From assembly GCA_964036045.1 (NCBI GenBank), contig OZ038378.1, positions 142,228,001-142,292,000 of the forward strand: 64,000 nt of DNA. Reading direction: 5' to 3'. Below are positions 1-64,000 of this stretch, in pieces (the first letter of the stretch is position 1; the number at the start of each line of letters is the position of its first letter). The notes under the pieces are model-generated. The model ran no database searches. It saw only the letters and a program-made list of their open reading frames with translations, and was not told the DNA's origin. The stretch comes from Eutreptiella sp. 'Long Island Sound 2002' (Eukaryota > Protista > Euglenida). The translations under genes and the position numbers were made by a program.

Positions 1-299
1 GTCCGCAGGTTAAACCAAGTGTGGGACCACCCATGCATATATAGGGTTGCAGCGCAACCTTCATCCGCAACTTCCGGAATGATGTGCACAATATATGTGT
101 ACACCAAACCCATAGCTTGCCATGCTGCAGTTGCCAATGTAGTGCAACCGTAGCACAGGTGTACTATGTGGCAGAAGGCCAGAACCAAAGAATGGAAGGG
201 CAATGGGAGGACCATGCCCCCCGCCAGTCTGCCAATCACAGTGCGGGCCTCTCGGCCACTTAAGCTGATGCCTGCTTGGAACCTTCCTCGCATGAAGCG

Positions 300-1530
300 C
301 TAGTGCTCCCTGCTATCAGAAGGCAAAGATCCAGGGTGGTATCTCCTAGCAACTTGAGCTATTACCTCCAACAACTCATGCTTGTACGGCCCGGGTACGG
401 TCCGGCCAATAACACCAAATAGTCTGGAGGCTCCTCCTTTGGTGTTGTGTAATACTGGTTGTATAATATAAACCTTTGCCAGGTTGGATACACCCTGGAA
501 CTTGTGGGAACCACGCACCTCATTTAGACGCCCCCCCTTGTGCAGAAACAGTGCGGCAACCCCATGCTTATTGACCCGGGGACATGCCACGCACCCCTTT
601 TGCCGACACTCTGACCACAGATGGTGGTGATCTGCAGTCAGGCAACCAAACTATAGGTGCAGTGTCGTAGTGTACTCTGCACCACCATACTTCATGCGTT
701 GGTTGAATTTACATGAAGGCAGGGCTTGTAGGGCCTCTGCCCGTTTGGTTAGCCACTCCCCATCAACAACTTTGGGAAGTTCCATCCAGGTTATCATGTC
801 TGTGCACCAGTCTCCCGCAAAATCAATTATACAAAAACTTAGGGTTTACATTGGGATGCCCCCTGGGCTGGTATCCATCAGCATACAGGCCCAAGGTTAG
901 GGTGGCTTGTTGGGGGGGAGGGTCCCTGTGCCCTTGTACTGTTAGGGTGCCGGACTTCTGCAGAAGTAGATGGCACAGTTCTAGCAACAATTTGTTGTTG
1001 CTCAGGGAGTACTCCACTACCGGAAGATGTAGTAGCTCCTGCTGCCGCAATGCCACCAGAGACCACCCGGCACCTGGTTGGAGGCGATCAAGGGTTTGCA
1101 GCACTGCTGCTGGCAGAACATGCTCATTCCGCAGAAGCATGGCAGCTGGTGCCTGGGGACTATGGGATACTGGGCTGGCGGGGTTGGGTGGTAAAGGGCC
1201 CATTGGACGCCGCACGACCTGGACTGTGCCAATGTGGGGCCTTGGCAGGTTGTCTGGCTCCTTGCAGTCCAAAGAAGTGGCCCTAGGAAAGTTCAAGATG
1301 AAAGCTGACACCATGAACTAGTTGGCAGGCAAAGGGCAGATGCCGGCAAACCCCTTGTTTGGACACGTCCCCATTGACCCATACAGTAAAATTGTCCACA
1401 ATGAATTCATGGTGGAACATTGTGCTTTTGCAAGAGGGTGATAGAGAGCATGAATGGCAGACATTTTTGTAACGCCCCAACCTGTAGCTTTCGCTGGAAC
1501 CTTTTTTTGGTCGATTTGGTCTGTGGCATA
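300..1530 (-). mobile_element. Degenerate non-LTR retrotransposon (LINE) ORF2 C-terminal relic
   Basis: The minus-strand frame KKVPAKATGWGVTKMSAIHAL... runs through a TAG (1318-1320) into ORF 823-1314. It then frameshifts into IIDFAGDW...ELPKVVDGEWL...LHL*FGCLTADHHHLWSEC. This resembles the post-RT P-x-x-x-GG-x-G motif and the terminal H-x-x-W-x-x-C zinc-knuckle half of LINE ORF2. Stops and a frameshift are present. Confidence 0.45.
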
Positions 1531-2058
1531 GGTTTTGGTGTTGTCAAAATATACACGCAAAGTGGCCCCACGGCCCATGCCCCAATATCTGCACACCCCC
1601 AAATCGTTCCCAATGCCTAAGCAATCCCTGGCACCTCCGAGTAGCAGAAAGGGAACCTGAAGGGCAGGCATTGCACAGGGCATCGGAATGGCAAAAGCAG
1701 TGGGCGTTAGTTTGATGGTTCACGTGTTTGATGGGGTGCTGGTTGCTGTGCCTGTGGAAGTGGGCGGGAGGGTTGTGGGGGTTCCACTTTCAGGTTGTGA
1801 TGTGCCTGTGAACAGTTGAGTGACCTGCACTGTAAGTTTAGTGGGATGCCTTGTAGTACACCCGGTGTCCATTGCAGGTGCGGGTGCAGGACGGGGGGCG
1901 GGGGAGGGGTCCTGGAATGAACCTTTGATGCTTTTGTTCCGGGGCTAAGCTGCTTATGTTGCCACAGGCATTGTTCTGCACCCCGTCAACTGCACTGCGC
2001 CAACCAGAACACAGGAACGAACCCGCGCCTTGTGTCTGCGTACGAGCACATCACATAC

Positions 2059-2142
2059 CGCGAGCCTTGAGGGTTTGCAATGTAGAGTTCGTCTCCAGCG
2101 CCTTGCCCAGCGCAGCCCCTCCTTCCTTTCCGATTTTGTTGT
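2059..2142 (-). CDS. LRR exon 14 (type 1): (Y)NKIGKEGGAALGKALETNSTLQTLKAR
   Basis: 84 bp, CAG|...|GTATGT, phase 1-1. Downstream exons are not identified in the window. Confidence 0.88.
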
Positions 2143-3822
2143 CTGCATGTGTGCGTGTGGCTGTGCACACGCAGGTCTCCACAAACGCGCCCCGCTGCAC
2201 TCCACCAACACACGACCAACGGCGTCACCACCGGTCAGCCCATTCCACGCAATGCTCAGCGTTTCGCCCACTCAACACAACACCATTCCTTATGTTGTGG
2301 GGCATGCCACAAAACAGTGTACGCCCACATCGCCCTTTACACGCCCTTCACACACCCGTCGGACAGCTCCATCCAACAACCCAACACCGCGGCTTGTGAG
2401 GGAGCGGCCAGCATGTGCATGGCTACGGGGGGCGGGGGGGGCTGTGCGGCAGAGGGACGGTCCGTTCCAGCCCCCTCCCCAGTGCTCGACCAATGCCAGA
2501 TACAACGACCGGGCGGCAGTGCAGTCGCAGGAGGTGTTCGAGCCGCATTCTGCACCAGCACAGCACACACGCAAACGCAATGACAGGGCAACGCCACAAT
2601 AATGATTTGGTCACAAGTTCAGAGGGAGGGAGACTGTTAGGCAGTCAGAGGCTGCTTGCGTTAAGCGTTGATGGCTGAGACACAAACAACCACCCGGCGG
2701 CAGATTCCCGTGCTTCTCAGTTTTGAGGAGGAATGTCGGACAACAATACGAATGGAGACGGTAGAAATGGATGTCGAGCACAACGGGAAATCGATTGTTT
2801 TACGAATGTCCCAGGCAATGGCCGTGTGGTCCGGGTGCTACTTCGCATGTGTCGCGTGTACCTGCCTGAACAACTGCACATATGTTTGCCGTTGGAATCA
2901 CTGCATGCTCTTGTTCATAGTCGCCCTCCGGCGACGGATTTCTTGCCGGGCGCTGGGGTCGGGGCCCCGGCGCCGCCAGACCTCCGTTCCTAAACTTCAA
3001 GTAGAATACATCCGAGGGGGGGTAAGAAATTAGGACCCCCAAAACTACGGCAATCTGCCGTCTTGTCGCCCCTAGTTTTGTGCAGAATGAGCTGTAGATT
3101 TCGAATCTGCCTGTCTGATCCCCAAAAGCAGGCCAAAATCGTGATTTCCCTGGCGAAATCGGCCGAATTTCGTGAATCGCAGTCGGAAATCGGGTCCAGC
3201 GCCCCCCAATCTGTGGGATCCCCCTCCGTTCTGCACGATTTCCGAGCAGTTTCGCAGGATCCAGGAATTATTGACCCAACGAGGACCCGCTCCCACCCCA
3301 CCGAGGCAAAAGCTGTTGTCCCGCAGTGAGATTGTGGATAGCTTTTGTTACTTGAGAATTCAAAGGCAACAATGAAAGAAACAATGAAAGATCTGTTGCG
3401 TTTGTCGGCTGTTGCATTGATGTACAATGTATTTGTGTTCCGATTGTTTGTTTCCAGGCTGTCCCGTAGTCTACAGCTGATCATTGGTTGCCGCAGCAAA
3501 AAGGTTGGTGCAGCAGGGAGGTTTGCCGTTCAGCTGTATTTAGCCGCTGTGAGGTTTACAAACTTAGCGCCAGATGTGTCGCGTTCGTCGTCTGATGCAT
3601 TGATACACACTGCATTTGTGTTTCAACTGTTTGCCGTCCTGTAGCCTACAGCTGCTCATTGGTTGCCGCAGCCAAAACTTTGGTGCCGCAGGGAAGTTTG
3701 CTATTCAGTTTGATTGGACTCTGTTCAGGTCTGTTTTCGGCTTTGTGTCACTGCAATTGTGTTTGCATGCAAGACCTCCTGTTCGTGGTTGCTTGCATTT
3801 CCTGTGTTGCTCAGAAGGGTCG

Positions 3823-3990
3823 TGGGTTCCGTCCGTTACACTATGTGAGTTCCGTGGGGTCCAGAAGTCCACCGATTTTGCTCACCGGGCCGCTGCGTTG
3901 CGCAGGAGTTCAAGAGTGACCAGACGTCGGCCGTGCAGGTGATCCAGGATGCGACCGAGGCGTATTTGGTTGGGCTGTTTGCAGGTGCTC
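3823..3990 (+). pseudogene. H3: Histone H3 fragment (frameshifted, with deletions)
   Basis: WVPSVTLCEFRGVQKSTDF, then a frameshift to [28 protein letters not shown]. This aligns to H3 RPGTVALREIRRYQKSTEL...[31 protein letters not shown]. Confidence 0.85.
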
Positions 3991-4295
3991 TTCCAGTCTT
4001 GCATTGCACAGGGCCCCGGTGAAGGCAGTGAAAAATCCTTGTATTTCATGTCAGTTTCGTGTGTTGTTTTTAGCTTCCGGTTTTCTTTGTGCATTCTTTT
4101 GGGGTGAGCCTTTGTTGTAGGTTCCATTTTCGAGTTGCGGTTGTGTTTGGGTGTTGTTTTGTGTTTAATTTCCAGTTGGGAGGTTGCTGGGTTGAGGCTG
4201 GTTTGGGGTTCGAGTTTGGTTTGCAGTTTTGAGTTGCAGTTCAGGTTTGAGGTTTCAGGTTGGAGATTGAGTTCCGGTTCAGGGTGAGTTACGAG

Positions 4296-4298
<3 letters not shown>

Positions 4299-4354
<56 letters not shown>
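4299..4354. repeat. (GT)n microsatellite
   Basis: Pure GT run seen directly. Confidence 0.99.
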
Positions 4355-4357
<3 letters not shown>

Positions 4358-5105
4358 GAATGTGCTTGTAGGTGAGTTACGAGTGTGCTTGTGTTGCGGA
4401 TGTGCCGGTGGGTGAGTTACGAGTGTGATGGTGTTACGAATCTGCCTGTGGGTGAGTTACGAGTGTGTGGGTGCCACGATTGTGCTTGTGGGTGAGTTAC
4501 GAGTGTGTGGGCGTTACGATTGTGCCTGTGGGTGAGTTACGCGTGTGCTTGTGTCACGAATGTGCTTGTGGGTGAGTTCCGAGTGTGTTTGTGTTACGAT
4601 GGTGCCTGTGGGTGAGTTACGAGCGTGCTTGTGTTACGAGTGTGCCTGTGGGTGAGTTACGCGTGTGCTTGTGTTACGAATGTGCCTGTGGGTGAGTTCC
4701 GAGTGTGTTTGTGTTACGATGGTGCCTGTGGGCGAGTTACGAGTGTATTGGTGCTACGAATGTGCCTGTGGGTGAGTTCCGAGTGTGTTTGTGTTACGAT
4801 GGTGCCTGTGGGTGAGTTACGAGCGTGCTTGTGTTACCAATGTGCCTCTGGGTGAGTTACGAGCGTGCTTGTGTTACGATGGTGCCTGTGGGCGAGTTAC
4901 GAGTGTATTGGTGCTACGAATGTGCCTGTGGGTGAGTGACGAGTGTGTTGGTGCTACGAATGTTCCTGTGGGTGAGTTACGAGTGTGGTTGTGTTACCAA
5001 TTTGCCTCTGGGTGAGACACGAGCGTGCTTGTGTTAGGAATGTGCTTGTGAGTCAGTTCGAGTGTGTTTGTGCTACGAATGTGCCTGTGGGTGAGTTACG
5101 AGTGC
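4355..5105. repeat. ~40-bp minisatellite (GTGGGTGAGTTACGAGTGTG...), roughly 18-19 units
   Basis: GGTGAGTTAC recurs at 40-bp intervals (4451, 4491, 4531, 4571, 4611...). Confidence 0.95.
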
Positions 5106-5119
5106 ATAGGTGTTTGTCT

Positions 5120-5300
5120 AGTGCGATCGTTCTGATGTGTCTGTGTCATTTGCATCTGTGGCTGTCATTTGCGATCGTTCTGATGTGTCTGTGTCATTTC
5201 CATCTGTGGCTGTCATTTGCGATCGTTCTGATGTGTCTGTGTCATTTCCATCTGTGGCTGCCATTTGCCTCTGTGCCTGTCATTTGCATCTGTGTCTGTC
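5120..5300. repeat. ~48-bp tandem repeat, about 3 units (GCGATCGTTCTGATGTGTCTGTGTCATTT...)
   Basis: The unit restarts near 5122, 5171 and 5219. Confidence 0.9.
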
Positions 5301-6309
5301 CCAGTGTCTCCCTCCATCCATGCCCTTTCTCTCTTCTCTCAGGTGCAACGTAAGGTGTGAAGTCAGGTTGTCAGTTTTTGCTTTTTCTTGTTGTTTTGCC
5401 TGCGCCTGGTGGCGGTTTTTGGTTTTGGTTGGTGGTTTGGGTTCAAGTTTAGTTTCTGGTTAGTGTCCCGAGGCTTGGTGGGTTGGGGACTTTGGGCTTT
5501 GGTGCTCGGTGGGAGTGTCTTCGTTGGTTTGGTTTGAATTGGGAGTTTGGTGTAGAAGGTAAGCGGGTCAGGGATGTGGGTGCTTGCTGGCTTTGTGGGT
5601 ATGTTGGTGACTTGGGCCTGGGGGTTTGGTGGGCTTGGGATTTCAGAAAGAGGCCCTCCTGGGTTGTAACAAATATTCTTTTTGCAAGACAACACTTCAA
5701 GGAAAGTTTTTGGACAAAAAAATGACCGGTGAACGCAACAAAAATCTGATTTCCAGGGAAAAAGTTTCTTGGAATATTTTGGACCACAAAGTGCTCGATG
5801 AAATGTTTTTTGATCCAAAATGTTTTCAGGCAAATTGGTTTGCAGATTGGCTCATTTGGTTTCGGTTGTGATGGTTTTATTTTTGTCTTTGCCCCCGTGT
5901 GACCCGCCCATACCCACCTGCCCACACATGGTCATGCACAGGTGCACACAGTTGTAGAAGATTTCATTTTGGACAGAGAGAGTGACTGATTGCAATGGAT
6001 TTCCAGTGGAAATGAAGTAGTACAAACATGGCAAGGAAACCGAGTATGATTAGGCACCGGGTGCAATGCATTGTGAAGTGATTTTTGGTGGCCACGAAGA
6101 AGTATTGCAAACAAGGGAAAATAAGGAGAGCCCAAAAAAATGTTCCGCATTCATTTTTCAAACACAATTAAAGGGGACACACATTGGAAGCATGCATAGA
6201 TGTTGCATGGATGGGGTTGAGGGTGTGTCTAGTAGCTTCGGGCTAATGGGGGAAGTTTGGGGAAAGTTGGTGATGCTTGGGGTAGCATTTGGGTTGCCTA
6301 GGATATTTT

Positions 6310-7000
6310 GGGTACTCCAACCCAACCCACGGTGCCGCAAGGCCCCGCAAGGTACCCCATCCGAACGCAAGGAACCCCAAGCCCCCTCCAAGGTGATTCT
6401 TCCAACTTAATTAGGTCTCGGCCCCCCTCCAAGGTACCCCAATCCAACCCATCATGCCCCAAGGTACCCCAACCCATGTTACCACTAGCCCCCGCAAGGT
6501 ACCCCAACTCCATGCATGGTACCCCATGCCACCACAAGGTGCCGCAACCCGACCCATGGAACGCCAACCTCCCCAAGGTACCACCATCCAACCCATGGTA
6601 CCCTCACCCTGCCACAGGATACCTTGATGTTGCCCCGAGCAACCCGGGTACCCATGGTGCCCTAAGCTACCCCAACCCAATGTGTGGTACCCGAATGTGC
6701 CCTTGCCCCCCCCCCCCCCCTCCGTTGGTACACAGCCTGAAGGCCATCTATACCCATGTACCCGAACCCAACCCATAGTAAATTTAGTTTCTACACGGTC
6801 CCCCAACCAAACCCATGGGACCCAGGCACTCTTTCAGGGTGTTTAACCCGAACAATGGTACCGTAAGCTTCCCGAAGGTACCCCAAGCAATCCGATGTTA
6901 CCCGAAGCCCCCCCATGGTGCACAACCTAACCCCCAACGGTACACATGGTACCGCAATCCAATGTAAGTTACCCCAAGCCCTCCCAAGATAAGCCATGCC
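6310..7000. repeat. Degenerate GGTACC/CCCAACCC-rich satellite-like tract
   Basis: Many AAGGTACCCC and CAACCCAT submotifs at irregular short spacing. Confidence 0.7.
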
Positions 7001-8604
7001 CCTTTTGGGCACTCAACACTCAACACTTTTACCAAAGGCACCAAGGACTATTGTGGCTTGGATGGGATGGTGCGTAGCACCATCCCATCCAAGCCTGTGG
7101 CGCTAGCAAACGGGAAATCATGAAGGATTTCTTTTTTTTTATTTTTTTGGGACATTGTGTGTGGGGTGGGTGGGGAGTGGAGTGGATGGAGCGAGAGAAA
7201 GTGTCTCATAACCAAATCTTGATTGCCTTTTTGTTTGTAATTTGGAGATGGGCAGCTGCAATACAACATGCATTGGCCCACCCAATGACAATTTTGTGGC
7301 TGTGCAGATCCGTGACCTCCATCAACCACTTAGTGGTACCCTATCGGGTTCTTTTTGTTTTTGCGGATGAGTTCACCTCACCGCGCCCGCCACTTTTTAG
7401 GGCCATCGGTAGCTAGATGCATATATTGTTCTACCGTGCCATTTCCATCTGCGCTATTCCAAATGTGTGCGTTTTCGTCCAGTTTGTCGGGTGTCCGAAT
7501 GGATTTACATTGGGAAGGCCACATGTAGCTTTTGGGTAGAAGAAAAAAATAGCAAAAAAACTTGGTAAATTAGAGAATGTTCGAACTTTTTTTTTAACCA
7601 TTTGCAATATGTTGCCATGGGCTCCCCCACTTTTGGCATGCTAGATCCAAATGCACTACTTTTTGGGTAGCCAAATGTCCTACAGATTGTAACAACATGT
7701 TTACTTGCTCTGGAGACTGGCTTTTTTTGTCCGAAAACGGTGTTCATTCAGCACATTATAACAGCTTGTCTTCACTCGAGATGGCAATTCTGTGCTCCAA
7801 AAGAGCACTGTTCCCGTCTTTATGACCAATGACCAGCCCCCCCACCTTTGTGACTTCACCACTACGAGTGTTTTTGGGCCAAACACCGTAGTCCGCAGTA
7901 TCGGCAGACAAGCCATTGTTGTCTTTCAACCCGCAATGTTAGTAGGTTGTAATGACCAAAAGCTTTTGCTCAGGCAAAGATCACTAGCCACTCAGACAAG
8001 AAAACAACATGTAGATCAACAGAATTGGGGGAAAGGGAGAGATAAAAAGAACTTTCCAACTTGCCAAGTCTTAATCCCAAGTCAAACCCAAGCCCTGACC
8101 CTAACTGCTTGATGCAACTTGGACTACTTACCACTTGAGAGTCTGCTTGCCCTTCCTCGAATCCTGCCCTCCCGCTTGTTCAGTCCATTCACACTGACCA
8201 CAGCACATCGTACCATTCCTCGGCAGAGCAGGGAAACCATCAGACAAACCGTAAAACCGCATTCTAAACCACGAGTCAATGCTTCTGTGCAATGGGAAGG
8301 CCCAAATGCAAAGAAGGAACGTTAGCCCGTGCGGGCCTGGGGATGGGTGGTGCCCGCGCAAACCACACACACAGTACCCACACCCCTGAACCGTTCCCAA
8401 TGCCTAAGCAATCCCTGGCACCTCCAAATGTCTGCCACTGTCCCCCATCCGAGCCCACACCCCTAAACCCCTGCTCATCACCCATCTCACCACTGCCCAC
8501 CACAACTACAGTCCACACCTCCCCCATGCCTCTTCAAAGGCCCCTCCCCACACCACACCACCAACACCTACACACATGCCTCTCTCTACATCCACAAAAC
8601 ATAC

Positions 8605-8688
8605 AAGAAAGGCCAAGGCTTGTCAATGTGGTGTTGTTTTTCAACGCCGTCCCAAGTGCTTGTCCACCAGATGAGCCTAGTCCAATCT
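8605..8688 (-). CDS. LRR exon 13 (type 2): (K)IGLGSSGGQALGTALKNNTTLTSLGLS
   Basis: 84 bp, CAG|...|GTATGT, phase 1-1. Confidence 0.75.
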
Positions 8689-10379
8689 CTGAATGTGTGG
8701 CGATGGGGAATGGAGAGGGGGCGTGCACACCGCACATCACAACGTCCCCTCCCTCAAACCGCACGCAGCACGTCCGCCACAGCGCCCCCCATCGGAAGCG
8801 CCGCTTTCCCCTTCCCAAACGCTTGCGCACACCGAACGCCCACAGCCACACACCACGGCCACGGCCATGTGCCAAGGGGCGTGCCCATCCCCCATTAACT
8901 CATCGCGCCCCTCCACCATCCAGTCCTCGTCCGCCGCCACCAACGCCGCGGGGACTCCACAGCTGGTCCCAGTGCTACGCCGTGCACGTCCCACAAAACC
9001 ATGCATCGAAAAACGGGGGGATGAAGGATGAAGGGGGTCAGGCTGCAGTGCCTCACAAACAAAAGCGGACAAAAGCACATCCAGCTCAACGGTGCTATGG
9101 ACGGCTCGAGAAGATGCACAACCGCAGCACAACACAAACCCACTGGTGTGTGAAATGCATATAACACGTCTTCGCTCTACACGGCGGACGCCTCAACGCT
9201 TCCTAAATCCACCGCACTCCTCTGCTGTGGCAACCGTCACCGTACACTGTGTCGCCTGCACCTGCCAGAACCACTGCACATGTGTTTGCCGATGAAATCA
9301 CTGCAAGGCCTTGTTCCGTCTGTCCACACTGACCACAGCACAGCGTACAATTCCTTTGCAGAGTAGCGAAGGCGCACGCATGTGCGCATGTCGGAAGCAC
9401 CAGGCCTTTGCTAATTCCTTGGTGAACCATCGAGGCTGCCTACCAGCCAAGTTCAGCCCTCGGAGACCACCCGCACACCAGGACATAAAATTCGATTCAC
9501 CCACTGGCCGCCATGTGGCGCATTCTCGATCGATGACCAGTTCTACCCCCAGGCGCTCCACTACTGCTAGACCCTTCACATACCTCCACCCCCATGCGTG
9601 TGGTGTGCAGGGGCACCACCAGTCCCCAGGCCCGCAGGAGTGAATGTTGAGTTTTTGCATTTGGCCCATGCCATTTCACAAAAGCATTGACTTGTGGTTT
9701 ACAATGCGGTTTTTCGGTTTAAAAAATCGCCTACAAAAACGACATGCCCATACCCCATCAAGTGCAGCCCCATTCTGTGGCATAGGTTCTGGTGTTGTCA
9801 AAATATACACGCACAGTACCCCCACGGCCCATGCCCCAATATCCCCACACCCCCAAATCGTTCCCAATGCCTAAGCAATCCCTGGCACCTCTGAGTAGCA
9901 GAAAGCGTATCTGAAGGGGGTAGCTGACGGCGTACCCATTGGTACGCTCGTGATGTGGGTGAGGGGCTCTGCATGCTTTTTGGGCAGGCATTGCACAGGG
10001 CATCGGAGTGGCAGAAGCAGTGGGCGTTAGTTTGATGGTTCACGTGTTTGATGGGGTGCTGGTTGCTGTGCCTGTGAAAGTGGGCGGCAGGGTTTCTAGG
10101 GGTTCCACTTTCAGGTTGTGATGTGCCTGTGAACAGTTGAGTGACCTGCACTGTAAGTTTAGTGGGATGCCTTGTAGTACACCTGGTGTCCATTGCAGGT
10201 GCGGGTGCAGGACGGGGCGCGGGGGAGGGGTCCTGGAATGAACCTTTGACGCTTTTGTTCCGGAGCTAAGCTGCTTATGTTGCCACAGGCATTGTTCTGC
10301 ACCCCGTCAACTGCAATGCGCCAACCAGAACACAGGAACGAACCCGCGCCTTGTGTCTGCGTACGAGCACATCACATAC

Positions 10380-10463
10380 TGCGAACATCGAGGGTTTGCA
10401 ACGTAGAGTTCGTCTCAAGCGCCTTGCCCAGCGCAGCCCCTCCATCATCTCCGATTTTGTTCA
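10380..10463 (-). CDS. LRR exon 12 (type 1): (L)NKIGDDGGAALGKALETNSTLQTLDVR
   Basis: 84 bp, CAG|...|GTATGT, phase 1-1, LRR consensus. Confidence 0.92.
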
Positions 10464-11565
10464 CTGCATGTGTGCGTGTGGCTGTGCACACGCAGGTCCC
10501 CACAAACGCGCCCCGCTGCACTCCACCAACACACGACCAACGGTGTCACCACCGGTCAGCCCATTCCACGCAATGCTCAGCGTTTCGCCCACCCAACACA
10601 ACACCATTCCTTATGTTGTGGGGCATGCCACAAAACAGTGTACGCCCACAACGCCCTTTACACGCCCTTCACACACCCGTCGGACAGCTCCATCCAACAA
10701 CCCAACACCGCGGCTTGTGAGGGAGCGGCCGGCATGTGCATGGCTACGGGGGGGCGGGGGGGCTGTGCAGCAGAGGGACGGTCCGTTCCAGCCCCATCCC
10801 CAGTGCTCGACCAATGCCAGAAACAACGACCGGGCGGCAGTGCAGTCGCAGGAGGTGTTCGAGCCGCATTCTGCACCAGCACAGCACACACGCAAACGCG
10901 TTGACAGGGCAACGCCACAACACAGTGATTGGGTCACAAGTTCAGAGGGAGGGAGACTGTTAGGCAGTCAGAGGCTGCTTGCGCTAACCGTTGATGGCTG
11001 AGACGCAAACAACCACCGGGCGGCAGATTCCCGTGCTTCTCAGTTTGGAGGAGGAATGTCGGACAACGATACGAATGGAGACGGTAGAAATGGATGTCGA
11101 GCACATCAGGAAATCAATTGCTTTATGAATGTCCCAGGCAATGGCCGTGTGCTCCTGGTGCTACTTCGCATGGGGTTTCGGCATATTAGGTCTTGCGCAA
11201 GATCTCAAACCGGAAAACCGCATTCTAAACCACAAGTCAATGCTTCTGTGCAATGGGAAGGCCCAAATGCAAAGAAGGAACGTTAACCCGTGCAGGACTG
11301 GGGATGGGTGGTGCCCGCGCAAACCACACACACAGTACCCACACCCCTGAACCGTTCCCAATGCCTAAGCAATCCTTGGCACCTCCAAATGTCTGCCACT
11401 GTCCCCCATCCGAGCCCACACCCCTAAACCCCTGCTCATCACCCATCTCACCACTGCCCACCACAACTACAGTCCTCACCTCCCCCATGCCTCTTCAAAG
11501 GCCCCTCCCCACACCACACCACCAACACCTACACAAATGCCTCTCTCTACATCCACAAAACATAC

Positions 11566-11649
11566 AAGAAAGGTCAAGGCTTGTCAATGTGGTGTTGTTT
11601 TCCAACGCCGTCCCAAGTGCTTGTCCACCAGATGAGCCTAGTCCAATCT
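11566..11649 (-). CDS. LRR exon 11 (type 2): (E)IGLGSSGGQALGTALENNTTLTSLDLS
   Basis: 84 bp, CAG|...|GTATGT, phase 1-1. Confidence 0.75.
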
Positions 11650-12122
11650 CTGAATGTGTGGCGATGGGGAATGGAGAGGGGGCGTGCACACCGCACATCA
11701 CAACGCTTGCGCACACCGAATGCCCACAGCCAGCGCAAGGGCAGAGGCTGTACTCCCCATCAGCCCACACTACACATGGAACCCGAGGCCACACACCACA
11801 GCCACGGCCATGTGCCAAGGGGCCTGCCCATCCCCCATTCCCTCATCACACCCCTCCACAATCCAGTCCTCGTCCGCCGCCGCCAACGCCGCGGGGACTC
11901 CACAGCTGGTCCCAGTGCTACGCCGTGCACGTCCCACAAAACCATGCATCGAAAAAACGGGGGGGTGAAGGATGAAGGGGGTCAGGCTGCAGTGCCTCAC
12001 AAACAAAAGCGGACAAAAGCACATCCAGCTCAACGGTGCTATGGACGGCTCGAGAAGATGCACAACCGCAGCACAACACAAACCCACTGGTGTGTGAAAT
12101 GCATATAACACGTCTTCGCTCT

Positions 12123-12903
12123 CAGACCTCCTAAGTCTCCGGCACCGAAGTCACCGGCCCATTCCACGGCCTTGTAAAAAACTGTAAAAAACCTGTGAAA
12201 AAAAACCTGTAAAAAAGCTGTAAAAAAAACTTGTAAACAACTGTACAAGGGGTTGTGGGATGCATCCCGTCATTGCCTGATCGTTGCTAAATGGTTTGTG
12301 ATATTTCCTCCCAGCTTTTGTCAACTTTTTTCGGCCTTTCAATGGTTTGATACACCCAGTAACCCCCCCCCTTGTATAAGCTACGCAAAACTCCCAAATT
12401 AATACGGTCCCTACGCCTACTGTAGCTGGGACAAGGCCGTAGACCTCCAGGTTCAAAAAGAGCAGATTGCATGCCGAGCTGGTGCAACAAAGGGGAATAT
12501 AATGCACAAATATCCCCAAAATCAGAGCTATGTGGGTTCAGATGGGCAAACAATCACAAAAAATGTGTCCATGAATCTATGTAGCTGGCAAATTTGTCAC
12601 CAAACCGTTGTCTTATGTGGCCGCAGTACATTTGTAGCGGATCAAATTAGGTACCAAATTAATAAAGCCCCGACACTAGCTGTAGCTTGGACAAGGGCGT
12701 AGCTTATACAAGGGGGGGGGAGGGAACATAACAAACCACAAGTCAGCACAGCAGTACGATGCACAAACACAGCCCCTGCATGCCCCTTGTTGTTTCACTT
12801 TGCTTATTGTAAATTGCCAGTCACCGCAGTCACTGCGTGGAAAAAAACTCCCCAACCAGCAATCACCGAGGGTCACCGAAATCCCCGCTACTTAGGAGCC
12901 CTG
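12123..12903. mobile_element. Non-autonomous DNA transposon/MITE with CAG termini
   Basis: Left end CAGACCTCCTAAGT versus the reverse complement of the right end, CAGGGCTCCTAAGT. It is inserted into only one unit of the array. Confidence 0.65.
12363..12720. mobile_element. Nested MITE with a perfect 24-bp TIR
   Basis: CCCCCCCCCTTGTATAAGCTACGC (12363-12386) is the reverse complement of GCGTAGCTTATACAAGGGGGGGGG (12697-12720). Confidence 0.7.
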
Positions 12904-13899
12904 CCGTCGCCGTCCGCCGCCGCCAACGCCACGGGGACTCCACAGCTGGTCCCAGTGCTACGCCGTGCACGTCCCACAAAACCATGAATCGAAAAAACGG
13001 GGGGATGAAGGATGAAGGGGGGTCAGGCTGCAGTGCCTCACAAACAAAAGCGGACAAAAGCACATCCAGCTCAGCGGTGCTATGGACGGCTCGAGAAGAT
13101 GCACAACCGCAGCACAACACAAACCCACTGGTGTGTGAAATGCATATAACACGTCTTCGCTCTACGCGGCGGACGCCTCAACGCCTCCTAAATCCACCGC
13201 ACTCCTCTGCTGTGGCAACCGTCACCGTACACTGTGTCGCCTGCACCTGCCAGAACCACTGCACATGTGTTTGCCAATGAAATCACTGCAAGGCCCTGTT
13301 CCGTCTGTCCACACCGACCACACCACAGCGTACAATTCCTTTGCAGAGTAGCGAAGGCGCACGCATGTGCGCATGTCGGAAGCACCAGGCCTTTGCTAAT
13401 TCCTTGGTGAACCATCGAGGCTGCCTACCAGCCAAGTTCAGCCCTCGGAGACCACCCGCACACCAGGACATAAAATTCGATTCACCCACTGGCCGCCATG
13501 TGGCGCATTCTCGATCGATGACCAGTTCTACCCCCAGGCGCTCCACTACTGCTAGACCCTTCACATACCTCCACCCCCATGCGTGTGGTGTGCAGGGGCA
13601 CCACCAGTCCCCAGGCCCGCAGGAGTAAATGTTGAGTTTTTGCATTTGGCCCATGCCATTTCACAAAAGCATTGACTTGTGGTTTACAATGCGGTTTTTC
13701 GGTTTGAAAAATCGCTTACAAAAACGACATGCCCATACCCCATCAAGTGCAGCCCCATTCTGTGGCATAGGTTTTGGTGTTGTCAAAATATACACGCACA
13801 GTACCCCGACGGCCCATGCCCCAATACCCCCACACCCCCAAATCGTTCCCAATGCCTAAGCAATCCCTGGCACCTCCGAGTAGCAGAAAGGGTATCTGA

Positions 13900-14225
13900 A
13901 GGGGGTAGCTTACGGCGTACCCATTGGTACGCTCGTGATGTGGGTGAGGGGCTCTGCATGCTTTTTGGGCAGGCATTGCACAGGGCATCGGAGTGGCAGA
14001 AGCAGTGGGCGGTAGTTTGATGGTTCACGTGTTTGATGGGGTGCTGGTTGGTGTGTCTGTGGAAGTGTGCGTTGGGATGCCTGTAGAACTCTCTGTGGAT
14101 GTGCCGCTTGGTGGCTCTGTTGCGGATCCGGTTAGGAGGACTTTCAGGGTATTCTTCGGGCTGGTTGTTTGGGTCGGAAAAGCAGTGTTCGTTGAAGTGG
14201 GAGTTGCACTTCGAGCCTGGGGATA
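13900..14225 (-). pseudogene. Thr/Ser/Pro-rich mucin-like relic inside the repeated intron (full copies also ~20270-20590 and ~27230-27540; partial at ~1680-1760, ~10000-10080, ~24880-24990)
   Basis: SATPTSTNTAFPTQTTSP...TPTSTPSNT*TIKLPPTASATPMP. An in-frame TGA is present in all six copies and there are no matching splice sites. Confidence 0.5.
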
Positions 14226-15145
14226 CCCACTGACACGCACCACAACGTACAGGTCTGCCTGCGAGTCTTGTGAGACATGGGGCGTGACCGCATGTATCGC
14301 AAGCGACTGAAAGGCTCACGCACCATCGCCCGTCACCAGCGCAGAGAAGGTGGGCCATCAGACAGATATGACTGCCGTACACCAGAAGTAACAAACAGCA
14401 CATCCCCGTCATTCTGATGGCCGACCCCGTCACACGCCATTCCCATTGCAAGGACAGCAGTACACAGCATTGCCCCACTCGCGTGTCTCATGCAACCGAC
14501 ATGTTGTGTGTGAGAGGCAACCCCTACACTTGGCAATTCCCAATCTCAGTCCATTATGCCACCACATCTCATGGCCTCCCCAGGGCAGTGTAACGGCATC
14601 CTCCATTAGCCCCAAAATACTATTTCCCGGGCCCCTTGGCGCGCTTAGCACGCACAACGACACACGCTGCTCGTGGCGGGGTCCCCATATCGCGGGCGCC
14701 GAAGGCCACACCGGTCCTGTTCCTGGCACCATGTCGCCCCTCCCCCCTCTGACCTGCAGCCCACTGCAAACGCCAGCCCCTGGGGACTGCAAAGCGGTAC
14801 GGCAGCCTGACTGCAGGAGAGGCTTCGGGGGGGGGGGGTAAGTGGGGGAGGGGGGAGGGTTGTGGGGGTTCCACTTTCAGGTTGTGATGCGCCTGTGAAC
14901 AGTTGAGTGACCTGCACTGTAAGTTTAGTGGGATGCCTTGTAGTACACCTGGTGTCCATTGCAGGTGCGGGTGCAGGACGGGGCGCGGGGGAGGGGTCCT
15001 GGAATGAACCTTTGACGCTTTTGTTCCAGGGCTAAGCTGCTTATGTTGCCACAGGCATTGTTCTGCACCCCGTCAACTGCACTGCGCCAACCAGAACACA
15101 GGAACGAACCCGCGCCTTGTGTCTGGGTACGAGCACATCACATAC

Positions 15146-15229
15146 CCCTAACATTGAGGGTTTGCAACGTAGAGTTCGTCTCCAGGGACTTGACCAGCGC
15201 AGCCCCTCCATCATCTCCGATGGCGTTGT
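15146..15229 (-). CDS. LRR exon 10 (type 1): (D)NAIGDDGGAALVKSLETNSTLQTLNVR
   Basis: 84 bp, CAG|...|GTATGT, phase 1-1, LRR consensus. Confidence 0.92.
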
Positions 15230-17439
15230 CTGCATGTGTGCGTGTGGCTGTGCACACGCAGGTCCCCACAAACGCGCCCCGCTGCGCTCCACCAACACAC
15301 GACCAACGGCGTCACCACCGGTCAGCCCATTCCACGCAATGCTCAGCGTTTCGCCCACCCAACAGAACACCATTCCTTATGTTGTGGGGCATGCCACAAA
15401 ACAGTGTACGCCCACAACGCCCTTTACACGCCCTTCACACACCCGTCGGACAGCTCCATCCAACAACCCAACACCGCGGCTTGTGAGGGAGCGACCGGCA
15501 TGTGCATGGCTACGGGGGGGCGGGGGGGCTGTGCAGCAGAGGGACGGTCCGTTCCAGCCCCCTCCCCAGTGCTCGACCAATGCCAGAAACAACGACCGGG
15601 CGGCAGTGCAGTCGCAGGAGGTGTTCGAGCCGCATTCTGCACCAGCACAGCACACACGCAAACGCAATGACAGGGCAACGCCACAACACAGTGATTGGGT
15701 CACAAGTTCAGAGGGAGGGAGACTGTTAGGCTGTCAGAGGCTGCTTGTGCTAACCGTTGATGGCTGAGACGCAAACAACCACCGGGCGGCAGATTCCCGT
15801 GCTTCTCAGTTTTGAGGAGGAATGTCGGACAACGATACGAATGGAAACGGTAGAAATGGATGTCGAGCACATCAGGAAATCAATTGCTTTATGAATGTCC
15901 CAGGCAATGGCCGTGTGCTCCTGGTGCTACGCCCTCCCTCACTCCCAGCGGAGATGCCACCACGTTGCTGATTGGGCAGTATTCAGCAGAGCACAAGAAA
16001 CGTTACAACGGCATCAACCAGTACTAAATCTGGATTTCTGGATTGACCATTAATGCCCGTCTCGTTGACTTCTTCTGGCAAACTCAAGTGTAAGAGTGTT
16101 CCTGACCACAGTGCAGTGCATTCATGCCATGCGGGTGACATATATCTTCCGAAGTGTCCCATGATGCTCGGGGTCAAACACTCTGGGAACGTGGTAACGG
16201 CAGTATGGGGGTCGCCCGGCTGAACCTGTTTTGGTGATGCCGGAGCAGAGAGGGTCCCCTGAAGAGGACACTCGGGTGGGTGAAGGGTAAGGGATTGTGC
16301 ATTCCTGCGTTCCCTGTGGTGCTTTGAGGTATTTGGGGTGAGGTACCAGGAGGGCAGTTGGGGAGTCACGACCGCTATAAGGCAGTGCACACTGGCACAC
16401 ATCCCAGGGCCCAGGCATGCACCAGCGAGTGCTCCGGCCACTGACGAGCAACAGCCTGACCTTCCATTCGGTGGGAGGGGCAAACTCCAATGCTTGGCCA
16501 CAAGCCCTAATAACTGGATACCCACTGACACGCACCACAACGTACAGGTCTGCCTGCGAGTCTTGTGAGACATGGGGCGTGACCGCATGTGTCGCAAGCG
16601 ACTGAAAGGCTCACGCACCATCGCCCGTCACCAGCGCAGAGGAGGTGGGCCATCAGACAGATACGACTGCCGTACACCAGAAGTAACAAACAGCACATCC
16701 CTGTCATTCTGATGGCCGACCCCGTCACACGCCATTCCCATTGCAAGGACAGCAGTACACAGCATTGCCCCACTCGCGTGTCTCATGCAACCGACACGTT
16801 GTGTGTGAGAGGCAACCCCTACACTTGGCAATTCCCAATCTCAGTCCATTATGCCACCACATCTCATGGCCTCCCTAGTAGTGTAACGGCATCCTCCATT
16901 AGCCCCAAAGTACTATTTTCCGGGCCCCTTGGCGCGCTTAGCACACACAACGACACACGCTGCTCGTGGCGTGGCCCCCGTATCGCGGGCGCCGAAGGCC
17001 ACACCGGTCCTGTTCCTGGCACCATGTTGCCCCTCCCCCCTCTGACCTGCAGCCCACTGCAAACGCCAGCCCCTGGGGACTGCAAAGCGGTACGGCAGCC
17101 TGACTGCAGGGAAGGCTTCGGGGGGGGGGGGGTAAGTGGGGGAGGGGGGAGGGTTGTGGGGGTTCCACTTTCAGGTTGTGATGCGCCTGTGGAGAGTTGA
17201 GTGACCTGCACTGTAAGTTTAGTGGGATGCCTTGTAGTACACCTGGTGTCCATTGCAGGTGTGGGTGCAGGACGGGGCGCGGGGGAGGGGTCCTGGAATG
17301 AACCTTTGACGCTTTTGTTCCAGGGCTAAGCTGCTTATGTTGCCACAGGCATTGTTCTGCACCCCGTCAACTGCACTGCGCCAACCAGAACACAGGAACG
17401 AACCCGCGCCTTGTGTCTGCGTACGAGCACATCACATAC

Positions 17440-17523
17440 CGTGAACATTGAGGGTTTGCAACGTAGAGTTCGTCTCCAGGGCCTTGCCCAGCGCAGCCCC
17501 TCCTTCATCTCCGATGTCGTTCC
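17440..17523 (-). CDS. LRR exon 9 (type 1): (W)NDIGDEGGAALGKALETNSTLQTLNVH
   Basis: 84 bp, CAG|...|GTATGT, phase 1-1, LRR consensus. Confidence 0.92.
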
Positions 17524-18953
17524 CTGCATGTGTGCGTGTGGCTGTGCACACGCAGGTCCCCACAAACGCGCCCCGCTGCACTCCACCAACACACGACCAA
17601 CGGCGTCACCACCGGTCAGCCCATTCCACGCAATGCTCAGCGTTTCGCCCACTCAACACAACACCATTCCTTATGTTGTGGGGCATGCCACAAAACAGTG
17701 TACGCCCACAACGCCCTTTACACGCCCTTCACACGCCCGTCGGACAGCTCCATCCAACAACCCAACACCGCGGCTTGTGAGGGAGCGGCCGGCATGTGCA
17801 TGGCTACGGGGGGCGGGGCCCTGTGCGGCAGAGGGACGGTCCGTTCCAGCCCCATCCCCAGTGCTCGACCAATGCCAGAAACAACGACCGGGCGGCAGTG
17901 CAGTCGCAGGAGGTGTTCGAGCCACATTCTGCACCAGCACAGCACACACGCAAACGCGTTGACAGGGCAACGCCACAACACAGTGATTGGGTCACAAGTT
18001 CAGAGGGAGGGAGACTGTTAGGCTGTCAGAGGCTGCTTGCGCTAACCGTTGATGGCTGAGACACAAACAACCACCGGGCGGCAGATTCCCGTCCTTCTCA
18101 GTTTTGAGGAGGAATGTCGGACAACAATACGAATGGAGACGGTAGAAATGGATGTCGAGCACACCAGGAAATTAATAGACTTATGAATGTCCCAGGCAAT
18201 GGCCGTGTGCTCCTGGTGCTACTTCGCACTGTATCGCCTGTACCTGCCTGAAAAACTGCACATATGTTTGCCGTCGGAATCACTGCACGCTCTTGTTCAG
18301 TCCATTCACACTGACCACAGCACAGCGTAACATTCCTCGGCAGAGCAGGGAAACCATCGGGGCTGCCTACCAGCCAAGTTCAGCAGTTGTAGACCACCCG
18401 CCCACCAGTACACGGAATTCCATTCACCCACTGGCCCCAATGTGGGTTGCGATCTCGCCCAGGCGCTCCACTACTGCTTGGGCCTTCACATATCTCCGCC
18501 CCCTTTTGCAATCTGCCACAATACCCAAACATATGCCACAGAATGGGGCTGCCCTGGATGGGGTTTCGGCATATTAGGTCTTGCGCAAGATCTCAAACCG
18601 GAAAACCGCATTCTAAACCACAAGTCAATGCTTTTGTGCAATGGGAAGGCCCAAATGCCAAGAAGGAACGTTAACCCGTGCAGGACTGGGGATGGGTGGT
18701 GCCCGCGCAAACCACACACACAGTACCCACACCCCTGAACCGTTCCCAATGCCTAAGCAATCCCTGGCACCTCCAAATGTCTGCCACTGTCCCCCATCCG
18801 AGCCCACACCCCTAAACCCCTGCTCATCACCCATCTCACCACTGCCCACCACAACTACAGTCCACACCTCCCCCATGCCTCTTCAAAGGCCCCTCCCCAC
18901 ACCACACCACCAACACCTACACACATGCCTCTCTCTACATCCACAAAACATAC

Positions 18954-19037
18954 AAGAAAGGCCAAGGCTTGTCAATGTGGTGTTGTTTTTCAACGCCGTC
19001 CCAAGTGCTTGTCCACCAGATGAGCCTAGTCCAATCT
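18954..19037 (-). CDS. LRR exon 8 (type 2): (E)IGLGSSGGQALGTALKNNTTLTSLGLS
   Basis: 84 bp, CATTCAG| acceptor and |GTATGT donor, phase 1-1. LRR consensus except that the conserved Asn is Ile (ATT). Confidence 0.75.
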
Positions 19038-21512
19038 CTGAATGTGTGGCGATGGGGAATGGAGAGGGGGCGTGCACACCGCACATCACAACGTCCCCTC
19101 CCTCAAACCGCACGCAGCACGTCCGCCACAGCGCCCCCCATCAGAAGCGCCGCTTTCCCCTTCCCAAACGCTTGCGCACACCGAACGCCCACAGCCACAC
19201 ACCACGGCCACGGCCATGTGCCAAGGGGCCTGCCCATCCCCCATTCCCTCATCACACCCCTCCACACTCCAGTCCTCGTCCGCCGCCACCAACGCCGCGG
19301 GGACTCCACAGCTGGTCCCAGTGCTACGCCGTGCCCGTCCCACAAAACCATGAATCGAAAAACGGGGGGATGAAGGATGAAGGGGGTCAGGCTGCAGTGC
19401 CTCACAAACAAAAGCGGACAAAAGCACATCCAGCTCAACGGTGCTATGGACGGCTCGAGAAGATGCACAACCGCAGCACAACACAAACCCACTGGTGTGT
19501 GAAATGCATATAACACGTCTTCGCTCTACGCGGCGGACGCCTCAACGCTTCCTAAATCCACCGCACTCCTCTGCTGTGGCAACCGTCACCGTACACTGTG
19601 TCGCCTGCACCTGCCAGAACCACTGCACATGTGTTTGCCGATGAAATCACTGCAAGGCCTTGTTCCGTCTGTCCACACTGACCACACCACAGCGTACAAT
19701 TCCTTTGCAGAGTAGCGAAGGCGCACGCATGTGCGCATGTCGGAAGCACCAGGCCTTTGCTAATTCCTTGGTGAACCATCGAGGCTGCCTACCAGCCAAG
19801 TTCAGCCCTCGGAGACCACCCGCACACCAGGACATAAAATTCGATTCACCCACTGGCCGCCATGTGGCGCATTCTCGATCGATGACCAGTTCTACCCCCC
19901 AGGCGCTCCACTACTGCTAGACCCTTCACATACCTCCGCCCCCATGCGTGTGGTGTGCGGGGGCACCACCAGTCCCCAGGCCCGCAGGAGTAAATGTTGA
20001 GTTCTTGCATTTGGCCCATGCCATTTCACAAAAGCATTGACTTGTGGTTTACAATGCGGTTTTTCGGTTTGAAAAATCGACATGCAAAAACGACATGCCC
20101 ATACCCCATCAAGTGAAGCCCCATTCTGTGGCATAGGTTTTGGTGTTGTCAAAATATACACGCACAGTACCCCCACGGCCCATGGCCCAATATCCCCACA
20201 CCCCCAAATCGTTCCCAATACCTAAGCAATCCCTGGCACCTCCGAGTAGCAGAAAGGGTATCTGAAGGGGGGTATCTGACGTCGTACCCATTGGTACGCT
20301 CCTGGTGTGGGTGAGGGGCTTTGCATGCTTTTTGAGCAGGCACTGCACAGGGCGTCGGAGTGACAGAAGCGGTGGGCGTTAGTTTAATGGTTCACGTGTT
20401 TGATGGGGTGCTGGTTGGTGTGCCTGTGGAAGTGTGCGTTGGGATGCCTGTAGAACTCTCTGTGGATGTGCCGCTTGGTGGGTCTGTTGAGGATCCGGTT
20501 GAGAGGACTTTCAGGGTATTCGTCGGGCTGGTTGTTTGGGTCGGAAAAGCGGTGTTCGTTGAAGTGGGAGTTGCACTTCGAGCCTGGGGATACCCACTGA
20601 CACGCACCACAACGTACAGGTCTGCCTGCGAGTCTTGTGAGACATGGGGCCAGACCGCATGTGTCGCAAGCGACTGAAAGGCTCACGCACCATCGCCCGT
20701 CACCAGCGCAGAGGAGGTGGGCCATCAGACAGATACGACTGTCGTACACCAGAAGTAACAAACAGCACATCCCCGTCATTCTGATGGCCGACCCCGTCAC
20801 ACGCCATTCCCATTGCAAGGACAGCAGTACACAGCATTGCCCCACTCGCGTGTCTCATGCAACCGACATGTTGTGTGTGAGAGGCAACCCCTACACTTGG
20901 CGATTCCCAATCTCAGTCCATTATGCCACCACATCTCATGGCCTCCCCAGGGTAGTGTAACGGCATCCTCCATTAGCCCCAAAATACTATTTCCCGGGCC
21001 CCTTGGCGCGCTTAGCACGCACAACGACACACGCTGCTCGTGGCGGGGTCCCCATATCGCGGGCGCCGAAGGCCACACCGGTCCTGTTCCTGGCACCATG
21101 TTGCCCCTCCCCCCTCTGACCTGCAGCGCACTGCAAACGCCAGCCCCTGGGGACTGCAAAGCGGTACGGCAGCCTGACTGCAGGAGAGGCTTCGGGGGGG
21201 GGGGGTAAGTGGGGGAGGGGGGAGGGTTGTGGGGGTTCCACTTTCAGGTTGTGATGCGCCTGTGAACAGTTGAGTGACCTGCACTGTAAGTTTAGTGGGA
21301 TGCCTTGTAGTACACCTGGTGTCCATTGCAGGTGCGGGTGCAGGACGGGGCGCGGGGGAGGGGTCCTGGAATCAACCTTTGACGCTTTTGTTCCGGGGCT
21401 AAGCTGCTTATGTTGCCACAGGCATTGTTCTGCACCCCGTCAACTGCACTGCGCCAACCAGAACACAGGAACGAACCCGCGCCTTGTGTCTGCGTACGAG
21501 CACATCACATAC

Positions 21513-21596
21513 CGCTAACATCGAGGGTTTGCAACGTAGAGTTCTTCTCCAGGGCCTTGCCCAGCGCAGCCCCTCCTTCGCTTCCGATTTTGTTGT
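21513..21596 (-). CDS. LRR exon 7 (type 1): (D)NKIGSEGGAALGKALEKNSTLQTLDVS
   Basis: 84 bp, CAG|...|GTATGT, phase 1-1, LRR consensus. Confidence 0.92.
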
Positions 21597-23132
21597 CTGC
21601 ATGTGTGCGTGTGGCTGTGCACACGCAGGTCCCCACAAACGTGCCCCGCTGCACTCCACCAACACACGACCAACGGCGTCACCACCGGTCAGCCCATTCC
21701 ACGCAATGCTCAGCGTTTCGCCCACCCAACAGAACACCATTCCTTATGTTGTGGGGCATGCCACAAAACAGTGTACGCCCACAACGCCCTTTACACACCC
21801 TTCACACGCCCGTCGGACAGCTCCATCCAACAACCCAACACCGCGGCTTGTGAGGGAGCGGCCGGCATGTGCATGGCTACGGGGGGGCGGGGGGGCTGTG
21901 CAGCAGAGGGACGGTCCGTTCCAGCCCCATCCCCAGTGCTCGACCAATGCCAGAAACAACGACCGGGCGGCAGTGCAGTCGCAGGAGGTGTTCGAGCCGC
22001 ATTCTGCACCAGCACAGCACACACGCAAACGCAATGACAGGGCAACGCCACAACACAGTGATTGGGTCACAAGTTCAGAGGGAGGGAGACTGTTGGGCAG
22101 TCAGAGGCTGCTTGCGCTAACCGTTGATGGCTGAGACACAAACAACCACCGGGCGGCAGATTCCCGTGCTTCTCAGTTTTGAGGAGGAATGTCGGACAGC
22201 AATACAAATGGAGACGGTGGAAATGGATGTCGAGCACATCAGGAAATCGATTGCTTTATGGATGTCCCAGGCAATGGTCGTGTGGTCCTGGTGCTACTTC
22301 GCACTGTGCCGCCGGCGCAAGGGCAGAGGCGGTACTCCCCATCAGCCCACACTGCGCATGGAACCCGAGGCCACACACCGCGGCCACGGCCATGTGCCAA
22401 GGGGCCTTCCCATCCCCCATTCCCTCATCACACCCCTCCACACTCCAGTCCTCGTCCGCCGCCGCCAACGCCGCGGGGACTCCACAGCTGGTCCCAGTGC
22501 TACGCCGTGCCCGTCCCACAAAACCATGAATCGAAAAACGGGGGGATGAAGGATGAAGGGGGTCAGGCTGCAGTGCCTCACAAACAAAAGCGGACAAAAG
22601 CACATCCAGCTCAACGGTGCTATGGACGGCTCGAGAAGATGCACAACCGCAGCACAACACAAACCCACTGGTGTGTGAAATGCATATAACACGTCTTCGC
22701 TCTACGTGGCGGACGCCTCAACGCTTCCTAAATCCACCGCACTCCTCTGCTGTGGCAACCGTCACCGTACACTGTGTCGCCTGCACCTGCCAGAACCACT
22801 GCACATGTGTTTGCCGATGAAATCACTGCAAGGCCTTGTTCCGTCTGTCCACACTGACCACGGCACAGCGTACAATTCCTTTGCAGAGTGGCAGGAACAA
22901 TCTTACACTTGACTTTGCCAGAAGAATGCGGCGAGATGGGCGTTAATGCAGGTGCGGGTGCAGGACGGGGCGCGGGGGAGGGGTCCTGGAATGAACCCTT
23001 GACGCTTTTGTTCCGGGGCTAAGCTGCTTATGTTGCCACAGGCATTGTTCTGCACCCCGTCAACTGCACTGCGCCAACCAGAACACAGGAACGAACCCGC
23101 ACCTTGTGTCTGCGTACAAGCACATCACATAC

Positions 23133-23216
23133 CCCTAACATCGAGGGTTTGCAACGTAGAGTTCTTCTCCAGGGCCTTGCCCAGCGCAGCCCCTCCTTCG
23201 CTTCCGATTTTGTTGT
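23133..23216 (-). CDS. LRR exon 6 (type 1): (D)NKIGSEGGAALGKALEKNSTLQTLDVR
   Basis: 84 bp, CAG|...|GTATGT, phase 1-1, LRR consensus. Confidence 0.92.
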
Positions 23217-25281
23217 CTGCATGTGTGCGTGTGGCTGTGCACACGCAGGTCCCCACAAACGTGCCCCGCTGCACTCCACCAACACACGACCAACGGTGTC
23301 AGCACCGGTCAGCCCATTCCACGCAATGCTCAGCGTTTCGCCCACTCAACACAACACCATTCCTTATGTTGTGGGGCATGCCACAAAACAGTGTACGCCC
23401 ACAACGCCCTTTACACACCCTTCACACGCCCGTTGCACAGCTCCATCCAACAACCCAACACCGCGGCTTGTGAGGGAGCGGCCGGCATGTGCATGGCTAC
23501 GGGGAGGGGGGGGGGGGGGGCTGTGTAGCAGAGGGACGGTCCGTTCCAGCCCCCTCCCCAGTGCTCGACCAATGCCAGAAACAACGAGACGGTAGAAATG
23601 GATGTCGAGCACATCAGGAAATCGATTGCTTTGTGAATGTCGTAGGCGATGGCCGTGTGGTCCTGGTGCTACTTCGCACTGTGCCGCCAGCACAAGGGCA
23701 GAGGCTGTACTCCCCATCAGCCCACACTGCGCATGGAACCCGAGGCCACACACCGCGGCCACGGCCATGTGCCAAGGGGCGTGCCCATCCCCCATTCCCT
23801 CATCACACCCCTCCACACTCCAGTCCTCGTCCGCCGCCGCCAACGCCGCGGGGACTCCACAGCTGGTCCCAGTGCTACGCCGTGCCCGTCCCACAAAACC
23901 ATGAATCGCAAAACAGGGGGATGAAGGATGAAGGGGGTCAGGCTGCAGTGCCTCACAAACAAAAGCGGACAAAAGCACATCCAGCTCAACGGTGCTATGG
24001 ACGGCTCGAGAAGATGCACAACCGCAGCACAACACAAACCCACTGGTGTGTGAAATGCATATAACACGTCTTCGCTCTACACGGCGGACGCCTCAACGCC
24101 TCCTAAATCCACCGCACTCCTCTGCTGTGGCAACCGTCACCGTACACTGTGTCGCCTGCACCTGCCAGAACCACTGCACATGTGTTTGCCGATGGAATCA
24201 CTGCAAGGCCTTGTTCCGTCTGTCCACATTGACCACACCACAGCGTACAATTCCTTTGCAGAGTAGCGAAGGCGCACGCATGTGCGCATGTCGGAAGCAC
24301 CGGGCCTTTGCTAATTCCTTGGTGAACCATCGAGGCTGCCTACCAGCCAAGTTCAGCCCTCGGAGACCACCCGCACACCAGGACATAAAATTCGATTCAC
24401 CCACTGGCCGCCATGTGGCGCATTCTCGATCGATGACCAGTTCTACCCCCCAGGCGCTCCACTACTGCTAGACCCTTCACATACCTCCACCCCCATGCGT
24501 GTGGTGTGCGGGGGCACCACCAGTCCCCAGGCCCGCAGGAGTAAATGTTGAGTTCTTGCATTTGGCCCATGCCATTTCACAAAAGCATTGACTTGTGGTT
24601 TACAATGCGGTTTTTCGGTTTGAAAAATCGACATGCAAAAACGACATGCCCATACCCCATCAAGTGAAGCCCCATTCTGTGGCATAGGTTTTGGTGTTGT
24701 CAAAATATACACGCACAGTACCCCCACGGCCCATGCCCCAATATCCCCACACCCCCAAATTGTTCCCAATACCTAAGCAATCCCTGGCACCTCCGAGTAG
24801 CAGAAAGGGTATCTGAAGGGGGGTATCTGACGTCGTACCCATTGGTACGCTCCTGGTGTGGGTGAGGGGCTTTGCATGCTTTTTGAGCAGGCACTGCACA
24901 GGGCGTCGGAGTGACAGAAGCGGTGGGCGTTAGTTTAATGGTTCACGTGTTTGATGGGGTGCTGGTTGGTGTGCTTGTGGTAGTGTGCGGGAGGGTTGTG
25001 GGGGTTCCACTTTAAGGTTGTGATGCGCCTGTGAACAGTTGAGTGACCTGCACTGTAAGTTTAGTGGGATGCCTTGTAGTACACCTGGTGTCCATTGCAG
25101 GTGCGGGTGCAGGACGGGGCGCAGGGGAGGGGTCCTGGAATCAACCTTTGACGCTTTTGTTCCGGGGCTAAGCTGCTTATGTTGCCACAGGCATTGTTCT
25201 GCACCCCGTCAACTGCACTGCGCCAACCAGAACACAGGAACGAACCCGCGCCTTGTGTCTGCGCACGAGCACATCACATAC

Positions 25282-25365
25282 CGATAAGATTGAGGGTTTG
25301 CAACGTAGAGTTCGTCTCCAGGGCCTTGCCCAGCGCAGCCCCTGCTTCATCTCCGATGGCGTTCA
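25282..25365 (-). CDS. LRR exon 5 (type 1): (V)NAIGDEAGAALGKALETNSTLQTLNLI
   Basis: 84 bp, CAG|...|GTATGT, phase 1-1, LRR consensus. Confidence 0.92.
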
Positions 25366-28300
25366 CTGCATGTGTGCGTGTGGCTGTGCACACGCAGGTC
25401 CCCACAAACGCGCCCCGCTGCACTCCACCAACACACGACCAACGGCGTCACCACCGGTCAGCCCATTCCACGCAATGCTCAGCGTTTCGCCCACTCAACA
25501 CAACACCATTCCTTATGTTGTGGGGCATGCCACAAAACAGTGTACGCCCACAACGCCCTTTACACACCCTTCACACGCCCGTTCGACAGCTCCATCCAAC
25601 AACCCAACACCGCGGCTTGTGAGGGAGCGGCCGGCATGTGCGTGGCTACGGGGAGGGGGGGGGGGGGGGGGCTGTGCAGCAGAGGGACGGTCCGTTCCAG
25701 CCCCCTCCCCAGTGCTCGACCAATGCCAGAAACAACGACCGGGCGGCAGTGCAGTCGCAGGAGGTGTTCGAGCCGCATTCTGCACCGGCACAGCACACAC
25801 GCAAACGCAATGACAGGGCAACGCCACAACACAGTGATTGGGTCACAAGTTCAGAGGGAGGGAGACTGTTGGGCAGTCAGAGGCTGCTTGCGCTAACCGT
25901 TGATGGCTGAGACACAAACAACCACCGGGCGGCAGATTCCCGTGCTTCTCAGTTTTGAGGAGGAATGTCGGACAGCAATACAAATGGAGACGGTGGAAAT
26001 GGATGTCGAGCACATCAGGAAATCGATTGCTTTATGGATGTCCCAGGCAATGGTCGTGTGGTCCTGGTGCTACTTCGCACTGTGCCGCCAGCGCAAGGGC
26101 AGAGGCTGTACTCCCCATCAGCCCACACTGCGCATGGAACCCGAGGCCACACACCGCGGCCACGGCCATGTGCCAAGGGGCCTGCCCATCCCCCATTCCC
26201 TCATCACACCCCTCCACACTCCAGTCCTCGTCCGCCGCCGCCAACGCCGCAGGGACTCCACAGCTGGTCCCAGTGCTACGCTGTGCACGTCCCACAAAAC
26301 CATGAATCGCAAAACGGGGGGATGAAGGATGAAGGGGGTCAGGCTGCAGTGCCTCACAAACAAAAGCGGACAAAAGCACATCCAGCTCAACGGTGCTATG
26401 GACGGCTCGAGAAGATGCACAACCGCAGCACAACACAAACCCACTGGTGTGTGAAATGCATATAACACGTCTTCGCTCTACACGGCGGACGCCTCAACGC
26501 TTCCTAAATCCACCGCACTCCTCTGCTGTGGCAACCGTCACCGTACACTGTGTCGCCTGCACCTGCCAGAACCACTGCACATGTGTTTGCCGATGAAATC
26601 ACTGCAAGGCCTTGTTCCGTCTGTCCACACTGACCACGGCACAGCGTACAATTCCTTTGCAGAGTAGCGAAGGCGCACGCATGTGCGCATGTCGGAAGCA
26701 CCAGGCCTTTGCTAATTCCTTGGTGAACCATCGAGGCTGCCTACCAGCCAAGTTCAGCCCTCGGAGACCACCCGCACACCAGGACATAAAATTCGATTCA
26801 CCCACTGGCCGCCATGTGGCGCATTCTCGATCGATGACCAGTTCTACCCCCCAGGCGCTCCACTACTGCTAGACCCTTCACATACCTCCGCCCCCATGCG
26901 TGTGGTGTGCGGGGGCACCACCAGTCCCCAGGCCCGCAGGAGTAAATGTTGAGTTCTTGCATTTGGCCCATGCCATTTCACAAAAGCATTGACTTGTGGT
27001 TTACAATGCGGTTTTTCGGTTTGAAAAATCGACATGCAAAAACGACATGCCCATACCCCATCAAGTGAAGCCCCATTCTGTGGCATAGGTTTTGGTGTTG
27101 TCAAAATATACACGCACAGTACCCCCACGGCCCATGCCCCAATATCCCCACACCCCCAAATCGTTCCCAATACCTAAGCAATCCCTGGCACCTCCGAGTA
27201 GCAGAAAGGGTATCTGAAGGGGGGTATCTGACGTCGTACCCATTGGTACGCTCCTGGTGTGGGTGAGGGGCTTTGCATGCTTTTTGGGCAGGCACTGCAC
27301 AGGGCGTCGGAGTGGCAGAAGCGGTGGGCGGTAGTTTGATGGTTCACGTGTTTGATGGGGTGCTGGTTGGTGTGCCTGTGGAAGTGTGCGTTGGGATGGC
27401 TGTAGAACTCTCTGTGGATGTGCCGGTTGGTGGGTCTGTTGAGGATCCGGTTGAGAGGACTTTCAGGGTATTCGTCGGGCTGGTTGTTTGGGTCGGAAAA
27501 GCAGTGTTCGTTGAAGTGGGAGTTGCACTTCGAGCCTGGGGATACCCACTGACACGCACCACAACGTACAGGTCTGCCTGCGAGTCTTGTGAGACATGGG
27601 GCGTGACCGCATGTATCGCAAGCGACTGAAAGGCTCACGCACCATCGCCCGTCACCAGCGCAGAGGAGGTGGGCCATCAGACAGATACGACTGTCGTACA
27701 CCAGAAGTAACAAACAGCACATCCCCGTCATTCTGATGGCCGACCCCGTCACACGCCATTCCCAATGCAAGGACAGCAGTACACAGCATTGCCCCACTCG
27801 CGTGTCTCATGCAACCGACATGTTGTGTGTGAGAGGCAACCCCTACACTTGGCGATTCCCAATCTCAGTCCATTATGCCACCACATCTCATGGCCTCCCC
27901 AGGGCAGTGTAACGGCATCCTCCATTAGCCCCAAAATACTATTTCCCGGGCCCCTTGGCGCGCTTAGCACGCACAACGACACACGCTGCTCGTGGCGGGG
28001 TCCCTGTATCGCGGGCGCCGAAGGCCACACCGGTCCTGTTCCTGGCACCATGTCGCCCCTCCCCCCTCTGACCTGCAGCGCACTGCAAACGCCAGCCCCT
28101 GGGGACTGCAAAGCGGTACGGCAGCCTGACTGCAGGAGAGGCTTCGGGGGGGGGGGGGGGGGGTAAGTGGGGGAGGGGGGAGGGTTGTGTGGGTTCCACT
28201 TTAAGGTTGTGATGCGCCTGTGAACAGTTGAGTGACCTGCACTGTAAGTTTAGTGGGATGCCTTGTAGTACACCTGGTGTCCATTGCAGGTGCGGGTGCA

Positions 28301-28470
28301 GGACGGGGCGCGGGGGAGGGGTCCTGGAATCAACCTTTGACGCTTTTGTTCCGGGGCTAAGCTGCTTATGTTGCCACAGGCATTGTTCTGCACCCCGTCA
28401 ACTGCACTGCGCCAACCAGAACACAGGAACGAACCCGCGCCTTGTGTCTGCGTACGAGCACATCACATAC

Positions 28471-28554
28471 CGATAAGATTGAGGGTTTGCAACGTAGAGT
28501 TCGTCTCCAGGGCCTTGCCCAGCGCAGCCCCTCCTTTATTTCCGATGCCGTTCC
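28471..28554 (-). CDS. LRR exon 4 (type 1): (R)NGIGNKGGAALGKALETNSTLQTLNLI
   Basis: 84 bp, CAG|...|GTATGT, phase 1-1, LRR consensus. Confidence 0.92.
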
Positions 28555-30765
28555 CTGCATGTGTGCGTGTGGCTGTGCACACGCAGGTCCCCACAAACGC
28601 GCCCCGCTGCACTCCACCAACACACGACCAACGGCGTCACCACCGGTCAGCCCATTCCACGCAATGCTCAGCGTTTCGCCCACTCAACACAACACCATTC
28701 CTTATGTTGTGGGGCATGCCACAAAACAGTGTACGCCCACAACGCCCTTTACACACCCTTCACACGCCCGTTCGACAGCTCCATCCAACAACCCAACACC
28801 GCGGCTTGTGAGGGAGCGGCCGGCATGTGCATGGCTACGGGGGGGCGGGGGGGCTGTGCGGCAGAGGGACGGTCCGTTCCAGCCCCCTCCCCAGTGCTCG
28901 ACCAATGCCAGAAACAACGACCGGGCGGCAGTGCAGTCGCAGGAGGTGTTCGAGCCGCATTCTGCACCAGCACAGCACACACGCAAACGCAATGACAGGG
29001 CAACGCCACAACACAGTGATTGGGTCACAAGTTCAGAGGGAGGGAGACTGTTAGGCTGTCAGAGGCTGCTTGCGCTAACCGTTGATGGCTGAGACGCAAA
29101 CAACCACCGGGCGGCAGATTCCCGTGCTTCTCAGTTTTGAGGAGGAATGTCGGACAGCAATACGAATGGAAACGGTAGAAATGGATGTCGAGCACATCAG
29201 GAAATCAATTGCTTTATGAATGTCCCAGGCAATGGCCGTGTGCTCCTGGTGCTACGCCCTCCCTCACTCCCAGCGGAGATGCCACCACGTTGCTGATTGG
29301 GCAGTATTCAGCAGAGCACAAGAAACGTTACAACGGCATCAACCAGTACTAAATCTGGCTTTCTGTATTGACCATTAATGCCCGTCTCGTTGACTTCTTC
29401 TGGCAAACTCAAGTGTAAGAGTGTTCCTGACCACAGTGCAGTGCATTCATGCCATGCGGGTGACATATATCTTCCGAAGTGTCCCATGATGCTCGGGGTC
29501 AAACACTCTGGGAACGTGGTAATGGCAGTATGGGGGTCGCCCGGCTGAACCTGTTCTGGTGATGCCGGAGCAAAGAGGGTCCCCTGAAGAGGACACTCGG
29601 GTGGGTGAAGGGTAAGGGCTTTTGCATTCCTGCGTTCCCTGTGGTGCTTTGAGGGATTTGGGGTGAAGTACCAGGAGGGCGGTTGGGGAGTCACGACCGC
29701 TATAAGGCAGTGCACACTGGCACACACCCCAGGGCCCAGGCATGCACCAGCGAGTGCTCCGGCCACTGACGAGCAACAGCCTGACCTTCCATTCGGTGGG
29801 AGGGGCAAACTCCAATGCTTGCCCACAAGCCCTAATAACGGGATACCCACTGACACGCACCACAACGTACAAGTTTGCCTGCGAGTCTTGTGAGACATGG
29901 GGCGTGACCGCATGTATCGCAAGCGACTGAAAGGCTCACGCACCATCGCCCGTCACCAGCGCAGAGAAGGTGGGCCATCAGACAGATACAACTGCCGTAC
30001 ACCAGAAGTAACAAACAGCACATCCCCGTCATTCTGATGGCCGACCCCGTCACACGCCATTCCCATTGCAAGGACAGCAGTACACAGCATTGCCCCACTC
30101 GCGTGTCTCATGCAACCGACATGTTGTGTGTGAGAGGCAACCCCTACACTTGGCGATTCCCAATCTCAGTCCATTATGCCACCACATCTCATGGCCTCCC
30201 CAGGGCAGTGTAACGGCATCCTCCATTAGCCCCAAAATACTATTTCCCGGGCCCCTTGGCGCGCTTAGCACACACAACGACACACGCTGCTCGTGGCGGG
30301 GTCCCCATATCGCGGGCGCCGAAGGCCACACCGGTCCTGTTCCTGGCACCATGTCGCCCCTCCCCCCTCTGACCTGCAGCGCACTGCAAACGCCAGCCCC
30401 TGGGGACTGCAAAGCGGTACGGCAGCCTGACTGCAGGAGAGGCTTCGGGGGGGGGGGGTAAGTGGGGGAGGGGGGAGGGTTGTGGGGGTTCCACTTTAAG
30501 GTTGTGATGCGCCTGTGAACAGTTGAGTGACCTGCACTGTAAGTTTAGTGGGATGCCTTGTAGTACACCTGGTGTCCATTGCAGGTGCGGGTGCAGGACG
30601 GGGCGCGGGGGAGGGGTCCTGGAATGAACCTTTGACGCTTTTGTTCCGGGGCTAAGCTGCTTATGTTGCCACAGGCATTGTTCTGCACCCCGTCAACTGC
30701 ACTGCGCCAACCAGAACACAGGAACGAACCCGCGCCTTGTGTCTGCGTACGAGCACATCACATAC

Positions 30766-30849
30766 TGCTAAGATTGAGGGTTTGCAACGTAGAGTTCGTC
30801 TTCAGGGCCTTGCCCAGCGCAGCCCCTCCTTTATTTCCGATGCCGTTCC
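30766..30849 (-). CDS. LRR exon 3 (type 1): (G)NGIGNKGGAALGKALKTNSTLQTLNLS
   Basis: 84 bp, CAG|...|GTATGT, phase 1-1, LRR consensus. Confidence 0.92.
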
Positions 30850-33062
30850 CTGCATGTGTGCGTGTGGCTGTGCACACGCAGGTCCCCACAAACGCGCCCC
30901 GCTGCACTCCACCAACACACGACCAACGGCGTCACCACCGGTCAGCCCATTCCACGCAATGCTCAGCGTTTCGCCCACTCAACACAACACCATTCCTTAT
31001 GTTGTGGGGCATGCCACAGAACAGTGTGCGCCCACAACGCCCTTTACACACCCTTCACACACCCGTCGGACAGCTCCATCCAACAACCCAACACCGCGGC
31101 TTGTGAGGGAGCGGCCGGCATGTGCATGGCTACGGGGGGGCGGGGGGGCTGTGCGGCAGAGGGACGGTCCGTTCCAGCCCCCTCCCCAGTGCTCGACCAA
31201 TGCCAGAAACAACGACCGGGCGGCAGTGCAGTCGCAGGAGGTGTTCGAGCCGCATTCTGCACCAGCACAGCACACACGCAAACGCAATGACAGGGCAACG
31301 CCACAACACAGTGATTGGGTCACAAGTTCAGAGGGAGGGAGACTGTTAGGCTGTCAGAGGCTGCTTGCGCTAACCGTTGATGGCTGAGACGCAAACAACC
31401 ACCGGGCGGCAGATTCCCGTGCTTCTCAGTTTTGAGGAGGAATGTCGGACAGCAATACGAATGGAGACGGTGGAAATGGATGTCGAGCACATCAGGAAAT
31501 CAATTGCTTTATGAATGTCCCAGGCAATGGCCGTGTGCTCCTGGTGCTACGCCCTCCCTCACTCCCAGCGGAGATGCCACCACGTTGCTGATTGGGCAGT
31601 ATTCAGCAGAGCACAAGAAACGTTACAACGGCATCAACCAGTACTAAATCTGGCTTTCTGTATTGACCATTAATGCCCGTCTCGTTGACTTCTTCTGGCA
31701 AACTCAAGTGTAAGAGTGTTCCTGACCACAGTGCAGTGCATTCATGCCATGCGGGTGACATATATCTTCCGAAGTGTCCCATGATACTCGGGGTCAAACA
31801 CTCTGGGAACGTGGTAATGGCAGTATGGGGGTCGCCCGGCTGAACCTGTTCTGGTGATGCCGGAGCAAAGAGGGTCCCCTGAAGAGGACACTCGGGTGGG
31901 TGAAGGGTAAGGGCTTTTGCATTCCTGCGTTCCCTGTGGTGCTTTGAGGGATTTGGGGTGAAGTACCAGGAGGGCGGTTGGGGAGTCACGACCGCTATAA
32001 GGCAGTGCACACTGGCACACATCCCAGGGCCCAGGCATGCACCAGCGAGTGCTCCGGCCACTGACGAGCAACAGCCTGACCTTCCATTCGGTGGGAGGGG
32101 CAAACTCCAATGCTTGCCCACAAGCCCTAATAACGGGATACCCACTGACACGCACCACAACGTACAAGTTTGCCTGCGAGTCTTGTGAGACATGGGGCGT
32201 GACCGCATGTGTCGCAAGCGACTGAAAGGCTCACGCACCATCGCCCGTCGCCAGCGCAGAGGAGGTGGGCCATCAGACAGATACGACTGCCGTACACCAG
32301 AAGTAACAAACAGCAAATCCCCGTCATTCTGATGGCCGACCCCGTCACACGCCATTCCCATTGCAAGGACAGCAGTACACAGCATTGCCCCACTCGCGTG
32401 TCTCATGCAACCAACATGTTGTGTGTGAGAGGCAACCCCTACACTTGGCGATTCCCAATCTCAGTCCATTATGCCACCACATCTCATGGCCTCCCCAGGG
32501 CAGTGTAACGGCATCCTCCATTAGCCCCAAAGTACTATTTCCCGGGCCCCTTGGCGCGCTTAGCACGCACAACGACACACGCTGCTCGTGGCGGGGTCCC
32601 CATATCGCGGGCGCCGAAGGCCACACCGGTCCTGTTCCTGGCACCATGTCGCCCCTCCCCCCTCTGACCTGCAGCGCACTGCAAACGCCAGCCCCTGGGG
32701 ACTGCAAAGCGGTACGGCAGCCTGACTGCAGGAGAGGCTTCGGGGGGGGGGGGGGTAAGTGGGGGAGGGGGGAGGGTTGTGGGGGTTCCACTTTAAGGTT
32801 GTGATGCGCCTGTGAACAGTTGAGTGACCTGCACTGTAAGTTTAGTGGGATGCCTTGTAGTACACCTGGTGTCCATTGCAGGTGCGGGTGCAGGACGGGG
32901 CGCAGGGGAGGGGTCCTGGAATGAACCTTTGACGCTTTTGTTCCGGGGCTAAGCTGCTTATGTTGCCACAGGCATTGTTCTGCACCCCGTCAACTGCACT
33001 GCGCCAACCAGAACACAGGAACGAACCCGCGCCTTGTGTCTGCGCACGAGCACATCACATAC

Positions 33063-33146
33063 CGATAAGATTGAGGGTTTGCAACGTAGAGTTCGTCTCC
33101 AGGGCCTTGCCCAGCGCAGCCCCTCCTTCGCTTCCGATTTCGTTGT
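33063..33146 (-). CDS. LRR exon 2 (type 1): (D)NEIGSEGGAALGKALETNSTLQTLNLI
   Basis: 84 bp, CAG|...|GTATGT, phase 1-1, LRR consensus. Confidence 0.92.
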
Positions 33147-35357
33147 CTGCATGTGTGCGTGTGGCTGTGCACACGCAGGTCCCCACAAACGCGCCCCGCT
33201 GCACTCCACCAACACACGACCAACGGCGTCACCACCGGTCAGCCCATTCCACGCAATGCTCAGCGTTTCGCCCACTCAACACAACACCATTCCTTATGTT
33301 GTGGGGCATGCCACAGAACAGTGTGCGCCCACAACGCCCTTTACACACCCTTCACACACCCGTCGGACAGCTCCATCCAACAACCCAACACCGCGGCTTG
33401 TGAGGGAGCGGCCGGCATGTGCATGGCTACGGGGGGGCGGGGGGGCTGTGCAGCAGAGGGACGGTCCGTTCCAGCCCCCTCCCCAGTGCTCGACCAATGC
33501 CAGAAACAACGACCGGGCGGCAGTGCAGTCGCAGGAGGTGTTCGAGCCGCATTCTGCACCAGCACAGCACACACGCAAACGCAATGACAGGGCAACGCCA
33601 CAACACAGTGATTGGGTCACAAGTTCAGAGGGAGGGAGACTGTTAGGCTGTCAGAGGCTGCTTGCGCTAACCGTTGATGGCTGAGACGCAAACAACCACC
33701 GGGCGGCAGATTCCCGTGCTTCTCAGTTTTGAGGAGGAATGTCGGACAGCAATACGAATGGAGACGGTGGAAATGGATGTCGAGCACATCAGGAAATCAA
33801 TTGCTTTATGAATGTCCCAGGCAATGGCCGTGTGCTCCTGGTGCTACGCCCTCCCTCACTCCCAGCGGAGATGCCACCACGTTGCTGATTGGGCAGTATT
33901 CAGCAGAGCACAAGAAACGTTACAACGGCATCAACCAGTACTAAATCTGGCTTTCTGTATTGACCATTAATGCCCGTCTCGTTGACTTCTTCTGGCAAAC
34001 TCAAGTGTAAGAGTGTTCCTGACCACAGTGCAGTGCATTCATGCCATGCGGGTGACATATATCTTCCGAAGTGTCCCATGATACTCGGGGTCAAACACTC
34101 TGGGAACGTGGTAATGGCAGTATGGGGGTCTCCCGGCTGAACCTGTTCTGGTGATGCCGGAGCAAAGAGGGTCCTCTGAAGAGGACACTCGGGTGGGTGA
34201 AGGGTAAGGGCTTTTGCATTCCTGCGTTCCCTGTGGTGCTTTGAGGGATTTGGGGTGAAGTACCAGGAGGGCGGTTGGGGAGTCACGACCGCTATAAGGC
34301 AGTGCACACTGGCACACATCCCAGGGCCCAGGCATGCACCAGCGAGTGCTCCGGCCACTGACGAGCAACAGCCTGACCTTCCATTCGGTGGGAGGGGCAA
34401 ACTCCAATGCTTGCCCACAAGCCCTAATAACGGGATACCCACTGACACGCACCACAACGTACAAGTTTGCCTGCGAGTCTTGTGAGACATGGGGCGTGAC
34501 CGCATGTGTCGCAAGCGACTGAAAGGCTCACGCACCATCGCCCGTCGCCAGCGCAGAGGAGGTGGGCCATCAGACAGATACGACTGCCGTACACCAGAAG
34601 TAACAAACAGCACATCCCCGTCATTCTGATGGCCGACCCCGTCACACGCCATTCCCATTGCAAGGACAGCAGTACACAGCATTGCCCCACTCGCGTGTCT
34701 CATGCAACCAACATGTTGTGTGTGAGAGGCAACCCCTACACTTGGCGATTCCCAATCTCAGTCCATTATGCCACCACATCTCATGGCCTCCCCAGGGCAG
34801 TGTAACGGCATCCTCCATTAGCCCCAAAATACTATTTCCCGGGCCCCTTGGCGCGCTTAGCACACACAACGACACACGCTGCTCGTGGCGGGGTCCCCAT
34901 ATCGCGGGCGCCGAAGGCCACACCGGTCCTGTTCCTGGCACCATGTCGCCCCTCCCCCCTCTGACCTGCAGCGCACTGCAAACGCCAGCCCCTGGGGACT
35001 GCAAAGCGGTACGGCAGCCTGACTGCAGGAGAGGCTTCGGGGGGGGGGGGTAAGTGGGGGAGGGGGGAGGGTTGTGGGGGTTCCACTTTAAGGTTGTGAT
35101 GCGCCTGTGAACAGTTGAGTGACCTGCACTGTAAGTTTAGTGGGATGCCTTGTAGTACACCTGGTGTCCATTGCAGGTGCGGGTGCAGGACGGGGCGCAG
35201 GGGAGGGGTCCTGGAATGAACCTTTGACGCTTTTGTTCCGGGGCTAAGCTGCTTATGTTGCCACAGGCATTGTTCTGCACCCCGTCAACTGCACTGCGCC
35301 AACCAGAACACAGGAACGAACCCGCGCCTTGTGTCTGCGCACGAGCACATCACATAC

Positions 35358-35441
35358 CGATAAGATTGAGGGTTTGCAACGTAGAGTTCGTCTCCAGGGC
35401 CTTGCCCAGCGCAGCCCCTCCTTTATTTCCGATTTCGTTGT
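35358..35441 (-). CDS. LRR exon 1 in transcript order (type 1): xNEIGNKGGAALGKALETNSTLQTLNLI
   Basis: 84 bp, CATGCAG| acceptor and |GTATGT donor, phase 1-1. Matches the RI/NLRC3-type consensus NxIGxxGxxALxxALxxNxxLxxLxL. Confidence 0.92.
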
Positions 35442-37302
35442 CTGCATGTGTGCGTGTGGCTGTGCACACGCAGGTCCCCACAAACGCGCCCCGCTGCACT
35501 CCACCAACACACGACCAACGGCGTCACCACCGGTCAGCCCATTCCACGCAATGCTCAGCGTTTCGCCCACTCAACACAACACCATTCCTTATGTTGTGGG
35601 GCATGCCACAAAACAGTGTATGCCCACAACGCCCTTTACACACCCTTCACATGCCCGTCGGACAGCTCCATCCAACAACCCAACACCGCGGCTTGTGAGG
35701 GAGCGGCCGGCATGTGCATGGCTACGGGGCGCGGGGGGGCTGTGCGGCAGAGGGACGGTCCGTTCCAGCCCCCTCCCCAGTGCTCGACCAATGCCAGAAA
35801 CAACGACCGGGCGGCAGTGCAGTCGCAGGAGGTGTTCGAGCCGCATTCTGCACCAGCACAGCACACACGCAAACGCGATGACAGGGCAACACCACAACAC
35901 AGTGATTGCGTCACAAGTTCAGAGGGAGAGGGACGGCTCAGGGTAACTGAGTCGCCATGATGATGAGCTATACTAGTGTGCAGGTAACCCACCGGACCCG
36001 GGATCCGACCTGACCTGCTACAGCGACACCAGCCCCTGTACGTACTGTTCATCCGCCCCATGCCCTGAGTCCACGCAGTACGGCAGGTTACTCAATTTTC
36101 CCGCCCTGGGGGGCCTGACACCTTGCTCTCCACGCTTACTTACCGTTCATGCCATCCTGCACAATATACATGGTAGCCTACACGGCTGCACCTCGTGGTG
36201 CCCGCAATATATCCTCCACATGAAAAAGAATATGGTTTTGGCAGCCCGTGTAGCCTTGAGCCCTTATTTGGTCATGCTCTCCGGAGGTGGTAGTGAGGCA
36301 GCCTCCGTTATAATGCCCTCTTTGTAACTCCCTTTTACAACCATGCCGTGACAGGACCCCTCAAACCAACCCAGGAACATCCCCGGTTTCGATGGAGGGG
36401 GGAGGCAGGGGGAGCTGTCCCATGGGGCAGAATTGGTGGCGGGGGGTGCAGGGGATTGGAAGGTCCGCACACAGGTCAACAAGCGCTTCACACACACACA
36501 CGTTGAGAACCGCGAGACAAGAACGAAGCAAGAAAAGCGGTTGAAAGAAAACTCCTCAGGAACAGCAGAGCTGTCCTAGACGTCTTTCGGTCTGTCGGTA
36601 GAGAATGAGCAAATGCAGTTCTGGACAGTGGACCTCACCTTCTCCCGCGTTCAGTTCTGCACCGCGCAACAGACCACAAAAACCGCCCGCGGAGGAGCTC
36701 GTGCACTACCGTTGCCATAGCCTAGATTTATCGTGTGCTGGGTGCCACCACCCCGCCACACACACACAGAAACATTCAGGACAGGGGAAAGGGCATGGGC
36801 AGGTCGGGTGCAGGGGTAGAGAGGCCAGAGGTCGCCTATAATTGTGTGCTGTTGTGTTTGCGGGTGTTGTGTCTGTTGTACCCGTCTTGCCCCGTCAAGG
36901 ACCGCAAAGGCCAGAGGGATGATCCGGGTACTTGTGGGGTGCCGTCTGTGTCCGTGTGCCTGTAATGTGTTGTGGTGGGTGCTGTGTCAGTGGTTGAGTC
37001 ACCGGGCTCGTGCCGTGATGGCGCCTGTTCGATTCCCGCTGCCTGCATGGCCCTGCTGCCGAAGAGAAGGAGAAGGCAGTGAAGGCGCCGCTGCCGCGGA
37101 CTGCGAGCCGCGCGCGCTACCGGAGCGGTCTGCCGCAGGGGGCGGTGGTGTGTTTTTTTCGGGGTCACGGGGCCGGGGTTGTTTTCAAAAAGGCGGCGAG
37201 GCGCACCTTCCGCGGGCCGGCAGTGCCGGTAGCGTAGCGAGCTGCTGTAGGGGGCGGTGGTGTGTTTTGACGATAGCAGGGTTCGAACCTCCGCTACCTC
37301 CG

Positions 37303-37333
<31 letters not shown>

Positions 37334-37339
37334 ACACAC
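37303..37339. repeat. (CA)n microsatellite
   Basis: Seen directly. Confidence 0.97.
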
Positions 37340-38741
37340 GATTAGCAAACAAACAGACAAGCAGCACAACGCCGGGTCCGAATGTCAATTCCTCGTCAGC
37401 TGGTCATCAAACAAGACAAAGCATGTTCAACGCCAGTAGGCGCCGTTCTGCGGGGACAGGCACGCAGCAGGGTCCTCAGCCTACGAAAGAAGAAGGACGG
37501 TGCTGCCCTTTGGTAGAACCGACCTGATGTTACGACGACGTCAGCCCTGGTTCACCCAGTGCATCCCCGGCGTGTCACATGCAATGCATACGACCAGTCG
37601 GGCTCCAACCCCAGTCGTTTGCTTTGTCCTGCTACCCCTTCCCCTTCCCTCGCCCTAGTGAGGACTATGGTAACGGCAGTTCATCCAACATATAGATTCG
37701 TGCAAAAACCCCATCATTGACGCCCCACACACACACATTCTACAGCTCAAGATGGAAAAGGTAGTCATTCAGCACATTTGCAACCCTGTGTATTGCAACC
37801 CTCAACCAATTGGTCCAGAGATCCCACGTCCTCATATTCAAGTCCCGCGTATTCCTCCTACTGTCAAATCAGGGGGCAAGATCCATGCCGAATGCAATGA
37901 ACCATCCCAGTATGCATGTTTTTCGAGCCACCGCTCTATGAGCCGTGCCACCTGGCATCTCCTCAGTGGTTGCTTGTGGGACAGATGGTAGAGGCGTCTT
38001 GTCGTAGCCTGGTGTGCGTGCGGTGAGCCAGCATATGCCTTTGATACCGCCCTGTGCATAGCTCTCATGGCGGGTGCCCGTGAGAAACCAGAAAGTATAG
38101 CAACCTGTAACCATGCAGCACCCCCCAGAATTTGCCCCAGCCAGGTGTCTGCCCAAGGCAGGGCATTTTTTAGCACCCCAGTAAAGATCGAAGACAAGTA
38201 TCCCTTGTATGCCCTGTGTGGACTCATGAGGGGTTCTCCCAACCGCAAACACCAATCTGGGGTGAGGGCCGCAGGTTCAGCGAATGCTGTGCTTTTCCCA
38301 CCCCCCGGCAGGACCAGTACCACTCCTGCAGCCTTCGTTACAGCACCACAACATTGTCCCGTACAATGCTTCACTGTCTTTGTGATGCAGTCACAATCCA
38401 CATCAATATTCCAGGTGTGCCCTGTCCTGTGGTGCCGCATCAGTAGACACCAGAATGTTGTCCCTGAACTAGCACATACTGACACGACCCAGATCTGTGT
38501 GACACAGCGGCCATCCCTCGGCACTGAGTTCCAACCGACCCAGCCAGTGGAACCACACACACAAACACACGCAAACAAGAACAGAGCAAGAAAAGCGGTG
38601 AAAAAAACTCCTTACGCACGCACACACACACACACCCACATGTCCTGGTATGCATATGCAACAATGTTCGGCAGTTCTCAATCACTGTGATCCACACCAT
38701 CGGCTTTTTCAAGTTCCACCTTCTTGTGCCGTGTTTGACTG

Positions 38742-40097
38742 CCATGAAATGCGTTGGGCGGCCTTGTTGTGATAAATAATAATGAAAGGGATCACATGCA
38801 ATCCATTTCCATGCTGTTAATACCCTTCAATACCCCATTGGCACCACGGAGTGGTGTAGTCCACGTGGCGCACGTGCTAGGGTTGCGGGGGTCACCTGTG
38901 GGTCGAAAATTGGTCAATAACGATTTTTCCCAAAGTTGCTCCTAGACCATTGTGGGTGCTCCAACAAGTGGTTGAAGGCTATTTTGAGCCATCTTTGACC
39001 CATATTAGCCCATGCAAGTTCCCTTAAAGGCTTGAAATGGGCAATTTTGGGTTGCCCTGCAGTATACGGGGGTGCGGGGGAATGCAGGGGGTTGGGGAGG
39101 TTACAGGGTAGGTGTGCGAGGCAGCGTGGGGGATGGGGGGGGCATGTCTCTCAAGTGAGCGAAGGGAGCGAGGAAGGGTTTGGGGGATTGCTATAGGAGG
39201 GGGGAGTATAGGTGGCGTGCTGGGGGGAGTGCTAGGGGGGATTGCCTCTTGAGCGAGTGCAGCGAGCTAGTAAGGGTTTCAGGGGCGGTATAGGGGGGGA
39301 AATGGCGTAAATCGTTCTTGGTGTCCCTCAACACCCGTAGCTGATGTTCCCTCCCCCACCAACTCGGTCCCAATATTCAGTCTTGATTAGGGATAGGATT
39401 AGGGTCACCGAGCTGGTGGAACCAGTCTTGGTTTTAGAAAACTCTTTAGTGTCTACGGTGGACCTACCAACAGCAAGCAGCAAGCAAGCACGCGCGAAAT
39501 GGGCAAAAATCACAACTCTGTCGTGGTGCTCCGGATTCGGCCAAAAATTTTGTGGGCGATACCTAGCGGTGTGAAGTACAATCACACAAATTATGAGCAA
39601 GAAAGTCAACGGTGGCGGCCGGGAACGGGTGTTTCAAGTGGCGGACCTAGGTTTCAGAATCAGTCAAAAATTGCCAAAAAAAAGCCCCTTTTCGGCCAAT
39701 TTGGGGGCCTAGGATGTTCATGGAGTGGGCCATTTGCATTGGAACCAATCTAGGTGACCGCCGTTTTGTGGATGACTGCTTTTGGGGCCCAAGTTTCACC
39801 TTCTAGTGTTGTATTTGATAGCCATGGATTGCGTTAGGCACCCTTGTTGTGATAAACAATGATGAGAGGGAGCATTTGCACCGTAATTCCATGCTGTCAA
39901 CACCCTTCAATGCCCTATTGGCACCATCAGCATGCACTTTGCACGTGCTAGGGTAGGGTTACGGGGGTCACCTATGGGTCCAAAAATGGTCAAAAATGAT
40001 TTTTCCCAAAGTTATTCCTAGACCACTTGGGGTGCTCAAACAAGTGGTCTCAGGCTACTTTGAGCCATATTTGACCCATATTAGCCCATGCAAATTC
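38742..40097. repeat. Pair of diverged ~280-bp direct repeats (38742-39022 and 39821-40097)
   Basis: Both copies carry GCCATG(A/G)A(A/T)TGCGTT...CCTTGTTGTGATAAA...GATTTTTCCCAAAGTT...TTTGACCCATATTAGCCCATGCAA. Confidence 0.85.
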
Positions 40098-40687
40098 CAA
40101 AAACCCCATGAAATGGAGAATTTTAGGACCCATGCAAACGGAGGTGCAATGGCACAATGACACCGCGATACAAGGACCGACTGTCACAAACCTAAACTTT
40201 GGTTGTCTTGTGTCTTGCTGTTGACTGAGCCGGCACTGAGGCACCACTTGCCTGTCCCTTTGGGGGCGGAGGCTTGCGGTGCCCCGAGGGGGGGGCGGGG
40301 GGGCAAGGCTGCAGGGACATCTGGCGCCCTTCACCGCATGCTCCGCCAAGATTTTTTTTTGTGTTCCGGCGCTAGGCATGTGCAGCAGCCCCCAAGAAGG
40401 GCCGCACCCCCAAGACTTGGGGTGCAGAGTGTTCCACAAGTGTGCCAAGTGGCCCCTAATGGATCCCCATGGCACAACCACTGTAAAGCAGTGCACACAG
40501 CCACACACCCCAGGACGCATGCATGCACAAACAAGGGGATGAAGGCGGTGGTCTAGAGTGTGGGGAACAACAACAAATAGCATCCTCGTAAAGCATGCTG
40601 TTGACGCCACAAATGCATAATGTGAAATGTTACCAAAAAATACGCGCAAAACATGAAAAAAAAAACTCATGTGGCTGTTCGGCCACA

Positions 40688-40737
40688 TGCTAGGCTTGGT
40701 TGATGAGGGGCACAGCCCTCATCAACCAAGCCTAGCA
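40688..40737. other. Perfect 22-bp inverted repeat with a 6-nt loop
   Basis: TGCTAGGCTTGGTTGATGAGGG-GCACAG-CCCTCATCAACCAAGCCTAGCA. Confidence 0.95.
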
Positions 40738-43700
40738 AGCCGTGTTTGATGTTCTTAGTACCCGGGAGATTCTAATTTTGTGTCAATGTATCCAGCTGGG
40801 TAATTCCCAAATTGGTAAAAAAAACAGCCAAAAACTGCTCCCAAAACCATAAAAATGGCCGTGGATCTGCAAAACGGCACCAAATTCGAATTCAAAAACA
40901 ACGTTTATTTTGTGAGGTTTCGTTGCGAGCCGGTCATTTTAAGGGGCTATAACATTGGTCAAACCACGGCGTAGCAACCTGTGCAAAATTCAGCCCCATT
41001 TTCATGGAGACTGGTTGAAAAGGTGCTTAAACCCTGCCACCTCTTCAAAACGGGCATAAACGGAGCAAACGAAGTCGATTTCCTGAGTTTTCTCATCGAG
41101 GCGGTCATTTTGAGGGGCAAGGGTGTAGGGGTGATAAAACTGAAATCTCGACGCCAGGGTGTTCCCTATCACAGGGGGTTGGACGTGGCCTGTTACTTGT
41201 GCGGAGGGGGCCCCTCCCCCTCTCCACGTGCGTGGCAAGGGGGGCCGGGTGCCCCAAGTTGAACGAGTTTGGTCTAGGGGGTTGAGGTGTTCTGGCCACC
41301 GACAAGCAATAGCTTGAGCCCCCATTCAGTGGGAGTGGCAGCCTCCAATGATTGCCCATGGGCCCTAATCACAGGGGATACACACACCCAAGGGTGCACC
41401 ACCATGTCTGCCTGTATTGCGCCAAACCGAATGTACTGCGAGCGGCTGAAATACGCCACCTTGCCAAAGGATCCTGCCCACGAAATACACACATCTTGAT
41501 TACACCAACAGATTGGTATGACAGCAATACACACAACTATCCCACTGGTGTTTGTCATGTAATCAACACGTGTGTGTTGTGTGCAACCAACATCCTCTTA
41601 GAGGGTAAGAGAGGTCACGGACAGCGCCTGGGACGCCTCCATGGACATCAAGTACGCGGCGGTCTTGGTGCAAAGCCCAGCACAAAAAGGGCGCACATCA
41701 CACATAGTCCCTCCTCTTGGGGGCTTTTTTAAAAAATACAATTATACCATTTCGTAACGACCTCGCCACCAAAGGCATGAAAGGCGGAGCGTATGCAGTT
41801 AGCACGTCCCTTACCCCAAGCCCTACTAGGGAAACGGTTGTGCTCTCCCTAGTAGGCCTTATATGCAGTGCCTTCGGCGCTACATATGGGTTCTTCTTGT
41901 TTCTCTTGCAAGTGGGGCCGACCCTTACCCCTGTGGAGTGTTAGGTTTAGAAGGCCCCTCGTGACGTTCTCCAACATAATGCCTAGTACCCCCCCCCCCC
42001 TTGTCGTTCCCGACCCCAGGGAAGACGGTCCCCCACCACCCCGTGGGGGATGGTCACCAAGTGACGGTCCCCCATCCCCCCTGGGGGACCACGCCCCCAC
42101 CGTACACGCACATTTGCAGGCACAAAAATTGCAGCATAAAACGAAAGAATTCAGCATAGGATGCGTTTAAAGGGTTGCCAATGTACGGAGACCTACTCCT
42201 TGACCGGCTCGGTGTAAAATTTCTTGGTCCTACTCCACTTCACCTTGAACTCTTGCACATGCTCACCGCTTTCCACTGGAATGCTTTGGGCAGGAATGCT
42301 TTGGGCAGCACTCTTGGGTGGTGGTTTTGCCTTCTTGGTAGGAGGCTTGACAGGCGCAAGCAGATTTTTGGGAACCCATTTCCCTTCGGGAATGTCCCTT
42401 GTAAAATACAACTTGTTCCCAAAACTGTGTCCCATGCCCCACACACCACGGGCACTCTTCACCCACACAACCTCCGATATACATCACCGTGCTCTGAATG
42501 TCCAACGACCTGCGCCAAAACAGGTTCCCCCGTGGAGCGGATGAACATCACACTTGTCCCAGGGGGAAACATGGCTGTGCTATCAAGTTCCATTTCAGAG
42601 AAAGTGAGCAAAATGTCCCGCCATGAGTGCAAGGGATGCAAGTGGTAGTGCCCCACAACACAGTCACCCAAACAACAACACAATGAGGCGCAACGAAAAA
42701 TTTTGGGTTGACCAAGTGACGCCCCCCCCCCCCCCCCCCGAGGAACGACAAGGGGTGGGGAATGACAAGGGGGATGGGGGGGGGGGGTAGTGTGTTTAGG
42801 CGTGTAGGGGGCATTGCCCCAAAGGATGCATCCACATGCAACATCGTTCTGGAATCTATGGGCTGTGCGGACGTGAAAGTTCGCCCTGTGTATCACAGAC
42901 CCTTGGATGCTGTGGAAATGGCGCTGGATAACAAGGCCTTGAACCATCAAGAGCATCTTCCTTCCCTGCCTCGTCAAAGCTGCCAACAGTGAATGAGGAC
43001 ACATCATGAATGACCGCAACGCCGAATTGCAGAGGCAATGGGCCGCAAATCATTTTGTAACACCACAAGCGTTCTTGCATACCTTACGTTACCACCGCAA
43101 GGGCAAATTGTGCATCAGGTGCCATAGGGGGAACCCTTGCACTGCGCGCGCACTGCGCGCTACTTTTAGACTATGTTCCCCCCGAAGAGCCCCCAGGCAC
43201 ACCCCTTGGAAACGCCCTTAGAATTAGGTGACCCAAACTCACAAATCCAACCAATCCAGTAGTCCAACACTAGCGACATAACCTCGGTGATATACAAAAT
43301 ACATCCAGCAGGCATTATCAATCTGGACATAAAAGAGCAGACCTCCACGCAAGCATGTTGTGGAAAAGCCATGAACAGCGCATTGGTCGCCACCCTCAAC
43401 AACACACAACTGTCTTTCTGTTCCATTGTCAACTAAGTACACATTGAGAATACGCAACTTGTGTGCACAACATGACACAGTTGCAGAATCAAAGAAATGT
43501 CACATTCTTGGGGATCCCCAAACAAAGGGGGACAAAATCAGAAGTCAAAACCTCCGCTAGGGGTCACCATGATGCCCCTAGGGGCCCCTAGTATCTCAAA
43601 GTATGGGTCTCTAGTACGGCCAGACGCCCAAATAGTTGCACTGCGCGCGCACTGCGCTTAAGGCGCCCCCGTAGAGACAGCGGCAATGTGCATTGGCTCC

Positions 43701-44885
43701 GCAGTACAAATTCCACACATCCAAACGGCCACCCCACATGACTCCTCATACAGTAGACGCACTGGCAAGCAACGTGCACTCTCTGCGCGTACTGTGTGCT
43801 GAGGTACACCTCCTCCCTTTGGATCTGGGCATCTGAGCTCACACTGGGTATCCACTGCCGGTGGTCCCCTCCAAGCGCCCACCTCCTGAGCCCAAACACA
43901 CCAGGTCATTGCAGAGGCAACGGGAGGAGACTCTGCAGCACACATTGCCGTGGTCCCAGTGAGGCCATTTCTGCGCCTATACACCAAACAGTCTGACAAG
44001 CAAAAAGCAATACATACATTTGAGATCCAATGTTCCGTCAACTGATGCAGCAATCCGCCTTTGGATCTCCTCCTCCCAGTATGACATTGTGCGATCTGGC
44101 ATGATACCCGATTCTGTACAAGAAAAAAGCATCAACACAATGGTCCCGAAAATCGGGGCTGTGCAGAGGTCAGCACAAAGAACATAATCGGGTCTTATTG
44201 TTTTTTAATACGGAGGCTAATGAGGGTGCCTCAACGCACCGCGTGCACCGTGCGCTTTAGCCCGCTATCAAGAGTCGGATTATTGCACCACTTTTTCAGG
44301 TAACAATGCCACACAAACACCACAGAAAACGGTGACAAGGATCAACACAGAAGACAGTAACGACAGAATGTGTGTTGTCAACCAAATGTCTTCCGTCATG
44401 CGCAGAATTCGTTCGTGTTCATACACTGAACGGCGATATATATGGACACCTATGTGTCGTCCTCGCAAGGACCGTCAGAGCATGAGGTGCCATTCTCATC
44501 ACCTGAGTCATGACTAGAGCTTGAGGAACTCTCCGAAGAATCTGTGTTCGGTTCCACTTCAGACTGGTCAAAAATTTCATCCGGGAAATGATTCCAAGGC
44601 CCACAACAGTGGCAGGCACACGTTTCCCTGTGGTGCCTCTCAGATAAAAGACACTACTGCCGGGCACCAACAGGTCAGCATTCATTGCTATGTGTCCTGT
44701 TGAAAGCAAAGGAGGCGAACCCGAAAATTCTATTGCCTTCGGCAGTGCACCTCGAAGAGAGGTTGACAGTCAGCCATTCAGTCCCTGCGCCAGGCCAGCA
44801 GTCAGTCAGTCAGAAACACACAGTTTGGGTTTTTTGTCAGTGGCAGATGCGTCCCTAAGCAGTGGGGTAACATTTCACTGCAAGC

Positions 44886-45052
44886 CACCTTGTAGCCCAA
44901 TGGCAATGCAGCTGACTGCAGCGGCCAGGTCGGCGGTTCGAACCCCGGTCGCCCGGCTTTGTCACCGCTGCCGCCGCAAAAAGTCAGCAGACCAGGATTC
45001 GAACCACCGACCGAAAACCTTGAGCCAGCTGCGTTACCGTTCGACCAGCGGC
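44886..45052. ncRNA. Two convergent tRNA-derived (SINE/pseudo-tRNA) sequences forming an imperfect inverted repeat
   Basis: Plus strand: A-box TAGCCCAATGG, GACTGCAG (tRNA-Cys-like anticodon region), B-box GGTTCGAACCC. Minus strand: TGGTCGAACGG ... GGTTCGAATCC. Acceptor and T stems do not pair well. Confidence 0.6.
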
Positions 45053-45089
45053 GGTGTGACAGCACTGTGCTTCCCCACTGCGTAGAGCC

Positions 45090-45345
45090 TGTTTAGCAAA
45101 AACTTTTGACCCCCCCCCCCCAGCACAACCCCCCCCGCAAAAAAATGATATCCAGTTTTAGGGGGTAGAGGCCTCAGAATCAAAAAATCCATTGGGGGAT
45201 GGTCTTATTGGGCAAAATAATGATTTTACAAGGGGTTGGACATCCAATATCATGCCTTGGGGTATGCTACGCGAATGACCCCAAAAAAGGGGGGTATACG
45301 CCGCTCGCGCCTGCGCTTGATCTAACAACCTCTCTTCGAGGTGAT
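45090..45345 (+). mobile_element. Dispersed MITE-like repeat family (related copies ~53100-53400, ~53640-54190, inverted at ~63215-63870)
   Basis: Shared CATTGGGGG...AAAAT(A/G)ATGATTTTACAAGGGGTT...CTTGATCTAACAA. The 53640-54190 and 63330-63870 copies are reverse complements. Confidence 0.75.
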
Positions 45346-48300
45346 TTCGAGTCTACAAGGTGCCTGCTACCCAACCTGGGACCCCAACATGCTAGAACCC
45401 ACGCAAACACAACAATTGGGCACCTCAATGCAATGCTCAGGCCCCTATGACCGCTTTGGGGCAACATTCCATGGTACCGCCATTCTACGCCAACCGGGCT
45501 AAAGTCGCACCCCGTGCGAGGCACCCTCAATGACTGCCATTTGGAGCCGGCAGTCGGCATACGAAATGCCCAAAGTGAAAAACTGGTCCTGCAGCGCGTC
45601 CCCGCGGCTGTGGCGGCAACTGCGGCCGCGGCATTGTTGGCAGCGATGTTTGCCAGTGCGAGTGCCGCTCCTCCCCGTCCCACCCGCATCGCCTTTTGGC
45701 GGTGCACACCCGCCATCTGCACCATTTTAGGTTTCTACGTCTTTTCATTCCGGCCCTGCAATATCAAGTTGGAATCCATGAACAGTGCAGAATGTAGTGG
45801 TACCCCCCCTCCTTGTCGTTCCCCACCCCAGGGAAGACGGTCCCCCACCACCCCCTGGGGGACGGTTGCCAGGTGAACGTCCCCCCACCCCCCGGGGGAC
45901 CGCACCACCACTATACGCGCACTTTTGCAGGCACAGAAATTGCAGCATAAAACGAAAGAATTCAGCATAGGATGTGTTCAAAGGGCTGCCAATGTACGGA
46001 GACCTACTCCTTGACCGGCTCGGTGTAAAACATCACACTTGTCCCAAGGGGAAACATGGTTGTGCTATCAAGTTCCATTTTAGCGAAAGTGAGCAAAATG
46101 TCCCGCCATGAGTGCAAGGGATACTACAAGTGGCAGTGCCCCACAACACAGTCACCTAAACAACAACACAATGAGCCGCAACGAAAATTTTTGGGTTGAC
46201 CAAATGACGCCCCCCCCCCCCCCCCCCGGGGAACAACAAAGGGTGGGGAACGACAAGGGGTGGGGGTTACCCTCTGCATGGGGGAGAGGGGTGAGCAAAA
46301 GACGGGCCAACCTGCTGGATGTTGTCACTGGAACATATTTTGGGTGAGATTCTCTGGGCTATGGTGTAAGCATGGCATCCAGACGGCACATGCAACAGAC
46401 ATCACACGGCACCCAGGAATCAAGGACTGCAGAGGCACGCCGTTGCGTCAGGTTGGCGCGTTCATGATGACTGTCAGTCTGATGATCAGTGACTGTGGCG
46501 CCTACACCTCCCCTTAATGAGGCCAGGGCGCTTTTCGCAGAAGCAAGTGTCTTTCTTTTTAAGTCAACTCTGACTCAACCATCATCACCACAACTGCTGG
46601 TGGTTGGCTTCGAAACCGCTGTTATTAATCTTCTACTGCCGCTTGTGCTATGAGGGAGTGTTTGCCTGGCGCTCCTTTTGCACTAAGTATCCCGACGCTC
46701 TCCCCAGTTTACCCTCCCGTAGAGAAGACCTCCAAGCAGACCTGAATCGAGCCCAAAGACATTCCCTCTACAGAGCACACAGCATCAAGCAGAATCTGTG
46801 AGTCCCACCTCCTTAACACATGTCACATGTGAGATGTACTTTGCCCAACAAACAATTTCCCCCACACGTGTGCGGGTCAATACACTTTGCGCAATAGTGT
46901 TCATTGCACTACCACAAAGTCCGACCGTCGAGCGGGAGTTGACGTTTCTTTGCGCTTTGGGGACCACCCTGGCCGAGTCTCCTGCACATCTGCTATGCTG
47001 TTCGGGCTACGCGGCATCCAGCCCATCCCCCCCGTCTCCGCCCAGCCCCTGCTCCTCCTTCCAGACCTGATGATGCCATCGAGGGTGATGAATGCAGCCC
47101 GGATCAGGCGCGACCCATGCACACGGCACACACGGTGCATGACTTGCACCGCATGCACCGTGTACGCCCCCATGCACATGGTACACACATGGCCCTCGTT
47201 TGCCCAGTGCGTGAGGAAGGAAGTGGGCGAGTGGCAGAAATAATGAGAAATACAGTTCGGGTCTTGAAAAAAAGACATTCAAAATGTTCTTTTTTTTGTC
47301 ACACATGTGCTGGGTCCAGAGCACGATCCGAATCACGAAGGGCCAGCCCGTCATCCAAAGGTTTACCCACATCCCGGGCTCGGGACCAGTCGGTGGTGCT
47401 GTGGTCGGGGTCAGAAAGAATGTGCCAAAAATGATTGGTGAAGAAAGTGGGATCATGCGGGTGGGCACAACGCATGATCGGTTAGGGCAGCATAGCCTAT
47501 GACAAGCATCCGGCGGTGGGCCGGCCAATGCAGTGATGAACGATGTGCATCACCATCCGGTTGCAGGAAGGATTCCCGCCGAGGATGTGTTTGGGCGGGG
47601 CCAGGGCCTTTGACAGAGAAGAGGACACTGATGATTGACCCCAAGTAGGAGGCTTCTCACTCACGGGACCCTCCACAATCCCCCCCCTTGAATAATGGAA
47701 GGTTCAGTATACGGGGAGTTGGTAGTGGGCAGTGCGCCCCCCCCCCCAGCCCCCCCCCCCCCCCGAGTGACGAGTGACGAGTGACACATGAGGAACCCGG
47801 CCGGATGAGGGTAGGGAGGGGGGTGAAGATTTTTTTCATGTTTTCCATGCGTATTGGAATTCTCCATAAAAATCTGAGCATTTTGGGCATACACCAGTTG
47901 GGTAAAAAAAAGCGTCTCCTCCTTATTGGATGCCAAAATTTATCCTTCCAGCACCTTCAGCGCTGGAATTGTGGCTAATTGTCATTGTGTCCATGTGTCA
48001 CTCAAGCACAAAGTCCAGCTGTCTGTCACTCTCCATGTGTCGCTGAGTGACAGAGAGCCAAACCCCCCCCCCTCCCACCACCCACCCCCCACCAAAACAT
48101 TGGACCCGTTCTTATGCCCATCCCTGGTAGTGGGGAGAGGGGGGGTTGGGTTGGGTTGGGTCGGGTCACGGCCTCTTCCGGGGGTCGTGTGCGGGGTCAC
48201 GGCATCCTTCCTCGCCGGACACGACTGGACACGAGTCACCAGAACGTCCGGTCACAAGGCCCGCTGGACTGTTGACACTCCCCAGACCACGCCTAGCGCC

Positions 48301-48612
48301 GGCGTGCGGAAGATACCGCCGTGCCTGTGTGTCTGCCTGTTCTCCTGGTGGGTGCGTGGGGCGCTTGGGGGGCACGTCGGGCCACACGGTCAAGGCGGGG
48401 GTTGCTCCTACCCACCACCCCCCACCCCACCCCACCCACCACACAACCAGAACACGTTCAGACCCACAGAGAGTCGGAATGTACAGTGGCGAGAGGCCAA
48501 TAGGCGCCGCCAACGGCAAACAAATCAGAACCATGGCCTCATAGCAATCCCCCCCCCACCAGGGGGTGCCGTAATGAAGAAAAAAAAAACTCGGAGTGTC
48601 CAATACGCCCTA

Positions 48613-48738
48613 CGATGGCGGCCGGTGGGTAACCGATGGCGGTTGGTGGGTAACCGATGGCGGTTGGTGGGAAATCGATGGCGGTTGGTGGGTAACCGAT
48701 GGCGGTTGGTGGGTAACCGATGGCGGTTGGTGGGTAGC
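48613..48738. repeat. 21-bp tandem repeat (CGATGGCGGTTGGTGGGTAAC), about 6 units
   Basis: Seen directly. It explains the RWRLVGN repeats in ORF 47926-48918. Confidence 0.95.
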
Positions 48739-49888
48739 CACCAAACATCAGAGAGTGGATGCCATAGTAAAAAAAAAAAGGGTGAGCGTCCTTATGGCAC
48801 CCCCTGCCCCCCCACCCACCGGGGGTGGGCTCCCGGGTTCTCTGGGCCGGGTCATCGGCGGGGGTTCTCGTGGGGACCCCTTCCTCTGGCCCTGGCATGC
48901 ACAACAGGATTCCGATAGGCTGTTCAACTCAATGGCGGTCCCGCTGGCGGTATGGCCCACCAGGTAGCCAGGCAGCCCCCAGCGGGTGCGGCTCCAGAGG
49001 GTGCGGAAGGGCCAACGCGGGGCTGCCGGGGTCTGCGTCTGTGAGCAAAACAAGGCCACCAGGCGATGGGGCATCGGCACAGGCCTGTGAGTTGGACATT
49101 GCCCAGGGCAGGTCTGCGGCGGGGCATACTATGCGGCATTGGGAGGGGGCGGTCAACTGACAAAACTGGCTGGGGTCCAGAGGGGTTGATAAGGATTACC
49201 ACTGGAGCCAAAGAAACTTGATTAGACTGCTCAGAGATATGCTTCAGATACCCATTCCCGTTCGGCTGTCTTTCATACATGTGGAGACTGTTGATTGCAT
49301 GAGTGCTTCACGTGCCACACCCTGTTTGTGGAAGCCTATCCACAAAATGCAACTCAGGTGGTTCGCATGCACCCCATGTGCGCCGCTCCATGTCCAAGCA
49401 CACCAACTCCATGGATGAAGCAAAATAGGGCTGCCCAAGTCGGTACATCCCAAGTGCCTCCGACGTCACGTTACGCCACTGGGAACCGACACAAATCGTT
49501 CCCAGGCCATTCTCTCCCTTGCGTTTGACAACGTGTCGCTTCCCAGGGGCATTCTTTGTTGACTGGAACATACCACCTCCGGCCCAACTCAGGGCCGAAA
49601 GGGTTTCCCGGGAACAAAAAATGCCACCGGTAGTGCGGAGAGGCAGATCAAAGTGTCTACAGAACCGTTGCCTTCTCGGGGTCTCGGAAGGGGAGAGGAG
49701 TTAGAGTGGCTACAAAGCGGCTGCAGTTTTGTGGTCTACAAAGCAAAGGGGGGCCAAAGGGGTTCGATAATCCTTGCCATCGTGGGGTCTCCAAAGCCCA
49801 GAGGAATGAAAGTGACCAGAAACCCGCAGCATTCTCGAGGTCTTCAAAGTGGGGCTACAACGCAGGGCCTAACGCTGCGGCTGCAGGC

Positions 49889-51247
49889 TCAGGGCGGGCC
49901 AGCCCAACTCTTGATCCTGTGCGCAATGTAATCGAATTGCCCCGCAAGCGCATGGGGAGACGGTTGGCTGGTCCTGCTGCACTTGGCACCCGCATCCTCC
50001 GGCGTCTTGGGCTTCTTCTTGAGGTGATAGTACACGGCGTGCGATGGATCATTCTCCCGAGTCCAGCCCCCACAACGCGCTCCAGCCACGGTGCCGGGCT
50101 GCCAAGCCTCTTCTTGCTGCTCCTTGAGGAAATCCGGGCAAGTGTCCATAGGCCGTGGGGCAAACGGGTCCACAAACTGGAAAGTCCGGTCACCATCGAC
50201 CACCACCACGGTGCTTGGGGTTGTACCCCGGACTTTGACCTCGTAGTAGATGCCCTGTGCGGGCTTGTCACGGTCCTGGCCTGCGTCTGCGAAGCCGACG
50301 GGCTCTTCAGCCTGCAGCCACTCCACGCAGTAAAAATGGTCACAGCCCTGGGGCTGGACCCGCCCCTCGTCGTCAATGGCGGCAGAGGTCCCCTTCCACC
50401 GGGAGGCCTCGTACTGCAGATGGCAGGCACAGGGCCGAGGCGGAGCCCAAAACAAAGCCGGATGCCCCGGTTCCCAGCGCCAGTCGGCCTGTAAGTCCAG
50501 GGAAAAGCAGTGGATGGTCACGTGCTCTGCACTGCCCGGTCGGCCCCCAACGCCCTGATCTAGCACGAGCTGCTCCTCCCTGAAGCGCGGGCTGTGCATC
50601 AGGACTGCGCTGTACTCGGGAGGCCGTGGGTCAGGCGGTGGGTCAGGCGGTGGCTGATCGCTCGAGGCAAAGATCAGAAAGCCGTGCTTCACGCCGGTCA
50701 GGAAGCAGTAGCTCAGCATTTGATAGACGTCGGCCCAGTCCGGCAGGCCCCGTGTGCTCTGCTTCCATTTCACGTCCCCGATCACCAAATACAAGTTCGC
50801 GTCCGCCGCATCCCCGCGGCATGTCCACACAATGTCAGGCTCGGGAGTTCGGTTGGGGCAGAGCCGGGGGATGCAGTCCGTCAGCTTCTGCTTCTTGAAA
50901 CCGCGCTCCGTCACGTGCGGTGGGCCCCGGAGGGACTGCATCAGCGCTCGCCTGAGGCTGTTGCGCACCCACTGCTCGAACTTGTGGTACATCGAAAACC
51001 ACAACGAGGGGGCGTCCCCGAGCTCAGAGCTGCCGACTGAGGGCAAGGCGCACTGCAATATCATGGAGGCGTAGCGCAAGGCCGGCTCGTAATGCTGGTT
51101 CAGCAGCGTCAATGGCACGTGCGGCACAGGACAGAAATGTACAGAGGACACGCCGAGTTCCTCAAGGCCTTGAAGCCAGCCATGCGCCGCATCCGCCACC
51201 TCACCTTTGCTGTTTGTGGCAACGTGCTCCAGCGCGGCCTTGACCAC
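49889..51247 (-). CDS. mcrC: McrC-like nuclease, exon 4 (452 aa; PD-(D/E)xK domain plus C-terminal extension)
   Basis: TTGCAG| acceptor gives ...ENQ|VVKAAL. Motifs LLNQHYEPALRYASMIL, MYHKFEQWV, PDIV, IGDVKWK and ADVYQMLSY match McrC (RLN..Y..AL..A..IL; M..LFE..V; PD; D-x-K-Y-K; DxYQMxxY). TGA at 49889-49891. The spliced product is ~652 aa. Confidence 0.93.
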   Translation of the reverse strand: MVKAALEHVATNSKGEVADAAHGWLQGLEELGVSSVHFCPVPHVPLTLLNQHYEPALRYASMILQCALPSVGSSELGDAPSLWFSMYHKFEQWVRNSLRRALMQSLRGPPHVTERGFKKQKLTDCIPRLCPNRTPEPDIVWTCRGDAADANLYLVIGDVKWKQSTRGLPDWADVYQMLSYCFLTGVKHGFLIFASSDQPPPDPPPDPRPPEYSAVLMHSPRFREEQLVLDQGVGGRPGSAEHVTIHCFSLDLQADWRWEPGHPALFWAPPRPCACHLQYEASRWKGTSAAIDDEGRVQPQGCDHFYCVEWLQAEEPVGFADAGQDRDKPAQGIYYEVKVRGTTPSTVVVVDGDRTFQFVDPFAPRPMDTCPDFLKEQQEEAWQPGTVAGARCGGWTRENDPSHAVYYHLKKKPKTPEDAGAKCSRTSQPSPHALAGQFDYIAHRIKSWAGPP

Positions 51248-51364
51248 CTGCAATTGTCACAACCGGCTGTGTGGATGGCATGGTCCCGAAATACGTGGGA
51301 ATGGGGCTCCCGAAAAATTTTATTGCCTTCGGCAAGGCACCTTGAAGAGGGGAGAGGGACGACC

Positions 51365-52805
51365 ATTCTTGAGCTGCCGAGGCTGGAAAACTGCATAAGC
51401 AGGTTGTGCCCTAGACCCCTTGGGACCCCCCCCCCCAACACCCGAATAGGGTGAAAAACACATAAAGAGGGTATTGCGCTTCTATTGCCCATGAGCCTAT
51501 GTACAGAGGCCGAGGGGCTGGGGTGTGTGAAAAACACATAAAGAGGGGCTAAAACATGCTTTACATAGGATATTTGATCATTTTGGATGGTCAAAGTATC
51601 AAAAAAAAATCAGTTTCGGAAATTTCCATTTTTGAGCTGCTGAGGCCCGAAAACTGCGTAAGCAGGTTGTGCCCTAGACCCCTTGGGAGCCCCCCCCCCC
51701 CCCCCCAACACCCAAATAGTGTGAAAAACACATAAAGAGGGGCTAAAACATGCTTTACATAGGATATTTGATCATATTGGATGGTCAAAGTATCAAAAAA
51801 ATCAGTTTCGGAAATTCTATTGCCTTCGGCAAGTCAACCTCGCAGAGAATCTACTCCAAGCAACGCACACACGAAATAGGGAAAAAACAACATAAATACG
51901 GCCTAAAACATGCTTTACATACCTTGGATGGTCATTTTAGGTGATCATGGTATCAGAAAAATGAGGTTCGAAAACTTCGATTTTTGAGCTGCCCAGGGTG
52001 AAAAACTACAAAAGCAGGTTGTGTACCAATCCCTTGGGAGCCCCCCCCCCCCCCCCCGTAGCTAATACCCAAATAGGGTGAAAAGCACGTAAATACGGCC
52101 TAAAACATGCTTTACATACCTTGGATGGTCATTTTAGGTGATCATGGTATCAGAAAAATAAGTTTCGAAAACTTCGATTTTTGAGCTGCCCAGGGTGAAA
52201 AACTGCAGAAGCAGGTTGTGTACCAATCCCTTGGGAGACACCCCCCCCCCGTGCGCCCAATACCCAAATAGAGTGAAAAGCACGTAAATACGGCCTAAAA
52301 CATGCTTTACATACCTTGGATGGTCATTTTAGGTGATCATGGTATCAGAAAAATAAGTTTCGAAAACTTCGATTTTTGAGCTGCCCAGGGTGAAAAACTA
52401 CAAAAGCAGGTTGTGTACCAATCCCTTGGGACCCCCCGCCTGGACCTAATACCCAAATAGGGTGAAAATCATGTAAATACGGCCTGAAACATGCTTTACA
52501 TACATTGGATGGTCATTTTGGTGGTCATGGTATCAAAAAAACAAGTTTCGAAAACTTCGATTTTTGAGCTGCCCAGGGTGAAAAACTGCAGAAGCAGGTT
52601 GTGTACCCATCCCTTGGGAGCCCCCCCCCCCCCCCCCCCCGGACCTAATACCAAAATAGGGTGAAAAGCATGTAAATACGGCCTAAAACATGCTTTACAT
52701 ACCTTGGATGGTCATATTGTGTGGTCACAACATCATAAAACAAGTTTCAAAAACTTTGATTTTTGAGCTGACCAGGGTGAAAAACTGCATAAGTAGGTTG
52801 TGCAC
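51365..52805. repeat. ~195-bp tandem satellite (about 7 units, plus a further partial copy at ~53405-53620) in McrC intron 3
   Basis: T(A/G)AAACATGCTTTACATA recurs near 51550, 51746, 51905, 52101, 52297, 52486, 52685 and 53526. Confidence 0.93.
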
Positions 52806-54599
52806 CGGCCCATTCACCAAGCCATTATTGGTGGAAACAGTCATTTTGCGTCTTTGGCACGGGTTGTGACCGGCTCTCAGCAAGGCTAGAGACTGCAAAA
52901 AATGTCCTTCCGTATCCTAGTAGGCATATACTGTCACAACATCCCCACTCACAACCCTCAGAGTGGGTACCACGGGGTCACCGAGGTCTCCAAAACCGCC
53001 AACATAGCAAAAATGGCTGAAAAGTGCATAAACTGCATAAGCGCTCGTCCCACTCTGCCCCATACAAACCCCATGGAGTCGGGACCCGGAAACACTTTTT
53101 CGGCTCAAAACCAAAAAAAAAAGGGGGGGGGGTCATTTTTTGACCCCCACCCCCCACCCACCTCCCTCAAAACCTCAAAAAAGTGGGTTTCAAGTGGCGG
53201 GGGTCTAGGGGGGGTCCGGACCAAAAACTCATTGGGGGCGGCGTTTATTGGACAAAATAATGATTTTACAAGGGGTTAAACTAACAATTCAACCCCTTGG
53301 GGTAGGGTACACGAATGGGCCCAAAAAGGCCCAAAATGGGGGGGTATGTGGCGTTTTCCCCTATATACGCCTGCCTGGCTTTGATCTAACAACCTCTGCG
53401 GGATGAATTTCCATTTTTTAGCTGCCGAGGCCGGAAAACTGCATAAGTAGATTGTGCCCCAGCCCCCTTGGTACCCCCCCCCCCACACACACCCAAATAG
53501 TGTGAAAAACGCACAAAGAGGGGCTAAAACATGCTTTACATAGCATAATTTCATCATTGTAAGTGGTCACAATATCAAAATTGCAAAATTTTCCATTTTT
53601 GACCTGTAGAGGGTGGAAAACTGCTCAAGCAGTTCGTGCACACACCAAATGCCATTGAACCACCTACAAACAGCAATTTTGAAGCTTTTGGGGGGCCCAT
53701 GGCTCGGGCTAGATGGGCCCAGTGGCCACTACGTGGGTCCTCATGGGTGCTCAAGTACCCTTATTGTCACCAAATGCTCACCCAAACCCATCCTAGGGGC
53801 AACGGAAGGGTTTCATGAAAAATCGATTTTTCAAAAAACCTTCACGTGCCACTAAACAGCCTATCAAGCGTGAAAACAGATCAAGTGTGAAAGCGGCTAA
53901 GTCCCCACTGGCAAGGGTCCATATGGGGGGGGGGGGGGGCGACTGGGGGTACCTGGAGTTGGGACCCGGTACCCTCGCCATGGGTTAGGGGGTCCATATC
54001 CAAGAAAAAAGTTCTTCGGGACCCAGGTCCAAATACACACACAGCAGGCACGATACGCAAAGAAGTTTTGACCCCCCCCCCAAAAAAAGGGGTACCCAGG
54101 TGCGGGGAGGGTACGGGGGTCAAAATCCAAAAAATCATTGGGGGATCATTTTTGGTCCTAAAATGATGATTTTACAAGGGGTTAGACGTTAGAAATATTT
54201 GAGATATTGAGATATTTGATATTTGAATAAGATGAGATGACGGGAGGGCGAAAGTTTAAACTGGGCCACTTCACAGTGCAAGCACCAGCATTGTTTCTTG
54301 ACTACCCTGCAAATGCAAGCCCAGTTAAGAGCCCCTTCGCCCTCCCCTGGGCCCCAGGTGTTCGTGGACTCGATGGCATGGTCTGTTGTATGGGTCCTGG
54401 CGCAATGAACTGTGCGCCAGAGCGACTACACGGGCTCATGCAATGACACACTGGCTTTGCGCCAACTGCTCCAACCAGGAATGGCCAAGGTAAGAGCCCA
54501 GCGTGAGCCCAACAGAAGGAACGGGTTTCCCTTGTTGCACTTTTTTGCAAAAAAAAACCACTTGAAGTGTCTTCACCCGCCTTTTTGAGAAAAAAAACC

Positions 54600-55100
54600 C
54601 TCAAACTCATTAGGAGGGGCGTTCTCCATCACACAAACCCCAGGCATCATCTTTCATTGCCTCTCTCTTGACAGTGACCAGGGTCAACCAGAGGTCCTCC
54701 AAATCTGTGACGAATTTGCGGCGGGTTTGGAACAAGCCCGCGCTATTTCTGAATGAAGGAGCAAGCCCCTTGCCCATTCTGCTCCAAACTGCTCTCATAT
54801 CAAACGGGAGAGGGTCAGAGAGTCATTCAGGTGCAGACCACAGAGGTAGTGTGGTGCGGCTGTTGCGCTAACGCACCGTTCGGAATAGAGCAAAGGTAAA
54901 AACAGACGAAATTCGACAATGGCAACGGGGTGGTGTTTGACCTGTCCACATGCCTCAACCTTCTTCATGAGCTCTGGTGGATATCTGCATGCCAACTGAG
55001 TCGGATGCCCAATCCCATACTGCCAGTGCAGAAGCGATGGCACAGGAATCAAACATGCTGTGAACAAATACAGGTAGCAACCTGCATTTCTGAGCAAGGA
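54600..55100 (-). mobile_element. Probable LINE 3'-end relic in McrC intron 3
   Basis: Broken minus-strand frames (LHWQYGIGHPTQLAC...; RKFVTDLEDLWLTLVTVKREAM) with LINE C-terminal character. No catalytic motif seen. Confidence 0.3.
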
Positions 55101-55633
55101 TAGAGGGGCGCATCAGAGTAATTGTTAGCCACTGATGATGATATCAATCCTGCAACGTTCCTGGTTCGCCATCTGCTACAACCTGGTCAGAAACCCTGGG
55201 TGTTGGCATAGGGGACGTTTCTGCACAGCGCGGGCACAGCGCCCAATAGTAAGTTAGCTTTCCCATGACCACCCTGAAAACCACCCCCCACCGGGGGAGC
55301 TACGTCCACAGGGCAAAAACAGAAGGTTTAGACAGCAACCCGGCATTGTCAGTGTGAAACATGATTTGTTTTAACTCATTATCTGAGTTTTTGGACTGAG
55401 TAAGAGTCTGAGTAGTCCTGTGCATGGGAATACAGTAGTTATTGCGGTCACCTTGGCCATCAGGGAAAACGGGTCCAAAATAGTCTACTGTTCGCACAGC
55501 GCGTGCACAGCGCACGGTGCGCCCCCATAAAGGGACCAACAGAGACCAGATTCCTGGAAATTTGGAAGATGTTTGCAAAAGGATGCTGAGGAGGCGCCAG
55601 GGGCTGAGCAAGGAGGTTGGCTACGCAGATGAC

Positions 55634-55865
55634 CTGATTCTCCAGAACATCGGCGGTGTGTTCATCAAAGCGGCAGTGCACCGGCAGCATCAGTCCCATA
55701 CCCCGCCGCACGATTTCTGCAAAAATTGGTTTGCCCCGTAGCGTGTGCATGGCTGCCTCCCGTTGGGCGTAGTCATAACGTATCCCTTGGTCCCGGACGT
55801 CCTCTAAGGCCCGCAGTAGAAGACTGTACAGGATCCGCATTTCGCAGCCCTCTCCATCGGCGGTG
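55634..55865 (-). CDS. mcrC: McrC-like nuclease, exon 3 (TADGEG...QGIRYDY...TLRGKP...CRFDEHTADVLENQ)
   Basis: CCACAG| acceptor (phase 2, junction codon AGC) and CAG|GTCATC donor (phase 0). Carries the McrC G-x-x-x-x-Y...LRG(K/R)...C-x-(F/Y)DE-x-T-x-D-x-x-x-NQ motif. Confidence 0.9.
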
Positions 55866-56689
55866 CTGTGGTACAATCACAAAAGACCGCCTGTGCGCTC
55901 TCAAACGAGAAACAGCGCTGTCCCAATGATCTGTGCCCCGCCATCCCACGGGACCCGTCGTGCTGGTGCGGCGTGCCGCCTCTGCCACCGTCACCGGCCA
56001 AAACCCAACGCCCCAAACCGCAGACGACGAACACAACCCCGCGTGCATGTCAATGAGCACTTGTTTCAATGACAACACATTTTGTCATGCAAAACAAAGA
56101 AACTCAGTGGCCAGCTCCATGCCTAGGCCGTATCAGAAGAGGCGGCAGCCTCTTGCGGGGAGGGAAATGATGGCCGTCTTGAGTTGATTGATGGCAGTTG
56201 TGGGCTACCCGATGCCGATTGTCAGCCGCCTGCGCGCGATGGTCGCCATCCCACGCCAGTTCTAGACTGCTGGACTAGCCAGCCAACGGCAGTTCTACGG
56301 TATCCCACGGCACTGAAGGCCAACTCCCGGAAACTATTTCTCGCCCAACCGACAGGTTGACTGCCAACCGCCGGTGCGGCGGAGGATACTGAGGGTGTGC
56401 CCACTTGGCTTGGGTAGGAAATACCCATGTGGTCTGTACACACGGAGTGCCACAGATAGACACTGTCTGCGTGTTGTGGACCCTGGTTGAGTTGTAAGGC
56501 GCCGTAGGGGCCGTGAAACGCGCCGACCTGCGCCGATCTGTGCAGGTCCATCCGGGCGAGCACAGGATCAGACTGGCAATCCACCCTCTCTCAACACGAC
56601 CCCCTGTTCTTGTGGCACCAACTCTCGTCTTCGAAACTCTTGCAACAGGGGTTGTGCTGGAGCTCCGGGTCTACGAGGGAACGTGAGCG

Positions 56690-56985
56690 CGCCTGGCGCG
56701 CCCGCCACAACAACACAAAACACAACAACAACACCACCAACCGCAACGGCAATAACAGTAGCCGTCACCGCACAAACGGCAACCGGTGACCATAAAGGCA
56801 ACGGTACAACACCCGGACGCAACAACGAGCCCGGCAAAACAACCCACAAGCACGGCATGTACAAGGAACCGACACCAAACGATGCCGCCGGTGGCTGAGA
56901 ACCACCGTGGCACGACGTGGCTAGCCACGCCGGCCCGATACAACAACAATAACAACAAAAACAACAACAAAACAACAACGAACCC
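56690..56985. repeat. (AAC)n-rich low-complexity tract in McrC intron 2
   Basis: Runs of CAACAACAA. Confidence 0.8.
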
Positions 56986-57888
56986 CGAACGTGTCCCGCG
57001 TATCACAGCTCTTCCTCATGGCACGAGACCAAGGTTCAGGCGCCGCGCATTGAGCCGGCCACCGTGAGGAGACGCCGGAGCGGACCAACCGGATCGACGA
57101 ACTGATCCTGGCTAACTGAGACGTGCAGGAGGCGTCGGAGCGCGCAGGTACGTCCCTCCCACTGCACGGAACACGGCCGGGATGGCGGGCACGCGCACAT
57201 GCCACAGCACGCACGGAACCCATACACACATGCGAGGATACGGGGGAAAAAATCAACGCACCTAACACGAACGCAGGATACGATGGAGGAGGAGCAGACC
57301 AACGACGGCGACAACCAAAGGGAGACCACGTCGTCGACGCCGCGCACTCCGAGAAAGACCAGACCCCAAGGGATGGAACTACGGTCACCCAACCCCACAA
57401 GCCCTGAGATCCACTGTGCCCTAAACACGGAACGCAGCGCGGACCACGAGCCCATCACACACACACCCAGCCCCGCCTGCACGGAGTACAGCGCACACGA
57501 CGCGGCGCGCACCGGGCAAAGTTTCTACGGCCACCTCCAACCGTTGGCAGCATGTCTGTATGGGATTTTCTGACCTAACCTAGCACAATGGGATTTGGGC
57601 ACGTATTTTCGTGGTCGAGCAAGCAATGATTCCAAGAGATGTTGATATTGTCATTACACTCCCTCACCACCACTTCTTCCAATCATCCATGAATGACTTG
57701 TGCTTGTGCGATTGTGAAAAGGGTACCCCAAGCTCGGTATGATGGGGGTAAAGCATTGGGATAGATGACCTGAACATTGATTGGGATGCCGCCCGCGCAG
57801 GTGCGCGCTGGGCAAACGTTACCTCCACTGCCCTCCAAAAGACAGAAAACCAATCAGAAGCGGTACATAAAAGCTGTGCTGATGATAC

Positions 57889-58127
57889 CTGAAAATAGGG
57901 ATCGCGTGGTGCTGCCCTGTGGAGCCGGGCAGCAGCATGTGCATCAGGAAGTTGGAGTACGTCAGTCTAGCGCTGGGCTTGGGCTTGAGTTGAATGTAAG
58001 GGCAGGGCCCTGCCTTATTGGCAGCTGGAAGGGTGATGAGGCCTGCCAAACCATGTCCCGCCGGGCCTGGGGAGACCGAGTAGACTTGCTGCTGTGGATC
58101 TATGACCCTCACCGAGAAGCCCTGAGT
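57889..58127 (-). CDS. mcrC: McrC-like nuclease, exon 2 (TQGFSVRV...GLAGLITLP...IQLKPK...SNFLMHML...IF)
   Basis: CTCGCAG| acceptor and AG|GTATCA donor (phase 2). Carries the McrC N-terminal G-x-l-x-l...I-x-PK...n-l-x-x-ML signature. Confidence 0.85.
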
Positions 58128-59579
58128 CTGCGAGCAGAAGGCAACATGGGGTAACGCCCAGCCGTAGGGCCCTGACATTGTCACAATCGCTGATGGCCCC
58201 TAAAATCGAGTTGTGGCCATTTTAGTCACCCGGCCGGCACCAGCCGGGGCAAGTTTTCAAGCCGAAAAACACCCAAAATGGCAATAAATCGCGATTTCCC
58301 GGGGCTACGTGCATTTTCAGCAAATTTTGCGAGAGACAAAATCGAAGAGCACGACATTCCGCATCCGATGGTCAAAAGTGCCGCGCGTTTTGGGGCCCCT
58401 AAAATCGAGTTATGGCCTTGAGAGCTGCAGCGCCCTGACTACGCCACAGCGTCCCAGGCAGGACGCGTAGACCCCGGTCTCCGTGTGCAAACAGCAGTAC
58501 AATCACTAAGGCCGCGGATACAGCACCTCGTGCTGTTTGGCCACAGCCTCGACAATGGTCGTGAGCCTCCACAATCACTCTGGCATACTCGATGGTACGG
58601 CAATCACAACGCGGCGGAGCCACGACACACATAGTCCAGCAAGGCGCCGTTGGGCGCCACACAGTTTGTCTAACCCAACGCAAACGGCGCCGTTGCCCCC
58701 CCCCCCCCCAAAAAAAAGGGAAAACCCTGGTTGGGACAGTTGGGTGGGGCAGACTGAAAACAACAACGGGTGGGGGGGGGGGGGGGGGTGGCTTACAAGT
58801 TGAAGTTGATATTTGGGCTGGTGAGTACTGGTGGCTTTGTATCCCGTAATGACTTATGCGGGCAGTTTTGTGAGGCCCCGGCTGTTGCCGCCGTGTTGCT
58901 GATTGTAATCCATGATTCCTTGCGTCCCATGCTCCACAAACCTGCGCGGACACCGACTTGTTCAAACAGCACCAGGGAGGCGCACAGGAAGCGTCGGCGA
59001 GGGGGTCATTCACAAGCGTGACACACACACTCGGACCAGTCACCCCATATCATCATTCATAGTGCCCACACAACGAACAAGAAAACGTTCATCACTGACA
59101 AGCAGGCCCTGCCAAACCACGGCGCACACACACGCACGCGACCACACATCCACCGAGGAAGCGTCAATTCCATGGTTCCGAAAATGACAGGATTTGCACG
59201 TCACACTGTTCGGCCAAACAGCGGTGGGAAGTGGCGACGGCAACGAAATACCGAGTGCCGGACATCAGCCACAATTCCTGCAGCATTCAAACACCCAGAG
59301 TCACAGAACTGACTCGGGCCCGCAAGTCTGAGGCAGAGCCATCACTGCAAACCCAGGAAGGGGGGGGTCGGGTTGGGTTGGCACAGGGCCTCAAACAGGG
59401 GCCGGGTCCCAGGTCGCGGCTGGATTCCCTGCCTGACACTGGGGCTGCACCACCTGCTGGCCCGGCTCCAAGGCCGGCAAGGCAGCCCGTTCCAACCCAT
59501 AGGGGGCGGCAGGGGGGCTGGGGGTGGCTTGGGAGCGTGCTGTGCGAGCGGAGGCCCACTTGCGGCCGAAGGAGCATGC

Positions 59580-59708
59580 CTGATCTGCTTTGCTGCGAGA
59601 AATTTCGGTCTTGACCTCCTTCAAATGCCGGTGCTGCCTCTCCGTCAACTGGCACTTGAAAGGCACGCCCTCGTAGCAGGAGAAGCAGAGGTCTCTTGGG
59701 GACGTCAT
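59580..59708 (-). CDS. mcrC: McrC-like nuclease, exon 1 (43 aa: MTSPRDLCFSCYEGVPFKCQLTERQHRHLKEVKTEISRSKADQ)
   Basis: ATG preceded by a pyrimidine tract and an AG. Ends CAG|GCATGC (GC donor, phase 0), matching the phase-0 acceptor of exon 2. Supported mainly by phase and length. Confidence 0.6.
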
Positions 59709-62700
59709 GGTACCACTAGACGTGGCGCTGGGCCATTGCAGGGAAGTGGGTAGGGGCAGGAAATAGACTGGAAAAGGGTTGCATGAGCATCTGTGAGCGA
59801 TAGGAAGGGCAGGGACATGGTGCCGGAAAGAGGATGGGTGGTGTGTGTCGCTGTGTGCCCCGGACGAGAAGGACATGCAATGAAGCGCACGGGAGTTCCC
59901 AATCGTTCAGTGGGCAGTCGTGCCAACCGCCGACAGCCAACATGATGACTGTCACTTACACAAGAGCGTGAGCAACAACATGCATTTCCCTCGGCTGCGG
60001 CGGGGGGCTACAAGACACCCGCTGCAGGCTGAACCGTAGCGCCTCACCTCGTCTTAAGGCACTCCTCCCACAAATGACCCGCACACGCGTCCTGGGTGAG
60101 ATTTGAGAGACTGTGCAATTGGATTTTGTCTGTGGCGCGAGTCCCCTGCCAAAGAATAAAGAGGGGCATTTGAATCCGAGTCACAGGCTTACTCCTCGAC
60201 ATACACCTACTAAGCCCTACCAACACATTGTCCAACACAGGCGGCTGGTGCTGGTGGTGGTGGTGGGGTGCCACAAAGACCAAATGAATGGGTGGTCGGT
60301 ACTTCCGGATGCCTGTACTAGTTTACTGTATTGGGGGGGAAGGGAATCATCCACGTGTGGATGGGTGGGTGGTGTAGGAGGTGGAGGGGCCGGTGCATTG
60401 CAGGCGGTGCATTGCAGGCTGCACAGTGGTGTACGAAAAAATGGAACACACGGTTTGCACTGTATCTTCGGCTGGGTCATCGTTTTGGCGATGCCGCATG
60501 GCGTTCTTGCCGATGGCGCGCGGCCAACAAACATGCGCCCGCAATGCGCTGAGATCGATATTAGGACGCCGCGGAGGATTGCTCCAACATCCTGCGTGAG
60601 GGTACCAAACACATGCCGGAATCGTGTATGAACGCGTCCAAAGCACGGCTGGTGCACTAGGGGGCAGGACAAGCGCAGTGGACGGGGAATTGGAACCGAT
60701 TTTTCTTTGATAAAGGACACCAGTGTGATGAACTCCGGGAGCAGACCACCGGGGCTGCGCTATACGATGAGTGCACGCAGAGGCAACTACCCGCGACGAT
60801 GCCCCTAGTAGCTGGCGTCGCCTTTAACCCATGACACTACCCCATCACCGCAAGCACAACCATAGCTGGACTGGGAAAGAGAAACCGCGTTGTTGAGGTT
60901 CAAGTGTGAGCGGGAGATGCACAGAGAGCAAAACGCCGGGGTATGAAGCTCAGCGAGCAAGCGTGTACACAGAGAAGGCTTAACAAATGTCGCGGGCATC
61001 TGCCGTTAGGTGCCGGCCCGTCGTCCAACATCGTAGTGAAACGTAGCAAACCGGAGCAAAGATTTTTCACAGCAGCCTAGCACGAGCTGCAGATCATGCA
61101 GCACCTCGATCGGCAATGCTTCAACACGGGTGGTGGTGCTGCGCGCGAGGGTTGTAACCACATGGTGCAACACACAGCGAAGGCACGAAGAGCAAACAAC
61201 CATAACCCTGCCAGAGTGCATGAAGCAAATTGTCGTCAACTTATCAGTTAGCGGAGACATGAGCGAACACTGGGCCTACATTTGCATGCACGCAATGCCG
61301 CATCCAAAAAAGGACCCCCCCCCATCAAGGCAGTGTCGTGTGGTCACCGTGGCCCGCTGATGTGTGACAGCGCAGGTACACCCGAGGTCTGGGTTTCTAC
61401 TTAGGTCTTCAAACGTCCTACGCTATGAGACGGGTGTCAACAGTGCAAAAACCGGTAACTCAGCCCCAAAATAGAAAGGGGCCAAAACAAAACAAAACAA
61501 AACAAGCACAAACTAAACTATCCTGATCAGAGTCATCAACATACATCTTAGCAATACTCCGACGCAGGAACCACTGTTGGGCCTCGGCGGACGAAACATC
61601 AAGAATTCCTTCTTCCCACATCTCTTGCGGGGGGCCACTAGAATAGTGATGATGCACATTGTATCTGTCTGAGGTTGGTCAAAGGCAACGCGAATGTACG
61701 GCAGTAGTGCATGTCGTTGTTTCCGGAGTGGTGGAATTGGAGCGACCTGAAAAGGGCTATCAGAATACACGGGGCATAGTTTGCACAACGGCACGGCCGG
61801 AAACTAGCCAAGGAACTGCAGGCCGCCCTGTGGTACCTAGCTGCAGGGCCTCTCGCTGTTTCATTGTGAAAACGTGATGTTGAACGATGTTGGCTCGGGG
61901 GATCAATGGTCGGTTCCGATAGACTGAATGTCCCCGCCATAGACAATTCCAGCCATTAGTCCAGCAGTACTGTGTAGCTCAATCAATGCAATGTTGGCTC
62001 GGGCCCCACCGCGCTCCTTGCAGACTTTGGGTTGTCCCAACCCATAGGCATGCAGAGACAGCACGCTCGTACACCATCGTACCTATCCAAGGAGTTGGTA
62101 TACGCCCCCGTGCATGGAAACTAGGACGGGTTCGGGTCCGTGATGGTACTTTACGGACTGCATGTTAGATGCGTGCTTCTCGGCGCCTAGGTGTGTGGCG
62201 GTGGTGATTGTGTGCAGTAGACGCACATTAACCAACTGCTGGAACATCACAGGTGCCTACAGTCATCACTGGTTCATTGATCAATGCCTTACCATTTCAT
62301 TTTTCATGGGCATGTCTACTGCTCAGCATTGCAGCACGGATGCAGATGGCTTTATTGTGCCAGCACCCTCTCTCTAATATATTGCGTGCCATGACAAAAG
62401 CCATCCGCAAATGCTGCGCGCGCACCCTTTTTGTGTGTCACTGCATCCATTGATTGGGCTGTGACAGTGTCATGCTTCATACCTGCACCACCGGAAGAAA
62501 TCACACACTTGCTTACACAGTGGCTACGTCGACAAGCAGTATGGTGGCAAAACAATTATGCCTCGTGGCATGTCCCACACACCGATCCATGCTTAGCACA
62601 TTGTGCCCATTGGCGCACAGACTAAAACGTACTGTCCAATCTGTACATAACTGTCAAATAATGGGAGGGGGTGGGGGTTGTAGTTTTCTAACTGTGTTGT

Positions 62701-62907
62701 TGATTACATTGCAGGGCTTGCTTGGCGGCTGCAACATTACCGCTGTAGGCTTGGCAGGGTTGAGGAACCTTAGATGTAGTACCTGCAGTGCCCGTGCAAT
62801 TGCCTGGGGAAAGAGACACGGTGTCAGTTTGACACTGTGTTCTCTGTAGGTCCGAAAACTGATCCAGTCGCTTGTCACTGCAGAGCCGAAAGGCGCCTAT
62901 GGTACCA

Positions 62908-62987
62908 CTGACGAGGATTTTGTTGTGCTGACGTGTGCTTGTTCTCTCTGACGAGGATTTTGTTGTGCTGACGTGTGCTTGTTCTCT
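62908..62987. repeat. Exact 40-bp tandem duplication
   Basis: CTGACGAGGATTTTGTTGTGCTGACGTGTGCTTGTTCTCT occurs twice. Confidence 0.97.
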
Positions 62988-64000
62988 CTGACCGGCACAC
63001 CACACGTCTCCATACGGGGTATCGTTTGCCCACCCCAACGAGGTGCGAGCAGAATCACTAGTTGAACGGATTGAGTCTGGCATAGAGTGAGGACTATGCT
63101 GGTTATTTCAAAATGTGACGTCTTGGCCTCTTCTTCCTTCAAGTGATTCCCTGCCCTAGGGCTCCTTTAACAACTCAGCACCACTTGGCGGGGGGTGCCC
63201 CCCCCCCCCCCCTCAAAGATTGGGCCAAATCACCTCGAAGAGAGATTGTTAGATCAAGCTCAAGCACGAGCGTCATATACCCCCCTTTTTTGGGGTCGTT
63301 CGCGTAGCAAACCCCACTGTATGGTTTCTGACGTCTAACCCCTTGTAAAATCATCATTTTAGGACCAAAAATGACCCCCAATGATTTTTTGGATTTTGAC
63401 CCCCGTACCACCCCGCACCTGGGTACCCCTTTTTGGGGTGGGGTGGGGGGGTCGGGGGGGGGGTCAAAACTACTTTGCGTATTGTGGCCGCTGTGTGTGT
63501 ATTTGGACCTGGGTCCTGAAGAACTTTTTTCTTGTCTATGGACCCCCTAACCCATGGGGGGGCTCCCGGGTCCCAACTCCAGGTACCCCCAGTCGTCCCC
63601 CCCCCCCATATGGCCCCTTGGCAGTGAGGACTTAGCCGCTTTCCACGCTTGGGGAAGATGTTAAGTGGCACCTGAAAGTTTTTTGAAAAATCGATTTTTC
63701 ATGAAACCCTTCCGTTCCCCCTAGGATGGGTTTGGATGATTATTTGGTGACAATACAAGTACTTGAGCACCCATGGGGACCCATGTAGTGGCCGCTAGGC
63801 CTATATAGCCTGTGCCATGGGCCCTGCAAAAGCCCCAAGATTGCTGTTGCGTAGGCTGTTTAGTGACACTTGGAGATTTTCTTACATTTCGACTTTTTCC
63901 AAAACCGTTCCGTCGCCCCTAGGATGGGTTTGGGTGATCATTTGGTGACAATACGGGTACTTGGGCACTTGGGAACACTGCCCTAAAAATGAGAGAGGCA

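Follow-up and report, generated by a model that had tools for sequence, protein, structure and literature searches.

In the LRR-ROCO genes of the brown algae Ectocarpus and Saccharina, every LRR has an exon of its own, the exons are shuffled, and the repeats show diversifying selection (PMC3341825; PMC11378527). These exons are 72 nt long and encode a 24-residue repeat of the form GxxPxxLxxxxxLxxLxLxxNxLx (PMC3341825). Modular LRR exons are also found in vertebrate NLRP/NOD and ribonuclease-inhibitor genes, where an exon of 171 nt encodes a pair of repeats, one 28 and the other 29 residues long (PMC6642158). VLR loci use LRR cassettes in another way, as non-coding donors without splice sites that are copied somatically into an incomplete germline gene.

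The locus described here lies in a 64-kb stretch of DNA (hereafter, the window) and shares with the brown-algal ROCO genes one repeat per exon, equal exon length and symmetric phase (84 nt and 1-1 in 14 of 14 exons), as well as signs in the introns that exons were gained and lost, and variable residues on the concave face; both have been proposed as fast-evolving receptors. The first-pass annotation had named this exon-per-LRR precedent, and the citation is correct (PMC3341825). The array differs from the ROCO genes in its 84-nt exon and its 28-residue repeat of predicted RI type, no Roc-COR domain was seen in the window, and whole 2.3-kb cassettes are still 96–100% identical, which allows a direct measurement of exon patches against introns. 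With the vertebrate genes it has in common the predicted RI-type repeat, a fold shared by the model of a close homologue, constant exon length, a fixed exon border at the beta-strand and the possibility of in-frame skipping. However, the vertebrate genes carry two repeats per exon and their introns are not near-identical tandem cassettes, whereas the array has one repeat per exon, and the NACHT domain of NLRP-type genes was not seen in its window. VLR and the array both combine many LRR cassettes per locus, an invariant scaffold and hypervariable concave residues, but the cassettes of the array are true exons, spliced in genomic order, and it does not belong to the VLR type. We consider it likely that the array forms the ligand-binding part of a multi-exon gene which is expressed and carries at least 14 RI-type 28-residue LRRs, which are encoded by cassettes and whose diversity is kept by selection, and that it serves as a sensor.

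The array consists of tandem 2.3-kb units of intron plus exon on the minus strand (1..35934), with a truncated first cassette at 35934, and it leaves the window at its low end. When one cassette was compared with the window by self-BLAST, copies with 96–100% identity were found from 35934 down to 1763, and homology extends further, to about 1520. Fourteen exons of 84 nt, 11 of type 1 and three of type 2, run from 35441 to 2059. The counts given in the first-pass annotation were all reproduced: every exon has AG/GT bounds and phase 1-1, and splicing in order yields 1176 nt, or 391 complete codons, without a stop. Its description of the flanking introns as nearly identical likewise holds, at 96–100% identity over stretches of up to 2297 nt. 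When both exon peptides were searched by tblastn across the whole window, no extra or degenerate exon copies were detected on either strand; the window also gave no Rfam match.

All exons lie on the minus strand. The first four, all of type 1, are exon 1 (35358..35441; NEIGNK...NLI), exon 2 (33063..33146; NEIGSE...NLI), exon 3 (30766..30849; NGIGNK...NLS) and exon 4 (28471..28554; NGIGNK...NLI). Cassettes 1 and 2 are 99.5% identical, yet three differences fall inside 5 nt of exon 2, at codons 5-6. Exon 5 (25282..25365; NAIGDEA...NLI), exon 6 (23133..23216; NKIGSE...DVR), whose upstream intron is rearranged, and exon 7 (21513..21596; NKIGSE...DVS) are also of type 1. They are followed by exon 8, of type 2 (18954..19037; IGLGSSGGQALGTAL...), exon 9, of type 1 (17440..17523; NDIGDE...NVH), and exon 10 (15146..15229), a type-1 variant with NAIGDD, the core changes G>V and A>S, and NVR. 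Exons 11 (11566..11649) and 13 (8605..8688) are of type 2 and flank the type-1 exon 12 (10380..10463; NKIGDD...DVR). The final exon within the window is exon 14 (2059..2142; type 1, NKIGKE...KAR), and since its GT donor is intact, the gene runs on past the window. The upstream intron of the type-2 cassette is also present without an exon: a minus-strand copy at 26146..27652 is 98.7% identical to 20700-19194 and stops 157 nt short of the expected type-2 exon position, and other such copies lie at 23745-24989 and 22370-22892. These exon-less copies are traces of exon loss via deletion or unequal exchange. Since each exon is symmetric, gain, loss or skipping of a repeat keeps the reading frame, and because an intron splits the codon of motif position 8, each new exon neighbourhood brings a new residue there.

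Each exon encodes one repeat of 28 residues with the consensus LQTLxLxxNxIGxxGGAALGKALETNST, which agrees with the RI-type (LRR_6) pattern LxxLxLxx(N/C)xLxxxgoxxLxxoLxxxxx, whose repeats are 28–29 residues long. Single exons fit LRR_6 weakly, below the cut-off (E 0.014–0.21), because the exon splits the motif. A 30-column profile of single exons was used for the homology search and retrieved 8545 proteins, with E values down to 1.8e-128 for LRR_6 proteins. All 10 proteins scanned, the seven best matches and three chosen by an NTPase motif, contain LRR_6, accompanied by TIR/STAND, Roc-COR, NACHT, kinase, RCC1 or Sel1 domains in some and consisting of LRRs alone in the others. Two homologues checked for a like exon design, P0005 and P0144, are intron-free coding sequences on metagenome contigs. 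Sequence matches among solved structures (PDB) include RI-like proteins and NOD2, and the best are the axonemal RI-like proteins LRRC34 and DRC5. Structure was assessed on a model of the homologue P0009 (residues 1-330), which has the same register as the array repeats, and not on the spliced peptide of the array itself. In this model (pLDDT 89), the strand covers motif positions 3-7 and the helix positions 12-25, and it matches NLRP, NOD2 and RI structures with TM values of up to 0.87. P0009 also has near-identical repeats with variable x positions. By repeat pattern and homologue model, the repeats are thus assigned to the ribonuclease-inhibitor (RI) type. The variable positions of the array (5, 7, 8, 10, 13 and 14 of the motif) map to the beta-strand and the ascending loop of this model, in agreement with the earlier claim that the variable sites occupy x positions of the RI-type LRR face.

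The 11 type-1 exons differ mainly in three places. The junction codon encodes D/G/R/V/E/W/L/K/Y, codon 2 encodes E/G/A/K/D and codons 5-6 encode NK/SE/DE/DD/KE, while codons 25-27 read NLI/NLS/DVR/DVS/NVH/NVR/KAR. The residues listed in the first-pass annotation are exact, and their clustering is far beyond chance: 18 of the 21 hypervariable nucleotides are segregating, compared with 154 of 773 intron columns (Fisher P 4e-10). Exon variation also exceeds intron variation, a comparison that had been suggested as a check. Over the whole exon, pi is 0.118 compared with 0.023 for introns; on average, two copies differ at 1.9% of positions in introns and at 2.8% in the exon core, but at 38.5% of the 21 hypervariable nucleotides (0.385 vs 0.019), which are therefore about 20 times more diverged than the surrounding introns. 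The minimum number of events per site is 0.063 for introns, 0.127 for the exon core and 1.05 for hypervariable sites (hypervariable vs intron, Poisson P 1.3e-19).

The changes at these sites mostly replace amino acids. At the six hypervariable codons, piN is 0.404 and piS 0.208 (piN/piS 1.9), and a hand count of events from the codon table yields about 17 replacement changes for every silent one; in the exon core, piN is 0.023 and piS 0.039 (piN/piS 0.6). No two of the 11 type-1 exons encode the same protein sequence. The variants are arranged as a mosaic, with four-gamete failure in 122 of 276 site pairs, some of them only a few nucleotides apart within an exon, and because of this recombination tree-based site models are unreliable for the array. 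The diversifying or positive selection claimed earlier is supported by piN/piS at the hypervariable codons. Over the whole exon, dN>dS is borderline and falls short of formal significance (bootstrap P about 0.06), and synonymous diversity is likewise elevated at the hypervariable codons, so that long-lived variants that have resisted homogenisation explain the data no worse than recent positive selection does.

RI-type LRR proteins also have non-immune roles, for example in the axoneme. The array could accordingly be an ordinary protein-interaction scaffold, whether axonemal, RanGAP-like or an RI-type adaptor, that undergoes concerted evolution and whose variable positions are merely unconstrained, with no arms race. 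That LRRC34 and DRC5 are the best matches of solved structure is in keeping with such a role, as are the like repeats of homologues such as P0009 and the failure to find an effector domain in the window. Unconstrained sites, however, cannot outpace neutral DNA, and a divergence some 20-fold above that of the introns, the 11 distinct proteins of the 11 type-1 exons and the excess of replacement changes at the six codons make this explanation unlikely.

RNA evidence comes from three short contigs, at a depth of 5–6, from three estuarine metatranscriptomes (runs X7, X8 and X13), in which exons 3-4, 4-5 and 7-8-9 meet precisely at the predicted splice sites. In the X13 contig, the end of exon 3 is fused to the start of exon 4, and in the X8 contig, an NLI-type exon end is followed by the first 8 nt of exon 5 (junction 4-5). 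The X7 contig (198 nt) contains the whole of exon 8 and then the first 47 nt of exon 9 with zero mismatches, and the 1430 nt missing at its joint are bounded by GT..AG on the minus strand; this joint is absent from the DNA-like run X4 over the same stretch. Ahead of exon 8, the X7 contig carries a DVS-type exon end that is one nucleotide off the reference, and a paralogous array could therefore be the source of the RNA. Introns are also covered by reads, to about half the depth of the exons. Spliced transcripts, for which the first-pass annotation had proposed to look, are thus found, and since the contigs cross the predicted junctions, we conclude that the gene is transcribed and spliced. Run X14 was rejected as RNA-seq of the organism, as introns are covered there as in DNA. 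An X4 contig with eight hypervariable-site differences in exon 9 was considered as an allele and rejected, since it carries the letters of the exon-1 cassette and so represents a paralogous unit, placed there at 92% likeness. In JGI metagenomes, two exact patterns, one across a splice junction and one within the exon core, gave 0 matches.

The same design would lend itself to programmed diversification, in which exon skipping or choice, or templated conversion between cassettes, generates many variants per locus in a splice-combinatorial or VLR-like manner. Any subset of exons of equal length and phase 1-1 remains in frame, the split codon creates a new residue at each new junction, and short patch variants recur in varied combinations; moreover, tandem LRR exons are alternatively spliced in brown-algal ROCO genes (PMC11378527) and in NLRP3 (PMC6642158). 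The junctions seen nevertheless link only genomic neighbours, no exon-skipping contig was seen in what is very thin sampling, and somatic change is without evidence, and we regard programmed diversification as improbable. Least credible is a young, neutral tandem amplification of a gene piece, a decaying pseudo-array whose transcripts are noise: although a stop-free frame and intact splice sites are weak evidence for constraint at about 2% divergence, and although RNA depth is low and introns are read, such an array predicts equal exon and intron divergence and a replacement:silent ratio near 3:1 exon-wide, instead of three sharp patches at 38.5% compared with 2–3% elsewhere and nearly all replacement change, and splicing is precise.

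For a ligand-binding array whose diversity is kept by selection, unequal crossing-over and gene conversion between the long introns would allow it to grow, shrink and be homogenised, while seven residues per repeat would stay different (motif positions 5, 7 and 8 of LxxLxLxxN, position 10, and positions 13-14). Selection would act against this homogenisation, keeping or promoting amino-acid diversity on the concave sheet and its rim. The array may then be the recognition domain of an intracellular sensor with variable, probably non-self, ligands, and its signalling or effector part would lie outside the window. Neither an effector domain nor a 5' exon was found within the window: the 20 minus-strand open frames at 36.2–48.6 kb, upstream of exon 1, contain no Pfam domain, including NACHT/NB-ARC and Roc-COR, and RNA runs on 35301-41300, which mainly reflect high-copy elements, show no joint at exon 1, nor a loose end there among those listed. 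The diversifying recognition receptor proposed in the first-pass annotation stands as a candidate on the basis of the RNA, the diversity contrast, piN/piS and the model positions; its receptor or immune role is inferred by analogy.

One possible partner lies 14 kb upstream of LRR exon 1, outside the array and on the same strand. The last large exon of this McrC-like gene (49892..51256, minus strand) matches Pfam PF10117 (McrBC; E 3.4e-13, profile 130-317 of 318), and a search with its protein gave only two remote matches (30–31% identity). In prokaryotic McrBC type IV restriction, the N-terminal specificity domains are exchangeable (PMC11090510). According to Bell et al., a McrC homologue associated with the animal McrB-like GTPases has yet to be reported, and eukaryotic sequences were excluded from their census (PMC11090510). 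The array resembles McrBC systems in having a McrC-family gene nearby, but the specificity domains known from McrB are non-LRR and bind modified nucleic acid, whereas the array consists of LRRs, and no McrB-type protein was found among the 150 best LRR homologues (sequence-motif screen, with Pfam on the three flagged). We suggest only tentatively that the array serves a McrBC-type defence machine of a eukaryote as its exchangeable module for target recognition: a hypervariable LRR sensor built from cassettes would be joined to tandem McrB-like AAA+ GTPase domains a short way beyond the window and would work with the intron-bearing McrC-like nuclease. If so, the array would occupy the place of the target-recognition domain of McrB, a bacterial restriction machine would have been re-aimed by a eukaryotic sensor domain, and eukaryotes would have a class of innate immune receptor distinct from both NLR and ROCO, with its specificity renewed by exon-cassette turnover and perhaps exon skipping.

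To date, most descriptions of LRR genes that combine one exon per repeat with a diversifying surface concern brown-algal ROCO genes. The array appears to follow the same strategy with a different repeat class, that of animal NLRs, in another microbial eukaryote. It is young enough for its introns to serve as a neutral reference within the locus, so that a single genome suffices to read directly the excess of change, about 20-fold, at seven surface positions, and hypervariability at these seven residues is as expected for a fast-diversifying recognition module. The locus offers a tractable system for studying how single-celled eukaryotes generate recognition diversity.

An array of 14 LRR exons had been proposed from the sequence alone, and this was assessed by scanning the window (55% G+C) for 84-nt segments bounded by AG and GT whose phase-1 frame is open and fits an LRR-like pattern. 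The scan returned exactly 14 exons, spanning 35441-2059 on the minus strand, which is also the strand of the LRR motif named in the first-pass annotation. The 11 type-1 exons have acceptor context ACACATGCAG and donor GTATGTGA, and the three type-2 exons (exon 8, 19037-18954; exon 11, 11649-11566; exon 13, 8688-8605) have acceptor context ACACATTCAG and donor GTATGTTT. Splicing the 14 exons in the order of the genome yields 1176 nt, or 391 whole codons without a stop, arranged as 14 rows of 28 residues. When both exon peptides were compared with the whole window by tblastn, no extra, degenerate or plus-strand LRR exon copies were found. BLAST of one cassette unit (exon 2 to exon 3, 2297 nt) against the window revealed full or partial copies, 96-100% identical, across 35934-1763; between units 1 and 2 the identity is 99.5%. 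The exon scan, in-frame joining and unit BLAST all confirm the proposed array of in-frame 84-nt exons.

Expression and splicing were assessed in RNA. The 84-nt exon query matches three estuarine metatranscriptome runs (X13, X8 and X7), besides runs of organism A. A 198-nt contig from X7, compared with 16800-19200, comprises the last part of a DVS-type exon, then the entire type-2 exon 19037-18954 (exon 8) and 47 nt of the start of exon 9, the latter two with 0 mismatches. Its exon 8-9 joint leaves out 1430 nt of genomic sequence, whose minus-strand ends are GT..AG. This joint is absent from the stretch compared in X4, a DNA-like run that covers introns. Exon-exon joints are also present in 114-nt contigs of X13 and X8, as judged by comparing their unmatched letters with the genome; the exon 3 to exon 4 joint reads CTTAGCA then GGAACGGC, and the exon 4 to exon 5 joint reads CTTATCG then TGAACGCC. 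Thus, the mapping of RNA across junctions proposed in the first-pass annotation finds joints 3-4, 4-5 and 8-9 at the predicted sites, and these junctions also confirm the assembled exon order. RNA support has a depth of 5-6, with intron reads at about half the exon depth. Reads of 151 nt in X7 are identical to unique DNA at 35969-36119, so the same organism was present in that sample. The DVS-type exon of the X7 contig is 1 nt off reference exon 7 (21513-21596), probably at codon 17 (T instead of K); either strains are polymorphic at this variable surface codon, or the transcript comes from a paralogous array.

The repeat register, L-Q-T-L-x-[LVA]-x-x-N-x-I-G-x-x-G-G-A-A-L-G-K-A-L-E-T-N-S-T, is the ribonuclease-inhibitor (RI) class consensus (PMC6642158). 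The locus is a spliced, in-frame array of RI-type repeats, each in its own symmetric exon, and the cassettes that carry these exons are near-identical. When a 30-column profile built from the 14 exons was run against 1.84 billion proteins, 8545 matched with E <= 0.001 (best E = 1.8e-128). LRR_6 is present in all seven top matches scanned (P0001-P0005, P0009 and P0012) and in three homologues picked by NTPase motif (P0064, P0075 and P0112); in these ten proteins it is accompanied by TIR and STAND NTPase, Roc or COR, NACHT, protein kinase, RCC1 or Sel1 domains, or the LRRs stand alone. One homologue is named NLRC3, from the dinoflagellate Durusdinium trenchii, and PDB sequence matches include RI-like axonemal proteins and NOD2. 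No close relative of the array gene was seen among the best 150 of the 8545 matches, the top core match having 3 mismatches in 18 residues. Both metagenome homologues tested are intronless. In P0009, P0001 and P0004, from other organisms, most of the variation among the near-clonal repeats falls at motif positions 5, 7, 8, 10 and 13; the pattern of invariant scaffold and variable surface is therefore widespread in the LRR_6 class, even without introns.

To measure diversity, the 11 type-1 exons were aligned together with flanks of 490 nt (upstream) and 265 nt (downstream); one copy, whose flank is rearranged, does not contribute to the intron figures. Mean pairwise difference is 0.019 in the introns, 0.028 in the 63-nt exon core and 0.385 in the 21 hypervariable nucleotides (exon positions 1-2, 6-8, 15-20 and 75-84), with minimum mutational events per site of 0.063, 0.127 and 1.05, respectively. 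Under the intron rate, the hypervariable count has a Poisson P of 1.3e-19, while exon core and introns do not clearly differ (P 0.05); the top-variability 21-nt windows of the whole alignment begin at the first exon bases. Exon variation at these sites does exceed intron variation, as had been claimed, with a 20-fold, mostly amino-acid-changing excess of difference at seven positions per repeat. By Nei-Gojobori counting, piN and piS are 0.404 and 0.208 for the six hypervariable codons (2, 5, 6, 25, 26 and 27), 0.023 and 0.039 for the 21 core codons, and 0.117 and 0.065 for the whole exon, where a codon bootstrap gives P ~0.06 for piN <= piS, so that the classical test is borderline. The decisive contrast is that between hypervariable sites and adjoining neutral DNA. 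The hypervariable codons have high silent diversity as well, and many of the variants are set apart by 2-3 adjacent bases, suggesting that old variants are held apart amid homogenisation rather than arising solely by fresh point mutation. The four-gamete test is failed by 122 of 276 informative-site pairs, some within the exon, and the units are therefore mosaics formed through gene conversion or recombination, or through repeated mutation.

In RI-ligand complexes, contacts are made by the sheet-and-loop surface. In an AlphaFold model of homologue P0009:1-330 (pLDDT 89), motif positions 3-7 form the strands and positions 12-25 the helices, and the model resembles NLRP14, NLRP3, NLRP2, NOD2 and ribonuclease inhibitor (TM up to 0.87). 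In the P0009 register, with core leucines at 4 and 6, hypervariable positions 5 and 7 are outward-facing strand residues flanking leucine 6, position 8 (whose codon is split by the intron) is the strand end, position 10 lies in the ascending loop and positions 13-14 lie at the rim, in the first helical turn. By homology to this model of P0009, rather than of the array peptide, the variable positions are assigned to the sheet-and-loop contact surface.

The longer introns of the array contain additional sequence. Exon-less copies of the type-2-carrying segment, each at 98.7% identity, occur on the minus strand at 27652-26146, 24989-23745 and 22892-22370, and all three stop 157 nt short of the exon's expected place. 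The type-2 segment thus recurs without its exon, and the array has therefore both gained and lost exons; traces of cassette gain and loss accompany a mosaic of variants. A truncated intron (35934-35442) marks the start of the array, whose other end passes beyond the low edge of the window. The 6.5-kb intron that separates exon 13 from exon 14 contains a GT-rich minisatellite at 4343-5268 (19 copies of a 40-nt unit followed by three of a 48-nt unit), which explains why GC and AT skew are strong in the 4001-6000 bin.

Upstream of the array, no known domains were found in 20 minus-strand open frames at 36.2-48.6 kb. Two minus-strand open frames, at 42462-43049 (196 residues) and 44422-44769 (116 residues), share a short motif with a run like GxPVxAxVVG and have no Pfam match. 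RNA over 35301-41300 comes chiefly from high-copy elements; very high-copy, transcribed elements lie at 36501-36700, 38501-38700, 39301-39700 and 39901-40100. For the high-copy stretches of 36501-40100, word depth is hundreds to 13,700 in X14, a run covering introns like DNA, and is high in all three metatranscriptomes. One RNA contig ends at 36541 in a plus-strand T run, the poly(A) tail of a minus-strand transcript, as in a retroposon or 3' end. A McrC-family gene with a large last exon (49892-51256; PF10117, E 3.4e-13) lies on the minus strand, the same as the array. This exon is open for 455 residues, of which the first 196 match PF10117 and the following ~250 have no match; only two relatives, remote at 30-31% identity, were found in a collection of 5.8 billion proteins. 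Bell et al. state that an McrC homologue associated with the animal McrB-like GTPases had yet to be reported, and their census excluded eukaryotes (PMC11090510). Tandem repeats occur at 48613-48736 (21 nt x 5.9) and, upstream of the McrC-like exon and probably intronic, at 51874-52806 (195 nt x 4.8).

Exon-modular LRR genes are known from other systems, and we rate the array as a variant of this design. In brown-algal ROCO genes (PMC3341825; PMC11378527), exons are 72 nt long and subject to shuffling, and the concave face is under positive selection; these genes share the design principle, although the repeat class differs. In vertebrate NLRP genes (PMC6642158), each 171-nt exon encodes two repeats and the exon border has a fixed place in the beta-sheet; these genes are similarly modular but differ in module size. 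The array is set apart from both by the extreme youth of its entire cassettes. The long introns would undergo unequal exchange and conversion with one another, changing copy number and homogenising the units, while the seven positions per repeat would be protected or renewed by selection for a varied binding surface. Each new exon adjacency could also create a new residue at position 8, through its split codon. The earlier reading as a diversifying recognition receptor is thus supported as a candidate by the contrast between hypervariable sites and introns and by spliced RNA, with whole-exon piN > piS borderline and the receptor function itself putative. The LRR domain would be a sensor of variable ligands, most plausibly in defence. 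A more novel but less probable reading would make it the LRR sensor in an McrBC-like system of eukaryotes.

What the first reader, a model, noticed from the sequence alone, without database searches (positions are those of the whole stretch)
49889..59708. Intron-containing eukaryotic homolog of the bacterial McrC 5mC-restriction nuclease
Seen: four minus-strand exons (59580-59708, 57889-58127, 55634-55865, 49889-51247) join with matching phases (0, 2, 0) into ~652 aa. McrC motifs appear in the right order across the exon junctions (PK...ML; LRGK; CRFDEHTAD...NQ|VVKAAL; LNQHY; FE; PD; DVKWK; DVYQMLSY). Established: McrC is the PD-(D/E)xK nuclease subunit of prokaryotic McrBC type IV restriction, which cuts methylated-cytosine DNA. 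Inference: a horizontally acquired defence nuclease domesticated in a eukaryote. Spliceosomal introns filled with host repeats argue against contamination, and the catalytic residues are intact. It may act against modified viral or TE DNA, or in methylation-directed DNA processing.
Basis: partly seen in the sequence, partly recalled or inferred. Interest (0 to 1): 0.9.

Follow-up and report, generated by a model that had tools for sequence, protein, structure and literature searches.

The report
Intron-split bacterial McrC nuclease gene in a protist
A single-celled eukaryote (reportedly a euglenid alga) carries in its own chromosome an intron-interrupted, apparently intact copy of McrC, the DNA-cutting half of a bacterial anti-virus restriction system that the literature says has no eukaryotic counterpart, but whether it is expressed is still unknown.

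Summary
The four minus-strand exons join into a stop-free 652-codon frame. Exons 3 and 4 match Pfam McrBC (PF10117) collinearly across a 4.4-kb intron. The spliced product scores 196 bits against a profile of 86 bacterial McrC proteins, and the splice rebuilds a conserved motif (ENQ|VVKAAL). An AlphaFold model of exon 4 finds the solved McrC chains first.

All nuclease residues are kept (E291, D338, D358, K360, K362, Q376). DNA runs cover exons and introns evenly, and the introns hold very high-copy host repeats, so this is host DNA and not contamination.

- The basic residue through which McrC stimulates the McrB GTPase is Leu248 here.
- The protein sits on the longest branch of the tree, with no close relative anywhere searched.
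- The 200-aa C-terminal extension is coding but has no homolog and no confident fold.

Exons 1 and 2 rest only on frame, splice signals and codon periodicity. No RNA evidence was obtainable, and no orthologs allowed a selection test.

An earlier follow-up in this scan (s1-206436) had already mentioned this McrC relative. It concerns a McrB-like/LRR gene that, if its listed offsets run to the finding's end, ends about 1.7 kb before this window. I could not verify that gene.

Verdict: a real, HGT-derived, probably functional variant of McrC.

The parts
59580..59708 (-). Putative exon 1 (aa 1-43, ATG at 59708). The donor is GC (CAG|GCATGC); an alternative in-frame GT donor would end the exon at 59616.
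   Evidence: Frame and phase fit. GC1/2/3 = .47/.42/.77 and codon-usage correlation 0.40 in frame against -0.10/0.20 out of frame; the upstream ORF part 59709-59876 and the read-through 59391-59579 lack periodicity. Only a weak, non-significant collinear match to the McrC N-terminus. Sequence. SNPs at 59703 (synonymous) and 59633 (H26 changed) in DNA runs.
58128..59579 (-). Intron 1 (1452 nt, GC-AG as modelled), containing a very high-copy repeat at about 58000-58600.
57889..58127 (-). Putative exon 2 (aa 44-123, phase 0 to 2), with an 'IQLKPK...FLMHMLL' motif at the spacing of the bacterial 'IRPK...LFLLSYA'.
   Evidence: Canonical acceptor (pyrimidine tract + CAG) and donor AG|GTATCA. GC1/2/3 = .60/.48/.71 and in-frame codon correlation 0.36 against 0.19/0.07. 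hhalign picks the PK motif but with E 0.46. DNA contigs are identical to the window.
55866..57888 (-). Intron 2 (2023 nt, GT-AG), with an (ACA)n microsatellite, an A-rich stretch and a high-copy repeat at 57400-57799.
55634..55865 (-). Exon 3 (aa 123-200): McrC helical-bundle part with the conserved R-G-(R/K) motif (TLR166GK) and DEHTADVLENQ.
   Evidence: Pfam PF10117 28 bits, profile 64-130. Custom profile E 1.4e-17. NCBIfam McrC equivalog region 42-108. Sequence.
51248..55633 (-). Intron 3 (4386 nt, GT-AG), splitting the conserved motif ENQ|VVKAAL. It contains a 195-nt tandem repeat (51874-52806) and high-copy repeats (54000-54199, 55200-55599).
   Evidence: The homology breaks exactly at the donor and resumes exactly at the acceptor. 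The coding periodicity starts at the acceptor. Repeats.
49889..51247 (-). Exon 4 (aa 201-652 plus stop at 49889-49891): rest of the finger bundle, the PD-(D/E)xK nuclease domain and the C-terminal extension.
   Evidence: Pfam 47.4 bits. Custom profile E 7e-37. AF2 core pLDDT 85-94. Foldseek top hits are the McrC chains 6hz4_M, 7vsr_M, 6ut7_G and 6ut6_G at probability 1.0. It carries the strongest coding periodicity in the whole window.
51104..51106 (-). Codon CTG = Leu248, at the position of the McrB-GTPase-stimulating basic residue (TgMcrC Arg263 / EcMcrC Lys157).
   Evidence: Alignment to the solved McrC chains. Role of the residue from PMC7680126. The column is R in 136 of 149 relatives. 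Codon read.
50762..50836 (-). Nuclease active-site codons: D338 (PD), D358, K360 and K362 (GDVKWK).
   Evidence: Invariant columns in 71- and 150-sequence alignments. Coordinates.
50621..50653 (-). 12-nt tandem repeat encoding the Pro-rich insert PPPDPPPDPRPP (aa 399-410), inside the last part of the McrC domain.
   Evidence: TRF. The alignment shows it as an insertion relative to the bacterial proteins.
49892..50491 (-). Lineage-specific C-terminal extension (aa 453-652). It is A/P/G/D-rich and hydrophilic, with KKKPK (aa 610-614, 50006-50020; NLS-like by inference) and a terminal helix (aa 633-649, 49901-49951).
   Evidence: No homolog in an exhaustive phmmer search, in Pfam or in the Atlas. 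AF2 pLDDT is below 40 except the last helix at about 80. The coding periodicity persists to the stop codon and then vanishes. Composition.

Best explanation
It descends from a bacterial mcrC gene and has since acquired three spliceosomal-type introns, host-like codon periodicity, a Pro-rich insert and a 200-aa disordered C-terminal tail with an NLS-like KKKPK.

Shown here: McrC homology in sequence and fold; one intron proven by motif reconstitution; an intact PD-(D/E)xK site (E291, D338, D358, K360, K362, Q376); residence in host DNA.

Inferred: the protein is made, enters the nucleus, and acts as a Mg2+-dependent DNA endonuclease. It would be the effector subunit of a rewired McrBC-like machine, docking through its conserved helical-bundle 'finger' on the McrB-like AAA+ protein reported about 70-80 kb away (the gene as a whole reportedly ends about 52 kb from McrC).

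The basic residue that normally switches on McrB's GTPase is Leu248. Coupling between motor and nuclease is therefore probably different from the E. coli and T. gammatolerans systems, and target choice probably lies with the partner rather than with McrC.
For: - Gene model: (frame, splice sites, and a codon-position GC signal that starts at the exon-4 acceptor and stops at the stop codon).
- Homology: Pfam/NCBIfam; 196-bit single-domain match of the spliced product; the junction rebuilds ENQ|VVKAAL.
- Fold: (AF2 model, Foldseek and profile hits to McrC of E. coli and T. gammatolerans).
- Conservation. The protein keeps 23 of 26 columns that are at least 90% conserved. The only non-conservative miss is R to L at the GTPase-stimulating position, on a branch of 1.73 substitutions per site.
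- Host residence. DNA runs from two samples cover exons and introns at equal depth, and the introns carry repeats at 1e3-1e5 depth.
- Bacterial origin. The nearest relatives are bacterial McrC genes directly downstream of AAA_5/McrB_lid genes.
- Partner lead. Earlier notes describe a transcribed McrB-like gene nearby on the same DNA.
Against: - No transcript evidence. No RNA run holds exon 4, and the runs that could be laid were DNA.
- No ortholog or close relative exists in 1.84 billion representative proteins, IMG/VR, JGI metagenomes or plasmids, so selection could not be measured.
- It has the longest terminal branch of the tree.
- The GTPase-stimulating Arg is lost.
- The first 132 residues, which should include the stalk that plugs the McrB ring, show no significant similarity.
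- No McrB-like sequence lies in this window. The partner gene lies outside it and I could not inspect it.
Confidence: 0.6

Rival explanations
1. Silent or decaying relic. A bacterial mcrBC operon was once transferred, and the mcrC part persists as an unexpressed or functionless gene in the earliest stage of decay. The loss of the GTPase-stimulating Arg would be the first lesion.
For: - No RNA support.
- Longest branch and lowest identity among relatives.
- R to L at a 91%-conserved functional site.
- An unstructured, homolog-less tail.
- No relatives in other eukaryotes were found.
Against: - The 652 codons over four exons carry no stop or frameshift.
- Strong codon periodicity runs through all exons, including the tail, and ends exactly at the stop codon.
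- 23 of 26 highly conserved columns are kept, including every nuclease residue, despite about 1.7 substitutions per site. Neutral decay would not spare these.
- Canonical splice sites are maintained.
- 9% of bacterial McrC relatives also lack the Arg, and one of them (P0010) still sits behind McrB.
Confidence: 0.2
2. Stand-alone eukaryotic nuclease. The McrC scaffold has been co-opted for a role that no longer involves a McrB-type motor, for example repair, recombination, transposon control or programmed DNA processing. The C-terminal tail would provide new partners and nuclear targeting.
For: - Loss of the McrB-stimulating residue.
- N-terminal 132 aa not recognisably McrC-like.
- A new 200-aa tail with KKKPK.
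- The partner gene is tens of kb away and is separated from McrC by a repeat array.
Against: - The helical-bundle part of the finger domain, including the RG(R/K) motif and the LN.HY motif, is well conserved, which is hard to explain without a ring to bind.
- Two halves of one bacterial operon lying within about 90 kb in a genome of hundreds of Mb suggests continued linkage (that note is unverified).
- No stand-alone McrC activity is described in the sources read here. In the two papers read (PMC7641849; PMC7680126), McrC acts through McrB.
Confidence: 0.17
3. Bacterial contamination or an assembly chimera that merely looks like a split gene.
For: The nearest relatives are all prokaryotic.
Against: - The homology is cut exactly at GT..AG boundaries by 4.4 kb of DNA containing repeats present at 1e3-1e5 depth in the same DNA runs.
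- Contigs of independent runs and samples bridge exon-intron borders with 0 mismatches at the same depth as unique flanks.
- Best identity to any prokaryotic protein is only 39%.
- The codon periodicity and the tail are not bacterial-like.
Confidence: 0.02

Closest known systems
Bacterial two-gene McrBC operons from metagenomes (nearest clade P0061/P0021/P0049; also P0004 from a Planctomycetota MAG, P0010, P0003)
   Same: - Same McrC domain from profile position 100 to 355 (helical bundle plus PD-(D/E)xK nuclease).
- Same invariant residues E, PD, DxK, K and D..YQ..Y.
- Same final beta-strand ('IxVxxLDL', here HVTIHCFSLDL).
   Different: - Identity is at most 39% locally and 27% on average over the core.
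- The bacterial genes are intron-less, about 400-440 aa, and lie immediately (0-50 nt) behind an AAA_5/McrB_lid gene.
- This gene has three introns (9.8 kb span), a Pro-rich insert, a 200-aa tail and Leu at the Arg-finger-like position. Its presumed partner is tens of kb away.
E. coli K-12 McrC (EcoKMcrBC; PDB 6HZ4, 6UT6) and Thermococcus gammatolerans McrC (PDB 6UT5/6UT7)
   Same: The fold of the modelled part (Foldseek probability 1.0). The family profile that includes this protein matches both chains (E 1.6e-32 and 4.4e-42). The PD-(D/E)xK site is the same.
   Different: - In both solved complexes a basic residue (Lys157 / Arg263) is inserted at the McrB active site and is needed for stimulated GTP hydrolysis (PMC7680126). 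Here that residue is Leu248.
- Sequence identity is only 11-13% in the structural alignment.
- The N-terminal stalk region is not recognisable here.
CoCoNuT-type and other variant McrC (CnuC) homologs of prokaryotes (Bell et al. 2024, PMC11090510)
   Same: They show that McrC is a modular scaffold that gains extra domains and is rewired in variant systems. They are precedent for non-canonical McrBC relatives.
   Different: Many of those variants have lost or inactivated the nuclease and add coiled coils, CSD or HEPN partners. Here the nuclease is intact, no such domains are detected, and the host is a eukaryote. That census excluded eukaryotes and states that no eukaryotic McrC homologs had been reported.
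Eukaryotic McrB-branch AAA+ proteins (animal Navigators; Iyer et al. 2004 as cited in PMC9877351 and PMC11090510)
   Same: Precedent that one half of McrBC, the AAA+ motor, crossed into eukaryotes.
   Different: Those are the McrB half only, in animals, with cytoskeletal roles and no associated McrC. This is the McrC half, in a protist, reportedly next to a McrB-like gene.

Membership tests
McrC family (Pfam PF10117 McrBC; DUF2357 + PD-(D/E)xK architecture) | Sequence match to the family model above the curated threshold | tested here: met
   Exon 4 scores 47.4 bits and exon 3 scores 28 bits against a gathering score of 23.9, collinear in the profile. The spliced product scores 195.8 bits against a profile of 86 relatives.
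McrC family (Pfam PF10117 McrBC; DUF2357 + PD-(D/E)xK architecture) | PD-(D/E)xK catalytic residues present (PD ... D-x-K, plus the conserved E, K and QxxxY) | tested here: met
   E291, P337-D338, D358, K360, K362, D373, Q376 and Y380 are all identical to columns that are 95-100% conserved in 149-150 relatives.
McrC family (Pfam PF10117 McrBC; DUF2357 + PD-(D/E)xK architecture) | Three-dimensional fold like solved McrC | tested here: met
   In the AF2 model of exon 4 the core has pLDDT 85-94. The five best Foldseek PDB hits are McrC chains (6hz4_M/N, 7vsr_M, 6ut7_G, 6ut6_G), at probability 0.99-1.0. Only the exon-4 part could be modelled.
Canonical McrBC restriction system (works like E. coli / T. 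gammatolerans McrBC) | Conserved basic residue of McrC that stimulates McrB GTP hydrolysis (TgMcrC Arg263 / EcMcrC Lys157) | tested here: not met
   The aligned residue is Leu248 (codon CTG, 51104-51106). The column is Arg in 136 of 149 relatives. Caveat: 13 bacterial relatives also lack it, and one of them (P0010) still sits next to McrB.
Canonical McrBC restriction system (works like E. coli / T. gammatolerans McrBC) | N-terminal finger/stalk that inserts into the McrB hexamer pore | tested here: inconclusive
   The helical-bundle part (profile 100-230) is well conserved. The first 132 aa (exons 1-2) give only 3.3 bits, with 1 of 500 shuffles as good, and hhalign E 0.46 on the PK motif. The spliced N-terminus could not be folded because it has no reference.
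Canonical McrBC restriction system (works like E. coli / T. gammatolerans McrBC) | Partner McrB-type AAA+ GTPase encoded with it | not testable with these tools
   No McrB-like sequence is in the 64-kb window. Earlier scan notes, read with offsets counted to each finding's end, place a tandem-AAA McrB-like gene with an LRR array about 1.7 to 31.5 kb before the window start. That DNA is outside my reach.
Canonical McrBC restriction system (works like E. coli / T. gammatolerans McrBC) | GTP-dependent cleavage of DNA carrying modified cytosine | not testable with these tools
   This needs biochemistry. In McrBC the specificity for modified bases lies in McrB's N-terminal domain, not in McrC (PMC7641849).
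Expressed eukaryotic gene | Spliced transcripts across the predicted junctions | tested here: inconclusive
   Runs X1-X3 proved to be DNA (even depth through the introns). No RNA-labelled run holds exon 4. Only in-silico support exists.

The most novel reading that the evidence does not exclude
A whole bacterial McrBC module has been domesticated by a eukaryote into an NLR-like innate-immune machine. An LRR-array sensor fused to tandem McrB-type AAA+ domains would recruit this intact McrC nuclease as its effector. The normal McrC-to-McrB GTPase trigger has been deleted (Leu248), so that activation depends on ligand sensing instead of on modified-DNA tracking.
Probability: 0.2. Interest if true: 0.85.

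Novelty: new variant of a known kind. Interest (0 to 1): 0.62.

Why it matters
The two structural and census papers read here say that McrBC machineries 'lack eukaryotic homologs' (PMC7680126). They also say that no McrC homolog accompanies the animal McrB-like proteins (PMC11090510). My literature searches found no report of a eukaryotic McrC.

An intact, intron-bearing McrC in a protist chromosome, reportedly near a McrB-like gene, would therefore add McrBC to the short list of prokaryotic defence systems taken over by eukaryotes.

It also offers a natural experiment. The nuclease site is conserved while the GTPase-trigger residue is replaced, so one can ask how motor-nuclease coupling can be rewired.

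If the host is a euglenid, its DNA carries the modified base J (PMC1874636 abstract). That makes the question of self versus non-self discrimination by a modification-linked nuclease directly testable.

Tried and rejected
1. RNA support. Both run searches and the single read-laying run gave only DNA-like runs. The patchy hold of exon 4 by 'organism B' runs (X4, X6, X10) first looked exon-specific. It is equally explained by low-coverage long-read DNA, so I do not use it as expression or conservation evidence.

2. Close relatives. The word-based protein search, IMG/VR, JGI metagenomes (best 33%) and plasmids (one haloarchaeal hit at 31%) gave nothing close. The FastTree sister group has support of only 0.42, although the enclosing 10-member clade has 0.95.

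3. McrB in the window. A single McrB sequence and a 5-sequence profile found nothing. Pfam on 40 of the longest open frames in the flanks and the repeat array found nothing.

4. LRR exons in window 1-16 kb. Motif and 84-nt-exon scans found none. I then re-read the earlier notes' offsets as measured to the finding's end, which places that gene wholly outside my window.

5. N-terminal homology. A sub-profile with shuffles and hhalign were both not significant.

6. The tail. Pfam, PADLOC, PDB sequence search (a chance HdeA hit at E 0.03), Atlas features (0.72 or lower) and AF2 gave no fold or family.

7. An upstream extension of the ORF to the ATG at 59876, and a further upstream frame at 60047-60322, were rejected. 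The first lacks codon periodicity; the second is a short, His/Gln-rich, low-complexity frame.

8. I did not fold the full spliced protein, because it has no reference and would have had to be typed in.

Full report
**Observation**

This gives 652 codons and a stop, with no internal stop and phases 0/2/0. Introns 2 and 3 have GT donors (AG|GTATCA, CAG|GTCATC). All three acceptors are CAG preceded by pyrimidine-rich tracts. Only the exon-1 donor is non-canonical (CAG|GCATGC), and an in-frame GT alternative (GAG|GTCAAG) would shorten exon 1 by 12 codons.

**Homology**

- Pfam PF10117 (McrBC) matches exon 4 (residues 3-193, profile 133-317 of 318, 47.4 bits) and exon 3 (residues 11-77, profile 64-130, 28 bits). 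Both are above the 23.9-bit cut-off and exactly collinear across the 4.4-kb gap. NCBIfam's McrC equivalog also touches exon 3.
- An exhaustive phmmer search of 1.84 billion representative proteins with the exon-4 product found 158 hits. All are distant (best E 4e-10, 39% identity), and all cover only residues about 30-200. Those with names are called McrC.
- A profile built from 86 full-length hits finds exon 4 at E 7e-37 and exon 3 at E 1.4e-17. It finds nothing else better than E 3.8 in the six-frame translation of the window.
- The spliced product gives a single 195.8-bit domain over profile positions 100-355.
- The read-through of exon 3 into the intron loses similarity right after ...DVLENQ. 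Exon 4 resumes with VVKAAL, rebuilding the conserved 'eeNrlLkaAl'. Intron 3 is therefore proven by homology.
- The family profile that includes this protein also matches the solved McrC chains of T. gammatolerans (E 4e-42) and E. coli (E 1.6e-32).
- An AlphaFold2 model of the exon-4 product has a confident core (pLDDT 85-94 over residues 1-200, and 89 for the last strand). Its best Foldseek PDB matches are McrC chains at probability about 1.0.

**Gene model beyond homology**

The excess of GC at codon position 3 over position 2 switches on exactly at the exon-4 acceptor. It persists through the whole frame and vanishes right after the stop codon.

| Segment | GC1/GC2/GC3 | Codon-usage correlation (in frame vs shifted) |
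|---|---|---|
| McrC domain | .61/.45/.81 | reference |
| C-terminal extension | .66/.52/.73 | 0.68 vs 0.21/0.26 |
| Exon 2 | .60/.48/.71 | 0.36 vs 0.19/0.07 |
| Exon 1 | .47/.42/.77 | 0.40 vs -0.10/0.20 |

The upstream continuation of the ORF (59709-59876), the read-through below the exon-1 donor and the introns show no periodicity. Exon 4 carries the strongest coding signal of any open frame in the window, and the frames holding exons 3 and 2 also rank in the top dozen.

Exons 1-2 have no significant similarity to the bacterial N-terminus: 3.3 bits, with 1 of 500 shuffles as good, and hhalign E 0.46. The 'IQLKPK...FLMHMLL' motif does lie at nearly the bacterial spacing from the conserved core. 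I therefore treat exons 1-2 as probable but unproven.

**Host residence**

Laying the contigs of four runs on 54000-59999 showed that X1-X3 are DNA runs. Unique sequence is covered evenly through introns and exons (about 21-28 word depth in X1 and X2), and contigs identical to the window bridge the exon-intron borders. Four intron segments are very high-copy repeats at depth 1e3-5e5. This excludes contamination. It gave no RNA evidence. No RNA-labelled run holds exon 4. Expression therefore remains untested.

**Active sites**

In alignments of 71 and 150 sequences the invariant or near-invariant nuclease residues are all present: E291, P337-D338, D358, K360, K362, D373, Q376, Y380.

Of 26 columns at least 90% conserved among relatives, the protein keeps 23. 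Two misses are conservative (Y to W, Y to F). The third is the Arg of the 'LTRLNxHY' motif, which here is Leu248 (codon CTG at 51104-51106).

By the profile alignment to the solved chains, this column corresponds to TgMcrC Arg263 and EcMcrC Lys157. According to Niu et al. 2020, McrC inserts this basic residue at the McrB active site. Its alanine mutant selectively abolishes stimulated GTP hydrolysis (PMC7680126).

The column is Arg in 136 of 149 relatives. The 13 exceptions (mostly Pro) are scattered on the tree, and at least one of them still sits directly behind McrB. The loss is therefore unusual but not unprecedented.

**Evolution**

The nearest relatives are prokaryotic. In every contig that could be read, the McrC gene directly follows an AAA_5/McrB_lid gene.

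In a FastTree of the core, the protein falls inside a 10-member clade of such sequences (support 0.95), without a supported sister (0.42). It has the longest terminal branch (1.73 against a median of 0.56) and 27% mean identity, against 38% among the bacterial sequences.

No closer relative exists in IMG/VR, JGI metagenomes or plasmids. The donor lineage cannot be named. A viral route is not supported, but it is not excluded either.

**The tail**

After the last McrC strand (HVTIHCFSLDL, residues 442-452) come 200 residues that are A/P/G/D-rich and hydrophilic. They include KKKPK (610-614) and a terminal helix (633-649, pLDDT about 80). The rest is modelled at pLDDT below 40 and has no homolog in any search. 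The stretch is coding by periodicity. I read it as a eukaryote-acquired disordered tail, possibly carrying a nuclear localisation signal; this is inference only. A 12-nt repeat encodes a Pro-rich insert at residues 399-410.

**Context**

No McrB-like sequence and no other recognisable domain is present in the window.

Earlier notes of this scan describe a transcribed gene with tandem McrB-like AAA+ domains and an LRR array. I read their offsets as measured to each finding's end, which puts that gene about 1.7 to 31.5 kb before my window. The notes also say the organism is a euglenid and that both halves lie in one direction. I could not inspect that DNA, so these remain leads.

Between the two genes lies an array of at least 11 near-identical 2.3-kb units.

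**Interpretation**

Most likely (about 0.6) this is a functional, HGT-derived McrC-type endonuclease serving as effector of a rewired McrBC-like module.

- A silent relic (about 0.2) is disfavoured by the intact frame, the periodicity and the selective retention of functional residues.
- A stand-alone nuclease (about 0.17) is possible, given Leu248 and the divergent N-terminus.
- Contamination is excluded.

By homology it is a member of the McrC family. For the canonical McrBC mechanism, one defining feature (the GTPase-stimulating basic residue) was tested and not met.

**Literature**

The papers read state that McrBC lacks eukaryotic homologs and that no eukaryotic McrC has been reported. 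My searches found no such report.

Noticed in passing
window 1700-37500: An array of at least 11 copies of a ~2.3-kb unit, 95-100% identical, with spacings of 2294-2297 nt or larger. The long open frames inside (216 aa on +, 212-267 aa on -) have no Pfam match and no coding periodicity. The array lies between the McrC gene and the reported McrB-like/LRR gene.
   Followed up: partly
window 4343-5104: Tandem repeat of a 40-nt unit, 19 copies, 83% matches.
   Followed up: no
window 51874-52806 (McrC intron 3): Tandem repeat of a 195-nt unit, 4.8 copies, 89% matches.
   Followed up: no
window 54000-54199, 55200-55599, 57400-57799, 58000-58600 (McrC introns): Very high-copy dispersed repeats. Summed word depth is 1e3-5e5 in DNA runs where unique DNA has about 20-28. 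Contigs from other copies join 55526 to about 58770 and show ~198-nt 'goes back' joints at 58200-58400, suggesting related elements, tandem in other copies.
   Followed up: no
window 58450-60000: A step in DNA depth: about 21-28 over 54.2-58.2 kb but about 47-64 over 58.8-60 kb. The contigs of both samples differ from the window by 1-3% here, including a 2-nt indel at 59359 in intron 1 and SNPs at 59633 and 59703 in exon 1. Diverged haplotypes or a duplicated segment are possible. Unexplained.
   Followed up: partly
window 56500-57500 (McrC intron 2): A strongly A-rich, T-poor stretch on the + strand (AT skew +0.47 to +0.50), with an (ACA)n microsatellite at 56940-56979.
   Followed up: no
bacterial relatives P0008, P0010, P0012, P0016, P0018 and others (loci): About 9% of bacterial McrC relatives (13 of 149) lack the GTPase-stimulating Arg (mostly Pro). 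They are scattered over the tree, and P0010 still lies directly behind a McrB gene. The 'highly conserved arginine' is therefore not universal in McrC.
   Followed up: partly
locus L001 (Planctomycetota MAG contig), 187-11272: A canonical McrB-McrC pair flanked by an SLFN-g3-type helicase, a MazG-like gene and a DUF2357 (McrC N-terminal-like) gene on the other strand: a defence-island-like neighbourhood.
   Followed up: no
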